The notes beneath the pieces were generated by a model, which did no database searches, was not told the origin of the DNA, and saw only the letters and a program-made list of their open reading frames with translations. Made by a program: the position numbers and the translations under genes. Below, piece by piece: positions 1-64,000 of a DNA stretch of 64,000 nucleotides. The DNA is taken from positions 32,001 to 96,000 of the forward strand of contig JBDHHQ010000027.1 in assembly GCA_039589315.1 (NCBI GenBank). The letters are read 5' to 3'. Source of the stretch: Gemmatimonadota bacterium (GTDB taxonomy: Bacteria; Gemmatimonadota; Gemmatimonadetes; Longimicrobiales; Gaopeijiaceae). Positions within the stretch are counted from its first letter, which is position 1. Each line of letters opens with the position of its first letter.

Positions 1-1446
1 CCTGGCGGTGACAGAGTTGCCTCGGGCCTCACTCGGGTCGCTCACCTCGAACAGGTCGACCATGAAGTCCAGCGACCTCTGAGCGGTGAGGGCCTCAGCC
101 GCCGCGGCGCGTTCGGCTCGCCGGGCACGCACGAGTCCTACCGACGTGCCGACCACGCTGCTGACCAGCAAGATCACCGCTACCCCCGACCACGCCACGG
201 ACGCCCGGTTGCGCTGGATGAACTTTGCCACACGGTAGGTGGCGCTCGGGGGCCGGGCGACGAGCGGTTCGTCCGCCAGGTACCTCTCCAGCTCTGTGGC
301 CAGGTCGTTAGCCGTGGCGTAGCGTCGCGTCCTGTCGTGATCGATGGCCTTCATGACCACCCAATCGAGGTCGCCTCGGAGCTCGCGCCGCAGGGTGGGA
401 GGATCGGTTCTCCGAAGTTCGGCGATCGTGTCCCAGGACTCCTCCATGCTGGAGAAGCGTTCCGAAGGACGCACCGGTGCCTTCTCCCGGATCAGCGGAC
501 CCAGCGCAGCGGGCGCTACACGGTCGAGATCGAAGGGGACGTCCCCCACCAGCAGCTCGTAAAAGACCACGCCCAGCGAATAGACGTCGGCCCGGGTATC
601 CACGTCGAAGCCCGACCCCTCGGCCTGTTCGGGACTCATGTACTTGGGCGTCCCCACGAACTGGCCGACACGCGTGAGCGAGGTGTGCTCGGTGAGGGCC
701 GAGCCCGTGGCTTTGGCGATCCCGAAGTCGATGACCCTCGGGATCGCGTCCCCGTCCTTGGAGGTCACGAGGATGTTGGAGGGCTTCAGGTCACGGTGGA
801 TGACGCCCTTCTGGTGTGCGTGTTGAACCGCCCGGCACACCTGGATGAACAGGGCGATCCGTTCGTCATTGGAGAGGCGGTGCCCATCGCAATAGTCGGT
901 GATCGGCTCGCCCTCCACCAACTCCATGACGAAATAGGGCCTACCGAGCTCCGTGGCCCCTGCGTCGAAGACCGTGGCGATGCTGGGGTGGTCCATCATC
1001 GCCAGCGCCTGCCGCTCTGCCTCGAAACGGGCCACGACCCGGGCCGTGTCCATTCCGAGCTTGATGATCTTCAGGGCGACGCGTCTGCGTACCGGTTGGA
1101 GCTGCTCTGCCAGGTAGACGGTTCCCATCCCGCCTTCACCCAGGACGTCGAGGATGCGGTACGGGCCTATTGCATCGGGAAGGGAGCGGGCGCTGGCCGC
1201 AGCGCGCGCTTGACCCTCTGCGGGATCCAGGGCGTCGGCGAGTTCACGAAACATGGCGCGTCCCGGATCTGCGGCTGCCAGGAGTGACTCGAGCTCCCGT
1301 CGGAACTCCTCGTCTCCGTCTGCCACTTCCTCGACGAAGCTGGCTCGGGCCTCCGCCGGGAGCGAGAGGGCCTTCTCGAGCAGAGCGCCGAGACGCTCGG
1401 ACTCTCCCGAGAGATCGGTCGTACCGTTGGGAGGATCGCGCTTCAC
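1..1446 (-). CDS. Ser/Thr protein kinase (Hanks type, probably with C-terminal TPRs); runs off the left edge
   Basis: Manual minus-strand translation from GTG at 1446 (GGAG upstream) gives GEGGMGTVY, VALKIIK, HRDLKPSN and DFGIAK. Absent from the ORF track because its stop lies outside the window. Confidence 0.92.
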   Translation of the reverse strand, partial: MKRDPPNGTTDLSGESERLGALLEKALSLPAEARASFVEEVADGDEEFRRELESLLAAADPGRAMFRELADALDPAEGQARAAASARSLPDAIGPYRILDVLGEGGMGTVYLAEQLQPVRRRVALKIIKLGMDTARVVARFEAERQALAMMDHPSIATVFDAGATELGRPYFVMELVEGEPITDYCDGHRLSNDERIALFIQVCRAVQHAHQKGVIHRDLKPSNILVTSKDGDAIPRVIDFGIAKATGSALTEHTSLTRVGQFVGTPKYMSPEQAEGSGFDVDTRADVYSLGVVFYELLVGDVPFDLDRVAPAALGPLIREKAPVRPSERFSSMEESWDTIAELRRTDPPTLRRELRGDLDWVVMKAIDHDRTRRYATANDLATELERYLADEPLVARPPSATYRVAKFIQRNRASVAWSGVAVILLVSSVVGTSVGLVRARRAERAAAAEALTAQRSLDFMVDLFEVSDPSEARGNSVTAR

Positions 1447-1551
1447 GGCGTATGCTCCTGCGACGTGCCCTGCCGCCGGGTTCTGATGTCGAACGACTCG
1501 AAGGTCCGCCCCCTGCTCTCGGGAAATACTACGGCTCGGTCGTTGCCATCT

Positions 1552-2492
1552 CTAGAACGGCGTCCAGTTCGGGTTCTGCGCGAGCTCTTTGAGCCGTGTC
1601 ACCGGAGCCAAATCGGATCCGTCGCTGCGAATGACGTAGACGTCCAGCGCTCCGCCGTGCCAGCGGTGAAACGTGAGCCAACCACCGTCCGATGACCACG
1701 ACGGCTGGAACGCGAAGCCGTTGGAGTAGATCCGATGCGCGCCTCTGCCATCGGCGTTCATGACGTAGAGGCCGGGATTCCGGTTGCCGAATTGGCCGAA
1801 CGCGATCCGCCGCCCATCGGACGACCAGTCTGGGCACAGCTCCGTGCCCTTCGCGAAGGTCAGCCGGGTAACATCGGACCCGTCGGCGTGCATCACGTAT
1901 GCGTCCTGGCCCGTCTCGCCGGCTCGATCCGATGAGAGGAGGATCCTGTCGTCGACCGGGGACCAGCGCGGGCAGCCATCCTCCGCCGGGTGGTTGGTGA
2001 TGTTGACCTCGCTCGACCCATCGGCGTCGGCGACGAAGATATCAGCCGTCGATGAGAAGTCGGGGAACCTCATGAAGACGATCCTGGAGTCGTCGGGCGA
2101 GAAGCATGGTGCGATTCGGAACCCCGGGGCCGTTGGTCAGCTGCGTTTGACCGGTGCCGTCCGCGTTCATGACCCAAACCTGGGCGACCTGGGTGGCTGG
2201 GTCACCCCGCGTGAACAGGATCTTGCTCCCGTCGGACGACCACCCGCCCATCAGCTCCTCCATCGGCGTGTTGGTGAGCTTGGTGAGTCCTGTCCCGTCT
2301 GGGTTGATCACCGCAATGTCGGAGAGTTCCATCGGGAGTCCCCAGCGTGAATCCGATGACCTCGCCCGGGCGGCCGGTCGAGGGTTTCACGTCGTTGACC
2401 TCGACCACCGATGGGTCGTGACAAGCGGCCGAGGTGGCCACCAGCACAAGGGTCGCGCCGAGGTGTTGGATCACCAGCAGGTGCCGCTGCAT
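1552..2492 (-). pseudogene. TolB-like PD40-repeat lipoprotein split by two frameshifts
   Basis: Signal/lipobox in ORF 2202..2492; WSSDG/WSP and VMNADG repeats continue in ORFs 2042..2332 and 1552..2073 in different frames. Confidence 0.75.
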
Positions 2493-2649
2493 GTCATCCT
2501 CCTTTGCATGGGCAATAGAGGGTCTTCCGCTTCAGGCGGACGCTGAAGAGCTCCACTTGGTAGACGACAAAGCCACGCGCGACTGGCTCATCAGGCCTCG
2601 GGAGGTGCGGCAGAGCCGCAAGGAAATTGGGCCAAGGGACGGTCGGCGT

Positions 2650-2841
2650 GCTCATGGACTCGCGCTCGCATTTCCCGCCACTCGGACGATGTCCAGCCTT
2701 CTGGTCGGCGTGAGTCCCACCGCCCCCACGGTGTTCGTGAGCGTCACGGCGCTGCTGCTCGGTGTTGCGTTCCTGGGGTCTTGGCTCTCGGCGATCCGGG
2801 CTTCCGCGGTCGAGCCCATGAGGGCCCTCTCGCAGGAGTGA
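2650..2841 (+). pseudogene. C-terminal fragment of an ADOP/FtsX-type ABC permease
   Basis: TRTMSSLLVGVSPTAP...AIRASAVEPMRALSQE matches the C-termini of the permeases at 38550 and 51920. Confidence 0.65.
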
Positions 2842-2934
2842 CCCCGACCGTCGCCCCGTGGCTCAGCGCCGCACGACTGGCGCCGAACCCCGTCCAGGCC
2901 GAACTTGCTCGCCCTCGAACCCGAGGGAGGGGCT

Positions 2935-3273
2935 ATGGAGCGCATCGGTTGGGACGACTTCGCCCGCGTCGAGATCCGCGTCGGCACGGTGACCAGGGTG
3001 GAGGCTTTTCCCGAGGCGCGCCGGCCCGCCTACAAAGTCTGGGCTGATTTCGGGGACGGTCTGGGCGAGCTCAGGTCCAGCGCCCAGATTACGGATCTCT
3101 ACTCCCTCGACGACATCCTCGGTCGCCAGATCGTCGGTGTGGTCAACTTTCCACCGAAGCAAATCGGGCCCTTCATGTCGGAGTTTCTTCTGACCGGATT
3201 CTATCAGCCCGACGGCACCGTCGTGCTCGCCGTGCCGGAGCGTCCGGTCGCGAACGGAGCCAGGTTTGGCTGA
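2935..3273 (+). CDS. csaA: tRNA-binding/secretion chaperone CsaA
   Basis: [16 protein letters not shown] and [10 protein letters not shown] motifs; GGAGG before ATG at 2935. Confidence 0.9.
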
Positions 3274-4894
3274 GGTCGCTCGTGGCATGGTGCCGCCGCC
3301 TGGCACGTGGCCGAGGACGGCCGCTTGCATCGCCCTGGGGCTCCTCGGAGGGCGGGTGCCCCTTGCCGGGCAGGTCTCCGCAACGAGGGTCGATCTCGGG
3401 TCCTGCGAGCTGGAAGGCGTCGAGGAAACCCGCACGGGTGAGTGCGGTCAGGTCTCCCTGCCCCTGGACCACGACGATCCGGATGGTGCCCGGATCCCGA
3501 TCGCGGTGACCCGGATTCTCCCCGACGGGCCGGTACGGCAACAACTCTGGTTCCTCGACGGCGGCCCCGGTGACGCGGGTCGGGCCTCGCTCGCCCGTGT
3601 CGCAGACGCTCTGACGGCGGTCGAGGGCCTCGCCCTCTACACGCTCGATCACCGGGGCGTGGGCGGATCCGCATTGCTCGAGTGTCCGGATCAACAGGAT
3701 CGCGAAAGTGCCGATGGTCGCGAGCTCGTCAGCGAGGAATGGGGCGACTGCATCGAGTGGCTCGAGCGGAATCGCGACGATCTGGATCACCTATCCACGA
3801 CGGCCAGCGCTCACGACCTGAGCTCGCTCATCGAGATCTTTCGACTCGACGATGTGCCCGTCTTCGTGATGGGAGCCTCGTACGGCTCGTTCTGGGCCAA
3901 CCGCTATCTCCAGCACCATGCGGATCAACCGGACGCAGTGATCCTCGACGGGATCGCGCCTGGGGACTGGACGTTCGCCGAGTTCGACGCATCGCTGGAC
4001 GCCATGGGAAGACGGCTGCTGCACATCTGCTCGCTCGACCCTACCTGCGGTGACAGGATGGGCGGCGACGCCCTGGCGTTCACCTCCAGTGTCATGGAGC
4101 GCATGGCCGCCGGCCATTGTCGGGCCTTGGGCCTGGATGTGCCCACCTACCGCCTCGTGCTGGGAAATCTGTTGATGGGGGGACGGGACCTCTGGCCCTA
4201 CATACCGGTCCTGACCTATCGCTTGGATCGCTGTGCGATCCGAGACATCCTGGTCATCGCACACTTCTTCGAAGCGGTTTTCGAAAGTGGCGAGGTCGGC
4301 GAGCCGGAGTCGCACTCTCCGGTCCTGCAACGTCACGTGAGCATGTCGGAGCTGTGGCCTCCGGCCGGCCCGTCAGTAGACGCCCTCGAACGTGCCCTGG
4401 ACGGCACTGTCATGACCACCGGCGTCAGCGCGAGCTTCGCAGCGACCTACGAGGGCTGGCCACGTTATCCGCGGCCTGAAGCCTGGAACGAGCTCGCAGC
4501 GTACGCCGGGCCGATGCTGCTGCTTCACGGAGGGTTGGACCCGACGTTGTCGATGGATCGTTTGGCCGCGGTGCGGCGGCAGTTCTCGGGCCCCGCTTAG
4601 ACGTTCGTAGCGTTCCCCATGGCCGGGCACGTCGTTCTGGGAGAGAGCGGTTGCGCCTCGGCGATCTACGCCGCGTTTCTGGCGGCCCCCCGCTCAGCCC
4701 CAGACGTGTCTTGTGCTGAGGACGGTGAGCCCGTGTCCTTCGAGCCCACCGACGCCGACCGCATTCTGGGGACGACGGACGCATGGGGAGACGTGCCGCT
4801 GGAGGCGTTGATCCTCGGTGGGATCGCGCTCGTGCTGATCTTGCTGAGCTGGTTGGTGCTACGGTGGTGGCGGAAGCGTCGCCGCGCGGCGTGA
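3266..4894 (+). pseudogene. Secreted alpha/beta hydrolase (TAP-like peptidase) interrupted by an in-frame TAG at 4598-4600
   Basis: GGPG, DHRGVG and GASYG nucleophile motifs; the frame continues after TAG (TFVAFPMAGHVV) to a C-terminal TM anchor. Confidence 0.75.
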
Positions 4895-4973
4895 GCTCCT
4901 GGAGACCCGAGCGTCACCCCTCCTGAGCCCGCAGGCGCGCGCGCCTCACCCCCGTACGCGGTCCTACCACGGT

Positions 4974-5170
4974 TCACGCCTCCCTGAGGACAATGGCGGG
5001 GTCGATGCGCGTGGCGCGGCGAGCGGGTACATAGGTCGCGACCATGGCGACGCCAACCAGCATCACAGACACGCCACCCAACACGATCGGGCTGGTCGGA
5101 TCCACCTCGAACAGCGCGCTCGTCATCAGTCGCGTCAGGCCGAGGGCGGCCACCAATCCCACCCCGAGGG
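4974..5170 (-). pseudogene. C-terminal fragment of an ADOP/FtsX-type ABC permease
   Basis: LTRLMTSALFEVDPTSP...ATYVPARRATRIDPAIVLRE. Confidence 0.7.
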
Positions 5171-5284
5171 GGAGAGCGTGGCGCAGGCACGTACCGGAGC
5201 TTCGTCCTACCGCCGAGATGCCCGTCTGCTGGGGGGGCACGCCTTTCACTCACATCCCGAGGTGTGCGCAAGCGAACGAGCTCG

Positions 5285-5471
5285 CGCAGCCAGATACAAC
5301 CAGACGCAGCCACACGCAGAAGACCTGGCGGAACTTGAAAACCGGCGTCCGAAGGGACACGTGGGTCCGAGCCGAGCGGCCGATGTGGTGTGCGCGATGC
5401 GGCCGGTCCGCTGGCCCGCGAGACCACTGAGGATCGCCGCAGGCGACCGCAGGTGAATCCCACCCCCTCCG
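5285..5471 (+). repeat. att-like element copy 1: 10-bp repeats + tRNA-Ser(TGA) 3' half with 86-bp T-loop insert (5371-5456)
   Basis: CTTGAAA-ACCGG, variable arm, GTGGG-TCCGA-[insert]-AT-CCCAC-CCCCTCC-G. Confidence 0.85.
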
Positions 5472-5561
5472 TTTAGGGATCACGGCAACGCTGGTTGGCC
5501 AAAGCAACGTCGATGAGTCCGAACCCACGGCGCGATCTGCGGAGCAGATCGCGGAGTTGGT

Positions 5562-5637
5562 GAGCCGAGCGGCCGAAACGGTGGGCCGCGGGGCGGACCG
5601 AAGGCGGCGGTCCGCGAGACGAGCGAGGACGGCGTGA
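5562..5637 (+). mobile_element. Free-standing diverged relative of the T-loop insert (MITE/REP-like)
   Basis: Starts GAGCCGAGCGGCCGA, shares CCGCG..CCGCGAGAC..GAGGA and ends GTGA like the inserts, but lies outside a recognisable tRNA. Confidence 0.55.
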
Positions 5638-5689
5638 AGCTCCCCCGGCTCGCTTACGTCCCGCCGCCCAGGGTGCAGCAGGGGTGCAT

Positions 5690-5800
5690 CTCCCGGGCCG
5701 GATTCCGGCTCAGGTTGGTGGCGCCGGACCCGGCGGCGGCCATGACGTAGATCTCGCCGTTCCCGCGACGGAACGATTCGAACGCGATCCGGCTTCCAAC
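5690..5800 (-). pseudogene. PD40/TolB-repeat gene fragment
   Basis: SRIAFESFRRGNGEIYVMAAAGSGATNLS. Confidence 0.6.
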
Positions 5801-5934
5801 GGGGAGCACTCGGGATGCCCGCCCTGGGGCGTGAAGCAAGGTGGGCAGCCCCAGGGTCGCCAACCCGCAGAGCGAATGCGCCAGGACCGTGGCAAGCGTC
5901 CCGGACCGACTCCACGGTGTGGTCCGGGCCGGAC

Positions 5935-6531
5935 TCACTGGCTCATGACGCAAGCCGGAGCGACCGGCTCCCGGACCCACCGGACCGTGTCCTGGGGGAC
6001 CCATGCCCCGTCCTCCCACACCTTGGCCACGGTCACCAGCGTGTCTCCCCGGCTCAGATCGGTGAGATCGCGGGAGCGCCCGGCGGTGCCATCGGGAAGG
6101 GACGCCGTGAACTCGACCAGGCGCGTGTCTTCACCCGGGGCGGTGAGCGTCCCTTCGGCCACCACCCCGATCCCCGCGAAGACCGTGACCCGGACGCCTC
6201 CGTTCTTCGGATCCGGGTGGAACACGATGTGGCTGAGGGCCTCGCAACGTCCGTCGGCGTAGACCGAAAGGGCGTCCGACGTGACCACGTTGCGTGCCGG
6301 TCCCCAGCGTGAGATCCGCGCCCAGTGGAACGGTTCCTCCTCGGCGCCCGGGCCCCACTCCGGATTATCGCGCCGCCACACGCCGGAACCGTTGACCTCG
6401 TGCTTCAAGAGCGCCGCAACGGGGCTCGCCTGCTGATCTGCATGCTGCGCGCCCACAGGGGCGAGCACGGCCCCCACAAGTGCGGTACTCACCAGTCCCG
6501 CCTTCCACCATCCGCCTCGACTCATCTCCAC
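5935..6531 (-). CDS. Hypothetical secreted protein (copy A)
   Basis: Signal peptide ending PVGA-Q; close paralog at 7244..7839. Confidence 0.7.
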   Translation of the reverse strand: MEMSRGGWWKAGLVSTALVGAVLAPVGAQHADQQASPVAALLKHEVNGSGVWRRDNPEWGPGAEEEPFHWARISRWGPARNVVTSDALSVYADGRCEALSHIVFHPDPKNGGVRVTVFAGIGVVAEGTLTAPGEDTRLVEFTASLPDGTAGRSRDLTDLSRGDTLVTVAKVWEDGAWVPQDTVRWVREPVAPACVMSQ

Positions 6532-6619
6532 CCCACACGTGAAAGGAAAATTTCAGAGGTGAGAAACCATGGCAAGATCGGCCGCCGGAGGCAAGGCAGG
6601 GAGGGGGGCGGATTGCCGG

Positions 6620-6725
6620 ACTTGAACGTCGAAGGGTCCGGATACGGTGGTCTCCCCAGGCCGCGGTCTCGTACCATCACCGAACGCGCCGGTGCTGTAC
6701 CCGTTGAGCCGAAGCATCTCGGCCC
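6620..6725 (-). pseudogene. Short arylsulfatase fragment (second copy at about 7935-8035)
   Basis: AEMLRLNGYSTGAFG followed, across frameshifts, by W.ETAAW-ETTVSGPFD, which resembles an arylsulfatase segment. Confidence 0.55.
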
Positions 6726-6736
6726 AAGGGCCTACC

Positions 6737-7040
6737 CGTGATCGAGTTCCGCGCAATCCTGCCCCTTGCCAACGTTTTGCCAACGCCACCCGCGAACAGA
6801 CGCAGTCAGACGCAAGACGCCGACTCTGGAAGACGGCTTAATCGCCTTTCCCCGCAGCCAGATACAACCAGACGCAACCAGACGCAGAAAACCTGTGGGA
6901 ACTTGAAAACCGGCGGGCTAACGCCCACGTGGGTTCGAGCCGAGCGGCCGAGATGGTGGTCCGCGATGCGGCCGGTCCGCTGGCCCGCGAGACCACTGAG
7001 GATCGCCGCAGGCGACCGCAGGTGAATCCCACCCCCTCCG
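6737..7040 (+). repeat. att-like element copy 2 (complete), T-loop insert 6939-7025
   Basis: TTGCCAACGTTTTGCCAACG, CAGACGCA repeats, CTTGAAA at 6902-6908, tRNA-Ser 3' half. Confidence 0.88.
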
Positions 7041-7243
7041 TTAGAATGGACTGCGCAGTTAAGGCGGCTGGCCTGCCACGGGGCGAACCTCGCCGCCGCC
7101 TCCCCGCGCCTCCCGACGCCGACTGCCGGTCCTGGGCGTGAACCAAGGTGGGCAGCCCCAAGGTCCCCAACCCGCAGAGCGAATGGACCAGGACCGTGGC
7201 AAGCGTCCCGGACCCCACTCTACGGTGTCGGTCCGGGCCGGAC

Positions 7244-7839
7244 TCAATGGCTCATGACGCAAGCCGGAGCGACCGGCTCCCGGACCCAACGGACCGTGTC
7301 CTGGGGGACCCATGCCCCGTGCTCCCACACCTTGGCCACGTCACCAGCGTGTCCCCCTGACTCACATGGGTGAGATCGCGGGAGCGCCGAGTCGTGCCGT
7401 CGGGAAGGGACGCTGTGAACTCGACGAGGCGCGTGTCGTCACCCGGGGCGGTGAGCGTCCCTTCGGCCACGACCCCGATTCCCGCGAACACCGTAACCCG
7501 GACACCTCCGTTCTTCGGATCCAGGTGGAACACGATGTGGCTGAGGGCCTGGCAACGTCCGTCGGCGTAGACCGAAAGGGCGTCCGAGGTAATCACTTTG
7601 CGTGCCGGTCCCCAGCGTGAGATCCGCACCCAATGGGACGGCTCGTCCTCCGCGCCGGGGGTCCACTCCGGGTTATCGCGCCGCCACACGCCGGAACCGC
7701 TGACTTCGTGCTCGAGAAGCGCCGCAACAGGGCTCGCCTGTTGGTCCGCATGCTGCGCGCCCACAGGGGCGAGCGCGGCCCCCACGAGTGCGGCACTCAC
7801 CAGTCCCGCCTTCCACCATCCGCCTCGCCTCATCTCCAC
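7244..7839 (-). pseudogene. Hypothetical secreted protein (copy B), 1-nt deletion near 7340
   Basis: Aligns with 5935..6531; GGCCACGTCACC versus GGCCACGGTCACC in copy A shifts the C-terminus. Confidence 0.7.
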
Positions 7840-8046
7840 CCCGTGTGTGAAAGGAAAATTTCAGACGTGTAAAACCATGGGGAGATCGGGCGCCGGAGGC
7901 AAGGCCGGGACGGGGGCAGATTGCCGGACCTGGACGTTGAAGGGCCCGGATACGCTGGTCTTCCCAGGCCGCGGTCTCGTACCAACCTACCGAACGCGCC
8001 GGTGCTGTACCCGTTGAGCCGAAGCATCTCGGCCCAAGGGCCTACT

Positions 8047-8360
8047 CGTGACCGAGTTCGGCGCCATCCTGTCCTTTGCCAACGTTTCGCCAACGCCACC
8101 CGAGAACAGACGCAACCAGACGCAACCAGACGCAAAGCCCTAGCCGCGACCAGCGCCGAAGACCCCCTGCACCGCAGCCAGATCGAACCACACGCAACCA
8201 GACGCAGAAGACCTGACGGACCTTGAAAGCCGGCGGGCTAACGCTCACGTGGGTTCGAGCCGAGCGGCCGATGTGGTGGTCCGCGATGCGGCCGGTCCGC
8301 TGGCCCGCGAGACCACTGAGGATCGCCGCAGGCGACCGCAGGTGAATCCCACCCCCTCCG
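8047..8360 (+). repeat. att-like element copy 3 (complete), T-loop insert 8259-8345
   Basis: Same architecture; CTTGAAA at 8222-8228. Confidence 0.88.
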
Positions 8361-8419
8361 TTGTGTGGTAAAACCACTTACGCATCTACGGCCACACCCT
8401 CCTCTCGCTCGGTCGCAGC

Positions 8420-9238
8420 GGGTGTTACCCGTTCTGTTACCGGCGAGTCGTCGCTCTCGTCGCCCAGCCCAAAACGGGCAGCCATCCGGTCCAATACTCG
8501 CCACATCCGAGTAGTCCGAGTGGAAGCGGGCGTACTTCATCGTCATCGTGATGTGCTTGTGCCCCAGCTGCTGCTGGAGCAGGTGAAGGGGCAGCCCGGC
8601 CCTCGGGAGCGCCACTGCGGCGGTGTGCCGGGGGTCGTGGATCCAGGAATCGTGGAGCCCCACCAGCCCGCAAGCTCTCTTGTGTTCGGCCTGGACCACG
8701 CGCCGAGGGGTGGTGAAGACGGGTTCCGTTCCGGACGACCCGGTGCCGTCGACATGAGCCTTGACCGCCGCTGCACCCCAGGGCGGCACGAAGACTGACC
8801 GCACGCCCGACTGGGTCTTGGAGCTTCTGACCGAGACGCGATTCTCCGTGGACCCGAACCGATGGTCGCACATCCGGAGTGCCTCGCCTTCCCCAATCCG
8901 CATCCCAGTTCCCACGAGGAGTTGCATGATCGGCCGGAACAGTCGTCGCAGTGCCGCCATGTACGCGGCGAGCTCGTCCGGCTCCAGGTACCGGATCCGG
9001 TCCTTCGACCCGAACCGCTTGATGCGCGGTCGCTCGTCGATCCAGCTCTGTCCGAGGGCGAACGTCGCGAGTACCGATACCGCTCCGAGGTCGTTGTTCA
9101 CCGTCTCCTTCGCGGCACCGGACGCGAGTCGGGCTGCCTTGAACTCCTGGATCCTGTCTGTGGTCAGGACATCGGCGACGGCCGCGTCATCGCCTCGCCC
9201 GGGCGGCCTTCCACTCCGCTCAGCCTGTGCCAGCCGAA
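8420..9238 (-). pseudogene. Tyrosine recombinase/integrase, 5'-truncated and probably frameshifted at the C-terminus
   Basis: TGMRIGE, SKT, IHDPRHT and LGH...TMKY catalytic-type motifs. No plausible native start. It points toward att copy 3. Confidence 0.85.
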
Positions 9239-9301
9239 GAAGCCGCACCACGTCGCGATGTACGTGAGATCGGAGACCCAGAGCCGGTTGGGGCAGACGG
9301 C
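9239..9301 (-). mobile_element. IS3-family transposase remnant
   Basis: Minus strand reads AVCPNRLWVSDLTYIATWCGF, the IS3 OrfB PN..W.SD.TY motif. Confidence 0.7.
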
Positions 9302-9358
9302 CAGCCGAGGCATCGGTGATCGATCGACCGTGGGGCCGCGTGCAGGTGTTGGACTTCG

Positions 9359-10366
9359 CTACTGCTGAGCCGTCGGCGACCTCTTCAACGTGTCCGACGG
9401 CCGCTCATCGAAGACCTCTCTGTAGAGGCGAGAGAAATCGCCGAAGTGCCAGAAGCCCCAGGCCACCGCCTCCGCCGTGACCGTCGTGGATCCGTATCTA
9501 GCGGCGCGCAACGCCTGACGGACCCGATGCAGCTTGAGGCGGGTCAGGTAGGCCATAGGCGTCATGCCGAGGATCTCACGGAAGGCGTATTGTAGCGTTC
9601 GCTCGCTGACGTGCGCGGCTCTACACAGGTCGGTCACGTACAGACGCTCTCCCAAGTGCGCGATCGCGTGGGCTTCTGCAGCCTTGATGACCTTGCTGTA
9701 CCCTCGCCGGGTCCGGTCTCTGCGTGTGAGGTCGAGGAAAGAGCCCGCGCTGAGGGTCTCCAGGAGCATTTCCAGAATCTGGGCGTGCGCCGTTTCCCGT
9801 GATCGTTCGCTGCCGTTGAACACGGCCGGCCGGCGTCGCGCCATGTCGGTGATCTGCTTGCCGAGCTCGTAGTAGGGACGAGCACCCAACTCACTGGGGA
9901 GTCGCATCTCGATCTTGCTCGGAAACGTGAGCTCATCGCTGCGCTGCCGCACTCGCAGGTGCTCGGCCAAATCACTCGTCGAGATCAGGAAGGTGACGCT
10001 GCTGTATCCCGGCTCGACCACCAGTTCCCCCTCCGCGCCGGGCGGCACTGCCAGCACGACGTCGGGGCGCATCGTCAACCCCTCGATGCTGCCCTTGGCT
10101 CTGGCACCGATGGCAAGGAACGCCATCAAGTCATCCTGCACCTTGGTGCGGGTGCGGAGGCGACGGTTGGTCGAGTGGAAGACCACCACGCCGCCCGTCA
10201 ACCGGACGACCACGCGCAGGGCCTGAAAAGGCTTGTCCTCGAGGTGGACTACGTCTTGGTCAAGGACTTCGATGCCCTCACGAGCGGCCGTCGGGTCCCT
10301 GATGTCAGCGACGGTCACCGCGGGCGGTGACTCGGGCTGGAGCGCTTCGGCACGGCTTTCGAGCAA
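9359..10366 (-). CDS. AraC-family regulator (EutR-like)
   Basis: LCRAAHVSERTLQYAF and WGFWHFGDFSRLYREVFDERPSDTL HTH motifs. Confidence 0.9.
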   Translation of the reverse strand: MLESRAEALQPESPPAVTVADIRDPTAAREGIEVLDQDVVHLEDKPFQALRVVVRLTGGVVVFHSTNRRLRTRTKVQDDLMAFLAIGARAKGSIEGLTMRPDVVLAVPPGAEGELVVEPGYSSVTFLISTSDLAEHLRVRQRSDELTFPSKIEMRLPSELGARPYYELGKQITDMARRRPAVFNGSERSRETAHAQILEMLLETLSAGSFLDLTRRDRTRRGYSKVIKAAEAHAIAHLGERLYVTDLCRAAHVSERTLQYAFREILGMTPMAYLTRLKLHRVRQALRAARYGSTTVTAEAVAWGFWHFGDFSRLYREVFDERPSDTLKRSPTAQQ

Positions 10367-10538
10367 GCGTCACATCCTGCGGAATTCCGATAGAGGAGGC
10401 CGAAAATCCACACTAACCTTTGGGACACGCACTGGAAACGGTCCACTTCGACGCCACCTGGGTCGCCTGATGATCGTGGGTCATCTATGGCTCGATGCGC
10501 TGGGCAGTTCCGCGACATGACGCCGTCAGGAGGATCCT

Positions 10539-11111
10539 ATGACCGGCCGTGTACCTGCTGCACTGTTCTGTTCAACCCTCCTTTTCACGACACCCATCCA
10601 AGCGCAGCTGCGGGGTGGCAGCACCTCGTTTGGGCTGTCCGGCGGAGCCTCCTCAAGCCAGCTAAGCGGGGGCAGCATCAACACGGACTTCCGATGGGGG
10701 GTTATGGCGGGCGCCTACGCGAGCTTCCGACCCAGCCGCAACACCGTGACGGCGCTCGAGGCGAATTGGGTCCAGAAGGGCGGCGGCGATACGCGACTCG
10801 ACTACATCGAAGTCCCCTTCACCGTCGGAGCCGCCGGTCCGCTGGGTGGCAGTGAATGGGCGGGCCGCCTCTACACCGGCATCGGCATCGGCTTCAAGGT
10901 GTCGTGTAGCTCGGACGCGACCCTACTCGACTGCGACAACGCGAATAGCACCGAGTGGGCCTGGCCCTTCGGCCTCATGGTCAGCCGGTTCGGCAGCTCC
11001 GGTCGCCCGGTTGGCTTCGACCTCCGCTACTCCGTGGGACTGTCTGACGTTTCCGCGGCGTTCGCTCAGAACCGCGCCTGGCAGATGCGAGTCTTCTTAG
11101 GCGTCGGATGA
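10539..11111 (+). CDS. Small outer-membrane beta-barrel protein
   Basis: Signal peptide; QKGG, LDYIEVP and DLRYSVGL strand pattern. Confidence 0.75.
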   Translation: MTGRVPAALFCSTLLFTTPIQAQLRGGSTSFGLSGGASSSQLSGGSINTDFRWGVMAGAYASFRPSRNTVTALEANWVQKGGGDTRLDYIEVPFTVGAAGPLGGSEWAGRLYTGIGIGFKVSCSSDATLLDCDNANSTEWAWPFGLMVSRFGSSGRPVGFDLRYSVGLSDVSAAFAQNRAWQMRVFLGVG

Positions 11112-12361
11112 CGATGTCGATGGAGCCATTCGTGGGGCTGTGTCCGGCGGAGCGGTCCCGACCGACTGGCGAGGCGACTCGCGTCGTAGGGTCTCTGATC
11201 CTCGCGTTCGCCCTGTCAGGGTCGGAGGCGCGAGCTCAGGACACGGAGCGGCGACCGGACGAAGCGGCTCGGCAGGAGCCGACCGTGGAAGACGTACTCG
11301 GCGGAATCGACGTGTATGGTCGCTTCCTGGCACACCTGGCCGCCTACAACGAACAGGCGGAGATGCAAGGCAACGGGTCGCGGTTGGGTGCCAGCGTGTC
11401 GATCGGTGACGATATCCACTTCATCGCGGGCATCGAGCTTGGAGTCAGCTTGATTCAGGCGACCCAGTTCAACGCGGGTGCCGCGACGAGCGGAAGCGCC
11501 TTCAGCCTCAGGGAGGAATCCGAAGAGACCTTCGGGACCCGGCTGGGTTTCCTGGGCACAGACTTCGGCAGTGCTGGAACGTTGACGCTGGGCAAGCAGC
11601 GAGCGGTCCACTACGACATCGCACGGTACACGACCGACCAGTTCAACGTCTTCGGCGGTCAAGGCAGCCAAACGTATACCGCCGGAACCGACGGCGGGAC
11701 TTTGGGCACGGGTCGCGTCGATTCCGCCCTGCAGTACCGGGTTCAGCTCGACCGCATTCGACTCGGAGGACAGCTGCAGTTTCGTACCGCTTCAGGTGAC
11801 AACTTCCTGGATGGCTTTGGTCTCGCCGCTACGGTTGACGTCACGGAGGGTCTTTCACTCGGCGGCGCCTACACACGAGCGATCATCGAGGAAGCGCTCA
11901 TCGAAGAGTCTCCCGGGCTGGACGGGGATGCCGAGTTCGGCATCCTGGGCGCCCGGTACGACTCGGATTCGTTCGAAGCCGGCGTCGTGGTTTCGACGCA
12001 ATCGAACGGCGACGTGGCCCGCCTTCCTGATGACGACGAGGACCCCGAAAGTTTTCTGCCGGTCTTCTTCGGAGCCAGTGGCTTCGAGGTCTTCGGGAAG
12101 GTGAAGCCCGGACAGTTCGCACTGCTCGGCGGCTTCGTCTACAACGAGCCAAGAGACCCGCTGGACCCGGTGCTGTCCCAGGACTTCGTTACGCGATACG
12201 CCATCCTGGGCGGTGAGTACTGGTTCCGCCCCAACACGGCCGTCTACGCCGAATGGCGTCTCGATGACAGCGTGAACGTCGATGACACCGAAGGCTTCGA
12301 CGTCCTCACCGTGGGGTTTCTTTACGGCTTCAGCTTTCGCGGCACAACGAAGGTCTACTGA
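11108..12361 (+). CDS. Porin
   Basis: SRLG, TRLGFLG and GTLTLGKQ gram-negative porin pattern. Confidence 0.8.
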   Translation: MTMSMEPFVGLCPAERSRPTGEATRVVGSLILAFALSGSEARAQDTERRPDEAARQEPTVEDVLGGIDVYGRFLAHLAAYNEQAEMQGNGSRLGASVSIGDDIHFIAGIELGVSLIQATQFNAGAATSGSAFSLREESEETFGTRLGFLGTDFGSAGTLTLGKQRAVHYDIARYTTDQFNVFGGQGSQTYTAGTDGGTLGTGRVDSALQYRVQLDRIRLGGQLQFRTASGDNFLDGFGLAATVDVTEGLSLGGAYTRAIIEEALIEESPGLDGDAEFGILGARYDSDSFEAGVVVSTQSNGDVARLPDDDEDPESFLPVFFGASGFEVFGKVKPGQFALLGGFVYNEPRDPLDPVLSQDFVTRYAILGGEYWFRPNTAVYAEWRLDDSVNVDDTEGFDVLTVGFLYGFSFRGTTKVY

Positions 12362-12403
12362 CACTAGGCAGCGTCCGCCTTTGCGGGAGATCTGCCTGGA
12401 GAG

Positions 12404-14263
12404 TTGCTCATGAACAGCGTCCACGACTCGGCCAGGATCCGGACGATCACCGACTGGCCCAAGATCGCCCATCTGTTGCCGATCTTCTGGCCCCTCCTGA
12501 CGCTGGGCACGGGGATCGATGCTCAGCAGGTCCCCGGCGCCGCCGGCCGCCCGAACGTCGTCATCATCCTCGCCGACGACATGGGGTTCGCCGACTTGGG
12601 TTCCTTCGGCAGCGAGATCCCTACTCCGAACCTCGACGCCTTGGCGGAAGAGGGCATGCGGTTCACGCAGTTCTACACACACGGGAGCTGCTCTCCAACG
12701 AGATCCATGTTGCTATCGGGTGTCGACAATCACCTGAACGGGTTGGGGAACATGGACGAGTGGACCGCGCCGAACCAAATGGGACAGCCGGGCTACGAGG
12801 GATATCTCAACCGTGGGGTGGTAACCTTGCCGGAGCTTCTCGCGGAAGCCGGATACCACACCTACATGACCGGCAAGTGGCACATGGGGAAGGCGCCGCA
12901 CCTGATTCCGGCCGCTCGTGGCTTCGAACGGGATTTCAGCCTGCTCGACGGTGCGGGAAGCTACTGGGACATGACCAACTTCACGGCTTTCACGCCCCGC
13001 TCCGTCTTCACCGAGGACGGACGCTATTTGACCCAGCTGCCCGACGACTACTTCGCGACGCGGACCTACACGGACAAGATGATCGACTTCATCGAGTCTA
13101 ATCGTGGGGACGGCAAGCCCTTCTTCGCATATCTGGCTCATCAGGCCCCGCACGATCCCTACCACCTGCCTGCGTCGTGGCGAGAGCGTCACGTGGGTGA
13201 GTACGACAGGGGGTGGGACGCAACGCGTGACGCCCGCCTCGAGCGCCAGGTGGAGCTCGGCATTATGCCTTCGGGCACCGAGCTCGCCGAGCGCATGTGG
13301 TTCGTTCCAGACCCGATCGCGCTCGCCCCCGCTGCGCGGGCGCTCCTGGGCATGAAGATGGAGCTTTACGCGGGCATGATGGAGAATCTGGATCATCACG
13401 TGGGCCGGCTGGTGGACTTCCTGAAGGGAATCGGGCAGTACGAGAACACCGTCTTTCTGGTGTTCGGCGACAACGGTGCCGAGGGTGCCGACCTATTCGA
13501 GATGATCGCCGGCACACCAGGTACGCTCAACTATCTCTTCGCGGCGGCGAACTGGTCCCAGACCCATCCTAACGCCTGGGGCGATCCGGGTTCCTACGTC
13601 GGCTACGGACCCATGTGGGCCCAGGTCTCGATGACCCCGTTTAGCCAATACAAGGGATGGCTCGCGGAGGGCGGCATCCGAAACGCGCTGATCGTCAGCG
13701 GACCGGTCGTCGGACGACCGCCAGGAAGCATCAACGACGCCGTCATGCACGTCGCCGACATCATGCCCACCCTCCTGGACGTCGCGGGCACGAGCTACCC
13801 GGACTCGCGAGACGGGACCGAGCTGCCTGCTCTCATGGGTCACTCGTGGGTCGGCCTGCTGTCGGGTGCCGAGGAAGCCATACGGAGCGACGAGGACTAT
13901 GTGGGATGGGAGCTCTTCGGGAATCGTGCCCTGCGGCAGGGCGACTGGAAGATCCGTTGGCAGTACAGGTCGTACGGCACGGAGGATTGGGAGCTCTTCA
14001 ACCTCAGGAACGACCCCGCGGAGCGCCACGACCTCTCCGAGGAACAGCCGGACAAGGTCCAGGCCATGTTGGCCCTTTGGGACGAGTACGTCCTGGCGAA
14101 CAACGTCGTTCTGCCAACCCGGTCGGTCTACGAGGGGCTGGAGGACCAACTGCCCGAGCGGTTCCCAGTCGAAGCGGGCTTTCCGCCGCTCCTCTACAAG
14201 AGGCAGTTTGTGCCCCCTCCGGAGATGACCGGTCCGCCACGGTCGGGCGGAGAGGGTCGATGA
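12404..14263 (+). CDS. Arylsulfatase (Cys-type, AtsA-like); start uncertain
   Basis: PNVVIILADDMG, CSPTR formylglycine motif, GKWH, APH, DNG. Confidence 0.93.
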   Translation: MLMNSVHDSARIRTITDWPKIAHLLPIFWPLLTLGTGIDAQQVPGAAGRPNVVIILADDMGFADLGSFGSEIPTPNLDALAEEGMRFTQFYTHGSCSPTRSMLLSGVDNHLNGLGNMDEWTAPNQMGQPGYEGYLNRGVVTLPELLAEAGYHTYMTGKWHMGKAPHLIPAARGFERDFSLLDGAGSYWDMTNFTAFTPRSVFTEDGRYLTQLPDDYFATRTYTDKMIDFIESNRGDGKPFFAYLAHQAPHDPYHLPASWRERHVGEYDRGWDATRDARLERQVELGIMPSGTELAERMWFVPDPIALAPAARALLGMKMELYAGMMENLDHHVGRLVDFLKGIGQYENTVFLVFGDNGAEGADLFEMIAGTPGTLNYLFAAANWSQTHPNAWGDPGSYVGYGPMWAQVSMTPFSQYKGWLAEGGIRNALIVSGPVVGRPPGSINDAVMHVADIMPTLLDVAGTSYPDSRDGTELPALMGHSWVGLLSGAEEAIRSDEDYVGWELFGNRALRQGDWKIRWQYRSYGTEDWELFNLRNDPAERHDLSEEQPDKVQAMLALWDEYVLANNVVLPTRSVYEGLEDQLPERFPVEAGFPPLLYKRQFVPPPEMTGPPRSGGEGR

Positions 14264-15261
14264 GTGCGGACGTCCGGCTCATGGGAGTTTCGTCTCGCCG
14301 GTGGCTGTCTGTTTCACTCGCGGCGCTCTTCGTGACTCTGCTGGCCTCGTCCGTTTCTGCCCAACTGCCGGCGCGCTTCTACTGGAAGACCCTCGTAGGC
14401 ACCAACGCAGTCCCGGTCTTGGGCATGTCGCTGAGCGGTAACGCGAGTCCGCTTGATCCGGCGCACACCGTGTTACCGGACGCCTCCGTCAGCGCGACGA
14501 TGGTGGTTGCCGGATATGGCAAAGTGCTCCCCGTGGTCGGGCGCTCGGGTCTCCTTGCCGTGCTGGTTCCGATGGGGAGAGTGTCCGGCGACGTGACCCT
14601 CGGCGCGCTGGAATCCAACCAGGACGCCAGCGGCTTCGGGGATCCACTCGTGGAGCTCGCTGTGAACGTGATCGGCCCCAAGCCGATCCGAAACATCCCC
14701 GACTTGCTGCGATACGAACCCGGGTTCTCCCTGGATCTGATCGCCGATGTCGCGATACCACTCGGCGAGTACGACAACGAACAGCCTCTCAACATTGGTC
14801 AGAACCGTTGGTATGGTCGGGTCGGGGCACCCATCGTCTGGCAGCTGGGTGCATGGGTGCCCGGCCGTCGCACCACTCTGGAGTTCCTCCCCTCACTCTG
14901 GCTGTTCGGGAGCAACGACGACTTCGTCGGTCGCGAGCTCGAGACCGATCCCATGTTCCAGGTCGAGGGCCATGTGACGCGAGATCTCACGAGTGGCCTG
15001 TGGGCCGCCTTCGACGCGACCTGGATCACCGGTGGGAAGTCCACGATCGACGGGGTCGAGGGCGAGGAGCTCAACAACATCGGGGTCGGGTTCACGCTCG
15101 GGTACCAAATCAACGAACACCTGCAGCTCACGACGGGCTATCTGGCGACGGTGAACGCCAGTGCCTCTGACGATCTCCGGTTGGACAACTTTCGGCTCTC
15201 GCTCGTATATGGCTGGCACTCGCTGATCGAGGGGATTGAGCGACTCGGAGAAGGGCAGTGA
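14260..15261 (+). CDS. Outer-membrane transporter (phenol-degradation MetA/SphA-like)
   Basis: ATG at 14260 overlaps the sulfatase stop; SGFGDP and PLGEYD..NIGQNRW motifs. Confidence 0.75.
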   Translation: MSADVRLMGVSSRRWLSVSLAALFVTLLASSVSAQLPARFYWKTLVGTNAVPVLGMSLSGNASPLDPAHTVLPDASVSATMVVAGYGKVLPVVGRSGLLAVLVPMGRVSGDVTLGALESNQDASGFGDPLVELAVNVIGPKPIRNIPDLLRYEPGFSLDLIADVAIPLGEYDNEQPLNIGQNRWYGRVGAPIVWQLGAWVPGRRTTLEFLPSLWLFGSNDDFVGRELETDPMFQVEGHVTRDLTSGLWAAFDATWITGGKSTIDGVEGEELNNIGVGFTLGYQINEHLQLTTGYLATVNASASDDLRLDNFRLSLVYGWHSLIEGIERLGEGQ

Positions 15262-15521
15262 TCGCCCGGGGAGAGGAGACGCTAATCGGTGCCGTAGCGC
15301 GGCAGGAGGGTCAAACGATCCTCTCCGGCGCCGAAGCGGGAAGAGGTTGGAGCATGGTCATCTCAGACGATCACATGGCTTTGTCCCTGACCATGACGGA
15401 GGACGGAACGGGGTTCGTTGTTTTTGGAGCCTGCATTCCGACCGACCAAACGTCGCCGTCGGGGCTGTCATCCCGAAAGGGTTCATGGCCTGAAGGCGAT
15501 AGCACGACTCTTGACCTATGA
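15258..15521 (+). CDS. Small hypothetical protein, possibly truncated
   Basis: Coupled to the upstream gene; GRGWSMVIS..GFVVFGAC looks protein-like. Confidence 0.35.
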   Translation: MIARGEETLIGAVARQEGQTILSGAEAGRGWSMVISDDHMALSLTMTEDGTGFVVFGACIPTDQTSPSGLSSRKGSWPEGDSTTLDL

Positions 15522-15829
15522 CGGGGGGCGTGCTATCCATTTCCATGGAGATCAAGGGCCGTGGGACCCGGGACATCTATGAAGGCGCCGACACGAAGAC
15601 GGCACGCAAGACGCTGCCTCGGGAGCTATGGAGCAACGCTCGTCGCAAGCTGGACCGGTTGTACCACGCTAAGAGCCTGAACGATCTCCGGTGGCCCGGC
15701 GGGAAGCTGGAGGCCTTGAAAGGAGAACGGAAGGGGCAGCATTCGATCAGGATCAACGACCAATACCGGATCTGTTTCGTGTGGACGCGTGAAGGAGCGA
15801 AGGAGGTCGAAATGACGGACTACCACTAA
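15518..15829 (+). CDS. higB: HigB toxin (RelE/ParE superfamily)
   Basis: ARRKL, LEALKGERKGQHSIRINDQYRICF, DYH terminus. Confidence 0.92.
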   Translation: MTGGVLSISMEIKGRGTRDIYEGADTKTARKTLPRELWSNARRKLDRLYHAKSLNDLRWPGGKLEALKGERKGQHSIRINDQYRICFVWTREGAKEVEMTDYH

Positions 15830-15888
15830 TCGAACGGGACATGGAGGAACACACCTAGGGACCCCAACCTAGGACAAGGGAGCAAGCG

Positions 15889-16209
15889 ATGAAGACGACC
15901 GAAGCCGGTCTACCCCAGCACCGTCCACCCACTCATCCGGGTGAGATGCTACTCGAGGAGTTCTTGAAGCCAGCAGGAATCAGCCAGTCCGAGCTCGCGC
16001 GAGAGATCGGAGTGTCGTTCCAGCGGGTAAACGCGCTATGCAACCAGCGTCGCGAGATGACGCCCGACACGGCGCTTCGTTTGGCGAAGGTGTTCGGCAC
16101 GTCGCCGGAGTTCTGGATGGGCCTACAGGCGAGCTGGGACCTATGGCACGCGATGCGCGCACCGGAAGCGAAGGACCATGAACGAATTAGGCAGCTACGG
16201 CCAGCCTGA
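15889..16209 (+). CDS. higA: HigA antitoxin
   Basis: HPGEMLLEEFL, TPDTALRL, FWMGLQ; toxin-first gene order. Confidence 0.92.
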   Translation: MKTTEAGLPQHRPPTHPGEMLLEEFLKPAGISQSELAREIGVSFQRVNALCNQRREMTPDTALRLAKVFGTSPEFWMGLQASWDLWHAMRAPEAKDHERIRQLRPA

Positions 16210-16254
16210 ACGGGAGCGTTCAATGGCTACGCAGGTTCATCATGTCGTTTGCTG

Positions 16255-16366
16255 TTGCCAACGTTTTGCCAACGCTCCGTGAGAACAGACGCAACCAGAC
16301 GCAATAAGCCTGAGGGAACTTGAAACCGGCGGGCGCAAGCCCACGTGGGTTCGAGCCGAGCGGCCG
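16255..16366 (+). repeat. att-like element copy 4; internal spacer missing, truncated 12 bp into the T-loop insert
   Basis: TTGCCAACGTTTTGCCAACG..CAGACGCAACCAGACGCAA..CTTGAAACCGGCGGGCGCAAGCCCACGTGGGTTCGAGCCGAGCGGCCG. Confidence 0.85.
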
Positions 16367-16585
16367 GGTAGGTATCGGATGCGGGAATGGGCGCCGGATC
16401 CCGAACCCCCGGAGCCGTGCATTGGGGCGAATGGGGGAAGGGCAGATTGGCCGGGGACGCTGCTCAGTCGTGCAGGGACTGCTCGGACACGGGGCCCCGC
16501 GGGAAGTGTGGTCCCGGGATCGGGTCGATCTCCGAGTGAATGGACCTGGCCCTGGCCTCGCGCTCGGACGTGCCGAGCAGGCGCG

Positions 16586-18940
16586 TCAGTTGATGCGCTG
16601 ACGAAGCTCGATCGCTTTACTGCGCGCCGCCTCGACGCCCGGCTGGAACTCCGGATCGGCGTCCTTCCACAGCTCGGCAAAACGCTCGTACCAGCCGGCG
16701 GAGCCCTCGAGATTCCCGAGCTGCTCGTTGATCTCGGCGAGTCGGAGGAGGGCCGGCGGAAACCGGTAGCCGTCGCCCCGCAGCCGATCAATCTCGGTGC
16801 GGGTCACGTATTCCTCGTACTCCCGGGCGGCGGACTCGAGGTCACCCTGTGCCTCGTACAGCTGGCCGAGGGCGTATCGCACCCGCATCCGGCACAGGCC
16901 CGAACAGTCCAGCTTGAGAGGCCGAAGCTCGTCGATTCCCCTTTCGGTGTCTCCCCCCGTGGCAGCCAGCAAGGCAGCGACCTCCCTGGGGTCCTCCTGC
17001 TCGAGGCCGCCCCAGTATTGCTCCGGGACCTCTTCCAGAAACTCCGCGTAGAGGGAGTCCGCCATGTCCGGCAGCCCGAGGTCCAAGAGGGCACGGGCCA
17101 TGAACAGGTAGGAGCGGTCGAGTGGGTCCATCTCGTGGAGGGGGAACTCCTCCATGGCCTGCGCGAGGTGGGCGTGGGCACGCGCCGTGTCCTGGTAATA
17201 CGTGGCGATCGAAATGGCCCTTATGGCTTCGCCGTTCAGGGCCCAGCGATCCAGACCCACGGCTTCGCTGGAGCGAACGAACTCGCGTCCGAAGACGTCC
17301 GCATCGGTGAGTCGTCCGTTGATCATGCCGATGATCCAATGCCCCGCGTTGCCGTAGAAGCGGGCCAACGGATTGCGGGGGAATTCCTCGACGAGGACCT
17401 CGAACAGGGAGTCCGCAGCTTCGTACGCGCCGGCAGCGAATGCCACCCAGCCCGGATACATCCAGGCCGAGTACGACTCCGGAAAGACCCCCTTCCACTC
17501 GGCCAACGTGGCCTCGACCTCCTCTCGCTTCTCCAGCAGGAAGAGCGTACCAGCCAGATTGCTGTAGTTGGTGCTGCTCGCGTCCGTCTCGATCGCCAGC
17601 CGGTACGCCCGCTCGGCATCGGCGTACTTGCCCGAACGGTTGTAGACGTTGCCCAGATTGTTGAGCGCCACGTGGTTGGTGGGATCGAGCTCCAATACGT
17701 TCTCGTAGCCGCGCGAGGCCGCGTCCAGATCTCCCACCACGAGATGGAAGTACGTGGCGTCCGCTACGAAGCGCTCTACAGGCGGTAGGCGGTCACGCAG
17801 CTCGTACGCGCGTGTGTAGGCCTCGACCTGCTCGCTACGGCTTCCAAAGGTGTTGCCGAGCTGGACGCCCAGCTTCCGATGGGCCATGGCAAAATCCGGG
17901 TCGACGCGCGTCGCCTCCCGGTACAGGTCCACCGCACGGATGGCGTCCCCGCGTCGCTCCACGTCGTATGCCTGTGTGTACAGGCGCAGCGCCTCGAGTG
18001 ACGAGGTCGTGACCTGGCTCAGCGGCGGGTCGGCGGCGATCGACCCGAGGGGCTCTCCAGCCTTGTCACGGATGGCGCGCCCAAGCCGGTCGATGGCCTC
18101 CACAAGGCGGGTCGTGTCGGGCACGGTCTCGCGGAACGACGCCAGCACTTGGCCCGTCGACGCGTCGACCAGTCGAGCAGTCATGACGGACCGTCCGCCC
18201 AGCGGAGCCACGTCCCCGGTGAGCACAGCCTTCAATCCCTCCCGGACCGCCAGCTCGGTGGCGAGCTCTTCGTCGAGACCACCCGAAGGGTCTCGCTCCA
18301 TGCGCTCGAGCGCGCTTCTCAGTGGTGTCGGCTGCATCAACCGGATCATGGGTGACCGGTCCAGGCTCAACCGCAGCGCCTCGGTGACGAGCTCGGAGGG
18401 CACACTCGGCTGGCTGCTCGCGAAGTCGGCGAGGACGACGAGCTCGCCCTCCTCGAACACACCCTGTGCGACGAGCGTCCCCGGATCCCCGATTCCCAGG
18501 GCGCGCATGCTCAGGTAACTGGTCCCGATCACCCCAAGGAGAGCGAAGGCGAGCACGCCGCCCAGCATGGCGCGGTTCCACGTGAGGAGCCGTGCGAGTC
18601 GCTCGTAGGAAGGGTGGCCTTCGAAGCTCGCGAACGCCCTCGGGGAGGACTCTATCGCGGGCGCTGTTTCCTCCTCGGGGACTTCGGGTTCGCCATCGTC
18701 GAGCGGTTCGGCTGCGGCAGCCCCCGGCCCCTCCTGAACGAACGCCGTGGCAACTACCAGCGGGAGGCCGAGCAGCAGCACGAGCATGGCTCCGGTGAAC
18801 GTCCAATCGGGCAGCAGACCGCGCTCGATGAACGTGTCGATGACCTCGAGGACCGCCCAGCCGGCGCCGAGGAAGATCAACGTGACCTGCCAGATCGAGC
18901 GTCGGTGGAACTCTTGGATGATGGCTCGAATCTGATTCAT
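16586..18940 (-). CDS. Membrane-anchored TPR-repeat protein
   Basis: N-terminal TM helices (HRRSIWQV), VTTSSLEALRLY, TPRs such as DPDFAMAH and ALNNLGNVY. Confidence 0.85.
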   Translation of the reverse strand: MNQIRAIIQEFHRRSIWQVTLIFLGAGWAVLEVIDTFIERGLLPDWTFTGAMLVLLLGLPLVVATAFVQEGPGAAAAEPLDDGEPEVPEEETAPAIESSPRAFASFEGHPSYERLARLLTWNRAMLGGVLAFALLGVIGTSYLSMRALGIGDPGTLVAQGVFEEGELVVLADFASSQPSVPSELVTEALRLSLDRSPMIRLMQPTPLRSALERMERDPSGGLDEELATELAVREGLKAVLTGDVAPLGGRSVMTARLVDASTGQVLASFRETVPDTTRLVEAIDRLGRAIRDKAGEPLGSIAADPPLSQVTTSSLEALRLYTQAYDVERRGDAIRAVDLYREATRVDPDFAMAHRKLGVQLGNTFGSRSEQVEAYTRAYELRDRLPPVERFVADATYFHLVVGDLDAASRGYENVLELDPTNHVALNNLGNVYNRSGKYADAERAYRLAIETDASSTNYSNLAGTLFLLEKREEVEATLAEWKGVFPESYSAWMYPGWVAFAAGAYEAADSLFEVLVEEFPRNPLARFYGNAGHWIIGMINGRLTDADVFGREFVRSSEAVGLDRWALNGEAIRAISIATYYQDTARAHAHLAQAMEEFPLHEMDPLDRSYLFMARALLDLGLPDMADSLYAEFLEEVPEQYWGGLEQEDPREVAALLAATGGDTERGIDELRPLKLDCSGLCRMRVRYALGQLYEAQGDLESAAREYEEYVTRTEIDRLRGDGYRFPPALLRLAEINEQLGNLEGSAGWYERFAELWKDADPEFQPGVEAARSKAIELRQRIN

Positions 18941-19290
18941 GCAGCGCGGAACGCGTGGGGGAGAAAGCTATCCGGGCATGGGCGCCGTGGGGATGACGGG
19001 TCACCTTGAATGTCCGACCCCGACCGCGCCGCGTCAACGGATTCGTCACGGAGGCACGACGATTTCGTCGCGTAACGGGCCACCGGTGCGGGACGGAGCT
19101 TCCCTCTTCGGGTCCGCTCGAACTGAGGCGGCTCGACCACCAGCTTTCCGCGACACTTCAGGTGGCGGAGCAGGCCGTTCGCCTGCGCGGTCGGGTCGAC
19201 CGCCGAGGGAATGTTGCGAGGGGGCGGTCTCCCTCCCGAGTTTGACTCCCGTATCGGAGTTCCCCGCGCCCTCCCGATCAGGAGCCAGCG

Positions 19291-19734
19291 ATGACCGAAG
19301 CCACCGCAGCACCCGTACCCAGGCCCAGACACCTGCTGGTGATCGGAATCCTCGCCGTGCTCTGGGACAGCATGGGGGCCTTCGACTACGTCATGACCCA
19401 GACGCGGAACGAGGCGTACATGAGCAACTTCACCCCTGAGCAGCTCGAGTTCTTCTACAACTTCCCGAGCTGGCTGGTGTTCTTCTGGGCCATCGCCGTC
19501 TGGGGTGGTCTGGCCGGTGCAGTGCTGCTGCTCATGAGAAAGCGGCTGGCCGTGCCAGTTCTGCTCACGTCGTTCGTGTGCATGGTCGTGACGGCCATCC
19601 ACAACTTCTTCATCGCCAACGGGCTGGAGATCATGGGCACGGGAGGCGCGATCTTCTCGGCAGCCATCTTCCTGATCGCACTGGGGTTGTGGTTGTATGC
19701 CCGGGCCATGGCGGAGAAGGGGGTGCTGGTCTAG
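19291..19734 (+). CDS. Hypothetical four-TM membrane protein
   Basis: GGAG RBS; hydrophobic helices; GAFDYVMTQ and WAIAVWGG. Confidence 0.8.
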   Translation: MTEATAAPVPRPRHLLVIGILAVLWDSMGAFDYVMTQTRNEAYMSNFTPEQLEFFYNFPSWLVFFWAIAVWGGLAGAVLLLMRKRLAVPVLLTSFVCMVVTAIHNFFIANGLEIMGTGGAIFSAAIFLIALGLWLYARAMAEKGVLV

Positions 19735-19784
19735 CCGACAGCAGGATGCCGCCTGGGTCGCCTGACAACAGCGCCAACCTGCGG

Positions 19785-21167
19785 CTACCGCTCCACGATC
19801 GCCACTCCGTAGGGATCGTTGCCGACGCCGGTGACGGTGGCGACCACGCTGCGTGACCGAAGGTCGATCACGTACAGGTAGCCGATCTCCTGCGAGAGGG
19901 GCCTGGCAGAGGGTCCGCCGCTGATCACCGCGTACCTCCCGTCGGGCGTGACCGCCGAGCCCTTCGGGCGCGCGGTCCGTCCATCCGCCCGGACGAGCGG
20001 AATGCGCGCGAGCTCCGCGTCGGGCTCACCGGCGAGCGCCGCCTCGAGGTCTACGATCGAGACGTTGTTCGCGCGCACGTTCGGAACGATCACGTGCCGT
20101 CCGTCGGGCGTGACGGTGGCGATCAGCGGATGGGTCTGCTCGGCCGGATCGTCGGTGCCGACGAGGACGCGGGCGACCTCGGCGGCATCGGCACCGGCGG
20201 CCGCCCGGTCGACATCGATGACCGAGAGCGTGTTTCCGGCCGACCCGTCCCGCTGGCTTCCCCCGTTGCTCACGATGATGTGGCGCCCGTCGGGCGTGGC
20301 CGTGATTCCCCACGGGCCGAGCTGGGTCGGGACGCGAGCGATCTCCGCGCTGGGATCGCCTCGCAGCGCACGGGCGACGTCGATGACCGATACGTCATTC
20401 GTTCCGCCGTTGGCGGAGAAGAGATAGGGGTTACCGCTCCCGTCACGACCCAGCGCCAGCCCGTTCGGGTCCGGGAAGCAGCCCCAGCCGGGATCCGGGG
20501 AGAGTACCGACAGATCCCGGGGTGGCCCGTACGGCGGGACGTACGGTACAGGGTAGTCGGGACAGTCGAAGCCGGGGGAGCCGAGGGCCAGCTCCACGGT
20601 GGCGCGCAGGCTGCCGGTCCGTCGGTCGACGAAGGTGATGCGATTGCCGCCGTCTTCGGTCAGGTGGTTCTCGGCGTTGGCGATGGCGAGCAGCTCGGGC
20701 AGGAGCACGATGCCGAGGGCTCCGAAGCCCCCTGAATCCAAATGGCGCCGAAGCGCGTTGGCGGTCCGGTCATTCCGCGGATCGAGCAGGTCGCCCATGT
20801 CGAGGACCGCGATCGCGCCGCGGCCGCCGTGCTGACCGAACTCCGCGTTGTCGATGGCGCCATGGTGATTCACCACGTAGACCGTGCGGCCGTCCTCGCT
20901 CACGACCAGGTTGGCCGGGTCGCCCAGCAGCTGCCCGTCCATCCGGTCCAGCGCCACCTTGCTGCGGCCGACGATCGCGTTCGGCGTGTGGTCGTTGGCC
21001 GGATCGAGCGCGGCCTCGAACGAGATGGCGTACAGGTAGGGGAGTCGCCGCCCCGCCACGAGGACGTGACGACTCTGGCCCACCGCCTCCTGTGCCGAGA
21101 AGGCCGCCGAGAGCACGGCCGCCGCGGCGAGCGTCAGACGTCCGAGCCACGACTGCGGGGAAGCCAT
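19785..21167 (-). CDS. YncE/YVTN beta-propeller secreted protein
   Basis: Signal peptide; repeated TPDGR, NDVSVID and VGNDPYGVAI. Confidence 0.85.
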   Translation of the reverse strand: MASPQSWLGRLTLAAAAVLSAAFSAQEAVGQSRHVLVAGRRLPYLYAISFEAALDPANDHTPNAIVGRSKVALDRMDGQLLGDPANLVVSEDGRTVYVVNHHGAIDNAEFGQHGGRGAIAVLDMGDLLDPRNDRTANALRRHLDSGGFGALGIVLLPELLAIANAENHLTEDGGNRITFVDRRTGSLRATVELALGSPGFDCPDYPVPYVPPYGPPRDLSVLSPDPGWGCFPDPNGLALGRDGSGNPYLFSANGGTNDVSVIDVARALRGDPSAEIARVPTQLGPWGITATPDGRHIIVSNGGSQRDGSAGNTLSVIDVDRAAAGADAAEVARVLVGTDDPAEQTHPLIATVTPDGRHVIVPNVRANNVSIVDLEAALAGEPDAELARIPLVRADGRTARPKGSAVTPDGRYAVISGGPSARPLSQEIGYLYVIDLRSRSVVATVTGVGNDPYGVAIVER

Positions 21168-21245
21168 CGGATCACTCCTTCGAGGGGATGGGCGCTAGGG
21201 CAAGTCAGAGCGGACTCAGGTGGTGTAGCCGATCCGGTGCCCGGA

Positions 21246-21330
21246 AGCCAGATACAACCAAACGCAACCAAACGCAGAAGACCTGTGGAAACTCCAAGAC
21301 CGGCGTCCGAAAGCCGACGGTACCCACCCC
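21246..21330 (+). repeat. att-like element copy 5 (degenerate)
   Basis: AGCCAGATACAACCAAACGCAACCAAACGCAGAAGACCTG..CCGGCGTCCGAAAG..CCCACCCC. Confidence 0.75.
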
Positions 21331-21364
21331 GCGTTGCTCGGCCCGTTGACCAACGACGCAGTCC

Positions 21365-23944
21365 TCAAATCCACGCAGCCGGAAACACCTCATTGTAGCG
21401 CTGGATCGCGTCGGCGGTGCCGCAGATGTAGACGCTGTCGTCCGAGGTGAGCCGGAAGGAAGCGGGGAAGGACATGATCACGTCGCCGTCCCGCTCGACC
21501 GCTACGACCGTGCAGCCCGTGCGCTCCCGGATCCGCTCGGACAGCGGGTGCTTGCCGACCAGGCGGCCCGCTTCCACCCGGGTCAGCTTGATGCGGGGCT
21601 GTAGCGAGACGGTCTCGTCCAAGACGTGGTGGGCGAGGAGCTGGCCCGCGACCTGGCTCACCGACACGGCGAAGTCTGCGCCCGCACGTTGGATCTGGGC
21701 GACGTTGTCCGGCACCGCGGCGCCGGCAATGATCGGCAGGTCGGGTGAATGCTGGCGCAGGACCGTCGCCGCCACGACGGTCGCGCCGACCGTCTCCAGT
21801 GCCAAGATCGCGACGCGCGCCTCGGCAAGGGGAATCTGAGCGAGCACCTCCGGATCGGACAGGTCGCCGACTACATCGACGTTCGGCCCCTCTTGTGCGT
21901 CCACCACGCACAGGTGCTCGTCCACGGCCGACAGGATCTCCACGAGCTTCTGACCTAGCTCACCCGTCCCGATCACGACGATCACGCCCTCGTCCCTGAT
22001 CGGTCGGGCCATCTCGTTGAGACGCTCGATGCTCTCCGGCGTGCCGGCCGCGACGAGGATCGTGCCCGCTGCGATGGTCTCGCCGGGCCCCGGGGGCAGG
22101 TGGAGCTGACCCTCGCGCCACCGCCCGACGACGTTGGCACCGGTGCGCGTGCGCAGCTCGACCTCGGCGAGGGACCTGTCGGCCAGGGGGCTTCCGTCGT
22201 GTACACGCAGCTCCGCCACTTCGAGCTGACGACTGAGTGGCCGGAAGCCCGTGACCCGGGGACTGATCCTCGCGCTGGCGCGGGAGCTCAAGACCGCCGC
22301 CAGGACGTGGTACGGTGCGAACGTCACGTTCGCGCCCGCCGAGCGCAGTGGGGAGCGGAGGCGGGGGTCCGTGATCATCGCGACGATCGGCCCCTCGAAG
22401 CCGGCCTCACGTGCCCCCAGCGTCACCAGGACGTTGCTGTCGTCGTTGCCGTTGAGGACCAGAGCACGGGCGTGGGCAAGCGGAGCCAGGTCGACTTCCT
22501 GCTCGGAGAGCCGCGCGTGGACGACGTGATGTCCGCGCTCATATAGGCGACGCGCGACCGCCTCGTCCTCCTCGATCAGCAGGTACCGCATGCCCCGGCG
22601 CTCCAGCTCTTCCAGGAGCGAATCGACCGCCGGCCCGTGGCCATACAGAACGACCGCGTCGCTGACCTTCGGCAGCGTGAAGGGACCTCGCGCCTCTTGT
22701 AGCCCGCTGGGCAGGCCGTCCTCGCCGAACTTGTTGGGGAGGAGAACTCCCACGCGCGCGCCGGCTTCCAGAGGCGTCGCTCGACCCTCGAGCAGTATCG
22801 CGCAGCCCTTCAGGCCAAGTGGCGTGAACAGGTTGAGGAGGAAGGCCGTGAAGATGAGGACGGAGAAGACGGCGGGCTCGATCGAGCCCTGGGCGAGCGC
22901 CAAAGAAGCGAGGATGAACGCCAGCTCGGCGCGTCCACACATGCCCACGCCCACGGTCAGAGCCTCGAACCCGGGCAGCCCCATGCGAAGCGCCATGCTC
23001 CCCGCGCTCACGATCTGACCCACGATCACGGCCGTGGTCAGGATCAAGAGGAAGGCGACGCCGGACCCGCTGATGTCGAACGTGATCGAGAAGCCGAGCG
23101 AGATGAAGAAGATGGGCCCCAGGAACGAGTACGCGATTCCGTACGAGCGATCCGCAACCACCCTCACGAGATTCGGGTGCGCCACCTTCTCTTCGAAGAA
23201 CAGGCCGGCCATGTAGGCGCCCAGGATCACGTGCAGCCCGATCGCCTCGGCGAAGAGGCCCGCCGCCAAGGCGACCAGAAGCACGAAGGTGAATCCCTTT
23301 CCACCCTCTGAGCGGAAGGGCAGGGTCAGGCTCGGATACACATAGCGGCCGAGCACGAACGCGAGGCCGAAGAACATCGTCACCTTGAGCAGGGTGACCA
23401 CGATGTTGAGCGGCTCGAAGGAGCCGCCCGAGAGCACGCCCACGATCAGCCCGAAGAAGACCAGCGTCAGCAGGTCGTCGATCACGCAGGACGCCACGAC
23501 CACTCTGGCCACGCGCGTGTCGGCCAGCCCGAGATCTTTGAGCGTCTTGAGGGTGATCACCACGGCCGTTGCCGTCATGGTCAGGCCCACGAACGTTGCG
23601 CCGACCGGGTCGAGGCCGAACGCGGTGGCGACACCGAAGCTGACGCTGAACGGCACGATCGCACCAACCACCGCCACGCCGAGCGAGCGCTTCAGCGCGT
23701 CGAAGAACTCTCCGGGCTGCGTCTCCACGCCGGCGTGGAACATCAGGAAGAAGATCCCGATCTCGGCCAGGAGCGTCACCGCCTCGGAGGGCTCGATCCA
23801 ACCGAGCACGGCCGGGCCCACCAACACGCCGACGATGAGCTCGCCCATGATCGTGGGTAGCCCGAGCGGCCGGAGAGTGACCGCGACGATCCAGATGCCG
23901 GCCAGGAGGATCAGCAGGTCGACGGCGATTTCGTGCATGGGCAC
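21365..23944 (-). CDS. CPA2 cation:proton antiporter with tandem TrkA-N/TrkA-C (RCK) domains
   Basis: GELIVGVLVGP, VIDD and PIFF in the TM domain; Rossmann-like YGHG and IGTGELG, each followed by a TrkA-C-like segment. Confidence 0.88.
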   Translation of the reverse strand: MPMHEIAVDLLILLAGIWIVAVTLRPLGLPTIMGELIVGVLVGPAVLGWIEPSEAVTLLAEIGIFFLMFHAGVETQPGEFFDALKRSLGVAVVGAIVPFSVSFGVATAFGLDPVGATFVGLTMTATAVVITLKTLKDLGLADTRVARVVVASCVIDDLLTLVFFGLIVGVLSGGSFEPLNIVVTLLKVTMFFGLAFVLGRYVYPSLTLPFRSEGGKGFTFVLLVALAAGLFAEAIGLHVILGAYMAGLFFEEKVAHPNLVRVVADRSYGIAYSFLGPIFFISLGFSITFDISGSGVAFLLILTTAVIVGQIVSAGSMALRMGLPGFEALTVGVGMCGRAELAFILASLALAQGSIEPAVFSVLIFTAFLLNLFTPLGLKGCAILLEGRATPLEAGARVGVLLPNKFGEDGLPSGLQEARGPFTLPKVSDAVVLYGHGPAVDSLLEELERRGMRYLLIEEDEAVARRLYERGHHVVHARLSEQEVDLAPLAHARALVLNGNDDSNVLVTLGAREAGFEGPIVAMITDPRLRSPLRSAGANVTFAPYHVLAAVLSSRASARISPRVTGFRPLSRQLEVAELRVHDGSPLADRSLAEVELRTRTGANVVGRWREGQLHLPPGPGETIAAGTILVAAGTPESIERLNEMARPIRDEGVIVVIGTGELGQKLVEILSAVDEHLCVVDAQEGPNVDVVGDLSDPEVLAQIPLAEARVAILALETVGATVVAATVLRQHSPDLPIIAGAAVPDNVAQIQRAGADFAVSVSQVAGQLLAHHVLDETVSLQPRIKLTRVEAGRLVGKHPLSERIRERTGCTVVAVERDGDVIMSFPASFRLTSDDSVYICGTADAIQRYNEVFPAAWI

Positions 23945-24022
23945 AACCTAGCTTGGGCCAGGCCGGAGATCGATCGGCGGCCGCCGACTTTCGGGCGCCT
24001 GCGAGCGTGAGAGGGTCCGGGC

Positions 24023-26056
24023 CTACACGTCCATCGTCTTCGAGTAGTCCGCCCCTACGACGCCCTTCCTGCACGCGGCGCCCGCCAGGAACTCGGCGGC
24101 CATCCTGGCCTGGACACCGAGGGCTTCGTCCAGTGGCACACCGCCGGCTGCGTGCACGCAGTCCATGATGGCCGCACGGGCGACCTCCATGGCCGGGCTG
24201 TCCGCTTCGGGCAGGTCGGCGACGTCACTGGGGATATCCGAGAGCGGGCCTTCCTCGAGGGGGCGGCGCGCGAGCCTCTGCCCTCCGTTCGAGGCAACGC
24301 TCCACGCCATCTGGATCGCCTCCTGCAGGGGCGCTGCGTCATCGATGAGCCAACCCACCGCCTGGGTGGCCCTGACCGGCGAGCCGGTGAGGAGCAGTCT
24401 CAGCACCTTCGGCCAATCGTCCTGCGCGGCCTTGCGGAGCGCCCAATGGCACCCCTCCATCCCGGGAACCACGGGCAGCGTGACCTCGGGGAAGCCGAAG
24501 CGGGTGTCGTCTGCCGCCACGACGTAATGGCAGTGGAGGAGCAGCTCCAGCATGCCCCCGAGGCAGCGTTTCCCGTTCACCAACGCCACCGACACCCGGA
24601 AGTCGTCGTTCAAGCGGCGGGCGGTGCGTGACCACCCGTTCGTGATGGCCAGACCGGCCTCGACGTCCTCCAGCGCCTCGATGCCCTCGGCTTTCAGCCA
24701 GTCCAAGGCGCGGTTGAGCTCGGCGTCCACGTCCCAGTTGTAGCTCTCACGGCCGAGCGTCAAGACGCTCACATCACCGTCGTGCTCCGCGTTGACGTAA
24801 AGCTGCATCCAATCCACGCTGTCCATGGTCCCCATGGCATCAGGGGTCCAGGCGGCCTCCGCCGCGGCCGGATGGAGCGCGTGGTAGGCCTCGACGGTGG
24901 CTACGACCCCGTCCGGACCCCTCTCGCGCATCATGGCCAGGATGCCTCGCCGGAACTGCGCGCACAGCTCGCCGATCGCGTTCATGTGCGCCAGGTGCCC
25001 ACGTTCCTGGTCGAGCATGAGGCTCGTCATCTGGAAGAGGGGGCCGAGGATCCACGCCTCGAACTCTTCCCACTCGTCCTCACTGAGCCTCCAATCGACC
25101 AGCGGACGGAAGTGGTTCGGCGGATACCAGTCCTGTCCAGTGTCCTTCCGCTCTACCAGGTCCGGCGTCGGCGTGAACAGCTCGCCGTGCATTCCGGCGA
25201 GGTGGTGTAGGCAGGACCAGGTCAGGAAGTCGGCTCCCTTGGCGCCGATGGCGTCGTGGGCCCGGAAGGGGTTCGGTCCCACCAGCTTCCGTATGAGCTT
25301 GTCGATCTTCCAGTAGGGCATGTTGCTGGCTCGGTGATACCGGAGGCCTGCCAGCGTCACGCCGCAGAACAGCACGTCGAGGATGAACGACCAGTTGTCG
25401 CTGACGGGGAGGGGAATGAGCCCCAGCGACCACAGGAGCTTGGTGATGTCGGACGGCTCCTCCTCCACGATCTCCCAGATCTTGTTGATCTCGTGGGGGA
25501 ACGCGGGGTGCGCGATCCCGACGCCCAACTCCGAGCTGGGGAAGCCCGACGTCACCGACCGGATCTCGATGTCGGGGAAGCGCGCCCGGAAGATCTCGTA
25601 GTGGGCCTTCTTGACTTCCAGGATCTCCGGAATCGCCTCCAGAAGGAAGCGCGGACGGAGGGCATCCAGCTCCGACGGAAGCGTCCGGCCGTCATACGTC
25701 AAGCGCACGATGTTGGCCATGATCCGGTCCGCGCCGTCCTTGCCGAAGGCGCGAACGAGTCCGGAATACTGGCGGCCGATGCCGTCCGGCGCTCCGGGGA
25801 AGTCCAGCGCCACGATGGGGACGCCGTACTCCGCCAGCCGGGACCCGAGCTGCATGGTCTTGCCCGCGCCTACGATGCCGTTGGCCCCGGAGATGACCAG
25901 GCAGCCCCTGGAGCCCTCGGGCCCGAAGACGCGATCTACGAGGGTGCCGGCATCGACCGGAAACGCCCCGTTCTTGAAGATGTCCAGGACGCTGCCCAGG
26001 CCCATCGTGTCGAGGGTGGGGCGCCTCAGGGACTTCACTGCCGTCGCGATTGCCAT
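24023..26056 (-). CDS. 3-hydroxyacyl-CoA dehydrogenase-like / enoyl-CoA hydratase fusion
   Basis: N-terminal GANGIVG and EAIPEILEVKK; C-terminal CLGGMLE and FGFPEVTLPVVPG crotonase motifs. Confidence 0.8.
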   Translation of the reverse strand: MAIATAVKSLRRPTLDTMGLGSVLDIFKNGAFPVDAGTLVDRVFGPEGSRGCLVISGANGIVGAGKTMQLGSRLAEYGVPIVALDFPGAPDGIGRQYSGLVRAFGKDGADRIMANIVRLTYDGRTLPSELDALRPRFLLEAIPEILEVKKAHYEIFRARFPDIEIRSVTSGFPSSELGVGIAHPAFPHEINKIWEIVEEEPSDITKLLWSLGLIPLPVSDNWSFILDVLFCGVTLAGLRYHRASNMPYWKIDKLIRKLVGPNPFRAHDAIGAKGADFLTWSCLHHLAGMHGELFTPTPDLVERKDTGQDWYPPNHFRPLVDWRLSEDEWEEFEAWILGPLFQMTSLMLDQERGHLAHMNAIGELCAQFRRGILAMMRERGPDGVVATVEAYHALHPAAAEAAWTPDAMGTMDSVDWMQLYVNAEHDGDVSVLTLGRESYNWDVDAELNRALDWLKAEGIEALEDVEAGLAITNGWSRTARRLNDDFRVSVALVNGKRCLGGMLELLLHCHYVVAADDTRFGFPEVTLPVVPGMEGCHWALRKAAQDDWPKVLRLLLTGSPVRATQAVGWLIDDAAPLQEAIQMAWSVASNGGQRLARRPLEEGPLSDIPSDVADLPEADSPAMEVARAAIMDCVHAAGGVPLDEALGVQARMAAEFLAGAACRKGVVGADYSKTMDV

Positions 26057-26070
26057 GTATCAGAGACTCT

Positions 26071-27270
26071 CTACGTGACCTGGAACAGGGCTGCGATACC
26101 GATGTCACCGGCGGCACACCCGAAGATGAGCACATAGCCGCCGCCCAGATCGACGGCTTCTTCCAGGGCCTCGATGAGGCTCCGGGTGAGGGTCGGGCCC
26201 TGCGGGTGACCCCACACCAGCGAGCAGCCGGTGTTGTTCATCTTCCGCCAGTCATATCCGGTCTGCTTGGCGAACACGACGTCGTTCACGGCGAAGGGAT
26301 TGTGGTTCTTCACCACCGCGACGTCGTCCAAAGACATGCCCAGACGGCTCATCAGCTTTTTCACGGCGAGGCCGGGCGCCTCGGGCATGAAGCTCGGCTC
26401 CGCGCGTGTCTCGGCTTTGCCCACGAAGCGGATGTCGATCTCGGGCCGGGGGCTGAGCTCCCTCGCCTTCTCGGCGGTGGTCACCAGCAGCGTCGCCATG
26501 CCGTCCGAGGCATGGGTCTGGGTACCGCTGGTGACGCAGGTGTCGAGCTCGCGTTGGGCGGCGAGGGACGCTCGGCTGATCTGCCGCACGCCCTTGTCTT
26601 CGTCGATGCGGCCCAGAGGCCGGCCCTGCACGTTGAGGATGTCCAGCGGGACCACCACTCGGTCCAGGAATCCCGAGTCCTTGGCCTCGAAGTACTGCTG
26701 GTACCGGAGGTAAGCCACGTCGTCGGTCTCCGTGCGATCGGCCCCGAACTTCCGGGCGGTCATGCCAGCCGCGGTGATCATCGCCCTACCGGTGGCCGGG
26801 TCGAAGCCGAAGTTGTCCCACACGTCGGCGATGGCCTGGGTGCGCTCGTGGGCACGGCGCTCCGGAAAGACGCCCACCGGCGAGTCGCTGGTCCGATCGA
26901 AAGTGAGCACCCCCACCACGTCGTTGGCGCCGGAGTGGACCTCCGCACCGGCCACCAGCGTGGCCTGGAGTCCCGTAGCGCACGCCTGCTCGACGTGGAA
27001 TCCCGGGATCCGGTGCCCCATGCAGCTCGCCACGAGCGGCGCCGTCCAGAACTTCCAGTGCCACGGGATCGTGGAGCCCAGGACGAGGTACTCCAACTCG
27101 CTCAGGGGGACCGACCGAAGGCCCATGATTCGGGCCATGGACTCACCGGCGAACTGACCGATGTTCACTTCGGCCAGCACCGAAGTCTGCCAGGCTGGGA
27201 AGTAGCTGGTTCCCCACGTCCCGTACGGGATGCGGGCATCGGGGAAGAGGCTACGGTCGCGCGTGTTCAT
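26071..27270 (-). CDS. Thiolase-family protein
   Basis: EQACATG, ASDG, GHPQG, GCAAG; ATG at 27270 (MNTRDR). Confidence 0.88.
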   Translation of the reverse strand: MNTRDRSLFPDARIPYGTWGTSYFPAWQTSVLAEVNIGQFAGESMARIMGLRSVPLSELEYLVLGSTIPWHWKFWTAPLVASCMGHRIPGFHVEQACATGLQATLVAGAEVHSGANDVVGVLTFDRTSDSPVGVFPERRAHERTQAIADVWDNFGFDPATGRAMITAAGMTARKFGADRTETDDVAYLRYQQYFEAKDSGFLDRVVVPLDILNVQGRPLGRIDEDKGVRQISRASLAAQRELDTCVTSGTQTHASDGMATLLVTTAEKARELSPRPEIDIRFVGKAETRAEPSFMPEAPGLAVKKLMSRLGMSLDDVAVVKNHNPFAVNDVVFAKQTGYDWRKMNNTGCSLVWGHPQGPTLTRSLIEALEEAVDLGGGYVLIFGCAAGDIGIAALFQVT

Positions 27271-27564
27271 ACGTGGAGAGGCTCTCTCGCTCGTGGAACC
27301 CGGGGGCGGGAAACGCGCCGCGACGGGAGGATGAATGAAAGCTATCTCAGGCGTAGCGGCCAGCAAGACCCGTGGGCGTCCACCGAGTACGCGCAGGGGC
27401 GGCTGGAGCCCGGCGTCTGGGAGCTCGTCCATGCGGCCCCCTGTCTTCGAACCTTGAGGCAGCCCTGCTGGCTCAGACGTCGGGTCCGATTACTGGTCGC
27501 GCACACAGAATCGTGAGAGGTTGGGCCGATTCGAGCATCGCGGCAGAATGAAGAACCGCAGAAC

Positions 27565-27642
27565 CGCGACCAGACGCAGAAGACCTGAGGGAACTTGAAA
27601 GCCGGCGTCCGAAAGGTCACGTGGGTTCGAATCCCACCCCCT
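27565..27642 (+). repeat. att-like element copy 6: tRNA-Ser 3' half WITHOUT the T-loop insert
   Basis: CAGACGCAGAAGACCTG..CTTGAAAGCCGGCGTCCGAAAGGTCACGTGGGTTCGAATCCCACCCCCT. Confidence 0.88.
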
Positions 27643-28028
27643 AGGCATGCCATTCAAGACAACGATTCCCGGGGGATGGCCGGGTGATCGTGGACATGGT
27701 CCTCGGTACCCTTGCCAACGGATCTCCCGCCGCTCAGCCATATCCTAGCTTTGGTACGTCATCACCTCGCAGCTCCTCCGCTCCGGGGGTCGTCAACCGT
27801 GGGGGGGTAGGGCCGACATCGTAGCAATGCGGACCTCGTGATCCCGTTGGGTCCTTCGGACGAGGAATGATCCGTGGATCTTCGGACCCGGCGTCGGGTA
27901 GTGTCTCTTCCAGGTTGACAATGCCTCAAGAGAACCTGGACCGTCCCCCACCGACTACGTCGTGTCCTTCCGAGCGACGTTCCGGTGCCCGCCGGGGTCG
28001 GACACATCCACTGAAACGCCCGGATCAC

Positions 28029-28385
28029 GTGAGCCCGATCTCCACAGGCAAGCCCCGACCCGACGAGACGACCTGGGACGTGGACGAGGTGTCCGTCCTG
28101 GCCCGGGCGTTGACCGATCCCACCCGGTTGCGAGTCCTGGGTATGCTGGCGGGAGGCGAGCGATGCGTGCGTCAGCTCACCGAGGCGCTGTCCGTCGCGC
28201 AATCCCGTCTCTCGTATCACCTGCAGATCCTGAAGGACCTCGGAGTCATCGCGGACCAGCCGGAAGGGCGCTGCGTCTACTACGCCCTGGTCCCGGAAGC
28301 TCTTTCCCCGCTCAGCGACATGATCGGACGCGTCGCGCACCGATGGGACAACGTCGGGCAGAATCGGCCGCCTGGAAGGTGCTGA
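28029..28385 (+). CDS. ArsR/SmtB-family regulator (start uncertain)
   Basis: ALTDPTRLRVL, ERCV, QSRLSYHLQILK, GRCVYY. Confidence 0.88.
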   Translation: MSPISTGKPRPDETTWDVDEVSVLARALTDPTRLRVLGMLAGGERCVRQLTEALSVAQSRLSYHLQILKDLGVIADQPEGRCVYYALVPEALSPLSDMIGRVAHRWDNVGQNRPPGRC

Positions 28386-28650
28386 GTCCGCGCATGGGGC
28401 TACACCCTTCACCTATCTCACGCCCCGTACCCGACCCGCTCCACTGAGCCACCCACTCGGCTGATCCGCCGAACCGATCCCGGCAATGTCTCGCGTCAGC
28501 CTGCCAGGGCCACACCCCGAGATGGGGGACACCGTGCCATTGTCGGTGGGCCCGACGCCCGATCCCCCGATCCCTTGTTCCTTAGGGTCGATCCCTACAC
28601 GCCAACGCGGAGACTCCCCGACAGACGTCCCGCGGCACTCCCGACGGCCG

Positions 28651-28672
28651 CCTATCAAGACAACTTGATAGG
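28651..28672. promoter_or_regulatory. Putative ArsR/SmtB operator
   Basis: Perfect inverted repeat CCTATCAAG-ACAA-CTTGATAGG (ATCAA-N6-TTGAT) about 55 bp before the operon. Confidence 0.7.
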
Positions 28673-28726
28673 TTAGGCATAACCGTTTCCTGACATTCAC
28701 CCGCTCGGAGTCAGGGGGACGAGGAC

Positions 28727-29680
28727 ATGGCCACAAGGGATGGCCCCGCACCTGCACCCGTGGTGCCTCAGCAGGCCAATAACCCGCAGGAAGAGGCTCT
28801 TCGATCTGATCGGAGGGCCTTTCTCACGAAGGCGCTCGCCGCCGCCGGCGGATCGGTGGCGCTCACGGCGGGGCTCACGTCCGCGACCGGCGCCATTCCT
28901 CGCTCGCAGGCTGCCACCGTGCTGGAGCGCGTAGGCGCCCGTCCGGACGGCAACATTCTGGAACGCATGCTGGACGACCTGGACCGGGCCCTGGCGAAGC
29001 CCATCCACGAGCGCCAGTGGGTCATGGTCATCGACCTCCAGAAGTGCATCGGGTGCAAAGCGTGCACGGTTTCTTGCGTCGCCGAGAACAACCTGCCGCC
29101 AGGCGTGGTTTACCGACCGGTCCTGGAGGAAGAGATCGGGGAGTTCCCCAACGTGCGGATGCGCTTCACTCCACGGCCCTGCATGCAGTGCGAAACCCCG
29201 CCCTGCGTCCCGGTTTGCCCCGTGTCGGCAACGTACATCCGTCCAGACGGCATCGTGGCCATCGACTACGACGCCTGCATCGGCTGCCGGTATTGTGTGG
29301 CCGCCTGCCCCTACAACGCCCGCACCGCCGACTTCGGGGAGTTCTACGGCGACGGCCTCGCCGAGGAGGTTCCGGCACTGGCCGGCGCCATCGCGATGGC
29401 GTATGAAACGCGGCCCAACTTCGAGTACGGTCGCGAGTGGGCGCGCGAGCCGGGCCGTCACCGTTCTCCGATGGGCAACGCCCGAAAGTGCCAGTTCTGT
29501 GCCCACCGACTGGACAACGGGCTGCTCCCGGCGTGCGTCACCACTTGCCTCGGGGGCGCCACCTACTTCGGTGATTATTCCGACAGCAGGAGCCTGGTGC
29601 ATGAGCTCGTGGGCTCCTCCCGGATGATCCGCCTCCGGGAAGAGCTCGGCACCGAGCCCCGTGTCTTCTACCTCGTGTAG
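28727..29680 (+). CDS. 4Fe-4S electron-transfer subunit (TtrB/NrfC/DmsB-like), Tat-type signal
   Basis: [43 protein letters not shown]. Confidence 0.92.
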
Positions 29681-29691
29681 CGGAGGAAACC

Positions 29692-30936
29692 GTGAACGCC
29701 AAGCGAGTTCATCCCGTGGTCATCGGGGCGATCGTCCTACTGTTCATGTGGGGGCTCTGGGGCGTGGTACTCCGATTCACCCAGGGCCACGATTTGGCGA
29801 ACTACGGCAGCTACGTCCCCTGGGGGCTGTGGGTCTCCGGATACATCTACTTCGTGGGCTTGTCGGCGGGGGCCTTCCTCCTGTCGTCCCTGGTCTACCT
29901 GTTCAGGATCGAGAAGCTCAGGCCCATCGCACGGACGGCGCTGCTGGTATCGCTGATTACGCTGGTCGTTTCGCTCGTGTGCATCTGGTTCGACCTGGGC
30001 CAGATGTGGCGCTCGTGGGAGATCCTCATCCGGCCGAACTTCACGTCTCTGATGGCGTGGATGGTCTGGCTGTACATCGGGTACGCTCTCGTGCTCCTCG
30101 TGGAGCTCTGGCTGGAGTTGCGTACCGACCTCGCGATGCTCGCCAGGGAAGGCGGCAAGCGCGCACGGCTCTACAGGGTCCTCAGTCTCGGACGGCAGGT
30201 ACCCGACGACCCGCAGGCCGTGGAACGGGACCGGGAAGTCAGCGAGCGCTGGCTCCGTATCCTGTCCGGGTTCGGCATCCCCGTGGCGCTGATGTTCCAC
30301 GGCGGCGTCGGCGCGCTCTTCGCAGGTCTGATGGCCCGCCCGTACTGGCACACATCCCTCTACCCGATCTTCTTCCTCACGGGGGCCCTCGTCTCCGGTG
30401 GCGCGTTGCTGTTGGCGGTGGTGGCGTTTACCGGGCTCGGTGACGGCGAACGGGGGAAGGCGATGATGTCCCTGCTGGCCAAGGCCACGCTGGGTCTCCT
30501 GCTCTTCGACCTTCTCCTGGAGTGGGCGGAGATCTCCATTCCGGCCTGGTACCGGGTGGGCGAAGGATACGAAATCCTCAAGGTCGTGCTCTTCGGAGAT
30601 TACTGGTACGTGTTCTGGATCTTCCATCTGCTGCTGGGGGCGCTCATCCCCATCGCCCTCCTGACCGCAAAGCCGGCGTCCAGATGGATGGCCGGGACCG
30701 CCGGCGCATTGATCGCCGCCACGTTCATGGCGGTCCGGCTGAACGTGGTGATTCCCGGGCAGATCATGCCTTCGCTCCAGGGCATCGAGGCGGCGTACGT
30801 GGATCCACGCCTCCTCTTCTCCTACGCGCCCTCGATGTTCGAGTGGTCCGTGATCGCGTTCGTCATCGCCCTCGCAGCAACGCTCTTCCTGGTGGCGCGC
30901 AGGGTGCTTCCGCTCGTCGAACAGCCAACGCGCTGA
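29692..30936 (+). CDS. NrfD/PsrC/TtrC-family membrane anchor
   Basis: VPWGLWV..YFVGLSAG, DLG, HGGVGALF; about 10 TM helices. Confidence 0.9.
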   Translation: MNAKRVHPVVIGAIVLLFMWGLWGVVLRFTQGHDLANYGSYVPWGLWVSGYIYFVGLSAGAFLLSSLVYLFRIEKLRPIARTALLVSLITLVVSLVCIWFDLGQMWRSWEILIRPNFTSLMAWMVWLYIGYALVLLVELWLELRTDLAMLAREGGKRARLYRVLSLGRQVPDDPQAVERDREVSERWLRILSGFGIPVALMFHGGVGALFAGLMARPYWHTSLYPIFFLTGALVSGGALLLAVVAFTGLGDGERGKAMMSLLAKATLGLLLFDLLLEWAEISIPAWYRVGEGYEILKVVLFGDYWYVFWIFHLLLGALIPIALLTAKPASRWMAGTAGALIAATFMAVRLNVVIPGQIMPSLQGIEAAYVDPRLLFSYAPSMFEWSVIAFVIALAATLFLVARRVLPLVEQPTR

Positions 30937-30949
30937 ACCGGAGCCGACC

Positions 30950-33900
30950 ATGAAGACCAAGTCCGAAGGGTCAATAGAGACGCTCGCTGGAGGGAACGGC
31001 GACGGTCGGACGATCGACCGGAGGCGGTTCATCCAGACTTCCGCTTTGGTGGGGGGGTCCGGTGTGCTCGCGGGTTGCGGCTCCCTCGTGCGCCACGACG
31101 TCGAGCCGATCGGCGACTACGTCCTGGCGCAGCCAGAGAACGTGCTGTACTCGACTTGTCTCCAGTGCCACGTGGCGTGCCAGATCAAGGCGAAGATCTG
31201 GGACGGCACGCTGGCCAAGCTCACTGGCAACCCGTACAGCCCTCAAAACTACCTGCCGCACCTGGACTACGCGACGGACCTGGGAAGAGCGGCCCGAACC
31301 GACGGGAAGCTCTGCGCCAAGGGGCAGTCCGGGGTCCAAACCTACAGCGACCCATACCGCATCCGACGGGTGCTCAAACGGGCGGGCCCCAGGGGCTCCG
31401 GTCAGTGGACTGCCATCGACTTCGATCAGTTCATCGACGAGGTCGTGGAGGGAGGACAGCTCTTCTCGTCCATAGGGGACACGCGGACCTACCCCGGCTT
31501 CGATGAGGTGTACGCTCTTCGGGACCGTGATCTGGCGAACCGCTTGGCGGCGGACGCGTCGGCCTTCTCGGCGGGCGACATGAACCTAGAGGAGTTCCGC
31601 TCGGCGCACCGCGAACACCTCGACCTCCTCATCGACCCCGAGCACCCGGACCTCGGGCCGAAGAACAACGGCTTCGTGTTCGACGCCGGCCGCATCGAGC
31701 ACGGTCGCAAGGAGCTCATGGCGTGGTTCACGAAGGACTCACTGGGGTCGGTGAACTACTTCGAGCACACGACGATCTGCGAGCAGTCCCACCACATCGC
31801 CTACAACGAGATGACGGGCGGCGACAACAACCACATGAAGCCCGATCTCATGAACGCCGAGTTCGTGATCTTCTGGGGCACCGGTGCCTTCACGGCGAAC
31901 TTCGGGCTCACTCCGATGGCCGAGAAGGTGACCAGCGGCAAGGTGGGTCGCGGCATGAAGACGGCCGTGGTCGACCCACGTCTCTCCAACGACGCGGCCA
32001 AGGCGGACTGGTGGCTGCCGGTGGAGCCGGGCGCCGACGGTGCGCTGGCCCAAGCGATGATCCGCTGGATCCTCGAGAACGAGCGCTACGACGCCCGGTA
32101 CCTGGCCAACGCCAACCGTGCGGCCGCCGCTGAGGACGGCGAGTCCTCATGGACGAACGGCACGCATCTGGTGAAGGTCGAGAACGGGAGGGCCGCCTCG
32201 CTGCTGCGGGCTTCCGAGGCGGGGATCCCGGGCGGCGACCTCCCGGTCGTCGTGGTGAGTGGCGGACGGCTCGTCGCGGTGGACCCCGACGACACGGTCC
32301 GCCCCGTCGAAGGCGACCTTTTCGTCGACCGTACGGTGAGGGGCATCCGGGTCAAGAGCGCGCTACAGCTCCTACGGGACGAGGCCTTCTCCCGCTCGTA
32401 TCAGGAATACGAGGAGATCACGGGCGTCGATTCGGGCAAGATGGCCGAAGTGGCGCGGGAGCTCACCAGCCACGGGAAAAGGGCGGGCGTGGAGTTGTAC
32501 AGAGGGCCCGTGCAGCACACCGACGGCTACTACGCCGGAGCATCCATCATCGCTCTGAACGTCCTCATCGGAAACGCGGACTGGAAGGGTGGACTGGCCA
32601 AGGGCGGCGGCCACTGGCACGAGTTCGGGGGCCAGCCGGGCACGGCATACGAAATCGGATCCCTGCATCCGGCGAAGTTCAGCGCCTGGGGGCCGCTCAT
32701 CACGAGGGAGAAGTCGCGTTACGAGTCGACCAGCCTCTTCCGGGAGAACGGGTATCCTGCGGCCCGGCCCTGGTATCCGCTCACCAGCAATGTTTATCAG
32801 GAGGTCGTACCCTCGTTCGCCCAGGGCTATCCCTACCCGGGCAGGATCCTCTTCCTGCATAAGGGGACGCCGGTCCTGGCAACCCCGGCGGGGGACAAGA
32901 TCATCGACATGCTCCGCGACCCGGAGCGCGTCCCGCTCTTCATCGCGTGCGACATCATCGTGGCCGAGACCTCGATGTACGCCGACTACATCCTCCCGGA
33001 CCTCACGTTCCTGGAGCGCTGGGGCACGCCGCACGTGAGTCCCGACATCGTCTGCAAGATCAGCAAGGTCCGGCAGCCAGTGGCAGTGCCGCTCACCGAA
33101 GAGGTGGAGGTCGACGGGGAGTTGATGCCCATATCCATGGAGGCGTTCCTCATCGCCATCGGCAAGCGCTTGGACCTTCCGGGGTTCGGGGTGCACGGGC
33201 TCGGACCCGACTTCGGCTTCGACCGGCCCGAGGACTGGTTCCTGAAGCTGATGACCAACCTCGCTATCGGCGACCGGCTGAACGAGGAGGTGCCCGACGC
33301 CTCGGAAGAGGAGATGCGGATCTTCCGGGAGTCCCACCGCCACCTGCCCCCGTCGGTGTTCGACGAGGCCAAGTGGGCGGCGGCGGTACGCCCCGAGGAG
33401 TGGCCCAAGCTCGTGTACCTGCTCAACCGTGGGGGCCGCTTCGCCGCGTTGGAGTCGGGCTACAGCGGCGAGCGCATGGCCCGCAGGTTCGGGAAGATGT
33501 GGCTCCTCTTCTCGGAGAAAGTGGCGAACACCCGGAACAGCATGAGCGGCGAGCCGTTCCACGGGATCCCCGTCTACCGGGGCCAGGTGGATGCTGCCGG
33601 TGCACCTCTCGATGCGGATGGGTCCCATCCGCTCACGTTGATAACGTATAAGGAGCCCTTCGGCGGCCACTCACGGACCATCTCCAACTACTGGTCCAAC
33701 GTGGCCCTGCGGAACGAGAACCGGATCCTGATCAACCGGCGTGACGCCCTGTCCCTGGGACTCGAGGACGGACAGACGGTGCGCCTGGTCTCCGCGGCAA
33801 ACCCCGCCGGCACGGTGGTCCTGGGCGACGGTCGCACCATCGACGTCGTGGGCAAGCTGGAGGTCAAGGAGGGCATCCGACCAGGTGTCGTAGCGGTGTC

Positions 33901-34036
33901 CTGGCACTACGGACACTGGGCGTACGGATCCAACGACATCGAGGTGGACGGAACCGTGGTCCACGGCGACAAGCGCCGCGCCAAGGGGCTCTGCGGCGGT
34001 TTGAACAGCCCCACACCAGGGGAGACATACAGATGA
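30950..34036 (+). CDS. Molybdopterin oxidoreductase catalytic subunit, TtrA-like; C-terminus possibly truncated
   Basis: Tat RRRF, CLQCHVAC..LCAKG Fe-S motif, GNPYSP, HTTICE, ETSMYADYILPD. Confidence 0.88.
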   Translation: MKTKSEGSIETLAGGNGDGRTIDRRRFIQTSALVGGSGVLAGCGSLVRHDVEPIGDYVLAQPENVLYSTCLQCHVACQIKAKIWDGTLAKLTGNPYSPQNYLPHLDYATDLGRAARTDGKLCAKGQSGVQTYSDPYRIRRVLKRAGPRGSGQWTAIDFDQFIDEVVEGGQLFSSIGDTRTYPGFDEVYALRDRDLANRLAADASAFSAGDMNLEEFRSAHREHLDLLIDPEHPDLGPKNNGFVFDAGRIEHGRKELMAWFTKDSLGSVNYFEHTTICEQSHHIAYNEMTGGDNNHMKPDLMNAEFVIFWGTGAFTANFGLTPMAEKVTSGKVGRGMKTAVVDPRLSNDAAKADWWLPVEPGADGALAQAMIRWILENERYDARYLANANRAAAAEDGESSWTNGTHLVKVENGRAASLLRASEAGIPGGDLPVVVVSGGRLVAVDPDDTVRPVEGDLFVDRTVRGIRVKSALQLLRDEAFSRSYQEYEEITGVDSGKMAEVARELTSHGKRAGVELYRGPVQHTDGYYAGASIIALNVLIGNADWKGGLAKGGGHWHEFGGQPGTAYEIGSLHPAKFSAWGPLITREKSRYESTSLFRENGYPAARPWYPLTSNVYQEVVPSFAQGYPYPGRILFLHKGTPVLATPAGDKIIDMLRDPERVPLFIACDIIVAETSMYADYILPDLTFLERWGTPHVSPDIVCKISKVRQPVAVPLTEEVEVDGELMPISMEAFLIAIGKRLDLPGFGVHGLGPDFGFDRPEDWFLKLMTNLAIGDRLNEEVPDASEEEMRIFRESHRHLPPSVFDEAKWAAAVRPEEWPKLVYLLNRGGRFAALESGYSGERMARRFGKMWLLFSEKVANTRNSMSGEPFHGIPVYRGQVDAAGAPLDADGSHPLTLITYKEPFGGHSRTISNYWSNVALRNENRILINRRDALSLGLEDGQTVRLVSAANPAGTVVLGDGRTIDVVGKLEVKEGIRPGVVAVSWHYGHWAYGSNDIEVDGTVVHGDKRRAKGLCGGLNSPTPGETYR

Positions 34037-35076
34037 AGCGCGCGCGAGTTGGTCGGGTTCTGGCATTGGCCGGGACTTTGGTCCTGCCGTGCGGAGTAGC
34101 CGCACAGGACGTGCCTGAGTGGGTGACCCGGACGAGGTTGTCCGGCCTGGCGTTTGGGGACTACTACTGGATCGCGTCCTCCGACAACGAGGAGCTGAGC
34201 GGCCAGCACGGATGGTGGTTCCGGAGGATCTACGTGACGATGGATACGGAGCTGGGGGGCGACTTCGACTTCCGCTTCCGGCTCGAGGCCAGGTCCCCCG
34301 GGGACTTCGAGTCCTCGGTCGCGCTGATACCCTTCGTCAAGGACGCCTGGGTTCGATGGAGGCTCAAGCGGCAGCAGTTCTATCTCGGGATCGTATCCGA
34401 TCCCACCTGGGAGCTCGTGGAGGGCACCTGGGGTTACCGCGACGTGGAAAAGACACCCCTCGACCTCCAGCGAATGGGCAGCTCCCGTGACTTCGGCGTC
34501 TCGGGCAAGGGGCCCATCTCCCGGAACGGCGTCGTTCAATACCACGCCATGCTGGGCAACGGATCATCCACGCGGGGCGAGCTGAACGAGGGGAAGAAGG
34601 CCTACCTGGCCCTCAACCTCTTCCCGGGCGACTTCATCATTCAGGCGTATGCCGACTTCGAGCAGCGTGACGAGAACGCGGATCGATCGACTCTCCAGGG
34701 GTTCGCCGCGTGGCGGACGGACGCCGGCCGCGTGGGCGTCCAGTTCGCCCACCAGGAGCGGGACGAGGGAGAAGGCGTGACCATGGACCTGGACGTCCTC
34801 TCGGTGTGGGGCGTGTGGAACGCCAGCGAAAAGCTCTCGCTTCTCGCCCGGTACGACAAGATGTTCGATCCAAACCCCGAGGCGGAGAAGATCCCGTACG
34901 TTCCCTTCTCTTCCCTCGGAAAGTCGAACCTTGTACTGGTCGGGCTCGACTGGACGCTGGTGGACCGCTTTCACCTGATCCCCAACATCCAGGCGGTCTT
35001 CTACGACGCCGCGGGAGACACCGAGGCGCCCGCCTCCGAGGTGATCCCGCGGATCACGTTCTCGGTCACGTTCTGA
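34033..35076 (+). CDS. Outer-membrane porin-like beta-barrel
   Basis: Signal peptide; FRRIYVT, FVKDAW, SSRDFG; terminal Phe. Confidence 0.75.
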   Translation: MKRARVGRVLALAGTLVLPCGVAAQDVPEWVTRTRLSGLAFGDYYWIASSDNEELSGQHGWWFRRIYVTMDTELGGDFDFRFRLEARSPGDFESSVALIPFVKDAWVRWRLKRQQFYLGIVSDPTWELVEGTWGYRDVEKTPLDLQRMGSSRDFGVSGKGPISRNGVVQYHAMLGNGSSTRGELNEGKKAYLALNLFPGDFIIQAYADFEQRDENADRSTLQGFAAWRTDAGRVGVQFAHQERDEGEGVTMDLDVLSVWGVWNASEKLSLLARYDKMFDPNPEAEKIPYVPFSSLGKSNLVLVGLDWTLVDRFHLIPNIQAVFYDAAGDTEAPASEVIPRITFSVTF

Positions 35077-35093
35077 ACGGCAGAGGAGGACCC

Positions 35094-35414
35094 ATGGCTT
35101 CACCGCCCACGCCCCCGGCACGCTTCGTCGAGTTCGCGACCCGTTTTCCCGAGCTGGCGCAGGCCTGGGAGCTATCCGCCAAGGCCGGAAGGGACGGGCC
35201 GCTCGACGAGCGAACGGCACGCCTGGTCAAGCTGGCCGTCGCCATCGGTGCCATGAGGGAGGGAGCCGTTCACGCCAGCGTGCGGAAGGCGCTGGCCATG
35301 GGGATCGAGGCCGAGGCTCTTGAGCAGGTCGTGGCGCTCGGCGCCGGCACGCTCGGGATGCCGGCCACCGTCGCCGCGTGGGGCTGGGTCCGGGAGCTAC
35401 TGCCGGAAGAATGA
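35094..35414 (+). CDS. Carboxymuconolactone decarboxylase (CMD/AhpD-like) family protein
   Basis: GPLDERTARLVKLAVAIGA..GAVHASVRKA; GAGGA RBS. Confidence 0.85.
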   Translation: MASPPTPPARFVEFATRFPELAQAWELSAKAGRDGPLDERTARLVKLAVAIGAMREGAVHASVRKALAMGIEAEALEQVVALGAGTLGMPATVAAWGWVRELLPEE

Positions 35415-35521
35415 GCCGGCTCCCCAGGGAGCCAAGAGGTGGACCGTGGACGACGACGCGCATCACCTGGGACCCAAGTCCGTCGGATCTCTCGGCGGGA
35501 CACTCCTCCTCTGACTCGGAG

Positions 35522-35795
35522 CTTCGGGCAGGACCTTGGTCAGCTGGGCCATGGCGGGAGGGCTCCTTACGACCATGCTCTTCTTGAGGGATAGGCATCA
35601 TGGGGGCATGGCGTCCACTGCTGGCTCCGCTCAGCAGGGAGAGAGCCCGAAGACCGAGAGGCGTTCTCCTTGGGAGTAGGGCGCTTTCATTAGCGCGCGC
35701 GAGAGTCCTACAGCCCGAGGAGGAGAACGCCCATGGACACGTGTATTGGATTGAACGCGCACGCGGCAAGCTGCACGCTGGGGATCATCGGCCGT
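35522..35795 (+). mobile_element. IS110-family remnant: structured non-coding end + first about 20 transposase codons
   Basis: MDTCIGLNAHAASCTLGIIG resembles the IS110 N-terminal (Y/F)IGLD.H motif; nested inverted repeats lie upstream. Confidence 0.6.
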
Positions 35796-35948
35796 GATCG
35801 AGCGCCGCGTCATCCCGTCGTCTGCCAACGCCCGCGGCGATCAGACGCAACCAGACGCAACCCCTCGACCCAGCCAAGCCCCGAGAGCCCCCGTCCCCGC
35901 AGCCAGATGCAACCACACGCAACCAGACGCAGAGAACCTGACGGAACT
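35793..35948 (+). repeat. att-like element copy 7: arm only, ends at the core
   Basis: CGTGATCGAG..TGCCAACG..CAGACGCAAC x2..CGCAGCCAGATGCAACCACACGCAACCAGACGCAGAGAACCTGACGGAACT, then non-tRNA sequence. Confidence 0.82.
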
Positions 35949-36033
35949 CTTACGCAGCCACCCGGGACGCCAACCACGATGATGACGAACTCGGTCAGGG
36001 CTCGACTGAGGCGGCCAGCACGGGATTGATCGC

Positions 36034-36470
36034 TCAGGGGTCAGGCGTGGTGTTTGAGGTGAGCTGGTCGAGCCAGCTGAACAGGAGTCGCACTTCGTGG
36101 CCGATGTTCGGGTTGTTCCGCACCATCACGAAACGTCCGTCGGGCAGTACGTCCCAGTTGTGATCGTTGCTGAAGTCGTGCGGCTCGGTGAACAAAACCG
36201 TTGGGACGCCTACAACCTCGAATCCAGGCGAGGTCGCGACCTCGACCGCCATGATCGAGTTGCCGTCTCGGTGGTAGATCTCCGTTCCGTCGGGCGACCA
36301 CCGGGGCTCAGTCCCGCCGCCGTTCGAAACCTGTGCCGCAGTCGTAGCACCGGTGTAGGCCCGGACGTAGACGTCGGCGATGCCGGTGACGCTGGAGCTG
36401 TGCGCGATCCAAGCACCGTCCGGTGACGTATCGGGATACCCTTCGAACGCGGGTGTCGCCAGCAGATCTG
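36034..36470 (-). pseudogene. C-terminal fragment of a TolB/PD40-repeat protein
   Basis: SPDGAWIAHSS..DVYVR..QVSNGGGTEPRWSPDGTEIY..WDVLPDGRF; no N-terminus. Confidence 0.7.
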
Positions 36471-36769
36471 TGGAAGTGTCTTGGGGGAGCGCACTGCCGA
36501 CGTTTCAGCTGTAACGCCCGCGCCTACCGAAGCGGGCGCCGAACTACGGCCCGACGAACGGTCGAACGACCGACTACTTCCCCGGTGACTTGTTCTCGGA
36601 CGGAGTCCTCTAGAACCGGACGTTGGACCTGAGGGCCACGATCCGTCTCCCCCTTGCGCCCTCCACGGCCCTTCACCGACGCCCGCGATGGACGGCCGTC
36701 GTGTGGCCGGGAATCGACGCGGACCGGGTGCCCCGTGCGCGCCCATGGACCCCGCCCTATTCTCGCCCC

Positions 36770-38338
36770 ATGGGCGAGACGCGCGTGAACCTGTTGCATC
36801 TACTCGAGGACCTCCGGGACGCGTACCCGGGCTCGCTGGAGGAGACGATCGTTGTGGAGATGGTGGCGAACGCGCTCGACTCGGGCGCCCGCCGCATCGG
36901 GCTGTCGACGGATCCCGTGGCCGGTGCTCTGACGGTCACCGACGACGGCCGGGGCATGAGCCGCCCCGTCATGTCCCGGTATCACGATCTCGCTTCCACG
37001 ACGAAACGGCGCGGCCGGAGCATCGGGTTCGCCGGGGTGGGGATCAAGCTGGCCCTCCTGATCTCCGAGGACGTGATCACCGAGAGCCGCACCGGGCGCA
37101 GCCATCGTGCCACCTCGTGGCGGCTGTCCTCGAAGAACCGGGCCCCGTGGCGCTGGATCGAGCCGCAGGGAATGCTGGACCGGGGCGGGGTAGAGCGGGC
37201 CGGGGGGGAGCGGGACCCGGCCCGAACCACGGGAACCGCGGTGCGACTCTACCTGACCAATGCGCTGTCGTCGCTCCTGGACGCGGGCTTCCTGGAGGGC
37301 CTCGTGGTGGACCATTTCCGCCCGCTGTTCGATCCGCAGTTCGATCCGATCCTGGCCCCGGTCTATCCCGACGGTGTCCAGTTCGCGGTGAACGGCCGAG
37401 AGATCCCGAGGACGGCCCCCGAGCCCGGAAGAACGCCCCTCCGGATTCGAGTCGGGAGACAGCGGAAGGCGTCCGGTATGGGGTACATGGTCGACACCGG
37501 CGACACGGCCAACCCGGAGTCCGGGATCGCGGTGAGCACGCTCGGCAAGGTCATCAAGCGGGGCTGGGACTGGCTGGGGCTCGCCCCGGCCGAGGCCGCG
37601 TCCGTCTCGGGCCTCGTCGAGGTCCCGGCCCTCGCCGAGGCGCTCACGCTGAACAAGGCCGACTTCATCCGGACCGGGCAGAAGGGCGCTACGTTTCTCG
37701 CCTATCGGAAGGCGATCCAGGAACCGGTGGCGAAGCTGTTGATGGAACTGGGAGACGCTCCCCGGCCGTCCACGTCGCGCCGGCCGAGGACGCGCACCCT
37801 CGAGCGCGACCTCAGGTCCGTGCTCTCGGCCCTCTCGGGAGACTTCCCGCTGATCGCCACGCTGGTCGAGCACCGCGCCGGCGGACAGAGCCGCCTCGCT
37901 CTGGGAGATCCCGGGTCACCCGGCACCGGCCTCGTGCCGGCGCTCGGCACGGGCGCTGGCCCGGCCGCGCCACCGCCCGCCGAGGAGGGTCCGACCGGAC
38001 CGGCAGGCGGAGGGGCGCCTCCCCAGGGTGGCGACACGGGTCCCGGACGGAGCACGCGTGTTCCGGTCCCCGGCGGCAGGAAGCGGAAGAGGCCCTCGAC
38101 CCTCGGTCTCTCGATACGGTTCGACAGCCGGCCCGACGATCCCTCCATGGGCCGGCTCGTCGAGTCGACGGTGTGGGTCAACGAAGCGCACCCCGCATAC
38201 CGGCGTGCGCTGGCGTCGCGGTCGGAGGGATACCACCTCGCCGCGACGGTTGCGCTCACCCTCGCCCCCCTGGCCGTCGAGCCAGCTCGGGTCCAGGAGT
38301 TCGTGACGGCGTTCCTGGGCCGGTGGGGCGAGGTGTAG
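36770..38338 (+). CDS. GHKL (HATPase_c, MORC/Hsp90-like) ATP-binding protein
   Basis: EMVANALD, DDGRGM, GFAGVG and GTAV boxes; ATG at 36770 follows TATTCT with no obvious RBS. Confidence 0.82.
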   Translation: MGETRVNLLHLLEDLRDAYPGSLEETIVVEMVANALDSGARRIGLSTDPVAGALTVTDDGRGMSRPVMSRYHDLASTTKRRGRSIGFAGVGIKLALLISEDVITESRTGRSHRATSWRLSSKNRAPWRWIEPQGMLDRGGVERAGGERDPARTTGTAVRLYLTNALSSLLDAGFLEGLVVDHFRPLFDPQFDPILAPVYPDGVQFAVNGREIPRTAPEPGRTPLRIRVGRQRKASGMGYMVDTGDTANPESGIAVSTLGKVIKRGWDWLGLAPAEAASVSGLVEVPALAEALTLNKADFIRTGQKGATFLAYRKAIQEPVAKLLMELGDAPRPSTSRRPRTRTLERDLRSVLSALSGDFPLIATLVEHRAGGQSRLALGDPGSPGTGLVPALGTGAGPAAPPPAEEGPTGPAGGGAPPQGGDTGPGRSTRVPVPGGRKRKRPSTLGLSIRFDSRPDDPSMGRLVESTVWVNEAHPAYRRALASRSEGYHLAATVALTLAPLAVEPARVQEFVTAFLGRWGEV

Positions 38339-38549
38339 AACGACTCTGAGAGGATGAGGTGATATCCCGTCGGATCAGCCAGCCCTCACTTTTGTCGCGG
38401 TCACCGCGGCCCATGTGAGTCTGACGTCAGAGGACGGCGAAGCGGCCACCATCCGTGTCGCGGAGCAGTCCGGCATCAGCTGTCAGGCGGAGGACGGCCT
38501 CTTGTCGGGCAGGCGCAGCTCGAAACGAGACAGGTTGATCTCGTGCCCC

Positions 38550-41219
38550 TCAGTCCTCCCGGAGCGCCTCGGTCGGGCTGACACGTGCCGCCCGCAACGC
38601 AGGTAGCGAGCACGCGGCGACCGCCACCGCAAGGAGCACGGCCGTGACGGCTCCGAACACGGTCACATCCCAGGGCGCGACCCCGTAGAGCACCGCGCCC
38701 AAGAGCCGGGCGGCCGCCAGGGCGCCGATGAGCCCGACCGCCGCCCCGGCGACGGACACGGTCAGCCCGTGGCGAATCACACTCCGCATCACCTCACCCA
38801 CGCTCGCCCCGAGCGCCTTCTTGATTCCGATCTCCCGAGTCTGGCGCCGGACGGCGTGGGCGAGCACGCCGTAGATACCCAGCGCCGAAAGAGCCAACGC
38901 CAGACCGGCGTACAGCGCCACGATCACGGCCGAGAGTCGACTGCGCGCTTCCTCATCCCGCATGCGCTGGTCCATGCTGGCGACATCGTAGACGGGTAGA
39001 TCGGCGTCGGTGTTCCTCACGATCGCGCGCAGCTGCGCGGCGAGGCTCGACGCATCCACGTCCGCTCGCATGCGAAGGCCGATGGTGAGTGCGCGTTCCG
39101 CCAACTGACTGTAGGGCCGGTACACGTCGAGCTGAGGGCCGAACGGATCGAAGAGGCGAGTCCTGTGCCGTGCGTCGGACACCACCCCCACGACCTCGAA
39201 CGGCTGCAGAATGCCGTCCTCGTACGCTTCGTACCGGCGCCCGATCGGATCCTCTCCCGGCCACACCCATTCAGCGAGAGACTCGCTGACGATCGCCACC
39301 TGCCTGGAGCCCTCGTCGTCGGCTGAAGCGAAGTCACGCCCCCGTATCAGCTCCATGCCCAGGCGTTGGAAGGTGCCCGGATACACGTGATGCCGGGACG
39401 CCTCGACCCGCTCCTCCGGGAACGCTTCGTACCGGGCCTCGTCGGTGAGGAGCTCGACCCAGTTGCCATGCCCCAGTCGGTTGGGGCTCCATAGGAACGC
39501 CTCCTCCACGTCCGGCAGGCTCTCGGCCCCCGCCACCAGTGCCTCGGCCACCGCTCGCCGGGGTGATTCCTCGTCGTACCGCTCGCCGCGGAGATTGAGG
39601 TGAACCGTAACGAGGTCCGCCGTGTCGAAGCCGTACCCGGTGTCCTGAAGGGTTCGAAAGCTCTGTACCAGGAGTCCGGCGCCCACCAGCAGGACGAACG
39701 CCAGGGCCATCTCACTCATGATCAGGAGCGACCGCATTCGGATTCCCGATCGTCCCTCGGAGTGTCTTCCGCCGCCGCGCAGTCGATCGGATGGAGTGCC
39801 GCCCAGCACGCCCACCGCAGAGGCCAGCCCTAGCGCCGTACCCAACGCGACAGTGACCACGCCTGTCAGAAGGAGAGCAGGCCCGTCCAGGCGCAGCTGG
39901 GTGAAGCCGGGGAGCTCCAGCAGCTCGAGGTTGGTCAGCAGGCCCACCCCCCACCCTGCGATCACCGTGCCAACCACGCCCCCGATGGCGCCCAGTACGA
40001 GGCCCTCCGTAAGGAGTTGGCGGACGAGCCGACCCGGTCGGGCGCCCAGGGCGCGCCGCATTGCGATCTCGCGCGTGCGGCCCGTGGCCCGGATCAACAT
40101 GAGGTTCACGACGTTCACCGTGACCAGGAGAAGGACCAGCCCCGCTCCGACGAGAAGGACCGCCGTGGGCGCGCGGTGGTTCTGGAAGAACGCTTCGCCG
40201 AGCGGACGGAGATTGTAGGTGTAGCCCTGATTCGCCTCGGCGTATTCGGTTGCCAGTGACGTCGAGAGAGCCCGAAAGTCGGCTCGGGCCTCCGCGAGAT
40301 CGACGCCGGGTCGGAGCTTCACGATGGCCGTGAACATACGGAACCCGCGGTCCTCTGCGGGCTCGTATCCCAGCAGGTCTGGGACCGACCACAGCGGTAG
40401 GAAGATGTCGGTGTCGTCCAGTGCCCGGCTGCGAAGGTCGACCTTGCCCGGTCTCATGACGCCGATGACCTCGAAGGGCTGTCCGTTCAGTTGGACAGCG
40501 TGGCCCACCACATCCGGATTCGATCCGAAGAGCCGCACCCAGGCGCCGTGGGACAGGATCGCCACGGGACGCGCCGCGCCGCGCCGGTTGTCGTCCCTCA
40601 TGAACGTCCGCCCCCGGGCAACCTCCATGCCCAGCAGCCGGAAATAGCCATGATCCACGAAGTTGGCCGGAACCCGCTCCGGAGCCTCGCTCCCGGAGAG
40701 GTTCACATCCTGCCAATCCAGGAATAGCGCCATTTCGTCGAGGACCCGGTTCCGCGCCTCCACCTCCTGCATGTTCAGTAACGAGACGCCGAAGCCGTTC
40801 GTAGCGCTTCCCGAAAAGTCGTTGTCCACCAACACCAGACGCTCCGCCTCGGGGTAGGGGAGCGGATCCAGGAAGATGGCCGCCGCCAGGGTCAGGATGA
40901 GCGCGTTCACCCCCACGCCCAGGGCCAGCGCGCCGGCGGCCACGACGGTGAAGGACGGGTCTCGCCGAAGCTGACGGAGGCTCACCCGTACATCACTGCC
41001 GAAGCCGTTCCAATCCGTAGCGCCCGTAACCGCGTACCGGCCGACGATGGCCATCGCTTGCACCCAGTACCATGCGGTCGATCGGAAGACACCGGTTCCC
41101 CGGGTCCGTCGCACGATGAGCTCCTCCCGGAGATCTCCGAGGATGGCTTCGCGCGATTCGGAGGGCAGGACGTGGGTCAGCAGGATTTCCGCCAGGCGTG
41201 GCGGACGCGGGGGCTTCAC
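38550..41219 (-). CDS. ADOP-family duplicated ABC permease (MacB/FtsX domains)
   Basis: LALGVGVN, REIAMRRALGA, EMALAFVLLVGAGLL, GIYGVLA. Confidence 0.92.
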   Translation of the reverse strand: MKPPRPPRLAEILLTHVLPSESREAILGDLREELIVRRTRGTGVFRSTAWYWVQAMAIVGRYAVTGATDWNGFGSDVRVSLRQLRRDPSFTVVAAGALALGVGVNALILTLAAAIFLDPLPYPEAERLVLVDNDFSGSATNGFGVSLLNMQEVEARNRVLDEMALFLDWQDVNLSGSEAPERVPANFVDHGYFRLLGMEVARGRTFMRDDNRRGAARPVAILSHGAWVRLFGSNPDVVGHAVQLNGQPFEVIGVMRPGKVDLRSRALDDTDIFLPLWSVPDLLGYEPAEDRGFRMFTAIVKLRPGVDLAEARADFRALSTSLATEYAEANQGYTYNLRPLGEAFFQNHRAPTAVLLVGAGLVLLLVTVNVVNLMLIRATGRTREIAMRRALGARPGRLVRQLLTEGLVLGAIGGVVGTVIAGWGVGLLTNLELLELPGFTQLRLDGPALLLTGVVTVALGTALGLASAVGVLGGTPSDRLRGGGRHSEGRSGIRMRSLLIMSEMALAFVLLVGAGLLVQSFRTLQDTGYGFDTADLVTVHLNLRGERYDEESPRRAVAEALVAGAESLPDVEEAFLWSPNRLGHGNWVELLTDEARYEAFPEERVEASRHHVYPGTFQRLGMELIRGRDFASADDEGSRQVAIVSESLAEWVWPGEDPIGRRYEAYEDGILQPFEVVGVVSDARHRTRLFDPFGPQLDVYRPYSQLAERALTIGLRMRADVDASSLAAQLRAIVRNTDADLPVYDVASMDQRMRDEEARSRLSAVIVALYAGLALALSALGIYGVLAHAVRRQTREIGIKKALGASVGEVMRSVIRHGLTVSVAGAAVGLIGALAAARLLGAVLYGVAPWDVTVFGAVTAVLLAVAVAACSLPALRAARVSPTEALRED

Positions 41220-41548
41220 GACTCCTCCAGGAGCGCTTCGATGCCGCGCTCCATCTGACGGAGCATCGCGCGGGAGTGCCTGATGGCGTCGAGTCCGGCG
41301 GCTTCGACGCGGTAGAAGCGCTTGGCCTTTCCACCGCGCTCGGGCGTGGGCCCGGCCAGGTGAGAGGCGAGAAGTCCCTTGCGTACCAGGCGATCCAGTG
41401 TCACGTAGACTGCTCCTCGCGCCACGGACCGCCCGGTCTGCCTCTCGATCTCCTCACGGATGCGTACGCCGTAGGCGTCCTTCCCGATGCGCACTACGGC
41501 CAGCATCACCAGTAGCTCGAATTCTCCCAGGAACCCCTTTCGTCCCAT
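41216..41548 (-). CDS. PadR-family regulator
   Basis: LGEFELLVML, AYGV, GAVYVTLDRL, RGGKAKRFY. Confidence 0.92.
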   Translation of the reverse strand: MGRKGFLGEFELLVMLAVVRIGKDAYGVRIREEIERQTGRSVARGAVYVTLDRLVRKGLLASHLAGPTPERGGKAKRFYRVEAAGLDAIRHSRAMLRQMERGIEALLEES

Positions 41549-41638
41549 CGTCCCGACCTTTGCTTTTCGGCGGTCCGATCGCCGTCACGCATCGCCGATC
41601 TCAGCGCCCATTCCACCGACGAGGGCTGCTTTCACACA

Positions 41639-41661
41639 TAATGCCTATAATGTTGGCATTA
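41639..41661. promoter_or_regulatory. Inverted repeat overlapping TATAAT between divergent padR copies
   Basis: TAATGCC-TATAATGTT-GGCATTA. Confidence 0.5.
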
Positions 41662-41699
41662 GGGCCTGCGCTGTCAACTGACCGCCGGCCGTTGGAGTC

Positions 41700-41935
41700 G
41701 GCGGATCTCCGCGCGCAGGGGGGAACCAGCCAGAGGAGAGACGTCGCGGGATCCGTCTCCAGGGGAGCGCTCTATACCCCGTTGGAGCGTCTGGAGGAGA
41801 AGGTGGGCTGGAATCCGAGCTCGGCGAGCCCACCGCGGTGCGGGGTGGAAGACCCAAGCGGTTCTGGAAGGTGACTCCTAAGGGCCTCGCTCAGCTTCGG
41901 CACGGCCTGGAAGCGATGGAGAGCATGTCACACCG
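41700..41935 (+). pseudogene. Second PadR-family gene, fragmented
   Basis: VSRGALYTPLERLEEK, then a frame change to RGGRPKRFWKVTPKG. Confidence 0.7.
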
Positions 41936-42031
41936 TTTCCGGTCGGTGGCCCGTCAGGGCGTCGCCGAGAGAGTGAAGACCGCCAACGCGTGGTCCACTC
42001 ATCTGCCGATGCTCTTCGCGCTACCGCAGTA

Positions 42032-42685
42032 TCAGTCTCCGTCCGAGCACGCGCGGCGGAGCCGGGCGCGAAGCCGCTGGAACCGTTTCCGGAGGGTAGC
42101 CGGAGCTAGTCCGAGCGATTCGGCGAGCTCGTTGGTGGAGTAGCCCACACCATACCGCAGTGTGAGCAGCTCGGCATCGGCTTCGCTGACTGCGTCGAGG
42201 GCCTGTGCCAAGAACAGGCGATCCATCAGCTGCGCCTCGACGTCCTCGCCGCTCTCCTCCGTCTCGGGCGCGTGGGGCGGGGGTAGGGCGGGCCACTTGT
42301 TCCTGTCCCGGGTGACACGTTTGCCGAGACGCCACCGCAGCCGCTGGCTCACGTACCCCAGGAAGTCGACACCGTAGGACGGATCGTACTCCTCCAACGC
42401 CTTCCTGAAGACGATGTAGCTCTCGGCCAGGAGATCCTCGGGTAGGCACCCCCCGGGTTCGCACCGCGAGTCTCGGCAGAACGCCCTGAGCACCTTACTC
42501 ACCAACGGCAAGTGGCGGAGATAGATCGCAGACGCACAGGCCGCGCGATCGCCCTGACCCCGACAAGCCTGGAACTGCTCGACCGCTTCGTTGCCCAGCC
42601 CGACCGACGCGAAGGGACCCTCGAGCGAGGCCAGCCGCCCGGCGGAGAGCGGACAGGGGAACGCCCGGGGACCGTTCATCGACAT
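42032..42685 (-). CDS. Sigma-70-family sigma factor (regions 2 and 4), Cys-rich
   Basis: EDLLAESYIVFRKALEEYDPSYGVDFLGY; LRYGVGYSTNELAESLGL..TLRKR. Confidence 0.8.
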   Translation of the reverse strand: MSMNGPRAFPCPLSAGRLASLEGPFASVGLGNEAVEQFQACRGQGDRAACASAIYLRHLPLVSKVLRAFCRDSRCEPGGCLPEDLLAESYIVFRKALEEYDPSYGVDFLGYVSQRLRWRLGKRVTRDRNKWPALPPPHAPETEESGEDVEAQLMDRLFLAQALDAVSEADAELLTLRYGVGYSTNELAESLGLAPATLRKRFQRLRARLRRACSDGD

Positions 42686-42864
42686 GTCGTTCCAACCGGC
42701 GGCGCGGCTGCCGCTACGGGTGCGACCCGCGTCAATCGACGTGGGCTGCCGGGAGCGTTTGTGGCGAAGGTCACATTCTAGGACGGTGCCGGGGATATTG
42801 CCAATAGAGGCTATAGTGGGCCCGACCCTGGCCGGGACCCGTGCTAACCGAACAAAGGCTGGCG

Positions 42865-43686
42865 ATGAGCTCACGACGACGGACCTTCGAAGCGGCGGCC
42901 CTCGCGCTCTTCTTCCTCGGCGTGGCGATCCTGACAGTCTTCGGCTTCGCGATGCGCGACTGGATGCCACCCGCGGCGTCGCGGCACGCGGCGGGCATGG
43001 ACGGGATGATCGAGTACCTGCTCTACACCACCGGAGCCATCTTCGTGATCGGGCATCTGGTCCTCATAGCCTTCATCTGGCGGTTCGGACGAGGACGGCG
43101 TGCGGACAACCCCGAAACGAAGCCCAGGACCGAGCGGCTCTGGTCGATCGCACCAGTCGTCATCATGGCCCTCGTCTCCGAGGTCGGCGTGTTGGTCATC
43201 GGGCTCCCCGTCTGGGACGAGATCTACGGTGACTTTCCTGAGGACGCGCTCGTCGTGGACGTGGCGGCACGACAGTTCGAATGGATCATCCGCTACGCGG
43301 GAAGTGACGGTGAGTTCGGCCGCACGGATCCCGAGCAGATCGACGGTGCGTCGAACCCGACGGGCCTCGACGCCGGCGACCCGCGGGCTGCGGACGACGT
43401 GGTCGTCCGGAACGTGCTGCGGCTCCCCGTGAACCGACCGATCTACCTGCGCCTGAGGTCGCACGACGTCCTGCACAGCTTCTCGGTGGCCGCCTTCCGC
43501 GTGAAGCAGGACATCGTGCCCGGCATCGTGGGCAGCACCCAGTTCGTGCCGACCCGAGTGGGCACCTTCGAGATCGGCTGCGCCGAGCTGTGTGGCCTGG
43601 CGCACTATCGCATGCGGGGCCGCGTGATCGTCATGTCCGAGGATGAATACGACCAGTGGCAGCTCGACCAGGGAGGAGCCGAATGA
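42865..43686 (+). CDS. coxB: Cytochrome c oxidase subunit II
   Basis: DVLHSF and CAELCGLAHYRM CuA motif. Confidence 0.93.
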   Translation: MSSRRRTFEAAALALFFLGVAILTVFGFAMRDWMPPAASRHAAGMDGMIEYLLYTTGAIFVIGHLVLIAFIWRFGRGRRADNPETKPRTERLWSIAPVVIMALVSEVGVLVIGLPVWDEIYGDFPEDALVVDVAARQFEWIIRYAGSDGEFGRTDPEQIDGASNPTGLDAGDPRAADDVVVRNVLRLPVNRPIYLRLRSHDVLHSFSVAAFRVKQDIVPGIVGSTQFVPTRVGTFEIGCAELCGLAHYRMRGRVIVMSEDEYDQWQLDQGGAE

Positions 43687-45482
43687 CCGGTCACGCACCC
43701 CTCCCGTTCTGGCGGCGCTACATCTTCTCCACGGACCACAAGATCATCGGGTTGCAGTACATCCTGACCGCGGCCTTCATGGCCATCGTGGCCGTGGGGC
43801 TGTCGGTTCTGATCCGCCTGCAGATGGCCTGGCCACAGACGCTCTGGCCGGCCCTGGAGCGCATTCTGCCGCGGGCGTACGAAGGCGGGGTGCTCCTGCC
43901 CGAGTTCTACATCAGCATGGTCACGATGCACGGGACCATCATGGTGTTCTTCGTGATCTCCCTCGCTCTCGTGAGCGGCATCGGCAACTTCATCATCCCC
44001 CTGCACGTCGGGGCGCGGGACATGGCGTACCCGTTCCTCAACATGCTGTCGTACTGGACCATCGTACCGGCCTGTCTGATCATGCTCGCCTCCTTCTTCG
44101 TAGAGGGGGGCGCCGCCGCCGGGGGTTGGACCTCGTATCCGCCACTGTCCGCGCTGCCAGGGGCTTTACCGGGATCGGGCCTGGGGCAGACGCTCTGGCT
44201 CCTGGGGATGGCCCTCTTCATCGCCTCCTTCACGATGGGAAGCCTCAACTTCCTCACGACCATCCTGAACCTGAGAACCCGGGGCATGTCGCTCATGCGG
44301 ATGCCGCTCACCACCTGGACGATGTTCGTCTCGTCGGTGCTCGGTATTCTGGCCTTCCCGCCGCTCACCGCGGCCGCGATCATGCTGCTCTTCGACCGAC
44401 ACGGAGGCACGAGCTTCTTCCTCCCAGGCGGTCTGGTCGTGGGAGGTCAGGTGCTCCCGTTCGACGGTGGAACTCCACTCCTGTTCCAGCATCTGTTCTG
44501 GTTCCTGGGCCACCCCGAGGTCTACGTGCTGGTCCTCCCGGCCCTCGGCATCGCCTTCGATGTGGTGGCCACCTTTGGACGCCGGCCGGTGTTCGGTTAC
44601 CGGACCACGGTGTGGTCGCTACTCGTCGTCGCGGTCCTGAGCATGATCGTGTGGGGGCACCACATGTTCACGAGCGGTATGAACCCGTACGTCGGCGAGT
44701 ATTTCTCGATAGTGACCGTGGCGATCACCCTGCCTTTCGCGGTTATCGGTCTGAACCTGATCGCCAGCCTGTGGCGTGCCGAGCTGCGCCTGACCACGGC
44801 CATGCTCTTCGCGATCGGCATCATCTCGGCCGTGGGCACCGGTGGCCTGGGAGGGCTGTACCTCGGAACGGCAGCCTCGGACATCTACTTCCACGACTCG
44901 GTGTTCGTCGTTGGGCACTTCCACTTCATGATCGGCGTGGTGACGTCGTTCGGGATCTTCGCCGCGCTCTATTTCTGGTTCCCCAAGATGTTCGGGCGGC
45001 ACATGAGTGAGACCCTGGGCAAGGTGCACTTCTGGCTCACCATCGGGCCCGTCTTCGCCGCCTTCATAGCAATGCACTACCTCGGCTTGGGGGGTGCGTT
45101 GCGCCGGGTGTACGATCCCACCGTGTACGAGTACATCCGGCCCCTGCAGCAGATGAACGTCTGGATCACCTACGCCCTGATCGTCGCCGTCGTGGCGCAG
45201 CTCGTCTTCTTCGTGAATCTCGTCTACGGGATGCTGTGGGGCCGACGTGCCGAAGAGAATCCGTGGCAGGGTGCCACGCTGGAGTGGACCACGCCCTCAC
45301 CGGCCCCACACCTGAACTGGGCCGAGCCCCCGACCGTGTTCCGGGGCCCGTACCAGTATCGCGTGAATGGCACGGCCGAAGGGTATACGCCGCAGCACGT
45401 TCCCGACCGAATGGACCAATCGGCCGCTGAGGCGCTCCGGGGCCCGCCGGCGGAACCGACGCTCGCAGGAGGTCCGGAATGA
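43683..45482 (+). CDS. coxA: Heme-copper oxidase subunit I (A1-type signature, atypical K channel)
   Basis: MHG, ARDMA, GHPEVY, WGHH, HFH, RR. Confidence 0.95.
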   Translation: MTGHAPLPFWRRYIFSTDHKIIGLQYILTAAFMAIVAVGLSVLIRLQMAWPQTLWPALERILPRAYEGGVLLPEFYISMVTMHGTIMVFFVISLALVSGIGNFIIPLHVGARDMAYPFLNMLSYWTIVPACLIMLASFFVEGGAAAGGWTSYPPLSALPGALPGSGLGQTLWLLGMALFIASFTMGSLNFLTTILNLRTRGMSLMRMPLTTWTMFVSSVLGILAFPPLTAAAIMLLFDRHGGTSFFLPGGLVVGGQVLPFDGGTPLLFQHLFWFLGHPEVYVLVLPALGIAFDVVATFGRRPVFGYRTTVWSLLVVAVLSMIVWGHHMFTSGMNPYVGEYFSIVTVAITLPFAVIGLNLIASLWRAELRLTTAMLFAIGIISAVGTGGLGGLYLGTAASDIYFHDSVFVVGHFHFMIGVVTSFGIFAALYFWFPKMFGRHMSETLGKVHFWLTIGPVFAAFIAMHYLGLGGALRRVYDPTVYEYIRPLQQMNVWITYALIVAVVAQLVFFVNLVYGMLWGRRAEENPWQGATLEWTTPSPAPHLNWAEPPTVFRGPYQYRVNGTAEGYTPQHVPDRMDQSAAEALRGPPAEPTLAGGPE

Positions 45483-46093
45483 GCCGCCTGACGTTGGCGG
45501 GGACGATCCCCCTCGACGTCCCGCAGGGCGCAGGACGCGGCGCCCCACCCCCGCCGTCTGGCCGCGGCCTCTATCCCATGTTCCTCATGGCCGTGCTGGC
45601 CACGGTCACCATGCTCTTCGCGGCGTTCACCGCGGCCCTCCTGATCCGGCGCTCCGGATCGGACTGGATCGCCATCGAGCTGCCGGCCATCGCATGGGTG
45701 AACGGCGGTGTGATCGTCGTCTCCTCGGCCCTTCTGGAGCTGGCCAGGAGGGCGCTCCGCTCAGGTGCTGCATCCGTCGCCCCGCTATGGCTGGGGCTCG
45801 CGGCCGCCCTCGGACTGCTGTTCCTCGCCGGACAGATAGTGGCCTGGCGCGCGTTGATGGCCGAGGGCGTCTTTCTCCCTTCCAGTCCTCACGCTGCCTT
45901 CTTCTACATGCTGTCGGCGGTCCACGGCGCCCACGTCCTCGGGGGCCTCGGTGCGCTGGGGTGGACACTCCGGAGCGCGCTGAGAGGAGCATACACCGCA
46001 ACCATGCACCGGGGGTTGAGCCATGCGGCGGTCTACTGGCACTTCGTGGGAGCGCTCTGGATCTACCTTCTCATCCTCATGCGGATCGCCTAG
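45479..46093 (+). CDS. Cytochrome c oxidase subunit III-like (first)
   Basis: HGAHVLGG and YWHFV. Confidence 0.85.
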   Translation: MSRLTLAGTIPLDVPQGAGRGAPPPPSGRGLYPMFLMAVLATVTMLFAAFTAALLIRRSGSDWIAIELPAIAWVNGGVIVVSSALLELARRALRSGAASVAPLWLGLAAALGLLFLAGQIVAWRALMAEGVFLPSSPHAAFFYMLSAVHGAHVLGGLGALGWTLRSALRGAYTATMHRGLSHAAVYWHFVGALWIYLLILMRIA

Positions 46094-46096
46094 GAG

Positions 46097-46714
46097 ATGC
46101 CAATGAGCGAGACAGGCACGATGCCGGCGCCTGTATACTGGGCGGGAGGCGACAGTCCGTTCGCGATGTCGTGGCAGAAGCTGATGATGTGGGTCTTTCT
46201 CGTGACGGACGCATTGCTGTTCGCGGGCTTCCTCGCGGCCTACGCCTTCATCCGGCTCGCCAGTGGGTCGTGGCCCGAGCAGGGCGAGGTCTTCAACATG
46301 ACGCTGATCGGCGTCATGACGTTCACGCTCATCACGTCCAGCGCGACCATGGCCTCCGCCGTCGGCGCGGCGCACCGAAAAGACCTGAAGACGGCTACGC
46401 GGTTCGTTCTACTCACGGCTCTGGGCGGCGCGATCTTCCTGGGGATGCAGGCCACGGAGTGGACGCAGCTGATCCACGAAGGAGCGCGCCTGTCCGGGAA
46501 TCCGTGGGGGGCGACGGCCTTCTCGTCGTTCTTCTTCATGATCACGGGCTTCCACGGAACGCACGTGCTCATCGGCGTGATCATCCTCCTCATCACGGCG
46601 GCGCGATCGCGATCCGGCACGGCGACGGCCGACGGCGTCGAGTTGGCAGGCCTGTACTGGCACTTCGTGGACCTCGTCTGGGTGTTCATCTTCACGACCT
46701 TCTACCTGATCTGA
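46097..46714 (+). CDS. coxC: Cytochrome c oxidase subunit III (second)
   Basis: MWVFLVTD, TGFHGTHV, GLYWHFVDLVW. Confidence 0.9.
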   Translation: MPMSETGTMPAPVYWAGGDSPFAMSWQKLMMWVFLVTDALLFAGFLAAYAFIRLASGSWPEQGEVFNMTLIGVMTFTLITSSATMASAVGAAHRKDLKTATRFVLLTALGGAIFLGMQATEWTQLIHEGARLSGNPWGATAFSSFFFMITGFHGTHVLIGVIILLITAARSRSGTATADGVELAGLYWHFVDLVWVFIFTTFYLI

Positions 46715-46724
46715 CGGAGCCAAC

Positions 46725-47027
46725 ATGGAAGGCACCATTTCGTACAGGACCTACTGGCTGATCTGGGTCGTGCTGCTCGTGCTTACGCTCGTCATGATCG
46801 GGATCGAGGCCATGGCCCTGCCCACGGGAATCGCCATCCTCCTGCTATCTGGGGCCATGATGACGAAGGCTGCCCTGATCGGCGGGTGGTTCATGCACCT
46901 CAAGTACGAGACCCGCTTCATCGTAGCCTGTCTCGTGCTGGGGACGTTCCTCACGGCGGCCTTCCTCGTCTTCCTGCTCGTGCCGGACGGGATCGCCGCC
47001 AATCGCATGGCGGAGTATCCACAGTGA
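46725..47027 (+). CDS. Cytochrome c oxidase subunit IV family
   Basis: KAALIGGWFMHLKYE. Confidence 0.85.
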   Translation: MEGTISYRTYWLIWVVLLVLTLVMIGIEAMALPTGIAILLLSGAMMTKAALIGGWFMHLKYETRFIVACLVLGTFLTAAFLVFLLVPDGIAANRMAEYPQ

Positions 47028-47176
47028 CCGGAGCAGAAGGCACGCCGGACATGTTCGTGAACATGCTCCTGGCCACGGGAGTGCTCATCGGGGCCGTGGC
47101 GGCGCTCGTCATAGCCGGATTGGTCGTCTATCACAAGACCGCCCAGGACAGATGGGAGTCGCGCGACGCACCTTGA
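47024..47176 (+). CDS. Small single-TM protein in the cox operon
   Basis: GTG overlaps the subunit IV stop; one hydrophobic helix. Confidence 0.4.
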   Translation: MTGAEGTPDMFVNMLLATGVLIGAVAALVIAGLVVYHKTAQDRWESRDAP

Positions 47177-47237
47177 CCGCAAATCGGTCTCAGGAAGCGA
47201 TCGCCGCGATTGAGGTCCCCGGCGGCAGGGGGAACCC

Positions 47238-48203
47238 ATGAAGCACGCAGCATCCGATCGGGTTCTACACGGAGCCGCGGGTGGGGCTCTGGCCGGGATC
47301 GTCGTGATCGTCTGGTTCTTCGCCATGGACGTCGTGGCCGGCACACCGTTCGATACGCCTGCCCGCCTCTCCAGTGCGGTGCTGCGAGAAGGGTTCAGTA
47401 GGCCCTGGCCCCGGCTGATCGCGCTTTTCACCGTGCTGCACTTCGGGGTCTTCGTATCGCTCGGCGTGGCCACCACGTGGTCTCTCGACGCCGTGCAGTT
47501 GAAGCCCAACGTCATCGTGGGTGCCGTGTTCGGCGTCTTCGTGCTCAACGCGGTGCACTACGTGGGGCTTCTGGTGACGGGCACGAACCTGCTCACGGTG
47601 GTGCCTGTGCTGCAGGTCACAGTGGCGAACCTCCTCGGTGGCGTCCTGATGATGTTCTACCTGCAGAGGACCCTCGGGGACTCCCCGGAACCGGACCGGA
47701 GCGCCGTCGAGCGCCACCCCTTGCTCGTGCACGGGCTGGTGACCGGCGCCATAGGTGCGGTCGCCGTCGCCATGTGGTTTCTCGCCGTGGACCTCTTCGC
47801 GGGCTCACCGCTGCGGACGCCTGCAGTGCTCGGGTCGGCGCTACTCCTCGGCTCCGAAAGCGCCGCCGATGTCCAGCTCAATCCAAGCGTCATCGCGGCG
47901 TACTCGGTGCTTCACCTCGGCGTCTTTGCAGCCGTCGGCATCGCATTCAGCTGGCTAGGGGGCAGGGTCGAAAGCACGCCCGCGTTTGGGGCTCGCGCCG
48001 CAGGGGTACTCGTGCTCCTGGAGGTACTCTTTCTCGGGACTGCGGGCATGGCCAGTGACTGGGTCCTGCAGGAGCTCGGCTGGCTGACCGTTCTCGTGGC
48101 CAACGTCCTGGCGGTCGGGGCGATGGGGGCATGGATCTGGCGGACTCGACCTGGTGGCTGGGGCTCGGCTCGGTTTGACGGGCCTCCCGGATCTGGACGA
48201 TGA
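47238..48203 (+). CDS. Internally duplicated polytopic membrane protein
   Basis: Two homologous halves (WFFAMDVVAGTPFDTPARL / WFLAVDLFAGSPLRTPAVL). Confidence 0.8.
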   Translation: MKHAASDRVLHGAAGGALAGIVVIVWFFAMDVVAGTPFDTPARLSSAVLREGFSRPWPRLIALFTVLHFGVFVSLGVATTWSLDAVQLKPNVIVGAVFGVFVLNAVHYVGLLVTGTNLLTVVPVLQVTVANLLGGVLMMFYLQRTLGDSPEPDRSAVERHPLLVHGLVTGAIGAVAVAMWFLAVDLFAGSPLRTPAVLGSALLLGSESAADVQLNPSVIAAYSVLHLGVFAAVGIAFSWLGGRVESTPAFGARAAGVLVLLEVLFLGTAGMASDWVLQELGWLTVLVANVLAVGAMGAWIWRTRPGGWGSARFDGPPGSGR

Positions 48204-48228
48204 GCGAGGGAGACCGTCCGGCGTCTGA

Positions 48229-48350
48229 TCACGGCCTCGGCCCTTCCGAGGCTGATGCGACCCGCTCCACTTCCGTCATGACGGGGAGCGTGTTCTCGCC
48301 CCAGATCTTGCGAATCGTCTCCTCGTCGAAGCCGCGCTGCAGCACCGTCG
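48229..48350 (-). pseudogene. C-terminal fragment resembling an M19 membrane dipeptidase
   Basis: LQRGFDEETIRKIWGENTLPVM. Confidence 0.5.
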
Positions 48351-48433
48351 TCTCGCAATCTCGCGCCATGGTGTGGCTTGGGGAGGTCCTGGGAGCGACG
48401 CCCCGAAGGAGGTCACCTCGTGACCCGCAGTTC

Positions 48434-50053
48434 ATGCGAACACGGGCTCTGATCGCCGGAATGGTACTGTCGACGGGCACCCTTGCCGCCCAGGAACTGC
48501 GGCCCGGATTCGTGGATCCTGAACCCGTTCTTCGGGCGGCGGCCGAGGCGATCGGGACCGACCGGCTCAGGTGCGTTACCATTTCGGGGAGCGGGTACAC
48601 CGGAATGGTCGGCCAGCAGCGCCTGAACGGCTACGAGGTGGATTGGCCACGTGGCGAGCCTCTGGCCAATTACACCCGCACCATGGACTGGGAAGCCGAG
48701 ACCATGGTCGAGGAGTTCGACCGCGAGCCGGGGCGCAACCCAGCGTCGTGGAAGTACGGCCTCGGGTGGAGGGGAGGCACGCCGCTCCAGGCGAGCTCCC
48801 GCCAGCGCTTCGTGGTCAAAGGGCTCCACGGGTGGCACGTGGACGGGCCGGGCGGCGAAGCAGTGGCCGCTCGACCGGAGGACGTGGAGCGTTGGCAGCT
48901 GGACCTGTGGCTCAATCCGCACGGATTCTTGAAGGCTGCGATGAAGCCGGGCGCGAATCCTCGGGGCGTTTGGCGTTGGGAGCTTGGGGAGATGGGACGG
49001 GACGGTGCGACCACCGAGCCCGATAAGGTGACCGTCGTATCGATCACCGTGCTCGACAAGTACCGCGTGGACGCGACGATCAACTCCGAGCATCTGCTCC
49101 AGAGGATCCACACATGGGTACCGGACCCCGTGCTCGGCGACATGAACTACGAGCACGAGTTCACCAATGCGAGCTATGTGGACGTGGGAGACGGCGTGCG
49201 CTTTCCGACGGGGTGGCATCATCATGAGGGCTGGGACGACAACTTCCAGGCCCAGAGCATCAACGCCGGCCACAACGCCTTCGGTGGAACCTTCGCGGAT
49301 GTCCAGCCGAACCGGTGCGACAACCCGGCGACGGTCCCCAATCACGTGCGCCGGGCCAGCTTCCCCATCCGTGTGACGACAGAAGAGTTGGCCCCCGGCG
49401 TGTGGCTGCTTGGCGGAGCCTCGCACAACAGTGTGGCGGTCGAGTTCGCAGACTACGTCGCGGTCGTCGAGGCCCCGCTCGACGAGGCGCGCAACCTCGC
49501 GGTCATCGATGAGGTCGCGAGGCTCGTGCCGGACAAGCCGATTCGATTCCTGGTGAACACGCACCAGCATCACGACCACATCGGCGGGCTCCGGACGTAC
49601 ATGCACATCGGCGCCACGATCGTAACACACTGGAAGAACTACGACTTCTACGTCCGCGACGTGTTGAATTTCGCTCCGAGGACGCTCTCGCCCGACATGG
49701 TGTCCCTGTGGCCGCCCACAGAGCTGGCCGAGGGATACCAGTACGAGACGGTCCGGGAGAACCACTGGCTCAACGACGGATCTCGGACGATGCACATCTC
49801 GTACGTGCAGCCCCTCGCTCACGTCGAGGGAATGCTCGTGGCGTATCTGCCCGGCGAGAGGCTCTTGATCGAGGCTGACCTGTTCGATTGGATGGGACCG
49901 CGTAATACGTGGCCGGTCACCGCCACTGCGGCTGGCGAGAGCCTGTACAGGCACGTGCGACGGCTGGAGCTGGACGTCGAAACGATCGTGCCGATCCATG
50001 GGCAACCTGTCCCCTGGGCGGAGTTCGTCCGCTTGGTCGGATCAGGGGGCTAG
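48434..50053 (+). CDS. Secreted MBL-fold metallo-hydrolase
   Basis: Signal peptide; NTHQHHDHIGG, H, EAD, PIHG. Confidence 0.85.
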   Translation: MRTRALIAGMVLSTGTLAAQELRPGFVDPEPVLRAAAEAIGTDRLRCVTISGSGYTGMVGQQRLNGYEVDWPRGEPLANYTRTMDWEAETMVEEFDREPGRNPASWKYGLGWRGGTPLQASSRQRFVVKGLHGWHVDGPGGEAVAARPEDVERWQLDLWLNPHGFLKAAMKPGANPRGVWRWELGEMGRDGATTEPDKVTVVSITVLDKYRVDATINSEHLLQRIHTWVPDPVLGDMNYEHEFTNASYVDVGDGVRFPTGWHHHEGWDDNFQAQSINAGHNAFGGTFADVQPNRCDNPATVPNHVRRASFPIRVTTEELAPGVWLLGGASHNSVAVEFADYVAVVEAPLDEARNLAVIDEVARLVPDKPIRFLVNTHQHHDHIGGLRTYMHIGATIVTHWKNYDFYVRDVLNFAPRTLSPDMVSLWPPTELAEGYQYETVRENHWLNDGSRTMHISYVQPLAHVEGMLVAYLPGERLLIEADLFDWMGPRNTWPVTATAAGESLYRHVRRLELDVETIVPIHGQPVPWAEFVRLVGSGG

Positions 50054-50199
50054 ATGCCAACAGGGTAGAGGCTGGCGGCTGTGCGCAGCAGCTCAGCGTT
50101 CTCTCCACCCAGCTCCCTTTGCCAACACTCCGGGATCTGCCTCCGACGCGTGGACAAAGTGAACCAGTGGGTGATTCCGGGAGGAGAAATCAGGTGCGA

Positions 50200-50730
50200 G
50201 GCACCGTGATCGCGTTGGCCGGCCTCCTGTGGGCACCGCATCAGTCGCCCACGTTGAGCATCACGATCGTGGGAAACGCCGGAGTGCTTCTTTCGGACGG
50301 TGCTACATCGCTGCGCGTAGATCTTCCCTACGAGTCGGGTGCCTTTGGCTACCAGACGTATGATCCCTCCGACCTGAATCCCCCGGGGTATCAGGTGCGC
50401 CCGTGGGATCCGCTGTCGCTGGTCGTCGCCACAGGGGGACTGGTGTCCGTCGCGTTGGTCGCGTGCTGGATGCCTGCACGTCGGGCGATCGCTGTGGACC
50501 CGGCCGCGACGCTTCGGAGCGACTGAGCCACGAAGCGGTGGTGGGTGACACCGCACCGGAGCAGGGCGAGGAGCCCCAGGCCCGTTACCGGCAGATCACG
50601 CCAGGGTACGTCCGGAGCCCGTGCTCGCCGCGTCCCCGCGAGCGACTCAGCGCCACCCCTCTCGAGCTCTTCGGGGGTTTGGCCCTTGCCCTCGCCGTAA
50701 TCGGGATCTATGGCGTGACGTCGTATTCGG
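50200..50730 (+). pseudogene. Mosaic of MBL-fold N-terminal and ADOP permease fragments
   Basis: ITIVGNAGVLLSDG fused to YQVRPWDP..PARRAIAVDPAATLRSD; then FGGLALALAVIGIYGVTSY. Confidence 0.6.
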
Positions 50731-51018
50731 GTCCCTCCTCGCTTCCTGGCCCTGGGCCGTGCCACGGGGCTCCCCGGAGATGGGCGTCACTGGTCACGTC
50801 GAGTAGCAGAATGGGGTGGGGCACCCCTCGGCGAGCAAGGAGGGCCAAGATGCGAGCCTCGACACGAGATCACGATGCCTGACCAGGCGCAGATCTTCTT
50901 CGCTCTGTACCCGGTCCGGACATGGCCACCTTGGTCAGCCCGACGCCGTTGAGGGTGATCGAGACCGCACGATGGACCGAACCCAGTCATTCGGGGCCGA
51001 TGAAGCTCGACGACTCGC

Positions 51019-51555
51019 TCACAGGTTGTTCGTCTCGTATCCCCTTGCGTATCGCTCTACGTCTTGAAACAGCCTCTTGAGAATGCGCTTCCCTCTGCCC
51101 CAGGCGAACTTCTGGCCTTTGAACGTGACCGAGGCTTCGATGCGGTAGTCCGATTGTCGTCCGCTGACATGAGCCGACAACTCACCATTCCAAGCCAAGG
51201 CCGACGAGGGAACCGTGGCGACGATGAGGCAATCCTCGGCCTTGATTCGCTCGTCCAACTGAGTGATCGAGATCCCCTGCTCCGCAATGCCACACAGTAA
51301 TCCAAGAAGCACATAGCCATACCGGTGCGAGAGGGCCACGGCATCGCGCGTCTGCGACTGGAGACCCAGATCTTCGCCGAGCTTCGGTCCCACGGCCGCG
51401 GCCAGCCGGGTCGTCAACGGTGTGAACTCGAGAAACTCTTCGGCGCTTTCGGGGAGCTTGGCCTTGGCGAGGGCGTCGGTAACCATCTCGATGCCAAGGG
51501 GATGTCGGAGGAGATCGTGAATCGAATCGATTCCCGACACCTTTGGAGCACTCAT
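51019..51555 (-). CDS. Hypothetical protein
   Basis: ORF with GAGG before ATG (MSAPKV); no recognised family. Confidence 0.45.
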   Translation of the reverse strand: MSAPKVSGIDSIHDLLRHPLGIEMVTDALAKAKLPESAEEFLEFTPLTTRLAAAVGPKLGEDLGLQSQTRDAVALSHRYGYVLLGLLCGIAEQGISITQLDERIKAEDCLIVATVPSSALAWNGELSAHVSGRQSDYRIEASVTFKGQKFAWGRGKRILKRLFQDVERYARGYETNNL

Positions 51556-51891
51556 GAGGACACCTCGTTGGCAGGACGAGCGTTGCTGAAGAAGCCTCAC
51601 CCCCCAACGCCGGCGGGCTCCTTATCGCGCGTCAGGACCCGGGGCCTTCCTCGCCGAAGGGCTGGTCCGCTTCTGGTCCTGTAGCACATAGTAGACCCGG
51701 CGAACGTAGCACGAAATGTCGGCCGGATTAGCGAAGGAAACGCCATGCTCGAGCCAAATCGGCGGCGGCGGCCACGGTGTCGACTTCGCCGTGGGGTACT
51801 ACGGGATGGGAGCCAACCCGAGGGCGCCCCGTCCGGTCAGGTCAAGCTCGGGTTCACCTGGCTGTTTCCGCGGTGAGCGGTCACTCGACGA

Positions 51892-51917
51892 CCCCCGTCC
51901 CCGCAGCCAGATACAAC
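51892..51917 (+). repeat. att-like element copy 8 (short remnant)
   Basis: CCCCCGTCCCCGCAGCCAGATACAAC, matching copy 7 and the conserved block. Confidence 0.6.
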
Positions 51918-51919
51918 AC

Positions 51920-54582
51920 CTACTGCACCCGAAGCGCCTCCACGGGGTCCGCACGTGCAGCACGCACCGCCGGTACATAGGTCGCCAGCGCCGCGACCGC
52001 AGCCAACACCAGGGCACCCACGCCGAAGCTGAGTCCGTCGACCGCCGACACCTGGTACAGCGCTCTCTCCAACACCGGTGCCGCCAGTGCCGCGAGGCCG
52101 GCGCCGATTGCCAGACCGAGCACGATCGTAGCTAACATCTCCCGCATGACCATGCGGATCACCTGATCGCGTGCGGCGCCCAGCGCGATGCGGATGCCCA
52201 TCTCGGAAGATCGCCGGGCGACCGCAAACGAAACCACCGCGTAAATCCCTTGTTCAGCAGGAGCGACTGGGACAATCGGGACTCGAGCGTCGCCAGAGCC
52301 CGAAGCGGCAGGTCCGGGCTCACGGCCCTGAGCTCGGCGCGGAGACTGGGCAGCAGCGCACCGGGGTCTCCGTCGGTTCTGACCAACACGTAGCCCGAGC
52401 TGGGGCTCTGGCTCGCCGCGTAGAACAGCATGGGCGTCGGGGGCTCGTCCAACCTCGACACCTTCTGGTCCTCCACGACGCCAACCACCTGCGCCCACTC
52501 GTCCGGGCGAGCCTGTGGTCGAATTCTGCGGCCGATCGGGCTTCCCGGCGCCCAGAATCTTCGTGCTGCCGTCTCGTTGACGACCACGACCGGTGTGGTG
52601 CCCTGCGCGTCCTCGGGGCCGAAAACCCGCCCTTCGGTAATCTGTAGCCCGACCGTTCGGAAATAGTCCTCACCGACGATCGCGAACGGCAGCTCGACCG
52701 ATCCGGTGCCGGACGGCGGATCGTAGTCCTCCACGACCGTAGTGGTGCTCCCACCGGGTTGCACCGGTAGCCGGCTCGTGAACGCTGCGGAGCGTACGCC
52801 CGGAAGCGCGGCGGCGCGGTCCAACATTTCCTGGACCCGCACGGCGCGCTCCTCGGCCGAGACTCCGCCTTGTCCGAAGCTCGTCTGCACGAAGGCCAGT
52901 CGCTCCACGTCCACGCCGGGATCGACGCGCTGCACGTTGGCCAGACTGCGCGTGAGGAGGGCGGCGCCGACCAGAAGCACGAGCGACACGGCCACCTGCG
53001 TCGCAACCAGAACGTTCCGGGTCATGACGGACCGCTTGCCGGCGCTGGAGCCACGCCCCTCCTCGCGCAGAACGCCGGCCAGGTCGGATCGAGCCGAGCG
53101 AAGCGCTGGGGCGAGGCCGAACAGGATCCCCGTGAGCATGACAAGGCCGAGCGTGAACAGGAGGACGCGCCCGTCCATCGACAGGTCCAGGTCTCCGGCG
53201 CCCCCCACGGCCGCGGCCAATGGACCGGCCACCAAAGGCGTGAGGCCCAGGATCCACCGCCCGAGTAGCAAACCGACGATCCCGCCCAGGAAAGCCAGCG
53301 TGCTCGACTCGGCCAGGACCAATCGGGCCACGCGTCCGCGACTCGCCCCCAGCGCCCGACGAATCGCGACCTCGTGTCCACGCGACAGTCCCCGCACAAT
53401 CAGCAGGTTGGCCAGATTCGTGCACGCGAGCACCAACACCAGCCCTACGATGCCGAGCAGTACGGCGGCTGCGGGAACCAGCCTGCTGTCGAGCTCGGGG
53501 TGCAGTCGCACGTCGTCGGGTCCGAACACGGTGATCCCGCGGCCCTCGTTGATCTCGGGGAAGTCTTCCGCGAGCCGTGCCGCAAGCGCATCCATTGCGG
53601 ACTGTGCCTGCGCGACCGAAACACCAGGGGCCAGGCGGGCCCGGACCCCGTACCAGTGATCCTGCCTGCGCTCGAGGTTGGCAATGCGGAAGGCCCCGCC
53701 GACTCCCACCGAAGAGATCGAAAGCCAGAAGTCCGTCACGAAGGCGCCCCCGGCTCCATTGAAGCCCTCCGGACCGACGCCAATGACGGTCACGGGCTGT
53801 CCGTTCATGCGGATGGTCCGGCCGACGACCGCCGGATCCGATCCGAACTTCGTACGCCAGGCGTGATGGCTGACCACAGCGTAGTTGCCCGAACCCACCT
53901 CGTCGTATCCGGGCTCGAACCACCGACCCCGGCTCGGGTTGACGCCGAATACGGGGAAGTAGCTCGCGTTGACGAACTCGATCAGCGCCCTCCGGGGGCC
54001 GTCAACGGCCTCCCACGTCACGGTGGCGTAGCTCGCTGCGGCGACGCCGGAGAACACGTCCGTGTAGGTGGCCATGTCCAAGGCCGCCGGGTAGGACGTC
54101 GAAGTCGGCTCGCCGTCGTCAGAATCCTGGTAGACATGTACGACCCGCGACGGATCCTCGTAGGGCGGCGGTCTGAGCAGCACGGCGTCGACCACCGTGA
54201 AGACGGCAGCGTTCGCACCGATGCCGAGGGCTACGATGAGCGTGGCTGAAAGCGTGAAGAACGGCGTCCGCATCAGCCGTCGAATGGCGTCCCTCAGGTC
54301 GTGTCGTATCGTGCTTATCGTCCCTTCCCCCGCACGTCGCCTTCTGGGTGCATCGGCGAACACCAGGTCGGCCGTGCTCCACCGTTCTCTCCATCCTCCT
54401 GCGACCAGGTCACTCGAAGCCCGGACCCATGCCACCGCACCGCCCAGGGCGCCGCCCTCGACGCGGCCCCTCTTCACACGCCAGCGATAGAGCTCGACCA
54501 CTTCGCGGCCATACCGCTGCCGAAACGAGGCCGGATAGAGGAGCAGAAGCAGCCGCAACAGCGGGCCAGGCCTATGGCTCAT
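51920..54582 (-). pseudogene. ADOP-family ABC permease with deletion/frameshift near 52250
   Basis: ORF 52159..54582 loses frame after LSQSLL; GIYAVVSFAVARRSSE continues in ORF 51920..52498 and the intervening TM helix is missing. Confidence 0.85.
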
Positions 54583-54929
54583 ACGGACTCGGGTAGAATG
54601 TCCAGCTCACGCGCGGTACGGACGAGCCGAGCCAAACGGCGCGCTTCGGCCGTCACCAGAGCACGGCCGGACTCCGTGATGGAGTAGTACCTGCGTCTGG
54701 GATCCGCTCCGGCATCGGGGGCTGCGACCTCGCGAATGAGACCGCGCTCGCTCATGTCCTTGAGCGATCGGTACAGCGTTCCGGGACCCAGCCCCACCGT
54801 GCCGTCGGTCGCCCGATCGACGTCGCGTGCGATGCCGAGACCGTGGCTGTCGGCTCGACATAGGGCGAGGAGGATGTGTAGGACCGCTGGGCGCAGCGGA
54901 AGCCGCGCGACGTGCTCGGATGTAGGCAT
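54579..54929 (-). CDS. PadR-family regulator
   Basis: LHILLAL, HGLGI, LGPGTLYRSL, DPRRRYY. Confidence 0.92.
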   Translation of the reverse strand: MPTSEHVARLPLRPAVLHILLALCRADSHGLGIARDVDRATDGTVGLGPGTLYRSLKDMSERGLIREVAAPDAGADPRRRYYSITESGRALVTAEARRLARLVRTARELDILPESV

Positions 54930-54947
54930 GGCAGATCCTCGTCGAAG

Positions 54948-54977
54948 TATCCATCACGAATATATCCATCATGGATA
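54948..54977. promoter_or_regulatory. Tandem 15-bp palindromic operators upstream of padR
   Basis: TATCCATCACGAATA directly followed by the perfect palindrome TATCCAT-C-ATGGATA. Confidence 0.65.
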
Positions 54978-55552
54978 GTTTCGCAAAGATCACCATTCCT
55001 GGCCGGGATGTGGTGGGGTAGCTCATGTCGATTCTCCGTTCGAGGTTCCCTCATCGGAACGGAGCTGCCACCGCCTCCGGGGCCCGAGACATCAGGCCCC
55101 CGGAAGGAGAGCCTGGAAACATGATGGTCTCCGCCAGCGACTGGGGACGGAGAGCTTGGCGACGAGCCTGCGGGGTAGGCTCCTTGAAGAGCTTGCGGGC
55201 GATGCTCGAGGCCGGTGAAGGGGTGAGAGCCTGATCATAGCGTGCCTCCCTGGTTCGGCGAGACCTCGGTCAGTCGTTCTCTCGTCCCGGGCCTCGCTTC
55301 GAGGTAAACCTCCCTCCGGAGTGGTCCGAACGCGCGATGCTCCAGGGCCGTAGGACACGGCGTCCCGGGCTGCCCCGCGGCGTAACACAAACCCCCCGCT
55401 CAGCGGCACCGGCCCGGACACTTCTATTTCAACTAAGGCGGACATTTCTACTGCAACGCTACACGGACATAGTTGGCGAGATTGCTGCGCTTCCGTCCCC
55501 GGCCTATACTCGCATCGGGCCTTCTCGGCTTCTCGAACAGGCACCTACCCGC

Positions 55553-56650
55553 ATGTTCAACAACATCCTCTGGTTGCTTGCTGGATTCTCCCTGGCATCT
55601 GCACCGGTGCCTTCTCCCGCTGATCCCGCATTCTCCTCGATACCGGACGCCGTGACCTGCGCCTCCCTCGGCTTCGACCCGGTGGTGACGCGGCCCAGCT
55701 CGCCTGCAGGCACGCTACGTGTCCTGGAGCGCTTGCACGACTTCGGCACGACCCACTACTGGGGCATGATCCCGGACCCGGGGGGCAGCTACATGAGGGC
55801 CGAGGACGTGGTGGTCTCCTACGTCCAACGGACGCTGTCGCCTCCAAGGGGCACGGTGAGCCTCGAGGCGGTGCCCATCCGCCGACTCAACGTGGTGGAT
55901 CTCACGCTGCCTGAGGGGCACGACGCGGTGCTGTGGGCAGGGAGCGTGGTGCGCAGCGAGGTTCGGGCCAGCGCCTACCTGGACGGGGAGCTGCGAACGA
56001 CGTGGGGCGCCGGGATCCCGGTCGAAGGCGAGTGCGAGAGTACACGGACGTTTCCGGTCTTCGTGACGACGCTCCGCCGGGAAGACGTCCGGGATGTCTC
56101 CTTCGAGTACGAGCTCACGGAGAACGACGAAGACTGCGAGGAGGAAGAGACGGCGATAGCTGCGTGTCAGGGCTCCCCGGCGCTGAACCGCTGCCTGGTG
56201 GGGACATGGCAGATGCTGGAGCCGTCCATCCAGGGCATGCTGGGCTCGGATGCCCCGGTCACCGGAGAGATCTACACCAGGTTCTTCGAGAACGGGGCCT
56301 TCATCCACCGCTTCGACAACCTGGAACAACACAGCATAAGCCTCGATCGCTTCGGCAAGATGAAGATGGAGATGAGGACCCGCTACACCGGTGACGTGCG
56401 GGGCTGCGCCACGAGCATCGACGCACCGCGGCTGGACGGCGCCGCCCCGCTACGCACCGAACCGACGTCCGACCGGGTCGTCCGCTCCACGTACATCCGA
56501 CACGCCGACCGCGCCGGAAACGAGACTGTGGAGCAGGGACTCCAGGCCTGGTACTGGCCCAACAAGCCCGCCTACTTCATGTGCGACGGCGAGAGCATGC
56601 GAATGGGGAGCCGATTGGAGAGCCGGGAATACCGACGGGTGTCGCGATAG
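55553..56650 (+). CDS. Hypothetical secreted protein
   Basis: Signal peptide from ATG at 55553; long GC3-rich ORF. Confidence 0.65.
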   Translation: MFNNILWLLAGFSLASAPVPSPADPAFSSIPDAVTCASLGFDPVVTRPSSPAGTLRVLERLHDFGTTHYWGMIPDPGGSYMRAEDVVVSYVQRTLSPPRGTVSLEAVPIRRLNVVDLTLPEGHDAVLWAGSVVRSEVRASAYLDGELRTTWGAGIPVEGECESTRTFPVFVTTLRREDVRDVSFEYELTENDEDCEEEETAIAACQGSPALNRCLVGTWQMLEPSIQGMLGSDAPVTGEIYTRFFENGAFIHRFDNLEQHSISLDRFGKMKMEMRTRYTGDVRGCATSIDAPRLDGAAPLRTEPTSDRVVRSTYIRHADRAGNETVEQGLQAWYWPNKPAYFMCDGESMRMGSRLESREYRRVSR

Positions 56651-56674
56651 ATGGCTAGCGGCTGGAGCTCGAGA

Positions 56675-59275
56675 ATGAACGCGACGCCATGGCTGTCCAG
56701 CAGCAACCTCCTCCTCCTCCTCCTCCTCCTCCTCGCCCTTCCGCTCTCGGCGCAGGAGCTGGCCTACCCGGGTCCGTTTCTCGGCGGCTACCCGGCGGTA
56801 GAGCAGATCAGAGGGTCGGGGGAGATGTACATGGAGGGCTATTACCCACCTCCCGTCACGGCCTCACCGACCTATCCGGCCTGGTCGCCGGACGGAGCCT
56901 CGATCGCTTTCGCGTACCAGGGCCGTATCTGGTCGGTCGATGCAGAGGGCGGCGTCGCCAGACAGCTCACGACTGGAGACGGCTACCATTCCCAACCCAG
57001 TTGGTCGCCGGACGGCCGCCATCTCGCGTACGCAGCAGACGTGGATCTGAACTTCGACATCTATGTCGTCGAGCTCGAGAGCGGCGACACGCGAAGGCTG
57101 ACGGACAACCCGCATCTGGACCTGCGCCCGCGGTTCTCTCCCGACGGCCAGCGTATCCTGTTCACGACGTCCCGCGACGGGACCTTCGATCTCTGGTCGT
57201 ACGACTTTGGCCCGGGAGTGGCCGAACCGGTCATCGCAGACCCCAGTGCCCACGACATGGATGGCGATTGGATCGGTGAATCAGGCGACATCGTGTTCGT
57301 CTCGAAGCGTGGCGAGGCGGCCCTGGGATCTGGCTCGCTTTGGCGCTGGAAGGCCGCCACCGACCGGGCCGAGCTCCTTATTCGAATCGAGACCAACTAC
57401 CAGGCAGCTCCTGCGGTCGCACCCCACGGCGGTGCGGTCGCGTACGTCACCGACGGTTCCGGCAACAACGACCTCTACCTGGTCCCCACGTCACGGGCCA
57501 CCGCAGCTCAGGATCGCTCGTCTCCGGGGATTCAGCAGGTCCGGATCACCCATACGCGAACCGACGAGTACTTCCCGGCCTGGTCTCCGGACGGTGAGCG
57601 TCTTGTCTACGCGCGCAACGGAGGCACTCCGCGTCAGGAACGAACCGCCGACCACGGGATGGGCTTCGGGCTCTACGTGGTGGGGCGGGGCGGAGGCGAG
57701 CCGGAACAGGTTCGCATCGGTGCCTACGCCTGGGCCGAGCCCACGGGCTACGTGCGCGTCCACGTGAGCGAGGCCGGAGGGGGGGCGCCGTCCTCCGGAG
57801 CGGGCCCGCTGCCCTCTCGCGTCTATCTCCGCGGCTCTGACGGTCGAAGCTACTTCCCCGACGGCAGCTTCCCGCGCGTAGTCAGCGTGACGGAGGACTA
57901 CTACTTCCACACCGACGGGAGCTTCTGGGTGGAGCTCCCGGTTGGACCCGCCGAGCTCGAGGTGTGGCGTGGCTTCGAGTACGAGCCCGAGATGCGGACG
58001 GTCGAGGTTCGGGCAGGCGAATGGACGTCGGTCAACGTGGAGCTCGAGCGCTGGACACATATGGCGGAGGCCGGCTGGTATTCAGGCGACAACCATATCC
58101 ACCCGAATTACGGCGGGCACTACTTCATCACGCCGTTGGACCTGACGAACAAGGCGCAAGCCGAAGACCTGAACGTCGCAAACGGCATGATCGCGAACTA
58201 CTGGGCCAACAGCCGCGTCGAAGACCTGGAGCACTTCCTCGGTCACCCGCACCCCCAGGGAGGTCCACGGACGATCGTTTACTACAACGAGGAGTACCGG
58301 CCGAACTTTTTCGCCCACATGTCGTTGCTCAACCTCGTCGAGCTGATCACTCCGTTCTACATCGGCTACGAGGGTACGGCGCACCGCGAGCTGTATCCCG
58401 ACAACGCCGCCGTCCTCAGGCGCGTCCACGAACAGGGTGGGATCGGAGGCTACGTCCATCCCTTCGGCCTCAGCCACCGAGGTCCGGACCCCGCCCGGCC
58501 CAGCGGTGCCCGCGAATTGCCGGTGGACGCGATTCTCGGCCTAGCGGACTTCGTCGACGTCGCTTGCATCTGGAGCGACGAGCTCGGGACCGCGGCCGTT
58601 TGGTATCGTCTCCTGAACACGGGATCGAGGATTCCGGCCACCGCCGGAACGGATGCCATGACCGACATCTGGCGTCATCCCGCCGTGGGGACGACGCGGT
58701 CGTACGTGTACACGGGGCAGGAGGATCTGGACTATGACGAATGGGCGGACGCCATGGCGGCAGGCCGCGCGTTCGTCACCAGCGGACCCATTCTGACCCT
58801 CGATGTGGAAGGGCGGGGGATGGGCGAGGAGCTCGCCGTCTCCGGAGGCGACGAAGTGACCGTCTCCGTCAGCGCCCGGTCGCTGTTCCCGATGCAGCGA
58901 CTCGAGATCATTCAGGACGGCCTAATCACTCACACGGTCGATGCTGGTGGCGACGGAAAGACGATCGAGGCGGAGATCGAAGCGCGCTTCGATTCAAGTG
59001 GCTGGGTCGCTGCCCGAGTGCTGGGCCCCCCGCAGCACGGGGCCATGGACAGCTACCTGTTCGCCCACACGAATCCAGTGTTCGTGATCGCCGAGGGTGA
59101 GCCGATTCGCTCGACCAAGGATGCCGCCTTCTTCGTGAATTGGATCGAGCAGACGATCGAACAGCTTCGGAGCATGGACCGGTGGGATGACTCGGCGCAC
59201 AGGGAAGCCGTGTTTGCGACGTTCGAGGAGGGGTTACGACTGTACCGGGACCAGGCCCAGGCGCCCGGACGCTGA
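56675..59275 (+). CDS. PD40-repeat + PHP-like (CehA/McbA-type) metallohydrolase
   Basis: WSPDG repeats; GWYSGDNHIH, NEE, VHP, WYRLLN, AGTD. Confidence 0.85.
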   Translation: MNATPWLSSSNLLLLLLLLLALPLSAQELAYPGPFLGGYPAVEQIRGSGEMYMEGYYPPPVTASPTYPAWSPDGASIAFAYQGRIWSVDAEGGVARQLTTGDGYHSQPSWSPDGRHLAYAADVDLNFDIYVVELESGDTRRLTDNPHLDLRPRFSPDGQRILFTTSRDGTFDLWSYDFGPGVAEPVIADPSAHDMDGDWIGESGDIVFVSKRGEAALGSGSLWRWKAATDRAELLIRIETNYQAAPAVAPHGGAVAYVTDGSGNNDLYLVPTSRATAAQDRSSPGIQQVRITHTRTDEYFPAWSPDGERLVYARNGGTPRQERTADHGMGFGLYVVGRGGGEPEQVRIGAYAWAEPTGYVRVHVSEAGGGAPSSGAGPLPSRVYLRGSDGRSYFPDGSFPRVVSVTEDYYFHTDGSFWVELPVGPAELEVWRGFEYEPEMRTVEVRAGEWTSVNVELERWTHMAEAGWYSGDNHIHPNYGGHYFITPLDLTNKAQAEDLNVANGMIANYWANSRVEDLEHFLGHPHPQGGPRTIVYYNEEYRPNFFAHMSLLNLVELITPFYIGYEGTAHRELYPDNAAVLRRVHEQGGIGGYVHPFGLSHRGPDPARPSGARELPVDAILGLADFVDVACIWSDELGTAAVWYRLLNTGSRIPATAGTDAMTDIWRHPAVGTTRSYVYTGQEDLDYDEWADAMAAGRAFVTSGPILTLDVEGRGMGEELAVSGGDEVTVSVSARSLFPMQRLEIIQDGLITHTVDAGGDGKTIEAEIEARFDSSGWVAARVLGPPQHGAMDSYLFAHTNPVFVIAEGEPIRSTKDAAFFVNWIEQTIEQLRSMDRWDDSAHREAVFATFEEGLRLYRDQAQAPGR

Positions 59276-59579
59276 GCGTTCGACCGCTGCTCGCCTCCCG
59301 GCATTTGAAAGAGGCCATCATTTGCCGCTCGGTGTCAGCCGATCGGACAGTAGAACGCGGTCCCGGTACCACCCGCCCGCGAGGCCCTCGACAGATGCCA
59401 GATGACCCGGAGGAAACGGACAACTAACCGAGCATCTGAGGCCTGGCTGAACACGCGGTCTCATAAGCTATGGCCGCCGTCGCAACGTGCCGTTGGGTCG
59501 CGCGCTTCGCGCGGGATCGGCAGATTGGTCGCGAGGCAGAGTCGCGGGAGGTTCGCCCGACCCGAGCATGGGCACCAGA

Positions 59580-60488
59580 ATGAACAATCGCCGAACCCTG
59601 CTGCGTGTCGCCGTCGCACTGCTTGCTGTTCTCGGGTGCTGGGCGTTCTGGCTCGAACCCGCGAGTCTCCGCCTTCAGACCCACTCGGTATCACTCGAGC
59701 GGTTGCCCGAATCTTGTGACGGACTCCGAGTGGCGCTCCTGGCCGACCTCCACGTGGGATCTCCGTTCAATGGACCCACGAGGCTCGAGAAGGTCGTTCA
59801 ACTGACCCGGGAGGCCGATCCAGACCTCGTTCTTCTCCTCGGGGACTTCGTCATCAGGGGGGTCCTGGGGGGCCGTTTCGTTCCCCCCGAAACGACAGCG
59901 CAGATCCTGTCTCGTCTCGCCGCGCCCCAGGGCGTGTTCGCCGTGTTGGGAAATCACGACTGGTGGTTCGATGCTCCGCGAGTCCAGGCCTCCCTTCAGT
60001 CGCACGGCATTCCTGTCCTCGAGGACCTCGCGGCGCAACTCACCGGGAGTCCGTGCGACATGTGGATCGCTGGCATCGGCGACTACTGGGAGGGAGCGCA
60101 CGACGTTGACCGGGCCCTCGCGGGGGTCGCCGACGGAGCGCCCGTGATCGCCGTTACGCACAACCCCGACCTCTTCCCGGGCATCCCGGAACGCGTCGTA
60201 CTCACCGTCGCCGCTCATACTCACGGGGGGCAGGTGCGCCTTCCTCTGCTCGGGCGGCCCATCGTTCCATCAGAGTTCGGGCAACGGTACGCGGCAGGGC
60301 ATGTCCGAGAGGGGAAGCGGGACCTCTTCGTGAGCACCGGCATCGGTACGAGCATCCTACCGGTCAGATTCCTGGTTCCGCCCGTCGTGACCCTACTGGT
60401 TCTCGAGTCCAAGCGGGTCCCGCGGACCGCAGGCACGTCGCCGCCCGGTACGACCAGGGGCACCGGGGTTCAGACGCCTCCCCGGTAG
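59580..60488 (+). CDS. Metallophosphoesterase (YkuE/YaeI-like)
   Basis: DLH, GD, GNHD, HNPD, HTHGGQ. Confidence 0.9.
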   Translation: MNNRRTLLRVAVALLAVLGCWAFWLEPASLRLQTHSVSLERLPESCDGLRVALLADLHVGSPFNGPTRLEKVVQLTREADPDLVLLLGDFVIRGVLGGRFVPPETTAQILSRLAAPQGVFAVLGNHDWWFDAPRVQASLQSHGIPVLEDLAAQLTGSPCDMWIAGIGDYWEGAHDVDRALAGVADGAPVIAVTHNPDLFPGIPERVVLTVAAHTHGGQVRLPLLGRPIVPSEFGQRYAAGHVREGKRDLFVSTGIGTSILPVRFLVPPVVTLLVLESKRVPRTAGTSPPGTTRGTGVQTPPR

Positions 60489-60734
60489 CCACCTCTCCCC
60501 ACCTGTCGCTAGCATATCGGAGGAGGGAGGGATGATGTCGACCAACGTGGGGCCGATCTACCGCGAGGCCGAGGCCCGCTACCGGGCGGCTGTCACCAGG
60601 GAGGAATAGCGTAACCCGGCACCTGCTGCGCGTGAATCCACGGTTCGACTCGCTACGGGGCCATCCGCGGCTCGAGCAGCTCGTGGGCGAGGAGTCCCAG
60701 TAAGGCTCGCGCCGGACCCTCCGGACCCACCGCC

Positions 60735-62828
60735 CTACGGGACATACCAGATTGGCGACGACCAAGCCATTTCTTGGATTACCTTCGGCGCCTCATTCTC
60801 ACAATCCGCAGGTCGCTCCCCCCTCGGCCTGTTGACGCATTGCGCCCAGCTCCAACGCAGGCTGGGATTCTCGACAACTCGCAGGTAGTAATATGCTGAC
60901 TGCGCAGGCTCGAAGTCAGTATCCACCCATATAGTGCACAGGTGACTATATCCACCCATAGAGACGCGACCCGTCTCCAGATCAACCTCCACGTTGGGTT
61001 CGGGGTCGCCCGCCACATCAACGACCCTGTAGTGCGGCGTGGTACTCTCGTCAATCCATCCCTTCACGATCTGCAGTTTCTGTAACCTGCCGGCATCCGG
61101 GGCGGGGTCCCTATTAGCAGCCACTATGAATGTGGGACCGATGTCCACACCCCGCTGCCTGTGTAAATCGCCACCCATGGGGACGCCCAAATCATAGCCC
61201 TGCTCAATCATGTCCCCTCTGGAACACGCGTCCGCTGGATACCCCCAGCCGCCGAAAAATCTCGGCGCTATTCTGGGACCCGAAGTCCCAAAAGTCTCCC
61301 GCCGATACATTGCGTCGAACAAGGCGTCGCGGGAGTTTTCGACGGCCCATGCACCAACGAGGCCTCCCGGTGATCCACGCAGATTGGATGGCAAAAGAGC
61401 GTCTGCGTTCAGCCGCTCCTCCAGCGTAGCTTCATACACACCGTGTCCTTCCCAATCGTCCTCCGACACTGCTCCTGGTGTGGCCACGTGGGTGTCGGTG
61501 CTCGCAATGACACCGAGCTTGAAGGGGTTGATGCCCAATCGCCTTTCGTCATTCAAGCCCTGAAGCAAGGCGGTACGCAGGAAGTCAGTTTCGGATATGC
61601 AACCACCGGCGAATAGCCCGAACTCACCAGTGGCATCTCCGCAGTCCTCGCTCGTGATTGTCTGCCCTCGCCTATATGCTCGTCCCGCCTCACCGACCGC
61701 CTCTGTCATATCTGCCACCTGGCCCCGCAGTTCATACGTGGCCCCGAAACGACGCACCTGTTCGATATCGCAGAGTTCATCCGGCATTCCATCGACTCCC
61801 GCAAAGCCGTTGAGGCATTCAGACGATCCCTTGTGCTGAAACACCTCCATTAGGCGATCGGATTCGTGCGCCAGTCGTGCCAGTTCCAACTCACCAATGA
61901 TGTGCTTCGGTTGTGCCATGCGACCGACTGGCCGCAAAAGTCGGCCGTTAGACAGGTTGGAATTGTGTGGAATTGTGATGAAGTCGCAACCGTCAATGTT
62001 CTCACTGCACTGTGCCTGCAAGGCCAACCACAAGTCAGGAGCTGTCGGCGCCTCCACATAGGAAATGGGCACCGCCGGCACTCTATCGTTCCTGAAGATG
62101 ATGTTCCTATGGAGATTAGCGCCAAGAGGAAGGCCAGTGTATTCGTAGGCAATGAAGGTCGTGAAGTCACAGGAGGAAGTCAGGTCATAAGCGTCTTCGG
62201 CCGCTTGAATCACGCGGGTCCATACGCCTGTGGTCGCCGACTGGCAGTCACTTGAGCCACAAACTGCCTCGACCCGACGAGGGGTGGGACTGAAGTTCAT
62301 ACCGAACAGGGACGCCAGCGCGTCCGAGCTGTTGGCGAAATAGGTGTGGCAAAAATCAGCATCGCCAGTATCCTGACCGCATAAACGCATCTCACCGAAC
62401 CACTCTACGTGATCGGTTACGGCGACAAAGTCCAACGGGCGGTCGATCTTGTGAAAAGTCCTGGGGCGCCCGCTGGCATCGAATGGTGGCATCGCTATCG
62501 GCTGTCCCTTTGCGAAACGATACGCATCGCTTGGTTCAGCCCTCGTGCCTGCCGAGAAGGAGTCGAGCGAGAGACTCGTGTGCACATGTAGGTCCCCGTA
62601 GTAGACATTCCTCAACGGGTTCTGGTTAACGCATGGTCGTCGGTCTTCAGAGTATGAAACGAGACTCTCGACGCTTTGCTCTACGGCTTGGTATCTTCCC
62701 GTGACGGCCGGTGGTTGTGATTCTTCTCCTGCAGTCTGCCCATCAACGGTGAGTGCCATCGCTTCGTCCTCATTGCACGCCGACAGAACCAAGGTGGACA
62801 GCAGAAGAGCCACGCGACATACGAGCAT
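60735..62828 (-). CDS. DUF3604-domain lipoprotein
   Basis: Start MLVCR with lipobox LSAC; YGDLHVHT, AVTDH, NLHRN, HNSNLSNG, STDTH, AWSSPIWY. Confidence 0.88.
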   Translation of the reverse strand: MLVCRVALLLSTLVLSACNEDEAMALTVDGQTAGEESQPPAVTGRYQAVEQSVESLVSYSEDRRPCVNQNPLRNVYYGDLHVHTSLSLDSFSAGTRAEPSDAYRFAKGQPIAMPPFDASGRPRTFHKIDRPLDFVAVTDHVEWFGEMRLCGQDTGDADFCHTYFANSSDALASLFGMNFSPTPRRVEAVCGSSDCQSATTGVWTRVIQAAEDAYDLTSSCDFTTFIAYEYTGLPLGANLHRNIIFRNDRVPAVPISYVEAPTAPDLWLALQAQCSENIDGCDFITIPHNSNLSNGRLLRPVGRMAQPKHIIGELELARLAHESDRLMEVFQHKGSSECLNGFAGVDGMPDELCDIEQVRRFGATYELRGQVADMTEAVGEAGRAYRRGQTITSEDCGDATGEFGLFAGGCISETDFLRTALLQGLNDERRLGINPFKLGVIASTDTHVATPGAVSEDDWEGHGVYEATLEERLNADALLPSNLRGSPGGLVGAWAVENSRDALFDAMYRRETFGTSGPRIAPRFFGGWGYPADACSRGDMIEQGYDLGVPMGGDLHRQRGVDIGPTFIVAANRDPAPDAGRLQKLQIVKGWIDESTTPHYRVVDVAGDPEPNVEVDLETGRVSMGGYSHLCTIWVDTDFEPAQSAYYYLRVVENPSLRWSWAQCVNRPRGERPADCENEAPKVIQEMAWSSPIWYVP

Positions 62829-63016
62829 GCTAACGCCTCCCCTTCTCACGGGCTGCTGAAATCTCGGTGGGTATTGCGGAGCCGTGGCACCGTCGAGCTT
62901 GGTCCGCGCGAGCGACGCTCCGCTCACCGAGCCCCCCGCGTGTGATCGAGTGGCGGAGAGGGGCGCGGCCGATGTTGAAGGGGTGGGGGCGAGGGCGTCC
63001 CCCAGGCTGAGTCCGC

Positions 63017-64000
63017 TCATGTAGCGGAGCCTCCACGATTGTCCAGGCGTGGCGCCCGTCGTCGAGCCCGCTGCAGGGCCAGATACAGGAGAAAGGATGT
63101 CGCAAGGGAGTCGAAGGCTGGTATGGCTGTGAGAGTGAACCACCGATTGGCGGTGCCGTATCCGACCGCGAATCCAGCCAGCCAGGCCAGGATCGCCGAC
63201 ATCGACACCGGAGGTCGCTCGGGTAGGTCCTCGAGGTTGTAGGACTGTCTTTGCACCAGAAAGAAGTCCGCCACGAAGATGCCTCCGATCGGAGGCAAGG
63301 CAATTCCCAGCGTCAGCAAGAACGGCACGAAGTGGTCCATGATGCCCGTCAAGGCCAAGATCGTTCCCATCGTGCCGGCGCCGAGAACCAGCTTCCATTC
63401 CGCGGCGCGCCGAAAGATGGTGACGAGGACCAGCGCGTTTGAATACAGATTACTCGAATTCGTGGTCCAGGTGGCAAAAACCAGAAATCCCGTGGCCAGA
63501 ATCCCCATGCTCAGAGTGAGGACGATCCTCATGAAGTCTCCTTCGCCTGTGGCCAAGGTGGGAATGGCGGACGCCAACAGAACTGCGGGGAATCCGACCC
63601 CAAAGCTCAATACGGAGGCCCCTACGGCATGGCGAGGCGAGTGAACGTAGCGGCAGAAATCTGGCATGACCGTCGCTCCGACCATGAAGGCTCCTACCAC
63701 TGCGGAGATCCCCAGGCCGAGGGACATGTCGTTTCCTGAAGTGGCCAACAAGTCGGAAACGGACGCGTCCGACACGGAGGAGAGGATCGTGAAGATCAGG
63801 AACACGAACAGGGCGGGGGTTGCCACCAGGGAGAGCTTATCCAGTGCCTTGAACCCGAATATCGTCGTGCTGATCATCAAGAAACTGCCAAGCAGCATGT
63901 AGGCTGAGGTGCCCCAATCGGTCCACCCGAGTTCCAGCACGGTGCTCTGGACGGCCTCTCCAAAAAGAAACACGTTGATGCCGAACCATCCGAAAAGCGA
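63017..64000 (-). CDS. Cytosine/purine permease (NCS1, CodB-like); 5' end beyond the window
   Basis: GWFGIN, PDFCRY, WTTNSSNLYS, PPIGGIFVADFF. Confidence 0.85.
   Translation of the reverse strand, partial: SLFGWFGINVFLFGEAVQSTVLELGWTDWGTSAYMLLGSFLMISTTIFGFKALDKLSLVATPALFVFLIFTILSSVSDASVSDLLATSGNDMSLGLGISAVVGAFMVGATVMPDFCRYVHSPRHAVGASVLSFGVGFPAVLLASAIPTLATGEGDFMRIVLTLSMGILATGFLVFATWTTNSSNLYSNALVLVTIFRRAAEWKLVLGAGTMGTILALTGIMDHFVPFLLTLGIALPPIGGIFVADFFLVQRQSYNLEDLPERPPVSMSAILAWLAGFAVGYGTANRWFTLTAIPAFDSLATSFLLYLALQRARRRAPRLDNRGGSAT

Follow-up and report, generated by a model that had tools for sequence, protein, structure and literature searches.

The window, a stretch of 64,000 nucleotides on contig C27 of an uncultured Gemmatimonadota bacterium (genome G000), carries eight copies of one composite repeat with cargo genes between them (Table 1). 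The copies, at 5285, 6737, 8047, 16255, 21246, 27565, 35793 and 51892, had been listed as co-oriented in an earlier note made from the sequence alone, and self-BLAST recovers all eight on the + strand at 76-96% identity. The general anatomy is a recombination arm of about 140 nt followed, where retained, by the displaced 3′ half of tRNA-Ser(TGA). Only the copies at 6737 and 8047 are complete; those at 35793 and 51892 are partial, as had been said, and those at 5285, 16255, 21246 and 27565 are incomplete too. Identity to the tRNA was reported to begin at the anticodon loop, CTTGAAA, which holds at 5334, 6902, 8222, 16319 and 27594, while at 21292 the loop has decayed to CTCCAAG. Just before the loop the tRNA reads CCGGT and the copies GGAA or GGAC.

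Table 1. Features of the att-arm array (window coordinates)
Feature	Position	Strand	Description
Junction 1	5285..5473	+	Proximal P arm 5285-5333, distal arm absent; core CTTGAAA 5334-5340; 3′ half with 86-nt palindromic T-loop insert 5369-5455; tRNA tail 5456-5473
Decayed tRNA-linked palindromic repeat	5474..5634	+	Directly after junction 1
Single-gene module	5935..6531	-	198-aa protein, signal-peptide-like N-terminus
Junction 2, complete	6737..7042	+	TTGCCAAC site pair 6766-6784; 10-nt CAGACGCAAC repeats; core at 6902; 3′ half with 87-nt T-loop insert, then tail
Second version of 198-aa-protein gene	7252..7839	-	Frameshifted near end
Junction 3, complete	8047..8362	+	Site pair 8076-8094; core 8222; 3′ half with T-loop insert; tail
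Family-A tRNA-proximal (P′) arm	8363..8441	-	GGTAACA site pair at 8423-8441
Family-A tyrosine integrase, broken	8400..9194	-	Lacks about 120 N-terminal residues; C-terminus out of frame
IS-transposase-like fragment	9167-9358		Short; precedes family-A integrase
Cargo	9359..16209	.	AraC regulator, beta-barrel and porin-like proteins, sulfatase, MetA-pathway protein, HigBA
Junction 4	16255..16360	+	Site pair; arm internally deleted; core 16319; 3′ half broken in insert
Cargo	16586..21167	.	TPR protein, 131-aa protein, beta-propeller (YncE-like) protein
Junction 5, decayed	21232..21330	+	Proximal arm; core and half altered
Cargo	21365..27270	-	Na/H antiporter-TrkA, enoyl-CoA hydratase-like protein, thiolase
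Junction 6	27565..27642	+	Proximal arm; core 27594; uninterrupted 3′ half truncated in acceptor stem
Cargo	28029..35414	+	ArsR regulator, 4Fe-4S protein, NrfD, molybdopterin oxidoreductase (TtrA-like, below cut-off)
Junction 7	35793..35949	+	Arm only, no tRNA half
Cargo, part 1	36770..51540	.	ATPase-like protein, PadR plus MacB/FtsX permease, ECF sigma factor
Cargo, part 2	36770..51540	.	Cytochrome c oxidase genes, metallo-beta-lactamase-fold protein
Junction 8	51892..51917	+	26-nt arm fragment, exact match to C1 arm

Sequence comparisons support the proposal that these are attachment arms of one family, with crossover in the anticodon loop and displaced 3′ halves of tRNA-Ser(TGA). When displaced halves were rejoined in silico to the 5′ half, all 11 tested refolded as tRNA-Ser, and their variable arms carry both-side changes in two of four pairs, with 95.2% of cells paired (none of 500 shuffles scored as high); such compensatory changes are as expected from serial integration, which had also been postulated. 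The site pairs and 10-nt repeats are conserved and the spacers between them vary. Gene fragments adjoin the joints, and junctions 2 and 3 belong to a 1.24-kb tandem pair (5816-7042 and 7124-8362, 89% identity) that the earlier note had missed. As a control for the short piece at junction 8, the longest exact match on the 283 arm-free contigs (6.33 Mb) was 15 nt.

The cargo labels given previously agree with Pfam and NCBIfam matches, that to TtrA lying under its curated cut-off. Modules reach 16 kb and 15 called genes, contain both gene orientations and regulators, and follow one another in tandem, lacking functional genes for recombination or transfer. The 198-aa protein has no Pfam match; the ESM Atlas points to DUF1579-like clusters (score 0.93), with recognition under the threshold. 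Its two gene versions share 91.4% DNA identity; third codon positions account for 33 of the 51 differences, a pattern that suits an old duplication and equally the separate arrival of a unit already without an integrase. The segment 19190-21209 has an 88% match in a same-genus genome, where it lies 6 kb downstream of that genome's own tRNA-Ser att copy. At least one of the modules named earlier, the antiporter/beta-oxidation block, is doubtful as such: a same-genus genome has it at 86-91% identity without att sites, and it may therefore be old resident DNA. Its order in G001 is permuted, next to genes found at the C27 right end and again without att; a single circular intermediate was considered for this permutation but not adopted, since in that genome the antiporter is flanked by a separate 11-nt repeat and lacks att.

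An intact tRNA-Ser(TGA) had been predicted to the left of the window. The sole tRNA 5′ half of the genome lies instead on contig C1 (C1:164792), in the upstream context usual for the family and with one joint 3 kb downstream, and the 32 kb of C27 to the left of the window contain one half that lacks this arm (C27:29838) and one copy in inverted orientation (C27:6297). No contig-end links of C27 were found, and because the intact tRNA is on another contig, contiguity of C27 with it is only inferred. The arm search of G000, in which 150 of about 3100 first-look candidates were scored, gave 13 arms on five of the 288 contigs, nine of the 13 being training sequences of the search. Ten of 150 family genomes have the arm, each with one or two copies, and in five relatives (G022, G220, G321, G327 and G430) it lies downstream of an intact tRNA-Ser(TGA), no more than 16 kb away; G220 and G253 have 5′ tRNA fragments. 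Viral contigs gave no match to the arm pattern, and three matches in metagenome contigs were rejected as chance occurrences inside coding DNA. The inverted copy and the spread over several contigs are what a dispersed MITE-like repeat derived from tRNA-Ser would produce; confinement to five contigs, linkage to tRNA-Ser in relatives, arm sites that are direct repeats without a hairpin, and a complete integrase-bearing parent at the tRNA in G327 largely refute this account, which we regard as very improbable.

The row could in part be an assembly or binning product, with alleles of several strains merged and old resident genes lying among decayed att remnants that local rearrangement has scattered. 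G000 is a metagenome-type assembly with 5.07% contamination and branching at repeats, its tRNA variable arm shows an 8-nt gap relative to the near-identical L032, and the permuted block of G001 adjoins C27 right-end genes without att. Two joint pairs share downstream DNA behind different arms, so the count of joints may sum more than one strain. However, the eight copies on one contig differ from each other by 4-25% and are thus not collapsed or duplicated reads, and in a near-identical second assembly C184 and C142 form a single co-oriented run, which reproduces three consecutive joints independently. An origin of the array partly in assembly or binning is accordingly improbable.

The modules had been thought mostly to lack an integrase of their own, and this is borne out: the sole integrase of the window is the broken family-A enzyme, which shares 57-59% identity with a complete integrase located next to tRNA-Ser(TGA) in L031. 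It was rejected as the cognate enzyme, the family of the parent element described below (family B) sharing only about 30% identity with it over 97 residues and having a different site pair. Contig C142 retains a 71-nt family-A P′ arm without an integrase, and a family-A P′ site is present at two of the 14 tabulated G000 sites. A family-A profile gave 74 matches at E<=1e-30 against 1.84 billion representatives; regions of G010 (60-100 kb), G373 (80 kb) and G361 (40 kb) were scanned for the distal boundary of their family-A islands and did not contain it.

The likely parent of the array elements is a 15.7-kb element in G327 (contig C12). An intact tRNA-Ser(TGA) is followed there by the TTGCCAAC pair, a 398-aa integrase, terS, DUF3987, HTH_17 and cargo, and at the far end, 15.7 kb away, a TGCCAAC pair, the same as at the tRNA end, accompanies the arm and 3′ half. 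Pfam matches cover the integrase (PF00589), a xis-type HTH protein (PF12728), a regulator (PF01381), a replication gene (PF13148) and terS (PF03592), and no relaxase or T4SS family was detected among the 12 ORFs scanned; by content, with the required genes within 10-20 kb between att sites, the element is PICI-like. Its integrase family lies at a tRNA in 16 of 21 loci, and within that family the site pair occurs only at the two tRNA-Ser(TGA) loci. The cognate integrase was not found in G000, G001, G022, G343 or G430. An integrase-less island in G430 has retained a gene homologous to one from the G327 backbone (E 5e-43), G321 has a unit of about 0.7 kb with one gene and a clean arm and half but no integrase, and G022 has integrase-less units of 1.3-1.7 kb. 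Two genomes from another family show the same layout with a different site motif.

We consider it likely that the array arose by accretion of PICI-like elements at tRNA-Ser(TGA), the window being an older, distal part that later decayed; site-specific accretion of decayed, CIME-like islands in an unusually long row is the best reading of the locus. By analogy with lambda-type integration, small PICI-like elements would bring an attP made up of the P arm, the CTTGAAA core, a 3′ tRNA half to replace the resident one, and the P′ arm. Each newcomer would recombine in the anticodon loop, its own 3′ half restoring the tRNA, and would displace the resident half together with all earlier elements, so that a P arm and a displaced half stay behind at each joint. 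The core and P arm are indeed retained at most joints, and the cognate P′ pair at none of the 14 tabulated sites. The end of each element nearest the tRNA, with P′ arm, integrase and backbone, is missing; its loss presumably came after integration and would have fixed the distal cargo as CIME-like remnants. This tRNA was used by two or more integrase families, the window remnant representing the second, and later deletions, one inversion and repeat collapse into T-loops would then have eroded the joints. At present the modules probably cannot move on their own, but they could move in cis or be rearranged through recombination from joint to joint.

Decay intermediates – the G430 island, the broken window integrase, the C142 P′ arm and the gene fragments at joints – support accretion. 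Counted against it are the inverted C27 copy, the flat GC content (0.64-0.69 vs 0.675), the position of the intact tRNA off C27, and the arm at 35793, which is 96% identical to the C1 arm nearest the intact tRNA and so does not fit a simple age gradient. With the cognate P′ pair absent from all tabulated sites, the model also requires the elements to have lost one and the same end without exception.

The same joints could instead belong to a live cassette system, in which non-autonomous modules, never in need of an integrase of their own, would be moved by Int and Xis supplied in trans from a passing PICI-like element: DNA between two joints would be excised as a circle with one P arm and tRNA half, and reinserted at the tRNA. 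Such a system would be an analogue of integrons with tRNA att sites. This would suit the tiny integrase-less units of G321, G022 and the window (two of 1.0-1.3 kb), the conservation of site pairs and 10-nt repeats amid variable spacers, the joining of the same downstream DNA to different arms and cargo, and the recurrence of the layout with another site motif. Lambda-type integration requires both arms, however, and the cognate P′ arm is absent from all 14 tabulated G000 sites; moreover, no cognate integrase was found in the five genomes named above, most window joints are eroded, and among the genomes compared none held an identical module elsewhere in its array. We therefore hold a live system to be unlikely.

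Integrons likewise stack integrase-less gene units at a single locus, using IntI, attC hairpins, a uniform gene orientation and a stationary integrase beside the first site. The small stacked units here, and an IntI-like fragment after the att copy in G321, recall that arrangement, and the array had been called integron-like. That label does not hold, as there is neither a stationary integrase by the first site nor an IntI-type enzyme (TIGR02249 scores of 40.7, 50.4 and 59.7 bits vs a cut-off of 265), and no single-strand attC hairpin was found (z +1.26 in one fold, -0.49 to +1.44 in five folds on both strands). Orientation is mixed and modules hold up to 15 called genes, reaching 16 kb with regulators, rather than mostly single co-oriented ORFs. 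A true integron with unusual attC sites is refuted by these tests and has a negligible chance of being correct.

The general layout of island accretion at tRNA genes is already known. In streptococcal site-specific accretion with CIMEs, tandem elements share one target gene; members that have decayed, 1.2-13 kb long, still bear cargo but no recombination module, and those most decayed are the farthest from the target (PMC7563491, PMC5704250). The array resembles these in its tandem decayed cargo units at one target gene; it differs in that the likely parent is PICI-like (terS, helicase) and not an ICE or IME, in retaining only the P arm and core where CIMEs are described with attL and attR, and in having eight joints in one contig, compared with two or three elements in the S. 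salivarius composites as published in those sources. The Islander account defines island ends by a tRNA and a displaced 3′ fragment, places an anticodon-loop crossover (subsite A) in 2083 of 3919 islands, and lists 125 tandems of two or more and only four of three or more (PMC4383910). The array shares the tyrosine integrase and anticodon-loop crossover, and the 5′ fragments of G220 and G253 recall a minority class there; it would fail the Islander filter, since by that account an integrase is needed in each member. Prochlorococcus tycheposons are PICI-like integrase elements of 10-20 kb in which newcomers push older ones into the island, with fragmented integrases and partial tRNAs scattered through islands whose DNA mostly lacks elements (bioRxiv 10.1101/2020.12.28.424599). 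The array is comparable in these respects; phylum and integrases differ, and a long conserved arm marks each joint here. Arm anatomy and an identified parent element also set the array apart from the additive flexible genomic islands of Alteromonas, for which the available part of the account gives neither (PMC4898812). Literature on integrase-less tRNA cassettes and Gemmatimonadota PICIs yielded no description of this locus.

A little-studied phylum is thus seen gathering accessory metabolism – sulfatases, a tetrathionate-reductase-like complex and an oxidase operon – at one tRNA, in arrays that island finders requiring an integrase overlook. The apparently intact G327 integrase, both its att sites and many natural arm-only joints form a matched enzyme and substrate set, with which it becomes testable whether integrase-less units at tRNA hotspots are dead remnants or cassettes moved in trans.

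A palindromic insert of 86-87 nt, also overlooked at first, occupies the T-loop of three window copies, and part of it that of a fourth. It corresponds to the right half of a repeat sitting behind intact tRNAs, and this lineage-specific, tRNA-linked repeat has collapsed into several T-loops. A tRNA intron was rejected, the insert being seen in displaced halves only and the same palindrome in the repeat behind intact tRNAs; Rfam gave no relevant match to it. tRNA-linked repeats of E. coli and rhizobial repeats are known; this one was not found in the literature searched, mainly open-access papers, and may be described in subscription journals. It follows the tRNA at none of five integrase-bearing left ends and at four of six integrase-less ones. 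Gemmatimonadota might, in a doubtful extension of these observations, practise integron-like collecting without an integron, the integrases of visiting PICI-like satellites excising and restacking at the tRNA non-autonomous cassettes of P arm and tRNA half, some no larger than a single gene, and the palindromic repeat replacing the P′ arm and so converting a satellite into a fixed or helper-dependent cassette. Versions of the repeat are more similar within than between genomes in three of four comparisons.

The eight repeat copies listed in the earlier note, all on the + strand, are borne out by a check of the window sequence. Two of the eight (6737 and 8047) are complete and the remaining copies lack parts; that at 51892 is a 26-nt piece with an exact match, still beyond chance, the longest match elsewhere (283 contigs without arms) being 15 nt. 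A complete joint begins, in an alignment of joints, with a direct-repeat pair TTGCCAAC, followed by two clusters of 10-nt CAGACGCAAC repeats with a spacer variable in sequence and fixed in length, then GGAA, the core CTTGAAA, and the 3′ half of a tRNA-Ser(TGA). Lambda-type att sites carry arm sites for integrase, plus Xis or host-factor sites, and by analogy the TTGCCAAC pair would be putative integrase arm sites and the 10-nt repeats putative Xis/host-factor sites. Intact tRNA-Ser(TGA) has CCGGT before the loop, in place of GGAA, and the shared sequence therefore starts at the anticodon loop. This anatomy matches the anticodon-centred subsite described in the Islander report (PMC4383910). The window, C27:32001-96000, gave no intact tRNA and no relevant Rfam match; the assembly to which it belongs (6.67 Mb, 288 contigs) is 95% complete with 5.07% contamination.

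The array is not an integron: there is no IntI, no arm hairpin (z +1.26, and -0.49 to +1.44 in five further folds), and genes lie in both orientations in the 1.0-15.9 kb of DNA between joints. We regard a two-step history as probable, in which PICI-like (phage-satellite-like) elements would have integrated serially and then lost their tRNA-proximal ends, leaving a long stack of CIME-like (cis-mobilizable) remnants. The displaced halves were once working tRNA halves. Their variable arms hold compensatory differences (two of four pairs changed on both sides), with pairing in 95.2% of 83 cells across 12 distinct rows, those of record L032 and relative G022 included; none of 500 shuffles, which ignore relatedness, was as high. 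ARAGORN recognised all 11 tested halves as tRNA-Ser (ten TGA, one GGA) once they had been rejoined in silico to the 5′ half and the insert taken out. A row of functional halves that differ from one another is expected from serial integration and not from simple duplication.

Besides the remnant of the window's own broken integrase (family A), no second integrase was found in the modules, and several gene fragments adjoin joints. Among 14 sites in the source genome, the tRNA-proximal (P′) arm pair of a second integrase family (B) is kept at none and the family-A P′ site at two, one being collinear with the window's over 71 nt without an integrase. Relatives have single integrase-less islands behind intact tRNA-Ser(TGA) in G321, G220 and G430, and two in G022. 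That the units are moved in trans, keeping the P arm only, seems to us unlikely, and would if true be the interesting case.

Serial integration with loss has known counterparts: the array works like streptococcal accretion with CIMEs of 1.2-13 kb (PMC7563491, PMC5704250), tycheposon islands, where older elements are pushed along and partial tRNAs scattered (bioRxiv 10.1101/2020.12.28.424599), and the additive, tRNA-marked cassettes of Alteromonas (PMC4898812). Since its parent is neither an ICE nor an IME and one arm alone is kept, it is no classical CIME array. Its length is unusual against the four tandems of three or more listed by Islander (PMC4383910), whose listing demands an integrase in each member. 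We found no publication on this locus; the array is real, its layout already known in kind, and the variant new.

Module GC is close to the genome mean. Two short window modules hold versions of a single gene that are 91.4% identical, 33 of the 51 differences being at third codon positions; their arms are 80% and their inserts 98% identical. In the same-genus genome G001 the YncE-like unit lies behind an att copy of that genome's own and has differing neighbours. G001 also holds the antiporter/beta-oxidation block, 86-91% identical, permuted in order and with no att, adjoining the GTPase and GHMP-kinase genes that end contig C27 (the window's) in the source genome; this block counts against a pure cassette view. 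A comparison of window 21365-27372 with G001:C96:14225-20302 shows a circular permutation of the antiporter and enoyl-CoA hydratase/thiolase genes, the breakpoints falling between genes. Across the three genomes compared, close matches were lacking for most of the remaining window cargo. GC drops to 0.58-0.60 in window 59400-64000, which holds a DUF3604 gene and a nucleobase permease; hydantoinase genes follow beyond the window end, and no att copy bounds the stretch. The cargo of the G430 island is a class III/IV lanthipeptide-synthetase-like gene (L099:15677-18127) that scores below cut-offs. In G321:C10 the displaced tRNA-Ser half is followed directly by an IntI-like fragment (L128:661-1300), which reaches 118.6 bits against TIGR02249 over 142 residues and so stays under the cut-off.

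Integrase-less islands and copies of the palindromic repeat
Feature	Location	Size	Content
Integrase-less island	G321	about 0.7 kb	one gene
Integrase-less island	G220	4.8 kb	
Integrase-less island	G430	5.3 kb	homolog of G327 backbone gene
Integrase-less islands (two)	G022	1.3-1.7 kb	
T-loop inserts	window 5369-5455, 6937-7024, 8257-8344		
Same repeat family elsewhere in source genome	C68, C127, C42, C176, C159, C32, C33		

The window integrase, sole family-A member in its genome, lacks about 120 N-terminal residues and has its C-terminus out of frame. Of 313 relatives, 7 carry family A, at tRNA-Ser in six of them and at tRNA-Gln in one. Full members have the arm pair GGTAACA; an excisionase-like HTH accompanies them, as does a replication initiator in one case. 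Those of G220 (L051:5514-11214), G253 (L047:12398-19561) and G330 (L088) lie 5′ of tRNA-Ser(TGA), and in the first two a displaced 5′ half is present 6-7 kb upstream: the family is used in both polarities. The likely cognate enzyme of the joints is not the window's but that of G327 (family B), where an intact tRNA-Ser(TGA) on C12 is followed about 70 nt behind by the TTGCCAAC pair and then by a 398-aa tyrosine integrase, an HTH_3 regulator, terS, a DUF3987 helicase-like gene, an HTH_17 gene and cargo; the far end, 15.7 kb on, has a TGCCAAC pair, an arm and a displaced half. Family-B homologs occur in 21 of 313 relatives. A tRNA lies at 16 of these loci, and those with a visible site pair have one of their own; TTGCCAAC is confined among them to the two at tRNA-Ser(TGA), in G327 and G371 (78% identical). 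The incomplete assemblies of the source genome, G001, G022, G343 and G430 gave only weak generic matches to this integrase. Families A and B are no more than some 30% identical over 97 residues, and neither is an IntI.

A sequence-only arm model (16 training sequences, nine from the source genome) places 13 arm sites in that genome, confined to C1, C27, C93, C142 and C184, with 150 of about 3100 candidates scored. Arms occur in 10 of 150 family genomes (1-2 sites each; four gave training sequences) and 3 of 150 phylum genomes (1-3 each). The intact tRNA-Ser(TGA) expected to the left of the window is absent on C27, and the sole 5′ half is at C1:164792, behind genes matching those upstream in relatives (the neighbouring gene we take to be purH); a sulfatase comes next, and after it the first joint. 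The near-identical record L027 unites C184 and C142 in one co-oriented run with three arms, and the gene next after tRNA-Ser in 6 of 13 relatives sits on C34. No contig-end link from C27 to other contigs was found, and we infer the link of its array to tRNA-Ser(TGA). C27 also carries an inverted copy at 6297 and a tRNA half with a different flank at 29838. Two joint pairs (C1/C142 and C27/C93) share their downstream DNA and differ in the arms and cargo upstream; a mixed population with alternative alleles may account for this, and the 13 sites can therefore sum over strains.

The sole tRNA-Ser(TGA) (C1:164791-164868; L011:14792-14869) has a variable arm 8 nt shorter than near-identical L032, probably an assembly slip at the hairpin and otherwise a short-arm tRNA-Ser. 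L027, L032, L034 and L055 are contigs >99% identical to those of the source genome, although they come from a different-genus bin that has a tRNA-Ser(TGA) itself; this points to misbinning on one side or the other. The first 84 nt of C184 repeat its last 84 nt; this could mark an excised circle or a tandem copy, or be no more than an assembly branch. In G010 a truncated arm with no tRNA half (L021:15010; G010:C1:4295007) is found 6 kb downstream of tRNA-Thr(TGT), at a great distance from the tRNA-Ser genes of that genome. In another family, L163-L168 (G589, G562) have the arm and tRNA-Ser-half layout with TTGGGAAG site pairs, two such sites lying 3.1 kb apart in G589.

The T-loop insert, an 86-87-nt palindrome in displaced halves, belongs to a palindromic repeat with 18 matches in the source genome. 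The repeat terminates with the 3′ end of the tRNA that it follows, and this may be Ser, Pro or another; we found no published tRNA-linked palindromic repeat matching this family. In relatives the whole repeat, 128-196 nt long and often tandem, lies behind intact tRNAs, and the insert would be its right half, fused at the common GGGTTCG. None of the 5 integrase-bearing left ends has the repeat behind the tRNA, against 4 of the 6 that lack an integrase; it also lies behind 7 of 9 other tabulated tRNA-Ser genes and is therefore the background state. In G220 and G430 the version of the repeat at the tRNA is closer to that in the displaced half of its own genome than to versions in other genomes; there is no clear effect in G321, and two copies in the source genome are likewise closer to each other.

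Follow-up and report, generated by a model that had tools for sequence, protein, structure and literature searches.

A gene-less two-hairpin element at one fixed T-loop position of tRNA-type sequences in Gemmatimonadota, probably a non-autonomous mobile DNA

A stretch of 64 000 nt from a Gemmatimonadota bacterium (NCBI GenBank assembly GCA_039589315.1, contig JBDHHQ010000027.1, positions 32 001 to 96 000 of the forward strand; hereafter the window) carries, inside a 3' half of a tRNA-Ser(TGA) gene, an 87 nt segment that splits the T-loop (6939–7025, plus strand). The first-pass annotation offered two readings of this segment, a miniature mobile element or a new kind of tRNA intron. The question raised by the locus is which of these it is, and what could have placed it there.

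The insert follows GTTCGA and lies between T-loop positions 58 and 59. Further copies on the plus strand were located at 5371–5456 (86 nt, preceding flank GTCCGA, inside the Ser fragment 5334–5473) and at 8259–8345 (87 nt, inside the Ser fragment 8222–8362), and the three inserts are identical at 83–85 of 87 positions, so the repetition noted earlier is real. The left end alone of the same insert is present in a fourth Ser fragment (16355–16366, plus strand), and the sixth fragment (27594–27642, plus strand) is uninterrupted and represents an unoccupied target, both as first described; comparison also confirmed that fragments sharing the insertion site differ in their variable arms. Scored with a sequence-and-structure model that had these copies in its training set, the window copies reached 81–84 bits against a background of at most 17 bits. 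With the same model a fifth, decayed relative (5556–5656) reached 38 bits; it falls within 5517–5656 (plus strand), where a T-arm fold-back copy (about 5517–5563) is followed by a decayed, divergent member of the family (from 5564). Across this genome, five Ser(TGA) halves are filled and six empty, and other public contigs, possibly from other organisms, diverge from the window exactly at 5370 and 6938 and continue with ATCCC, which is the empty site.

At copy 2, the Ser(TGA) 3' half runs from the anticodon loop to A58 of the T-loop (6902–6938, plus strand) as an att-type fragment whose 5' half is absent, and the remaining T-loop, the T-stem and the acceptor strand follow the insert at 7026–7042 (plus strand). 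Short direct repeats of the CAGACGCAAC type stand in place of the 5' half (6859–6888, plus strand) and may serve as integrase arm sites. The other Ser(TGA) 3' halves in the window likewise start at the anticodon loop after CAGACGCAAC-type repeats, and no complete tRNA gene was found in the window. The halves look like what islands would leave behind after tandem integration at the Ser(TGA) gene, with a crossover in the anticodon loop. Behind the third half lies a decayed tyrosine integrase of the island array (8437–9251, minus strand; Pfam PF00589, E 3e-16), given here as context only.

Several other features of this region were recorded. The array of Ser(TGA) halves (5285–8362, 16255–16366, 21243–21348, 27545–27650 and 35811–35948) has common arm repeats and different variable arms, its junctions recur on at least four other contigs, and it may be one large cassette-like island cluster. 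The intervals 5827–7042 and 7134–8362 are paralogous units of about 1.2–1.3 kb, 89% identical, each encoding a secreted-looking protein of roughly 195 aa without a Pfam match. A toxin–antitoxin pair of the HigB/HigA type (15518–16209) directly precedes the fourth Ser fragment.

The inserts are 95–98% identical, compared with 89% (998/1126) for the surrounding units of copies 2 and 3. Because the inserts are more alike than the units around them, a single insertion followed by local copying or gene conversion is as likely for the three window copies as three insertions; the earlier proposal of repeated insertion at this exact site is supported for the family described below and not necessarily for the window.

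The fold conserved in the family consists of two abutting hairpins with tandem G-A pairs and not of the single long hairpin given by the energy model. Hairpin 1 (6939–6993 in copy 2, plus strand) is built as GCC-GA-GCGG / CCGC-GA-GAC around a variable loop of 37 nt in copy 2; the whole hairpin measures 17–62 nt in the family, and a length as small as 9 nt was also seen. Hairpin 2 (6994–7025, plus strand), the most constant module, reads NNNN-GA-GG, an inner stem with a cGCAg loop, CC-G(C/G)A-N'N'N'N' and then one terminal base (A/C). The long GTGGTC-CGCG hairpin of the first-pass annotation forms part of copy 2's minimum-energy fold (z −1.9 as RNA, −1.5 as DNA), but is not conserved in the family. 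Its TCGCC-GCA-GGCGA hairpin does recur across the family, where it caps a longer hairpin.

Covariation was assessed on 96 aligned of 109 distinct sequences. Paired cells amounted to 98.4% against 91.5% after shuffling, and two-sided changes to 56 against 7.4, a result reached in 0 of 500 shuffles; the counts are inflated by common ancestry, although the changes are still of several independent types (GC, CG and UA at one pair). Controls with slid pairing gave 29–43% pairing. For hairpin 1, three pairs were formed in 78/85, 74/85 and 77/85 metagenome copies that had not been selected on this hairpin, against about 50 in shuffled sets. A covariance model, as had been proposed for the insert, was built and finds further members of the family.

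Another known motif is that of tandem G-A pairs set within CGAG. Among 192 copies, the hairpin-2 loop was cGNAg in 135, cGNNAg in 20 and GNRA in 7, with no UNCG and no reverse-strand cTNCg. Mini-hairpins of the GCGNAGC/GCGNNAGC kind are described as having exceptional stability in DNA form and far less in RNA form (PMC13037366). Because the hairpin-2 loops are of this DNA type, and on one strand only, we infer that the working form is one strand of DNA.

The covariance model returned 20 matches in this genome at E up to 0.01, in T-loop sequences of Ser, Pro, Arg, Cys, Ile2/Met and tmRNA type, and the family overall occupies the same T-loop position in Ser, Pro, Arg, Cys, Val, Asn, Ile2/Met and tmRNA-type sequences. 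Copies elsewhere, on which the first-pass annotation had made mobility depend, are therefore present at many other tRNA-type sequences. When the genome collection was scanned with a pattern, 114 loci were returned, 19 of them without a profile match, and the 80 titles listed were mostly of Gemmatimonadota, many of them Longimicrobiales. A right-end pattern matched 42 of 151 genomes of the host family and, in a reversed control, none; a metagenome scan yielded at least 122 loci. Viral contigs contained the 16-nt left motif at 52 loci, with the element at none of these, and right-end patterns at 0, 10 and 2 loci, which by eye appeared to be chance matches. In total, 192 distinct sequences were collected at 160 loci from several collections, including one single-contig chromosome. 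Head-to-tail tandem copies accounted for 5 of 198. One partial member (G000:C88:8752-8828, E 8e-4) lies between apparent rpoB and rpoC genes, without tRNA context.

Many copies sit in echoes of tRNA 3' ends, which are short, often tandem and often preceded by a T-arm fold-back copy with a GNA loop; the remaining copies are in att fragments or spare genes. Fold-back copies upstream of the element were seen at loci L102, L131, L161, L316 and others as GAACC-GNA-GGTTC or longer GAACCCAC...GTGGGTTC hairpins, and they may form a second module that provides new targets.

Boundaries were defined on 113 complete distinct copies (77–105 nt) from 188 profile hits, 75 being dropped as partial, duplicate or unparsed. 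Among these copies, found by their left end, the right flank was ATC in 98, CTC/CCC (tmRNA type) in 11, GCC in 3 (tandem copies) and GTC in 1. The left flank was GTTCGA in 101 of 113, a count biased by the way the copies were found, whereas the right flank is unbiased; among copies found by their right end, GTTCGA preceded 34 of the 41 that were parsed. Among 39 scored T-loops of this genome's own tRNAs, 22 have GTC and 9 have ATC, and since the right flanks are mostly ATC despite this, the target includes the A after the cut. The ends of the element are not inverted repeats, its last base was A in 51 and C in 53 of 104, and the junctions have no common core. The flanking GA repeat noted at first is present in the window copies but is not a feature of the family: a 2-nt (GA) duplication was absent from 104 and present in 9 of 113 complete members, and there is therefore no target duplication.

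Relatives in antisense orientation to the tRNA were also found, in T-loop copies where they are inserted after GGGATTCG(A/G) and the target resumes with ACCC. They made up 9 of 10 pattern matches among 391 genomes, coming from 6 genomes, and one more was found via the model; they carry the same hairpin 2, and their hosts belong to another family of the class. The sequence TTCGAA is palindromic, and together with the antisense copies this explains the preference for A and places targeting at the DNA level. Antisense copies at L444, L446, L447 and L456 often lie beside short heptamer-like tandem repeats of the CTCACTC/CTTACTC kind.

Occupation of one T-loop position in many tRNA types, with filled and empty versions coexisting, supports the mobile-element reading at family level. 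We consider the element to be probably a non-autonomous mobile DNA that acts as a folded single strand, is aimed at the T-loop via an enzyme supplied in trans and has been multiplied locally. The two abutting hairpins alone, without a gene, would form the folded single-stranded DNA, and the trans-supplied enzyme would cut a T-arm-like hairpin loop at TTCGA^A and join the element there, in fixed orientation to the cut strand and without target duplication, in the strand-transfer manner of IS200/IS605 (HUH) elements. Because TTCGAA is palindromic, either strand of the T-loop would be open to attack. Insertion would kill the tRNA gene, so that surviving copies would be those in dead att fragments, in spare genes or in 3'-end echoes beside an intact gene. 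Local duplication or gene conversion would afterwards multiply neighbouring copies or make them uniform, and the near identity of the three window copies can be explained in this way. The boundaries, the target, the absence of duplication, the conserved pairing, the two orientations, the filled and empty sites and the redundancy of interrupted genes are observed; mobility as an ongoing process and chemistry of the HUH type are what we infer beyond them.

The geometry matches that described for IS605-type elements and PATEs (PMC3119063): the element goes in 3' of a short fixed motif without duplication or a shared core, its hairpins are strand-specific, and some copies stand head to tail. Its behaviour corresponds to that of REPINs (PMC3116915). 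PATEs are described as gene-less derivatives of IS200/IS605 (Dyall-Smith et al. 2011, PMC3119063) that, like the element, lack terminal inverted repeats, have palindromic ends, cause no target duplication, are too short for a transposase and insert 3' of a short target of 4–6 nt, with terminal-only forms of about 50 bp (PMC3119063). Unlike for PATEs, a parent insertion sequence with the ends of the element was not found, and the host family has almost no Y1 transposases. The element moreover starts directly with a hairpin at its very first nucleotide, shows a preference for A immediately 3' of the cut and has the T-loop hairpin as its target. REP and REPIN sequences resemble it in their size of about 80–90 nt, conserved ends and a spacer constrained more in length than in sequence (PMC3116915, PMC3733652), and also in that they show compensatory changes, form tandem clusters, insert into or beside related hairpins and persist vertically (Bertels and Rainey 2011, PMC3116915; Di Nocera et al. 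2013, PMC3733652); REPs of the CGTC type are reported in these papers to lack a dedicated transposase as well (PMC3116915, PMC3733652). Unlike REP/REPIN, the element has no RAYT and no terminal GTAG/CGTC tag, consists of two unlike hairpins placed in tandem where REPINs have an inverted REP doublet, and reaches at most about 20 copies in a genome, almost all of them at T-loop sequences of tRNAs.

Islands that integrate at tRNA genes reportedly include a T-loop class, set out by Williams in 2002. The Ser(TGA) halves of the window are partial-tRNA footprints of the sort left by such islands; the element differs in being a passenger within the footprint, without integrase, arm sites or a replacement 3' end in the window copies. 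One complete and one partial tRNA copy are described as the outcome of island integration (PMC9897764).

No gene carrying the ends of the element was found among the enzyme families tested. Y1 transposases were absent from this genome and five others and present in 6 of 151 genomes of the family, 3 of them among the 42 element-positive ones, and the end motif was absent from 8 Y1 loci. No RAYT gene associated with the element was found in the genomes and neighbour genes checked. Element ends were present at 0 of 19 IS91 and IS110 loci (10 of them IS110), and there was no shared junction dinucleotide. IS91-like enzymes occurred in 21/42 element-positive against 26/109 other genomes, IS110 in 25/42 against 43/109 and integron integrases in 22/42 against 19/109, in a comparison where related genomes are not independent and no tested enzyme is near-universal in the positives. 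Every mobile enzyme tested in this way was enriched, so none is singled out, and the enrichment reflects genomes rich in mobile DNA.

Small GIY-YIG enzymes were tried as movers and rejected: this genome and ten others have only frames of at least 370 aa, strong hits occurred in 36 of 67 sister-family genomes against 1 of 67 of the host family, and the element or a tRNA was present at 0 of 30 such loci. The small GIY-YIG genes of the sister family (L233-L262) are flanked by a different hairpin family, of the GTCATCCTGAG...GGATCT type, which is unrelated to the element.

A scan of this genome's short frames for HUH motifs gave two unconvincing hits. No autonomous version was recognised, in that 126 right-end matches from metagenome and viral loci showed by eye no gene between the arms of hairpin 1; repeat units longer than 330 nt all came from this genome's island array. 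Neighbouring genes were clustered from 2859 frames in six-frame translation and Pfam was run on 109 representatives of 129 gene-like frames at most 400 nt away, which revealed no recurring nuclease or transposase; the matches were two tyrosine integrases, one IS91-like enzyme and one Uma2. The hairpin-1 loop was rejected as a guide, as it matched its own flanks over 5.7 nt and other flanks over 5.7 nt. For guide tetranucleotides of the IS608 type, no fit to the element ends was seen by eye on either strand. No circular intermediate or excision within a population was seen in assembled contigs.

A further proposal, which we consider less likely than not, is that these are gene-less passengers of an undescribed single-stranded-DNA transposition system. 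Its enzyme would lie outside Y1, IS91, IS110, small GIY-YIG and integron integrase, would possibly be a host enzyme, and would recognise the near-universal TTCGA^A T-loop hairpin on either strand and insert a payload of variable size without a scar.

An unlikely explanation is that the element was once mobile and is now a structural repeat kept by the host, inserted long ago at a few tRNA loci, inherited vertically, spread by tandem duplication or conversion and given a role in the tRNA trailer, either in protein binding on DNA or in RNA processing. In line with this, 64 of 118 copies (a set with imprecise right ends) lie at most 400 nt behind an intact tRNA or tmRNA gene, and an upstream copy of the right flank was found for 97 of 198 copies, mostly 25–175 nt away. 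Similarity also tracks the target more than the genome. Identity of the hairpin-1 loop was 0.53 between different targets within one genome and 0.48–0.51 between different genomes, close similarity within a genome was limited to tandem neighbours, and for 35 of 43 copies the nearest neighbour came from a different genome but the same target, a result biased because comparisons of this kind were the more numerous. Copies in one genome being hardly more alike than copies in different genomes points to old insertions and vertical descent and not to a recent burst, and so counts against active spread in the mobile-element reading. The stems and the loop length (two classes, about 31–33 and 36–39 nt) are kept while the loop sequence drifts, and the failure to find a mover fits the same picture. 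Against it, copies in island att fragments and in a probably acquired tRNA array need insertions later than those at the host loci, antisense copies would yield a different RNA, and the distribution is patchy (42/151).

It is quite improbable that the element is an attC-like mini-cassette, taken to a secondary site by a tyrosine recombinase of an integron or island acting on folded single-stranded DNA. The conserved stem base and variable terminal loop resemble attC, which is also an imperfect, strand-specific hairpin whose terminal loop varies. An integron integrase gene lies about 100 nt from one copy (L311), and the enrichment of integron integrases in positive genomes given above agrees with the idea. 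IS91-like and IS110 enzymes are enriched too, however, no integron integrase was seen in 20 of the 42 positive genomes, and the element was absent beside 11 integrase loci. Unlike attC, the element occurs outside cassette arrays, has no RYYYAAC/GTTRRRY boxes at its ends and has junctions without a common core that do not fall at G/TT.

The intron of the first-pass annotation, which would be a short intron of a novel type, excised from the T-loop before the tRNA matures, is highly improbable. Its position is fixed at 58/59, and in silico removal restored a five-pair T-stem in 39 of 113 copies against 16 expected. Archaeal non-canonical and bacterial group I/II tRNA introns also interrupt a tRNA loop at a fixed position, those of bacteria being described as self-splicing and in the anticodon loop region (PMC4390854). 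The element differs from them in lacking a ribozyme core, in occurring antisense and in dead fragments and, compared with archaeal introns, in forming no bulge-helix-bulge that would give the right product (by eye). An Rfam search of 5000–9000 returned nothing of note, with 2 hits at E 0.8–0.9 and no match to an intron or ribozyme core. The DNA-type hairpin-2 loops, and the window copies without a tRNA 5' half, also speak against an intron.

Full tRNA genes carrying the insert had been proposed as the place to look, and interrupted full-length genes do exist, but they are spare or backed by an intact duplicate; this redundancy and the antisense relatives speak against the intron idea. Removal of the insert from 198 copies gave 9 tRNA calls: 2 miscalls, 2 in a spare array at locus L107, and 5 with a damaged acceptor stem, each adjoining an intact gene with the same anticodon. 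At L107, three tRNA genes of the divergent array are interrupted with their stems intact (the third from a separate scan) and thus give complete tRNAs on removal; the same genome has intact Asn(GTT) and Pro(CGG) genes elsewhere, as found in 20 checked regions of 59 tRNA matches. The window's own genome has an interrupted Pro copy, its anticodon altered, directly before the intact Pro(CGG) gene. A point in favour of an intron is that the search of this fragmented, incomplete assembly yielded intact genes for neither Cys(GCA) nor Pro(TGG), so that redundancy is uncertain here for these two. Whether the host's only tRNA-Ser(TGA) gene carries the insert had been put forward as a check; the one full-length Ser(TGA) gene found is uninterrupted.

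Two further observations concern these tRNA genes. The L107 array (L107:1550-3650) comprises roughly 20 divergent tRNA genes, one of them called as Ile(AAT) type, apart from the host's normal set, and was probably acquired; three of them carry the element. The one full-length Ser(TGA) gene found (L014, G000:C1:164791-164868) is without the variable-arm hairpin present in 13 related matches, either through damage from repeated island integration or through an assembly slip.

An assembly artefact can practically be set aside: the assembly has 288 contigs and is often broken at element repeats, but the family comprises 192 distinct sequences at 160 loci from several collections, a single-contig chromosome among them, and the region of copy 1 (5253–5496) is identical letter for letter to a public contig, perhaps not independent of the source sample.

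No description of the element family was found in the openly accessible literature searched. The missing enzyme reduces the value of the finding; with its minimal unit of about 50 nt, its exactly defined target and a hairpin 1 that tolerates 0–45 extra bases, the element is a ready substrate for finding it, and a scar-free, T-loop-specific insertion enzyme would, if real, be of interest for basic transposon biology and as a tool. Among hairpin-type non-autonomous elements, these miniature mobile DNAs, whose target is the loop that is most conserved in tRNA genes, appear not to have been described before, and the family explains the tRNA-end echoes and false tRNA calls in these genomes.
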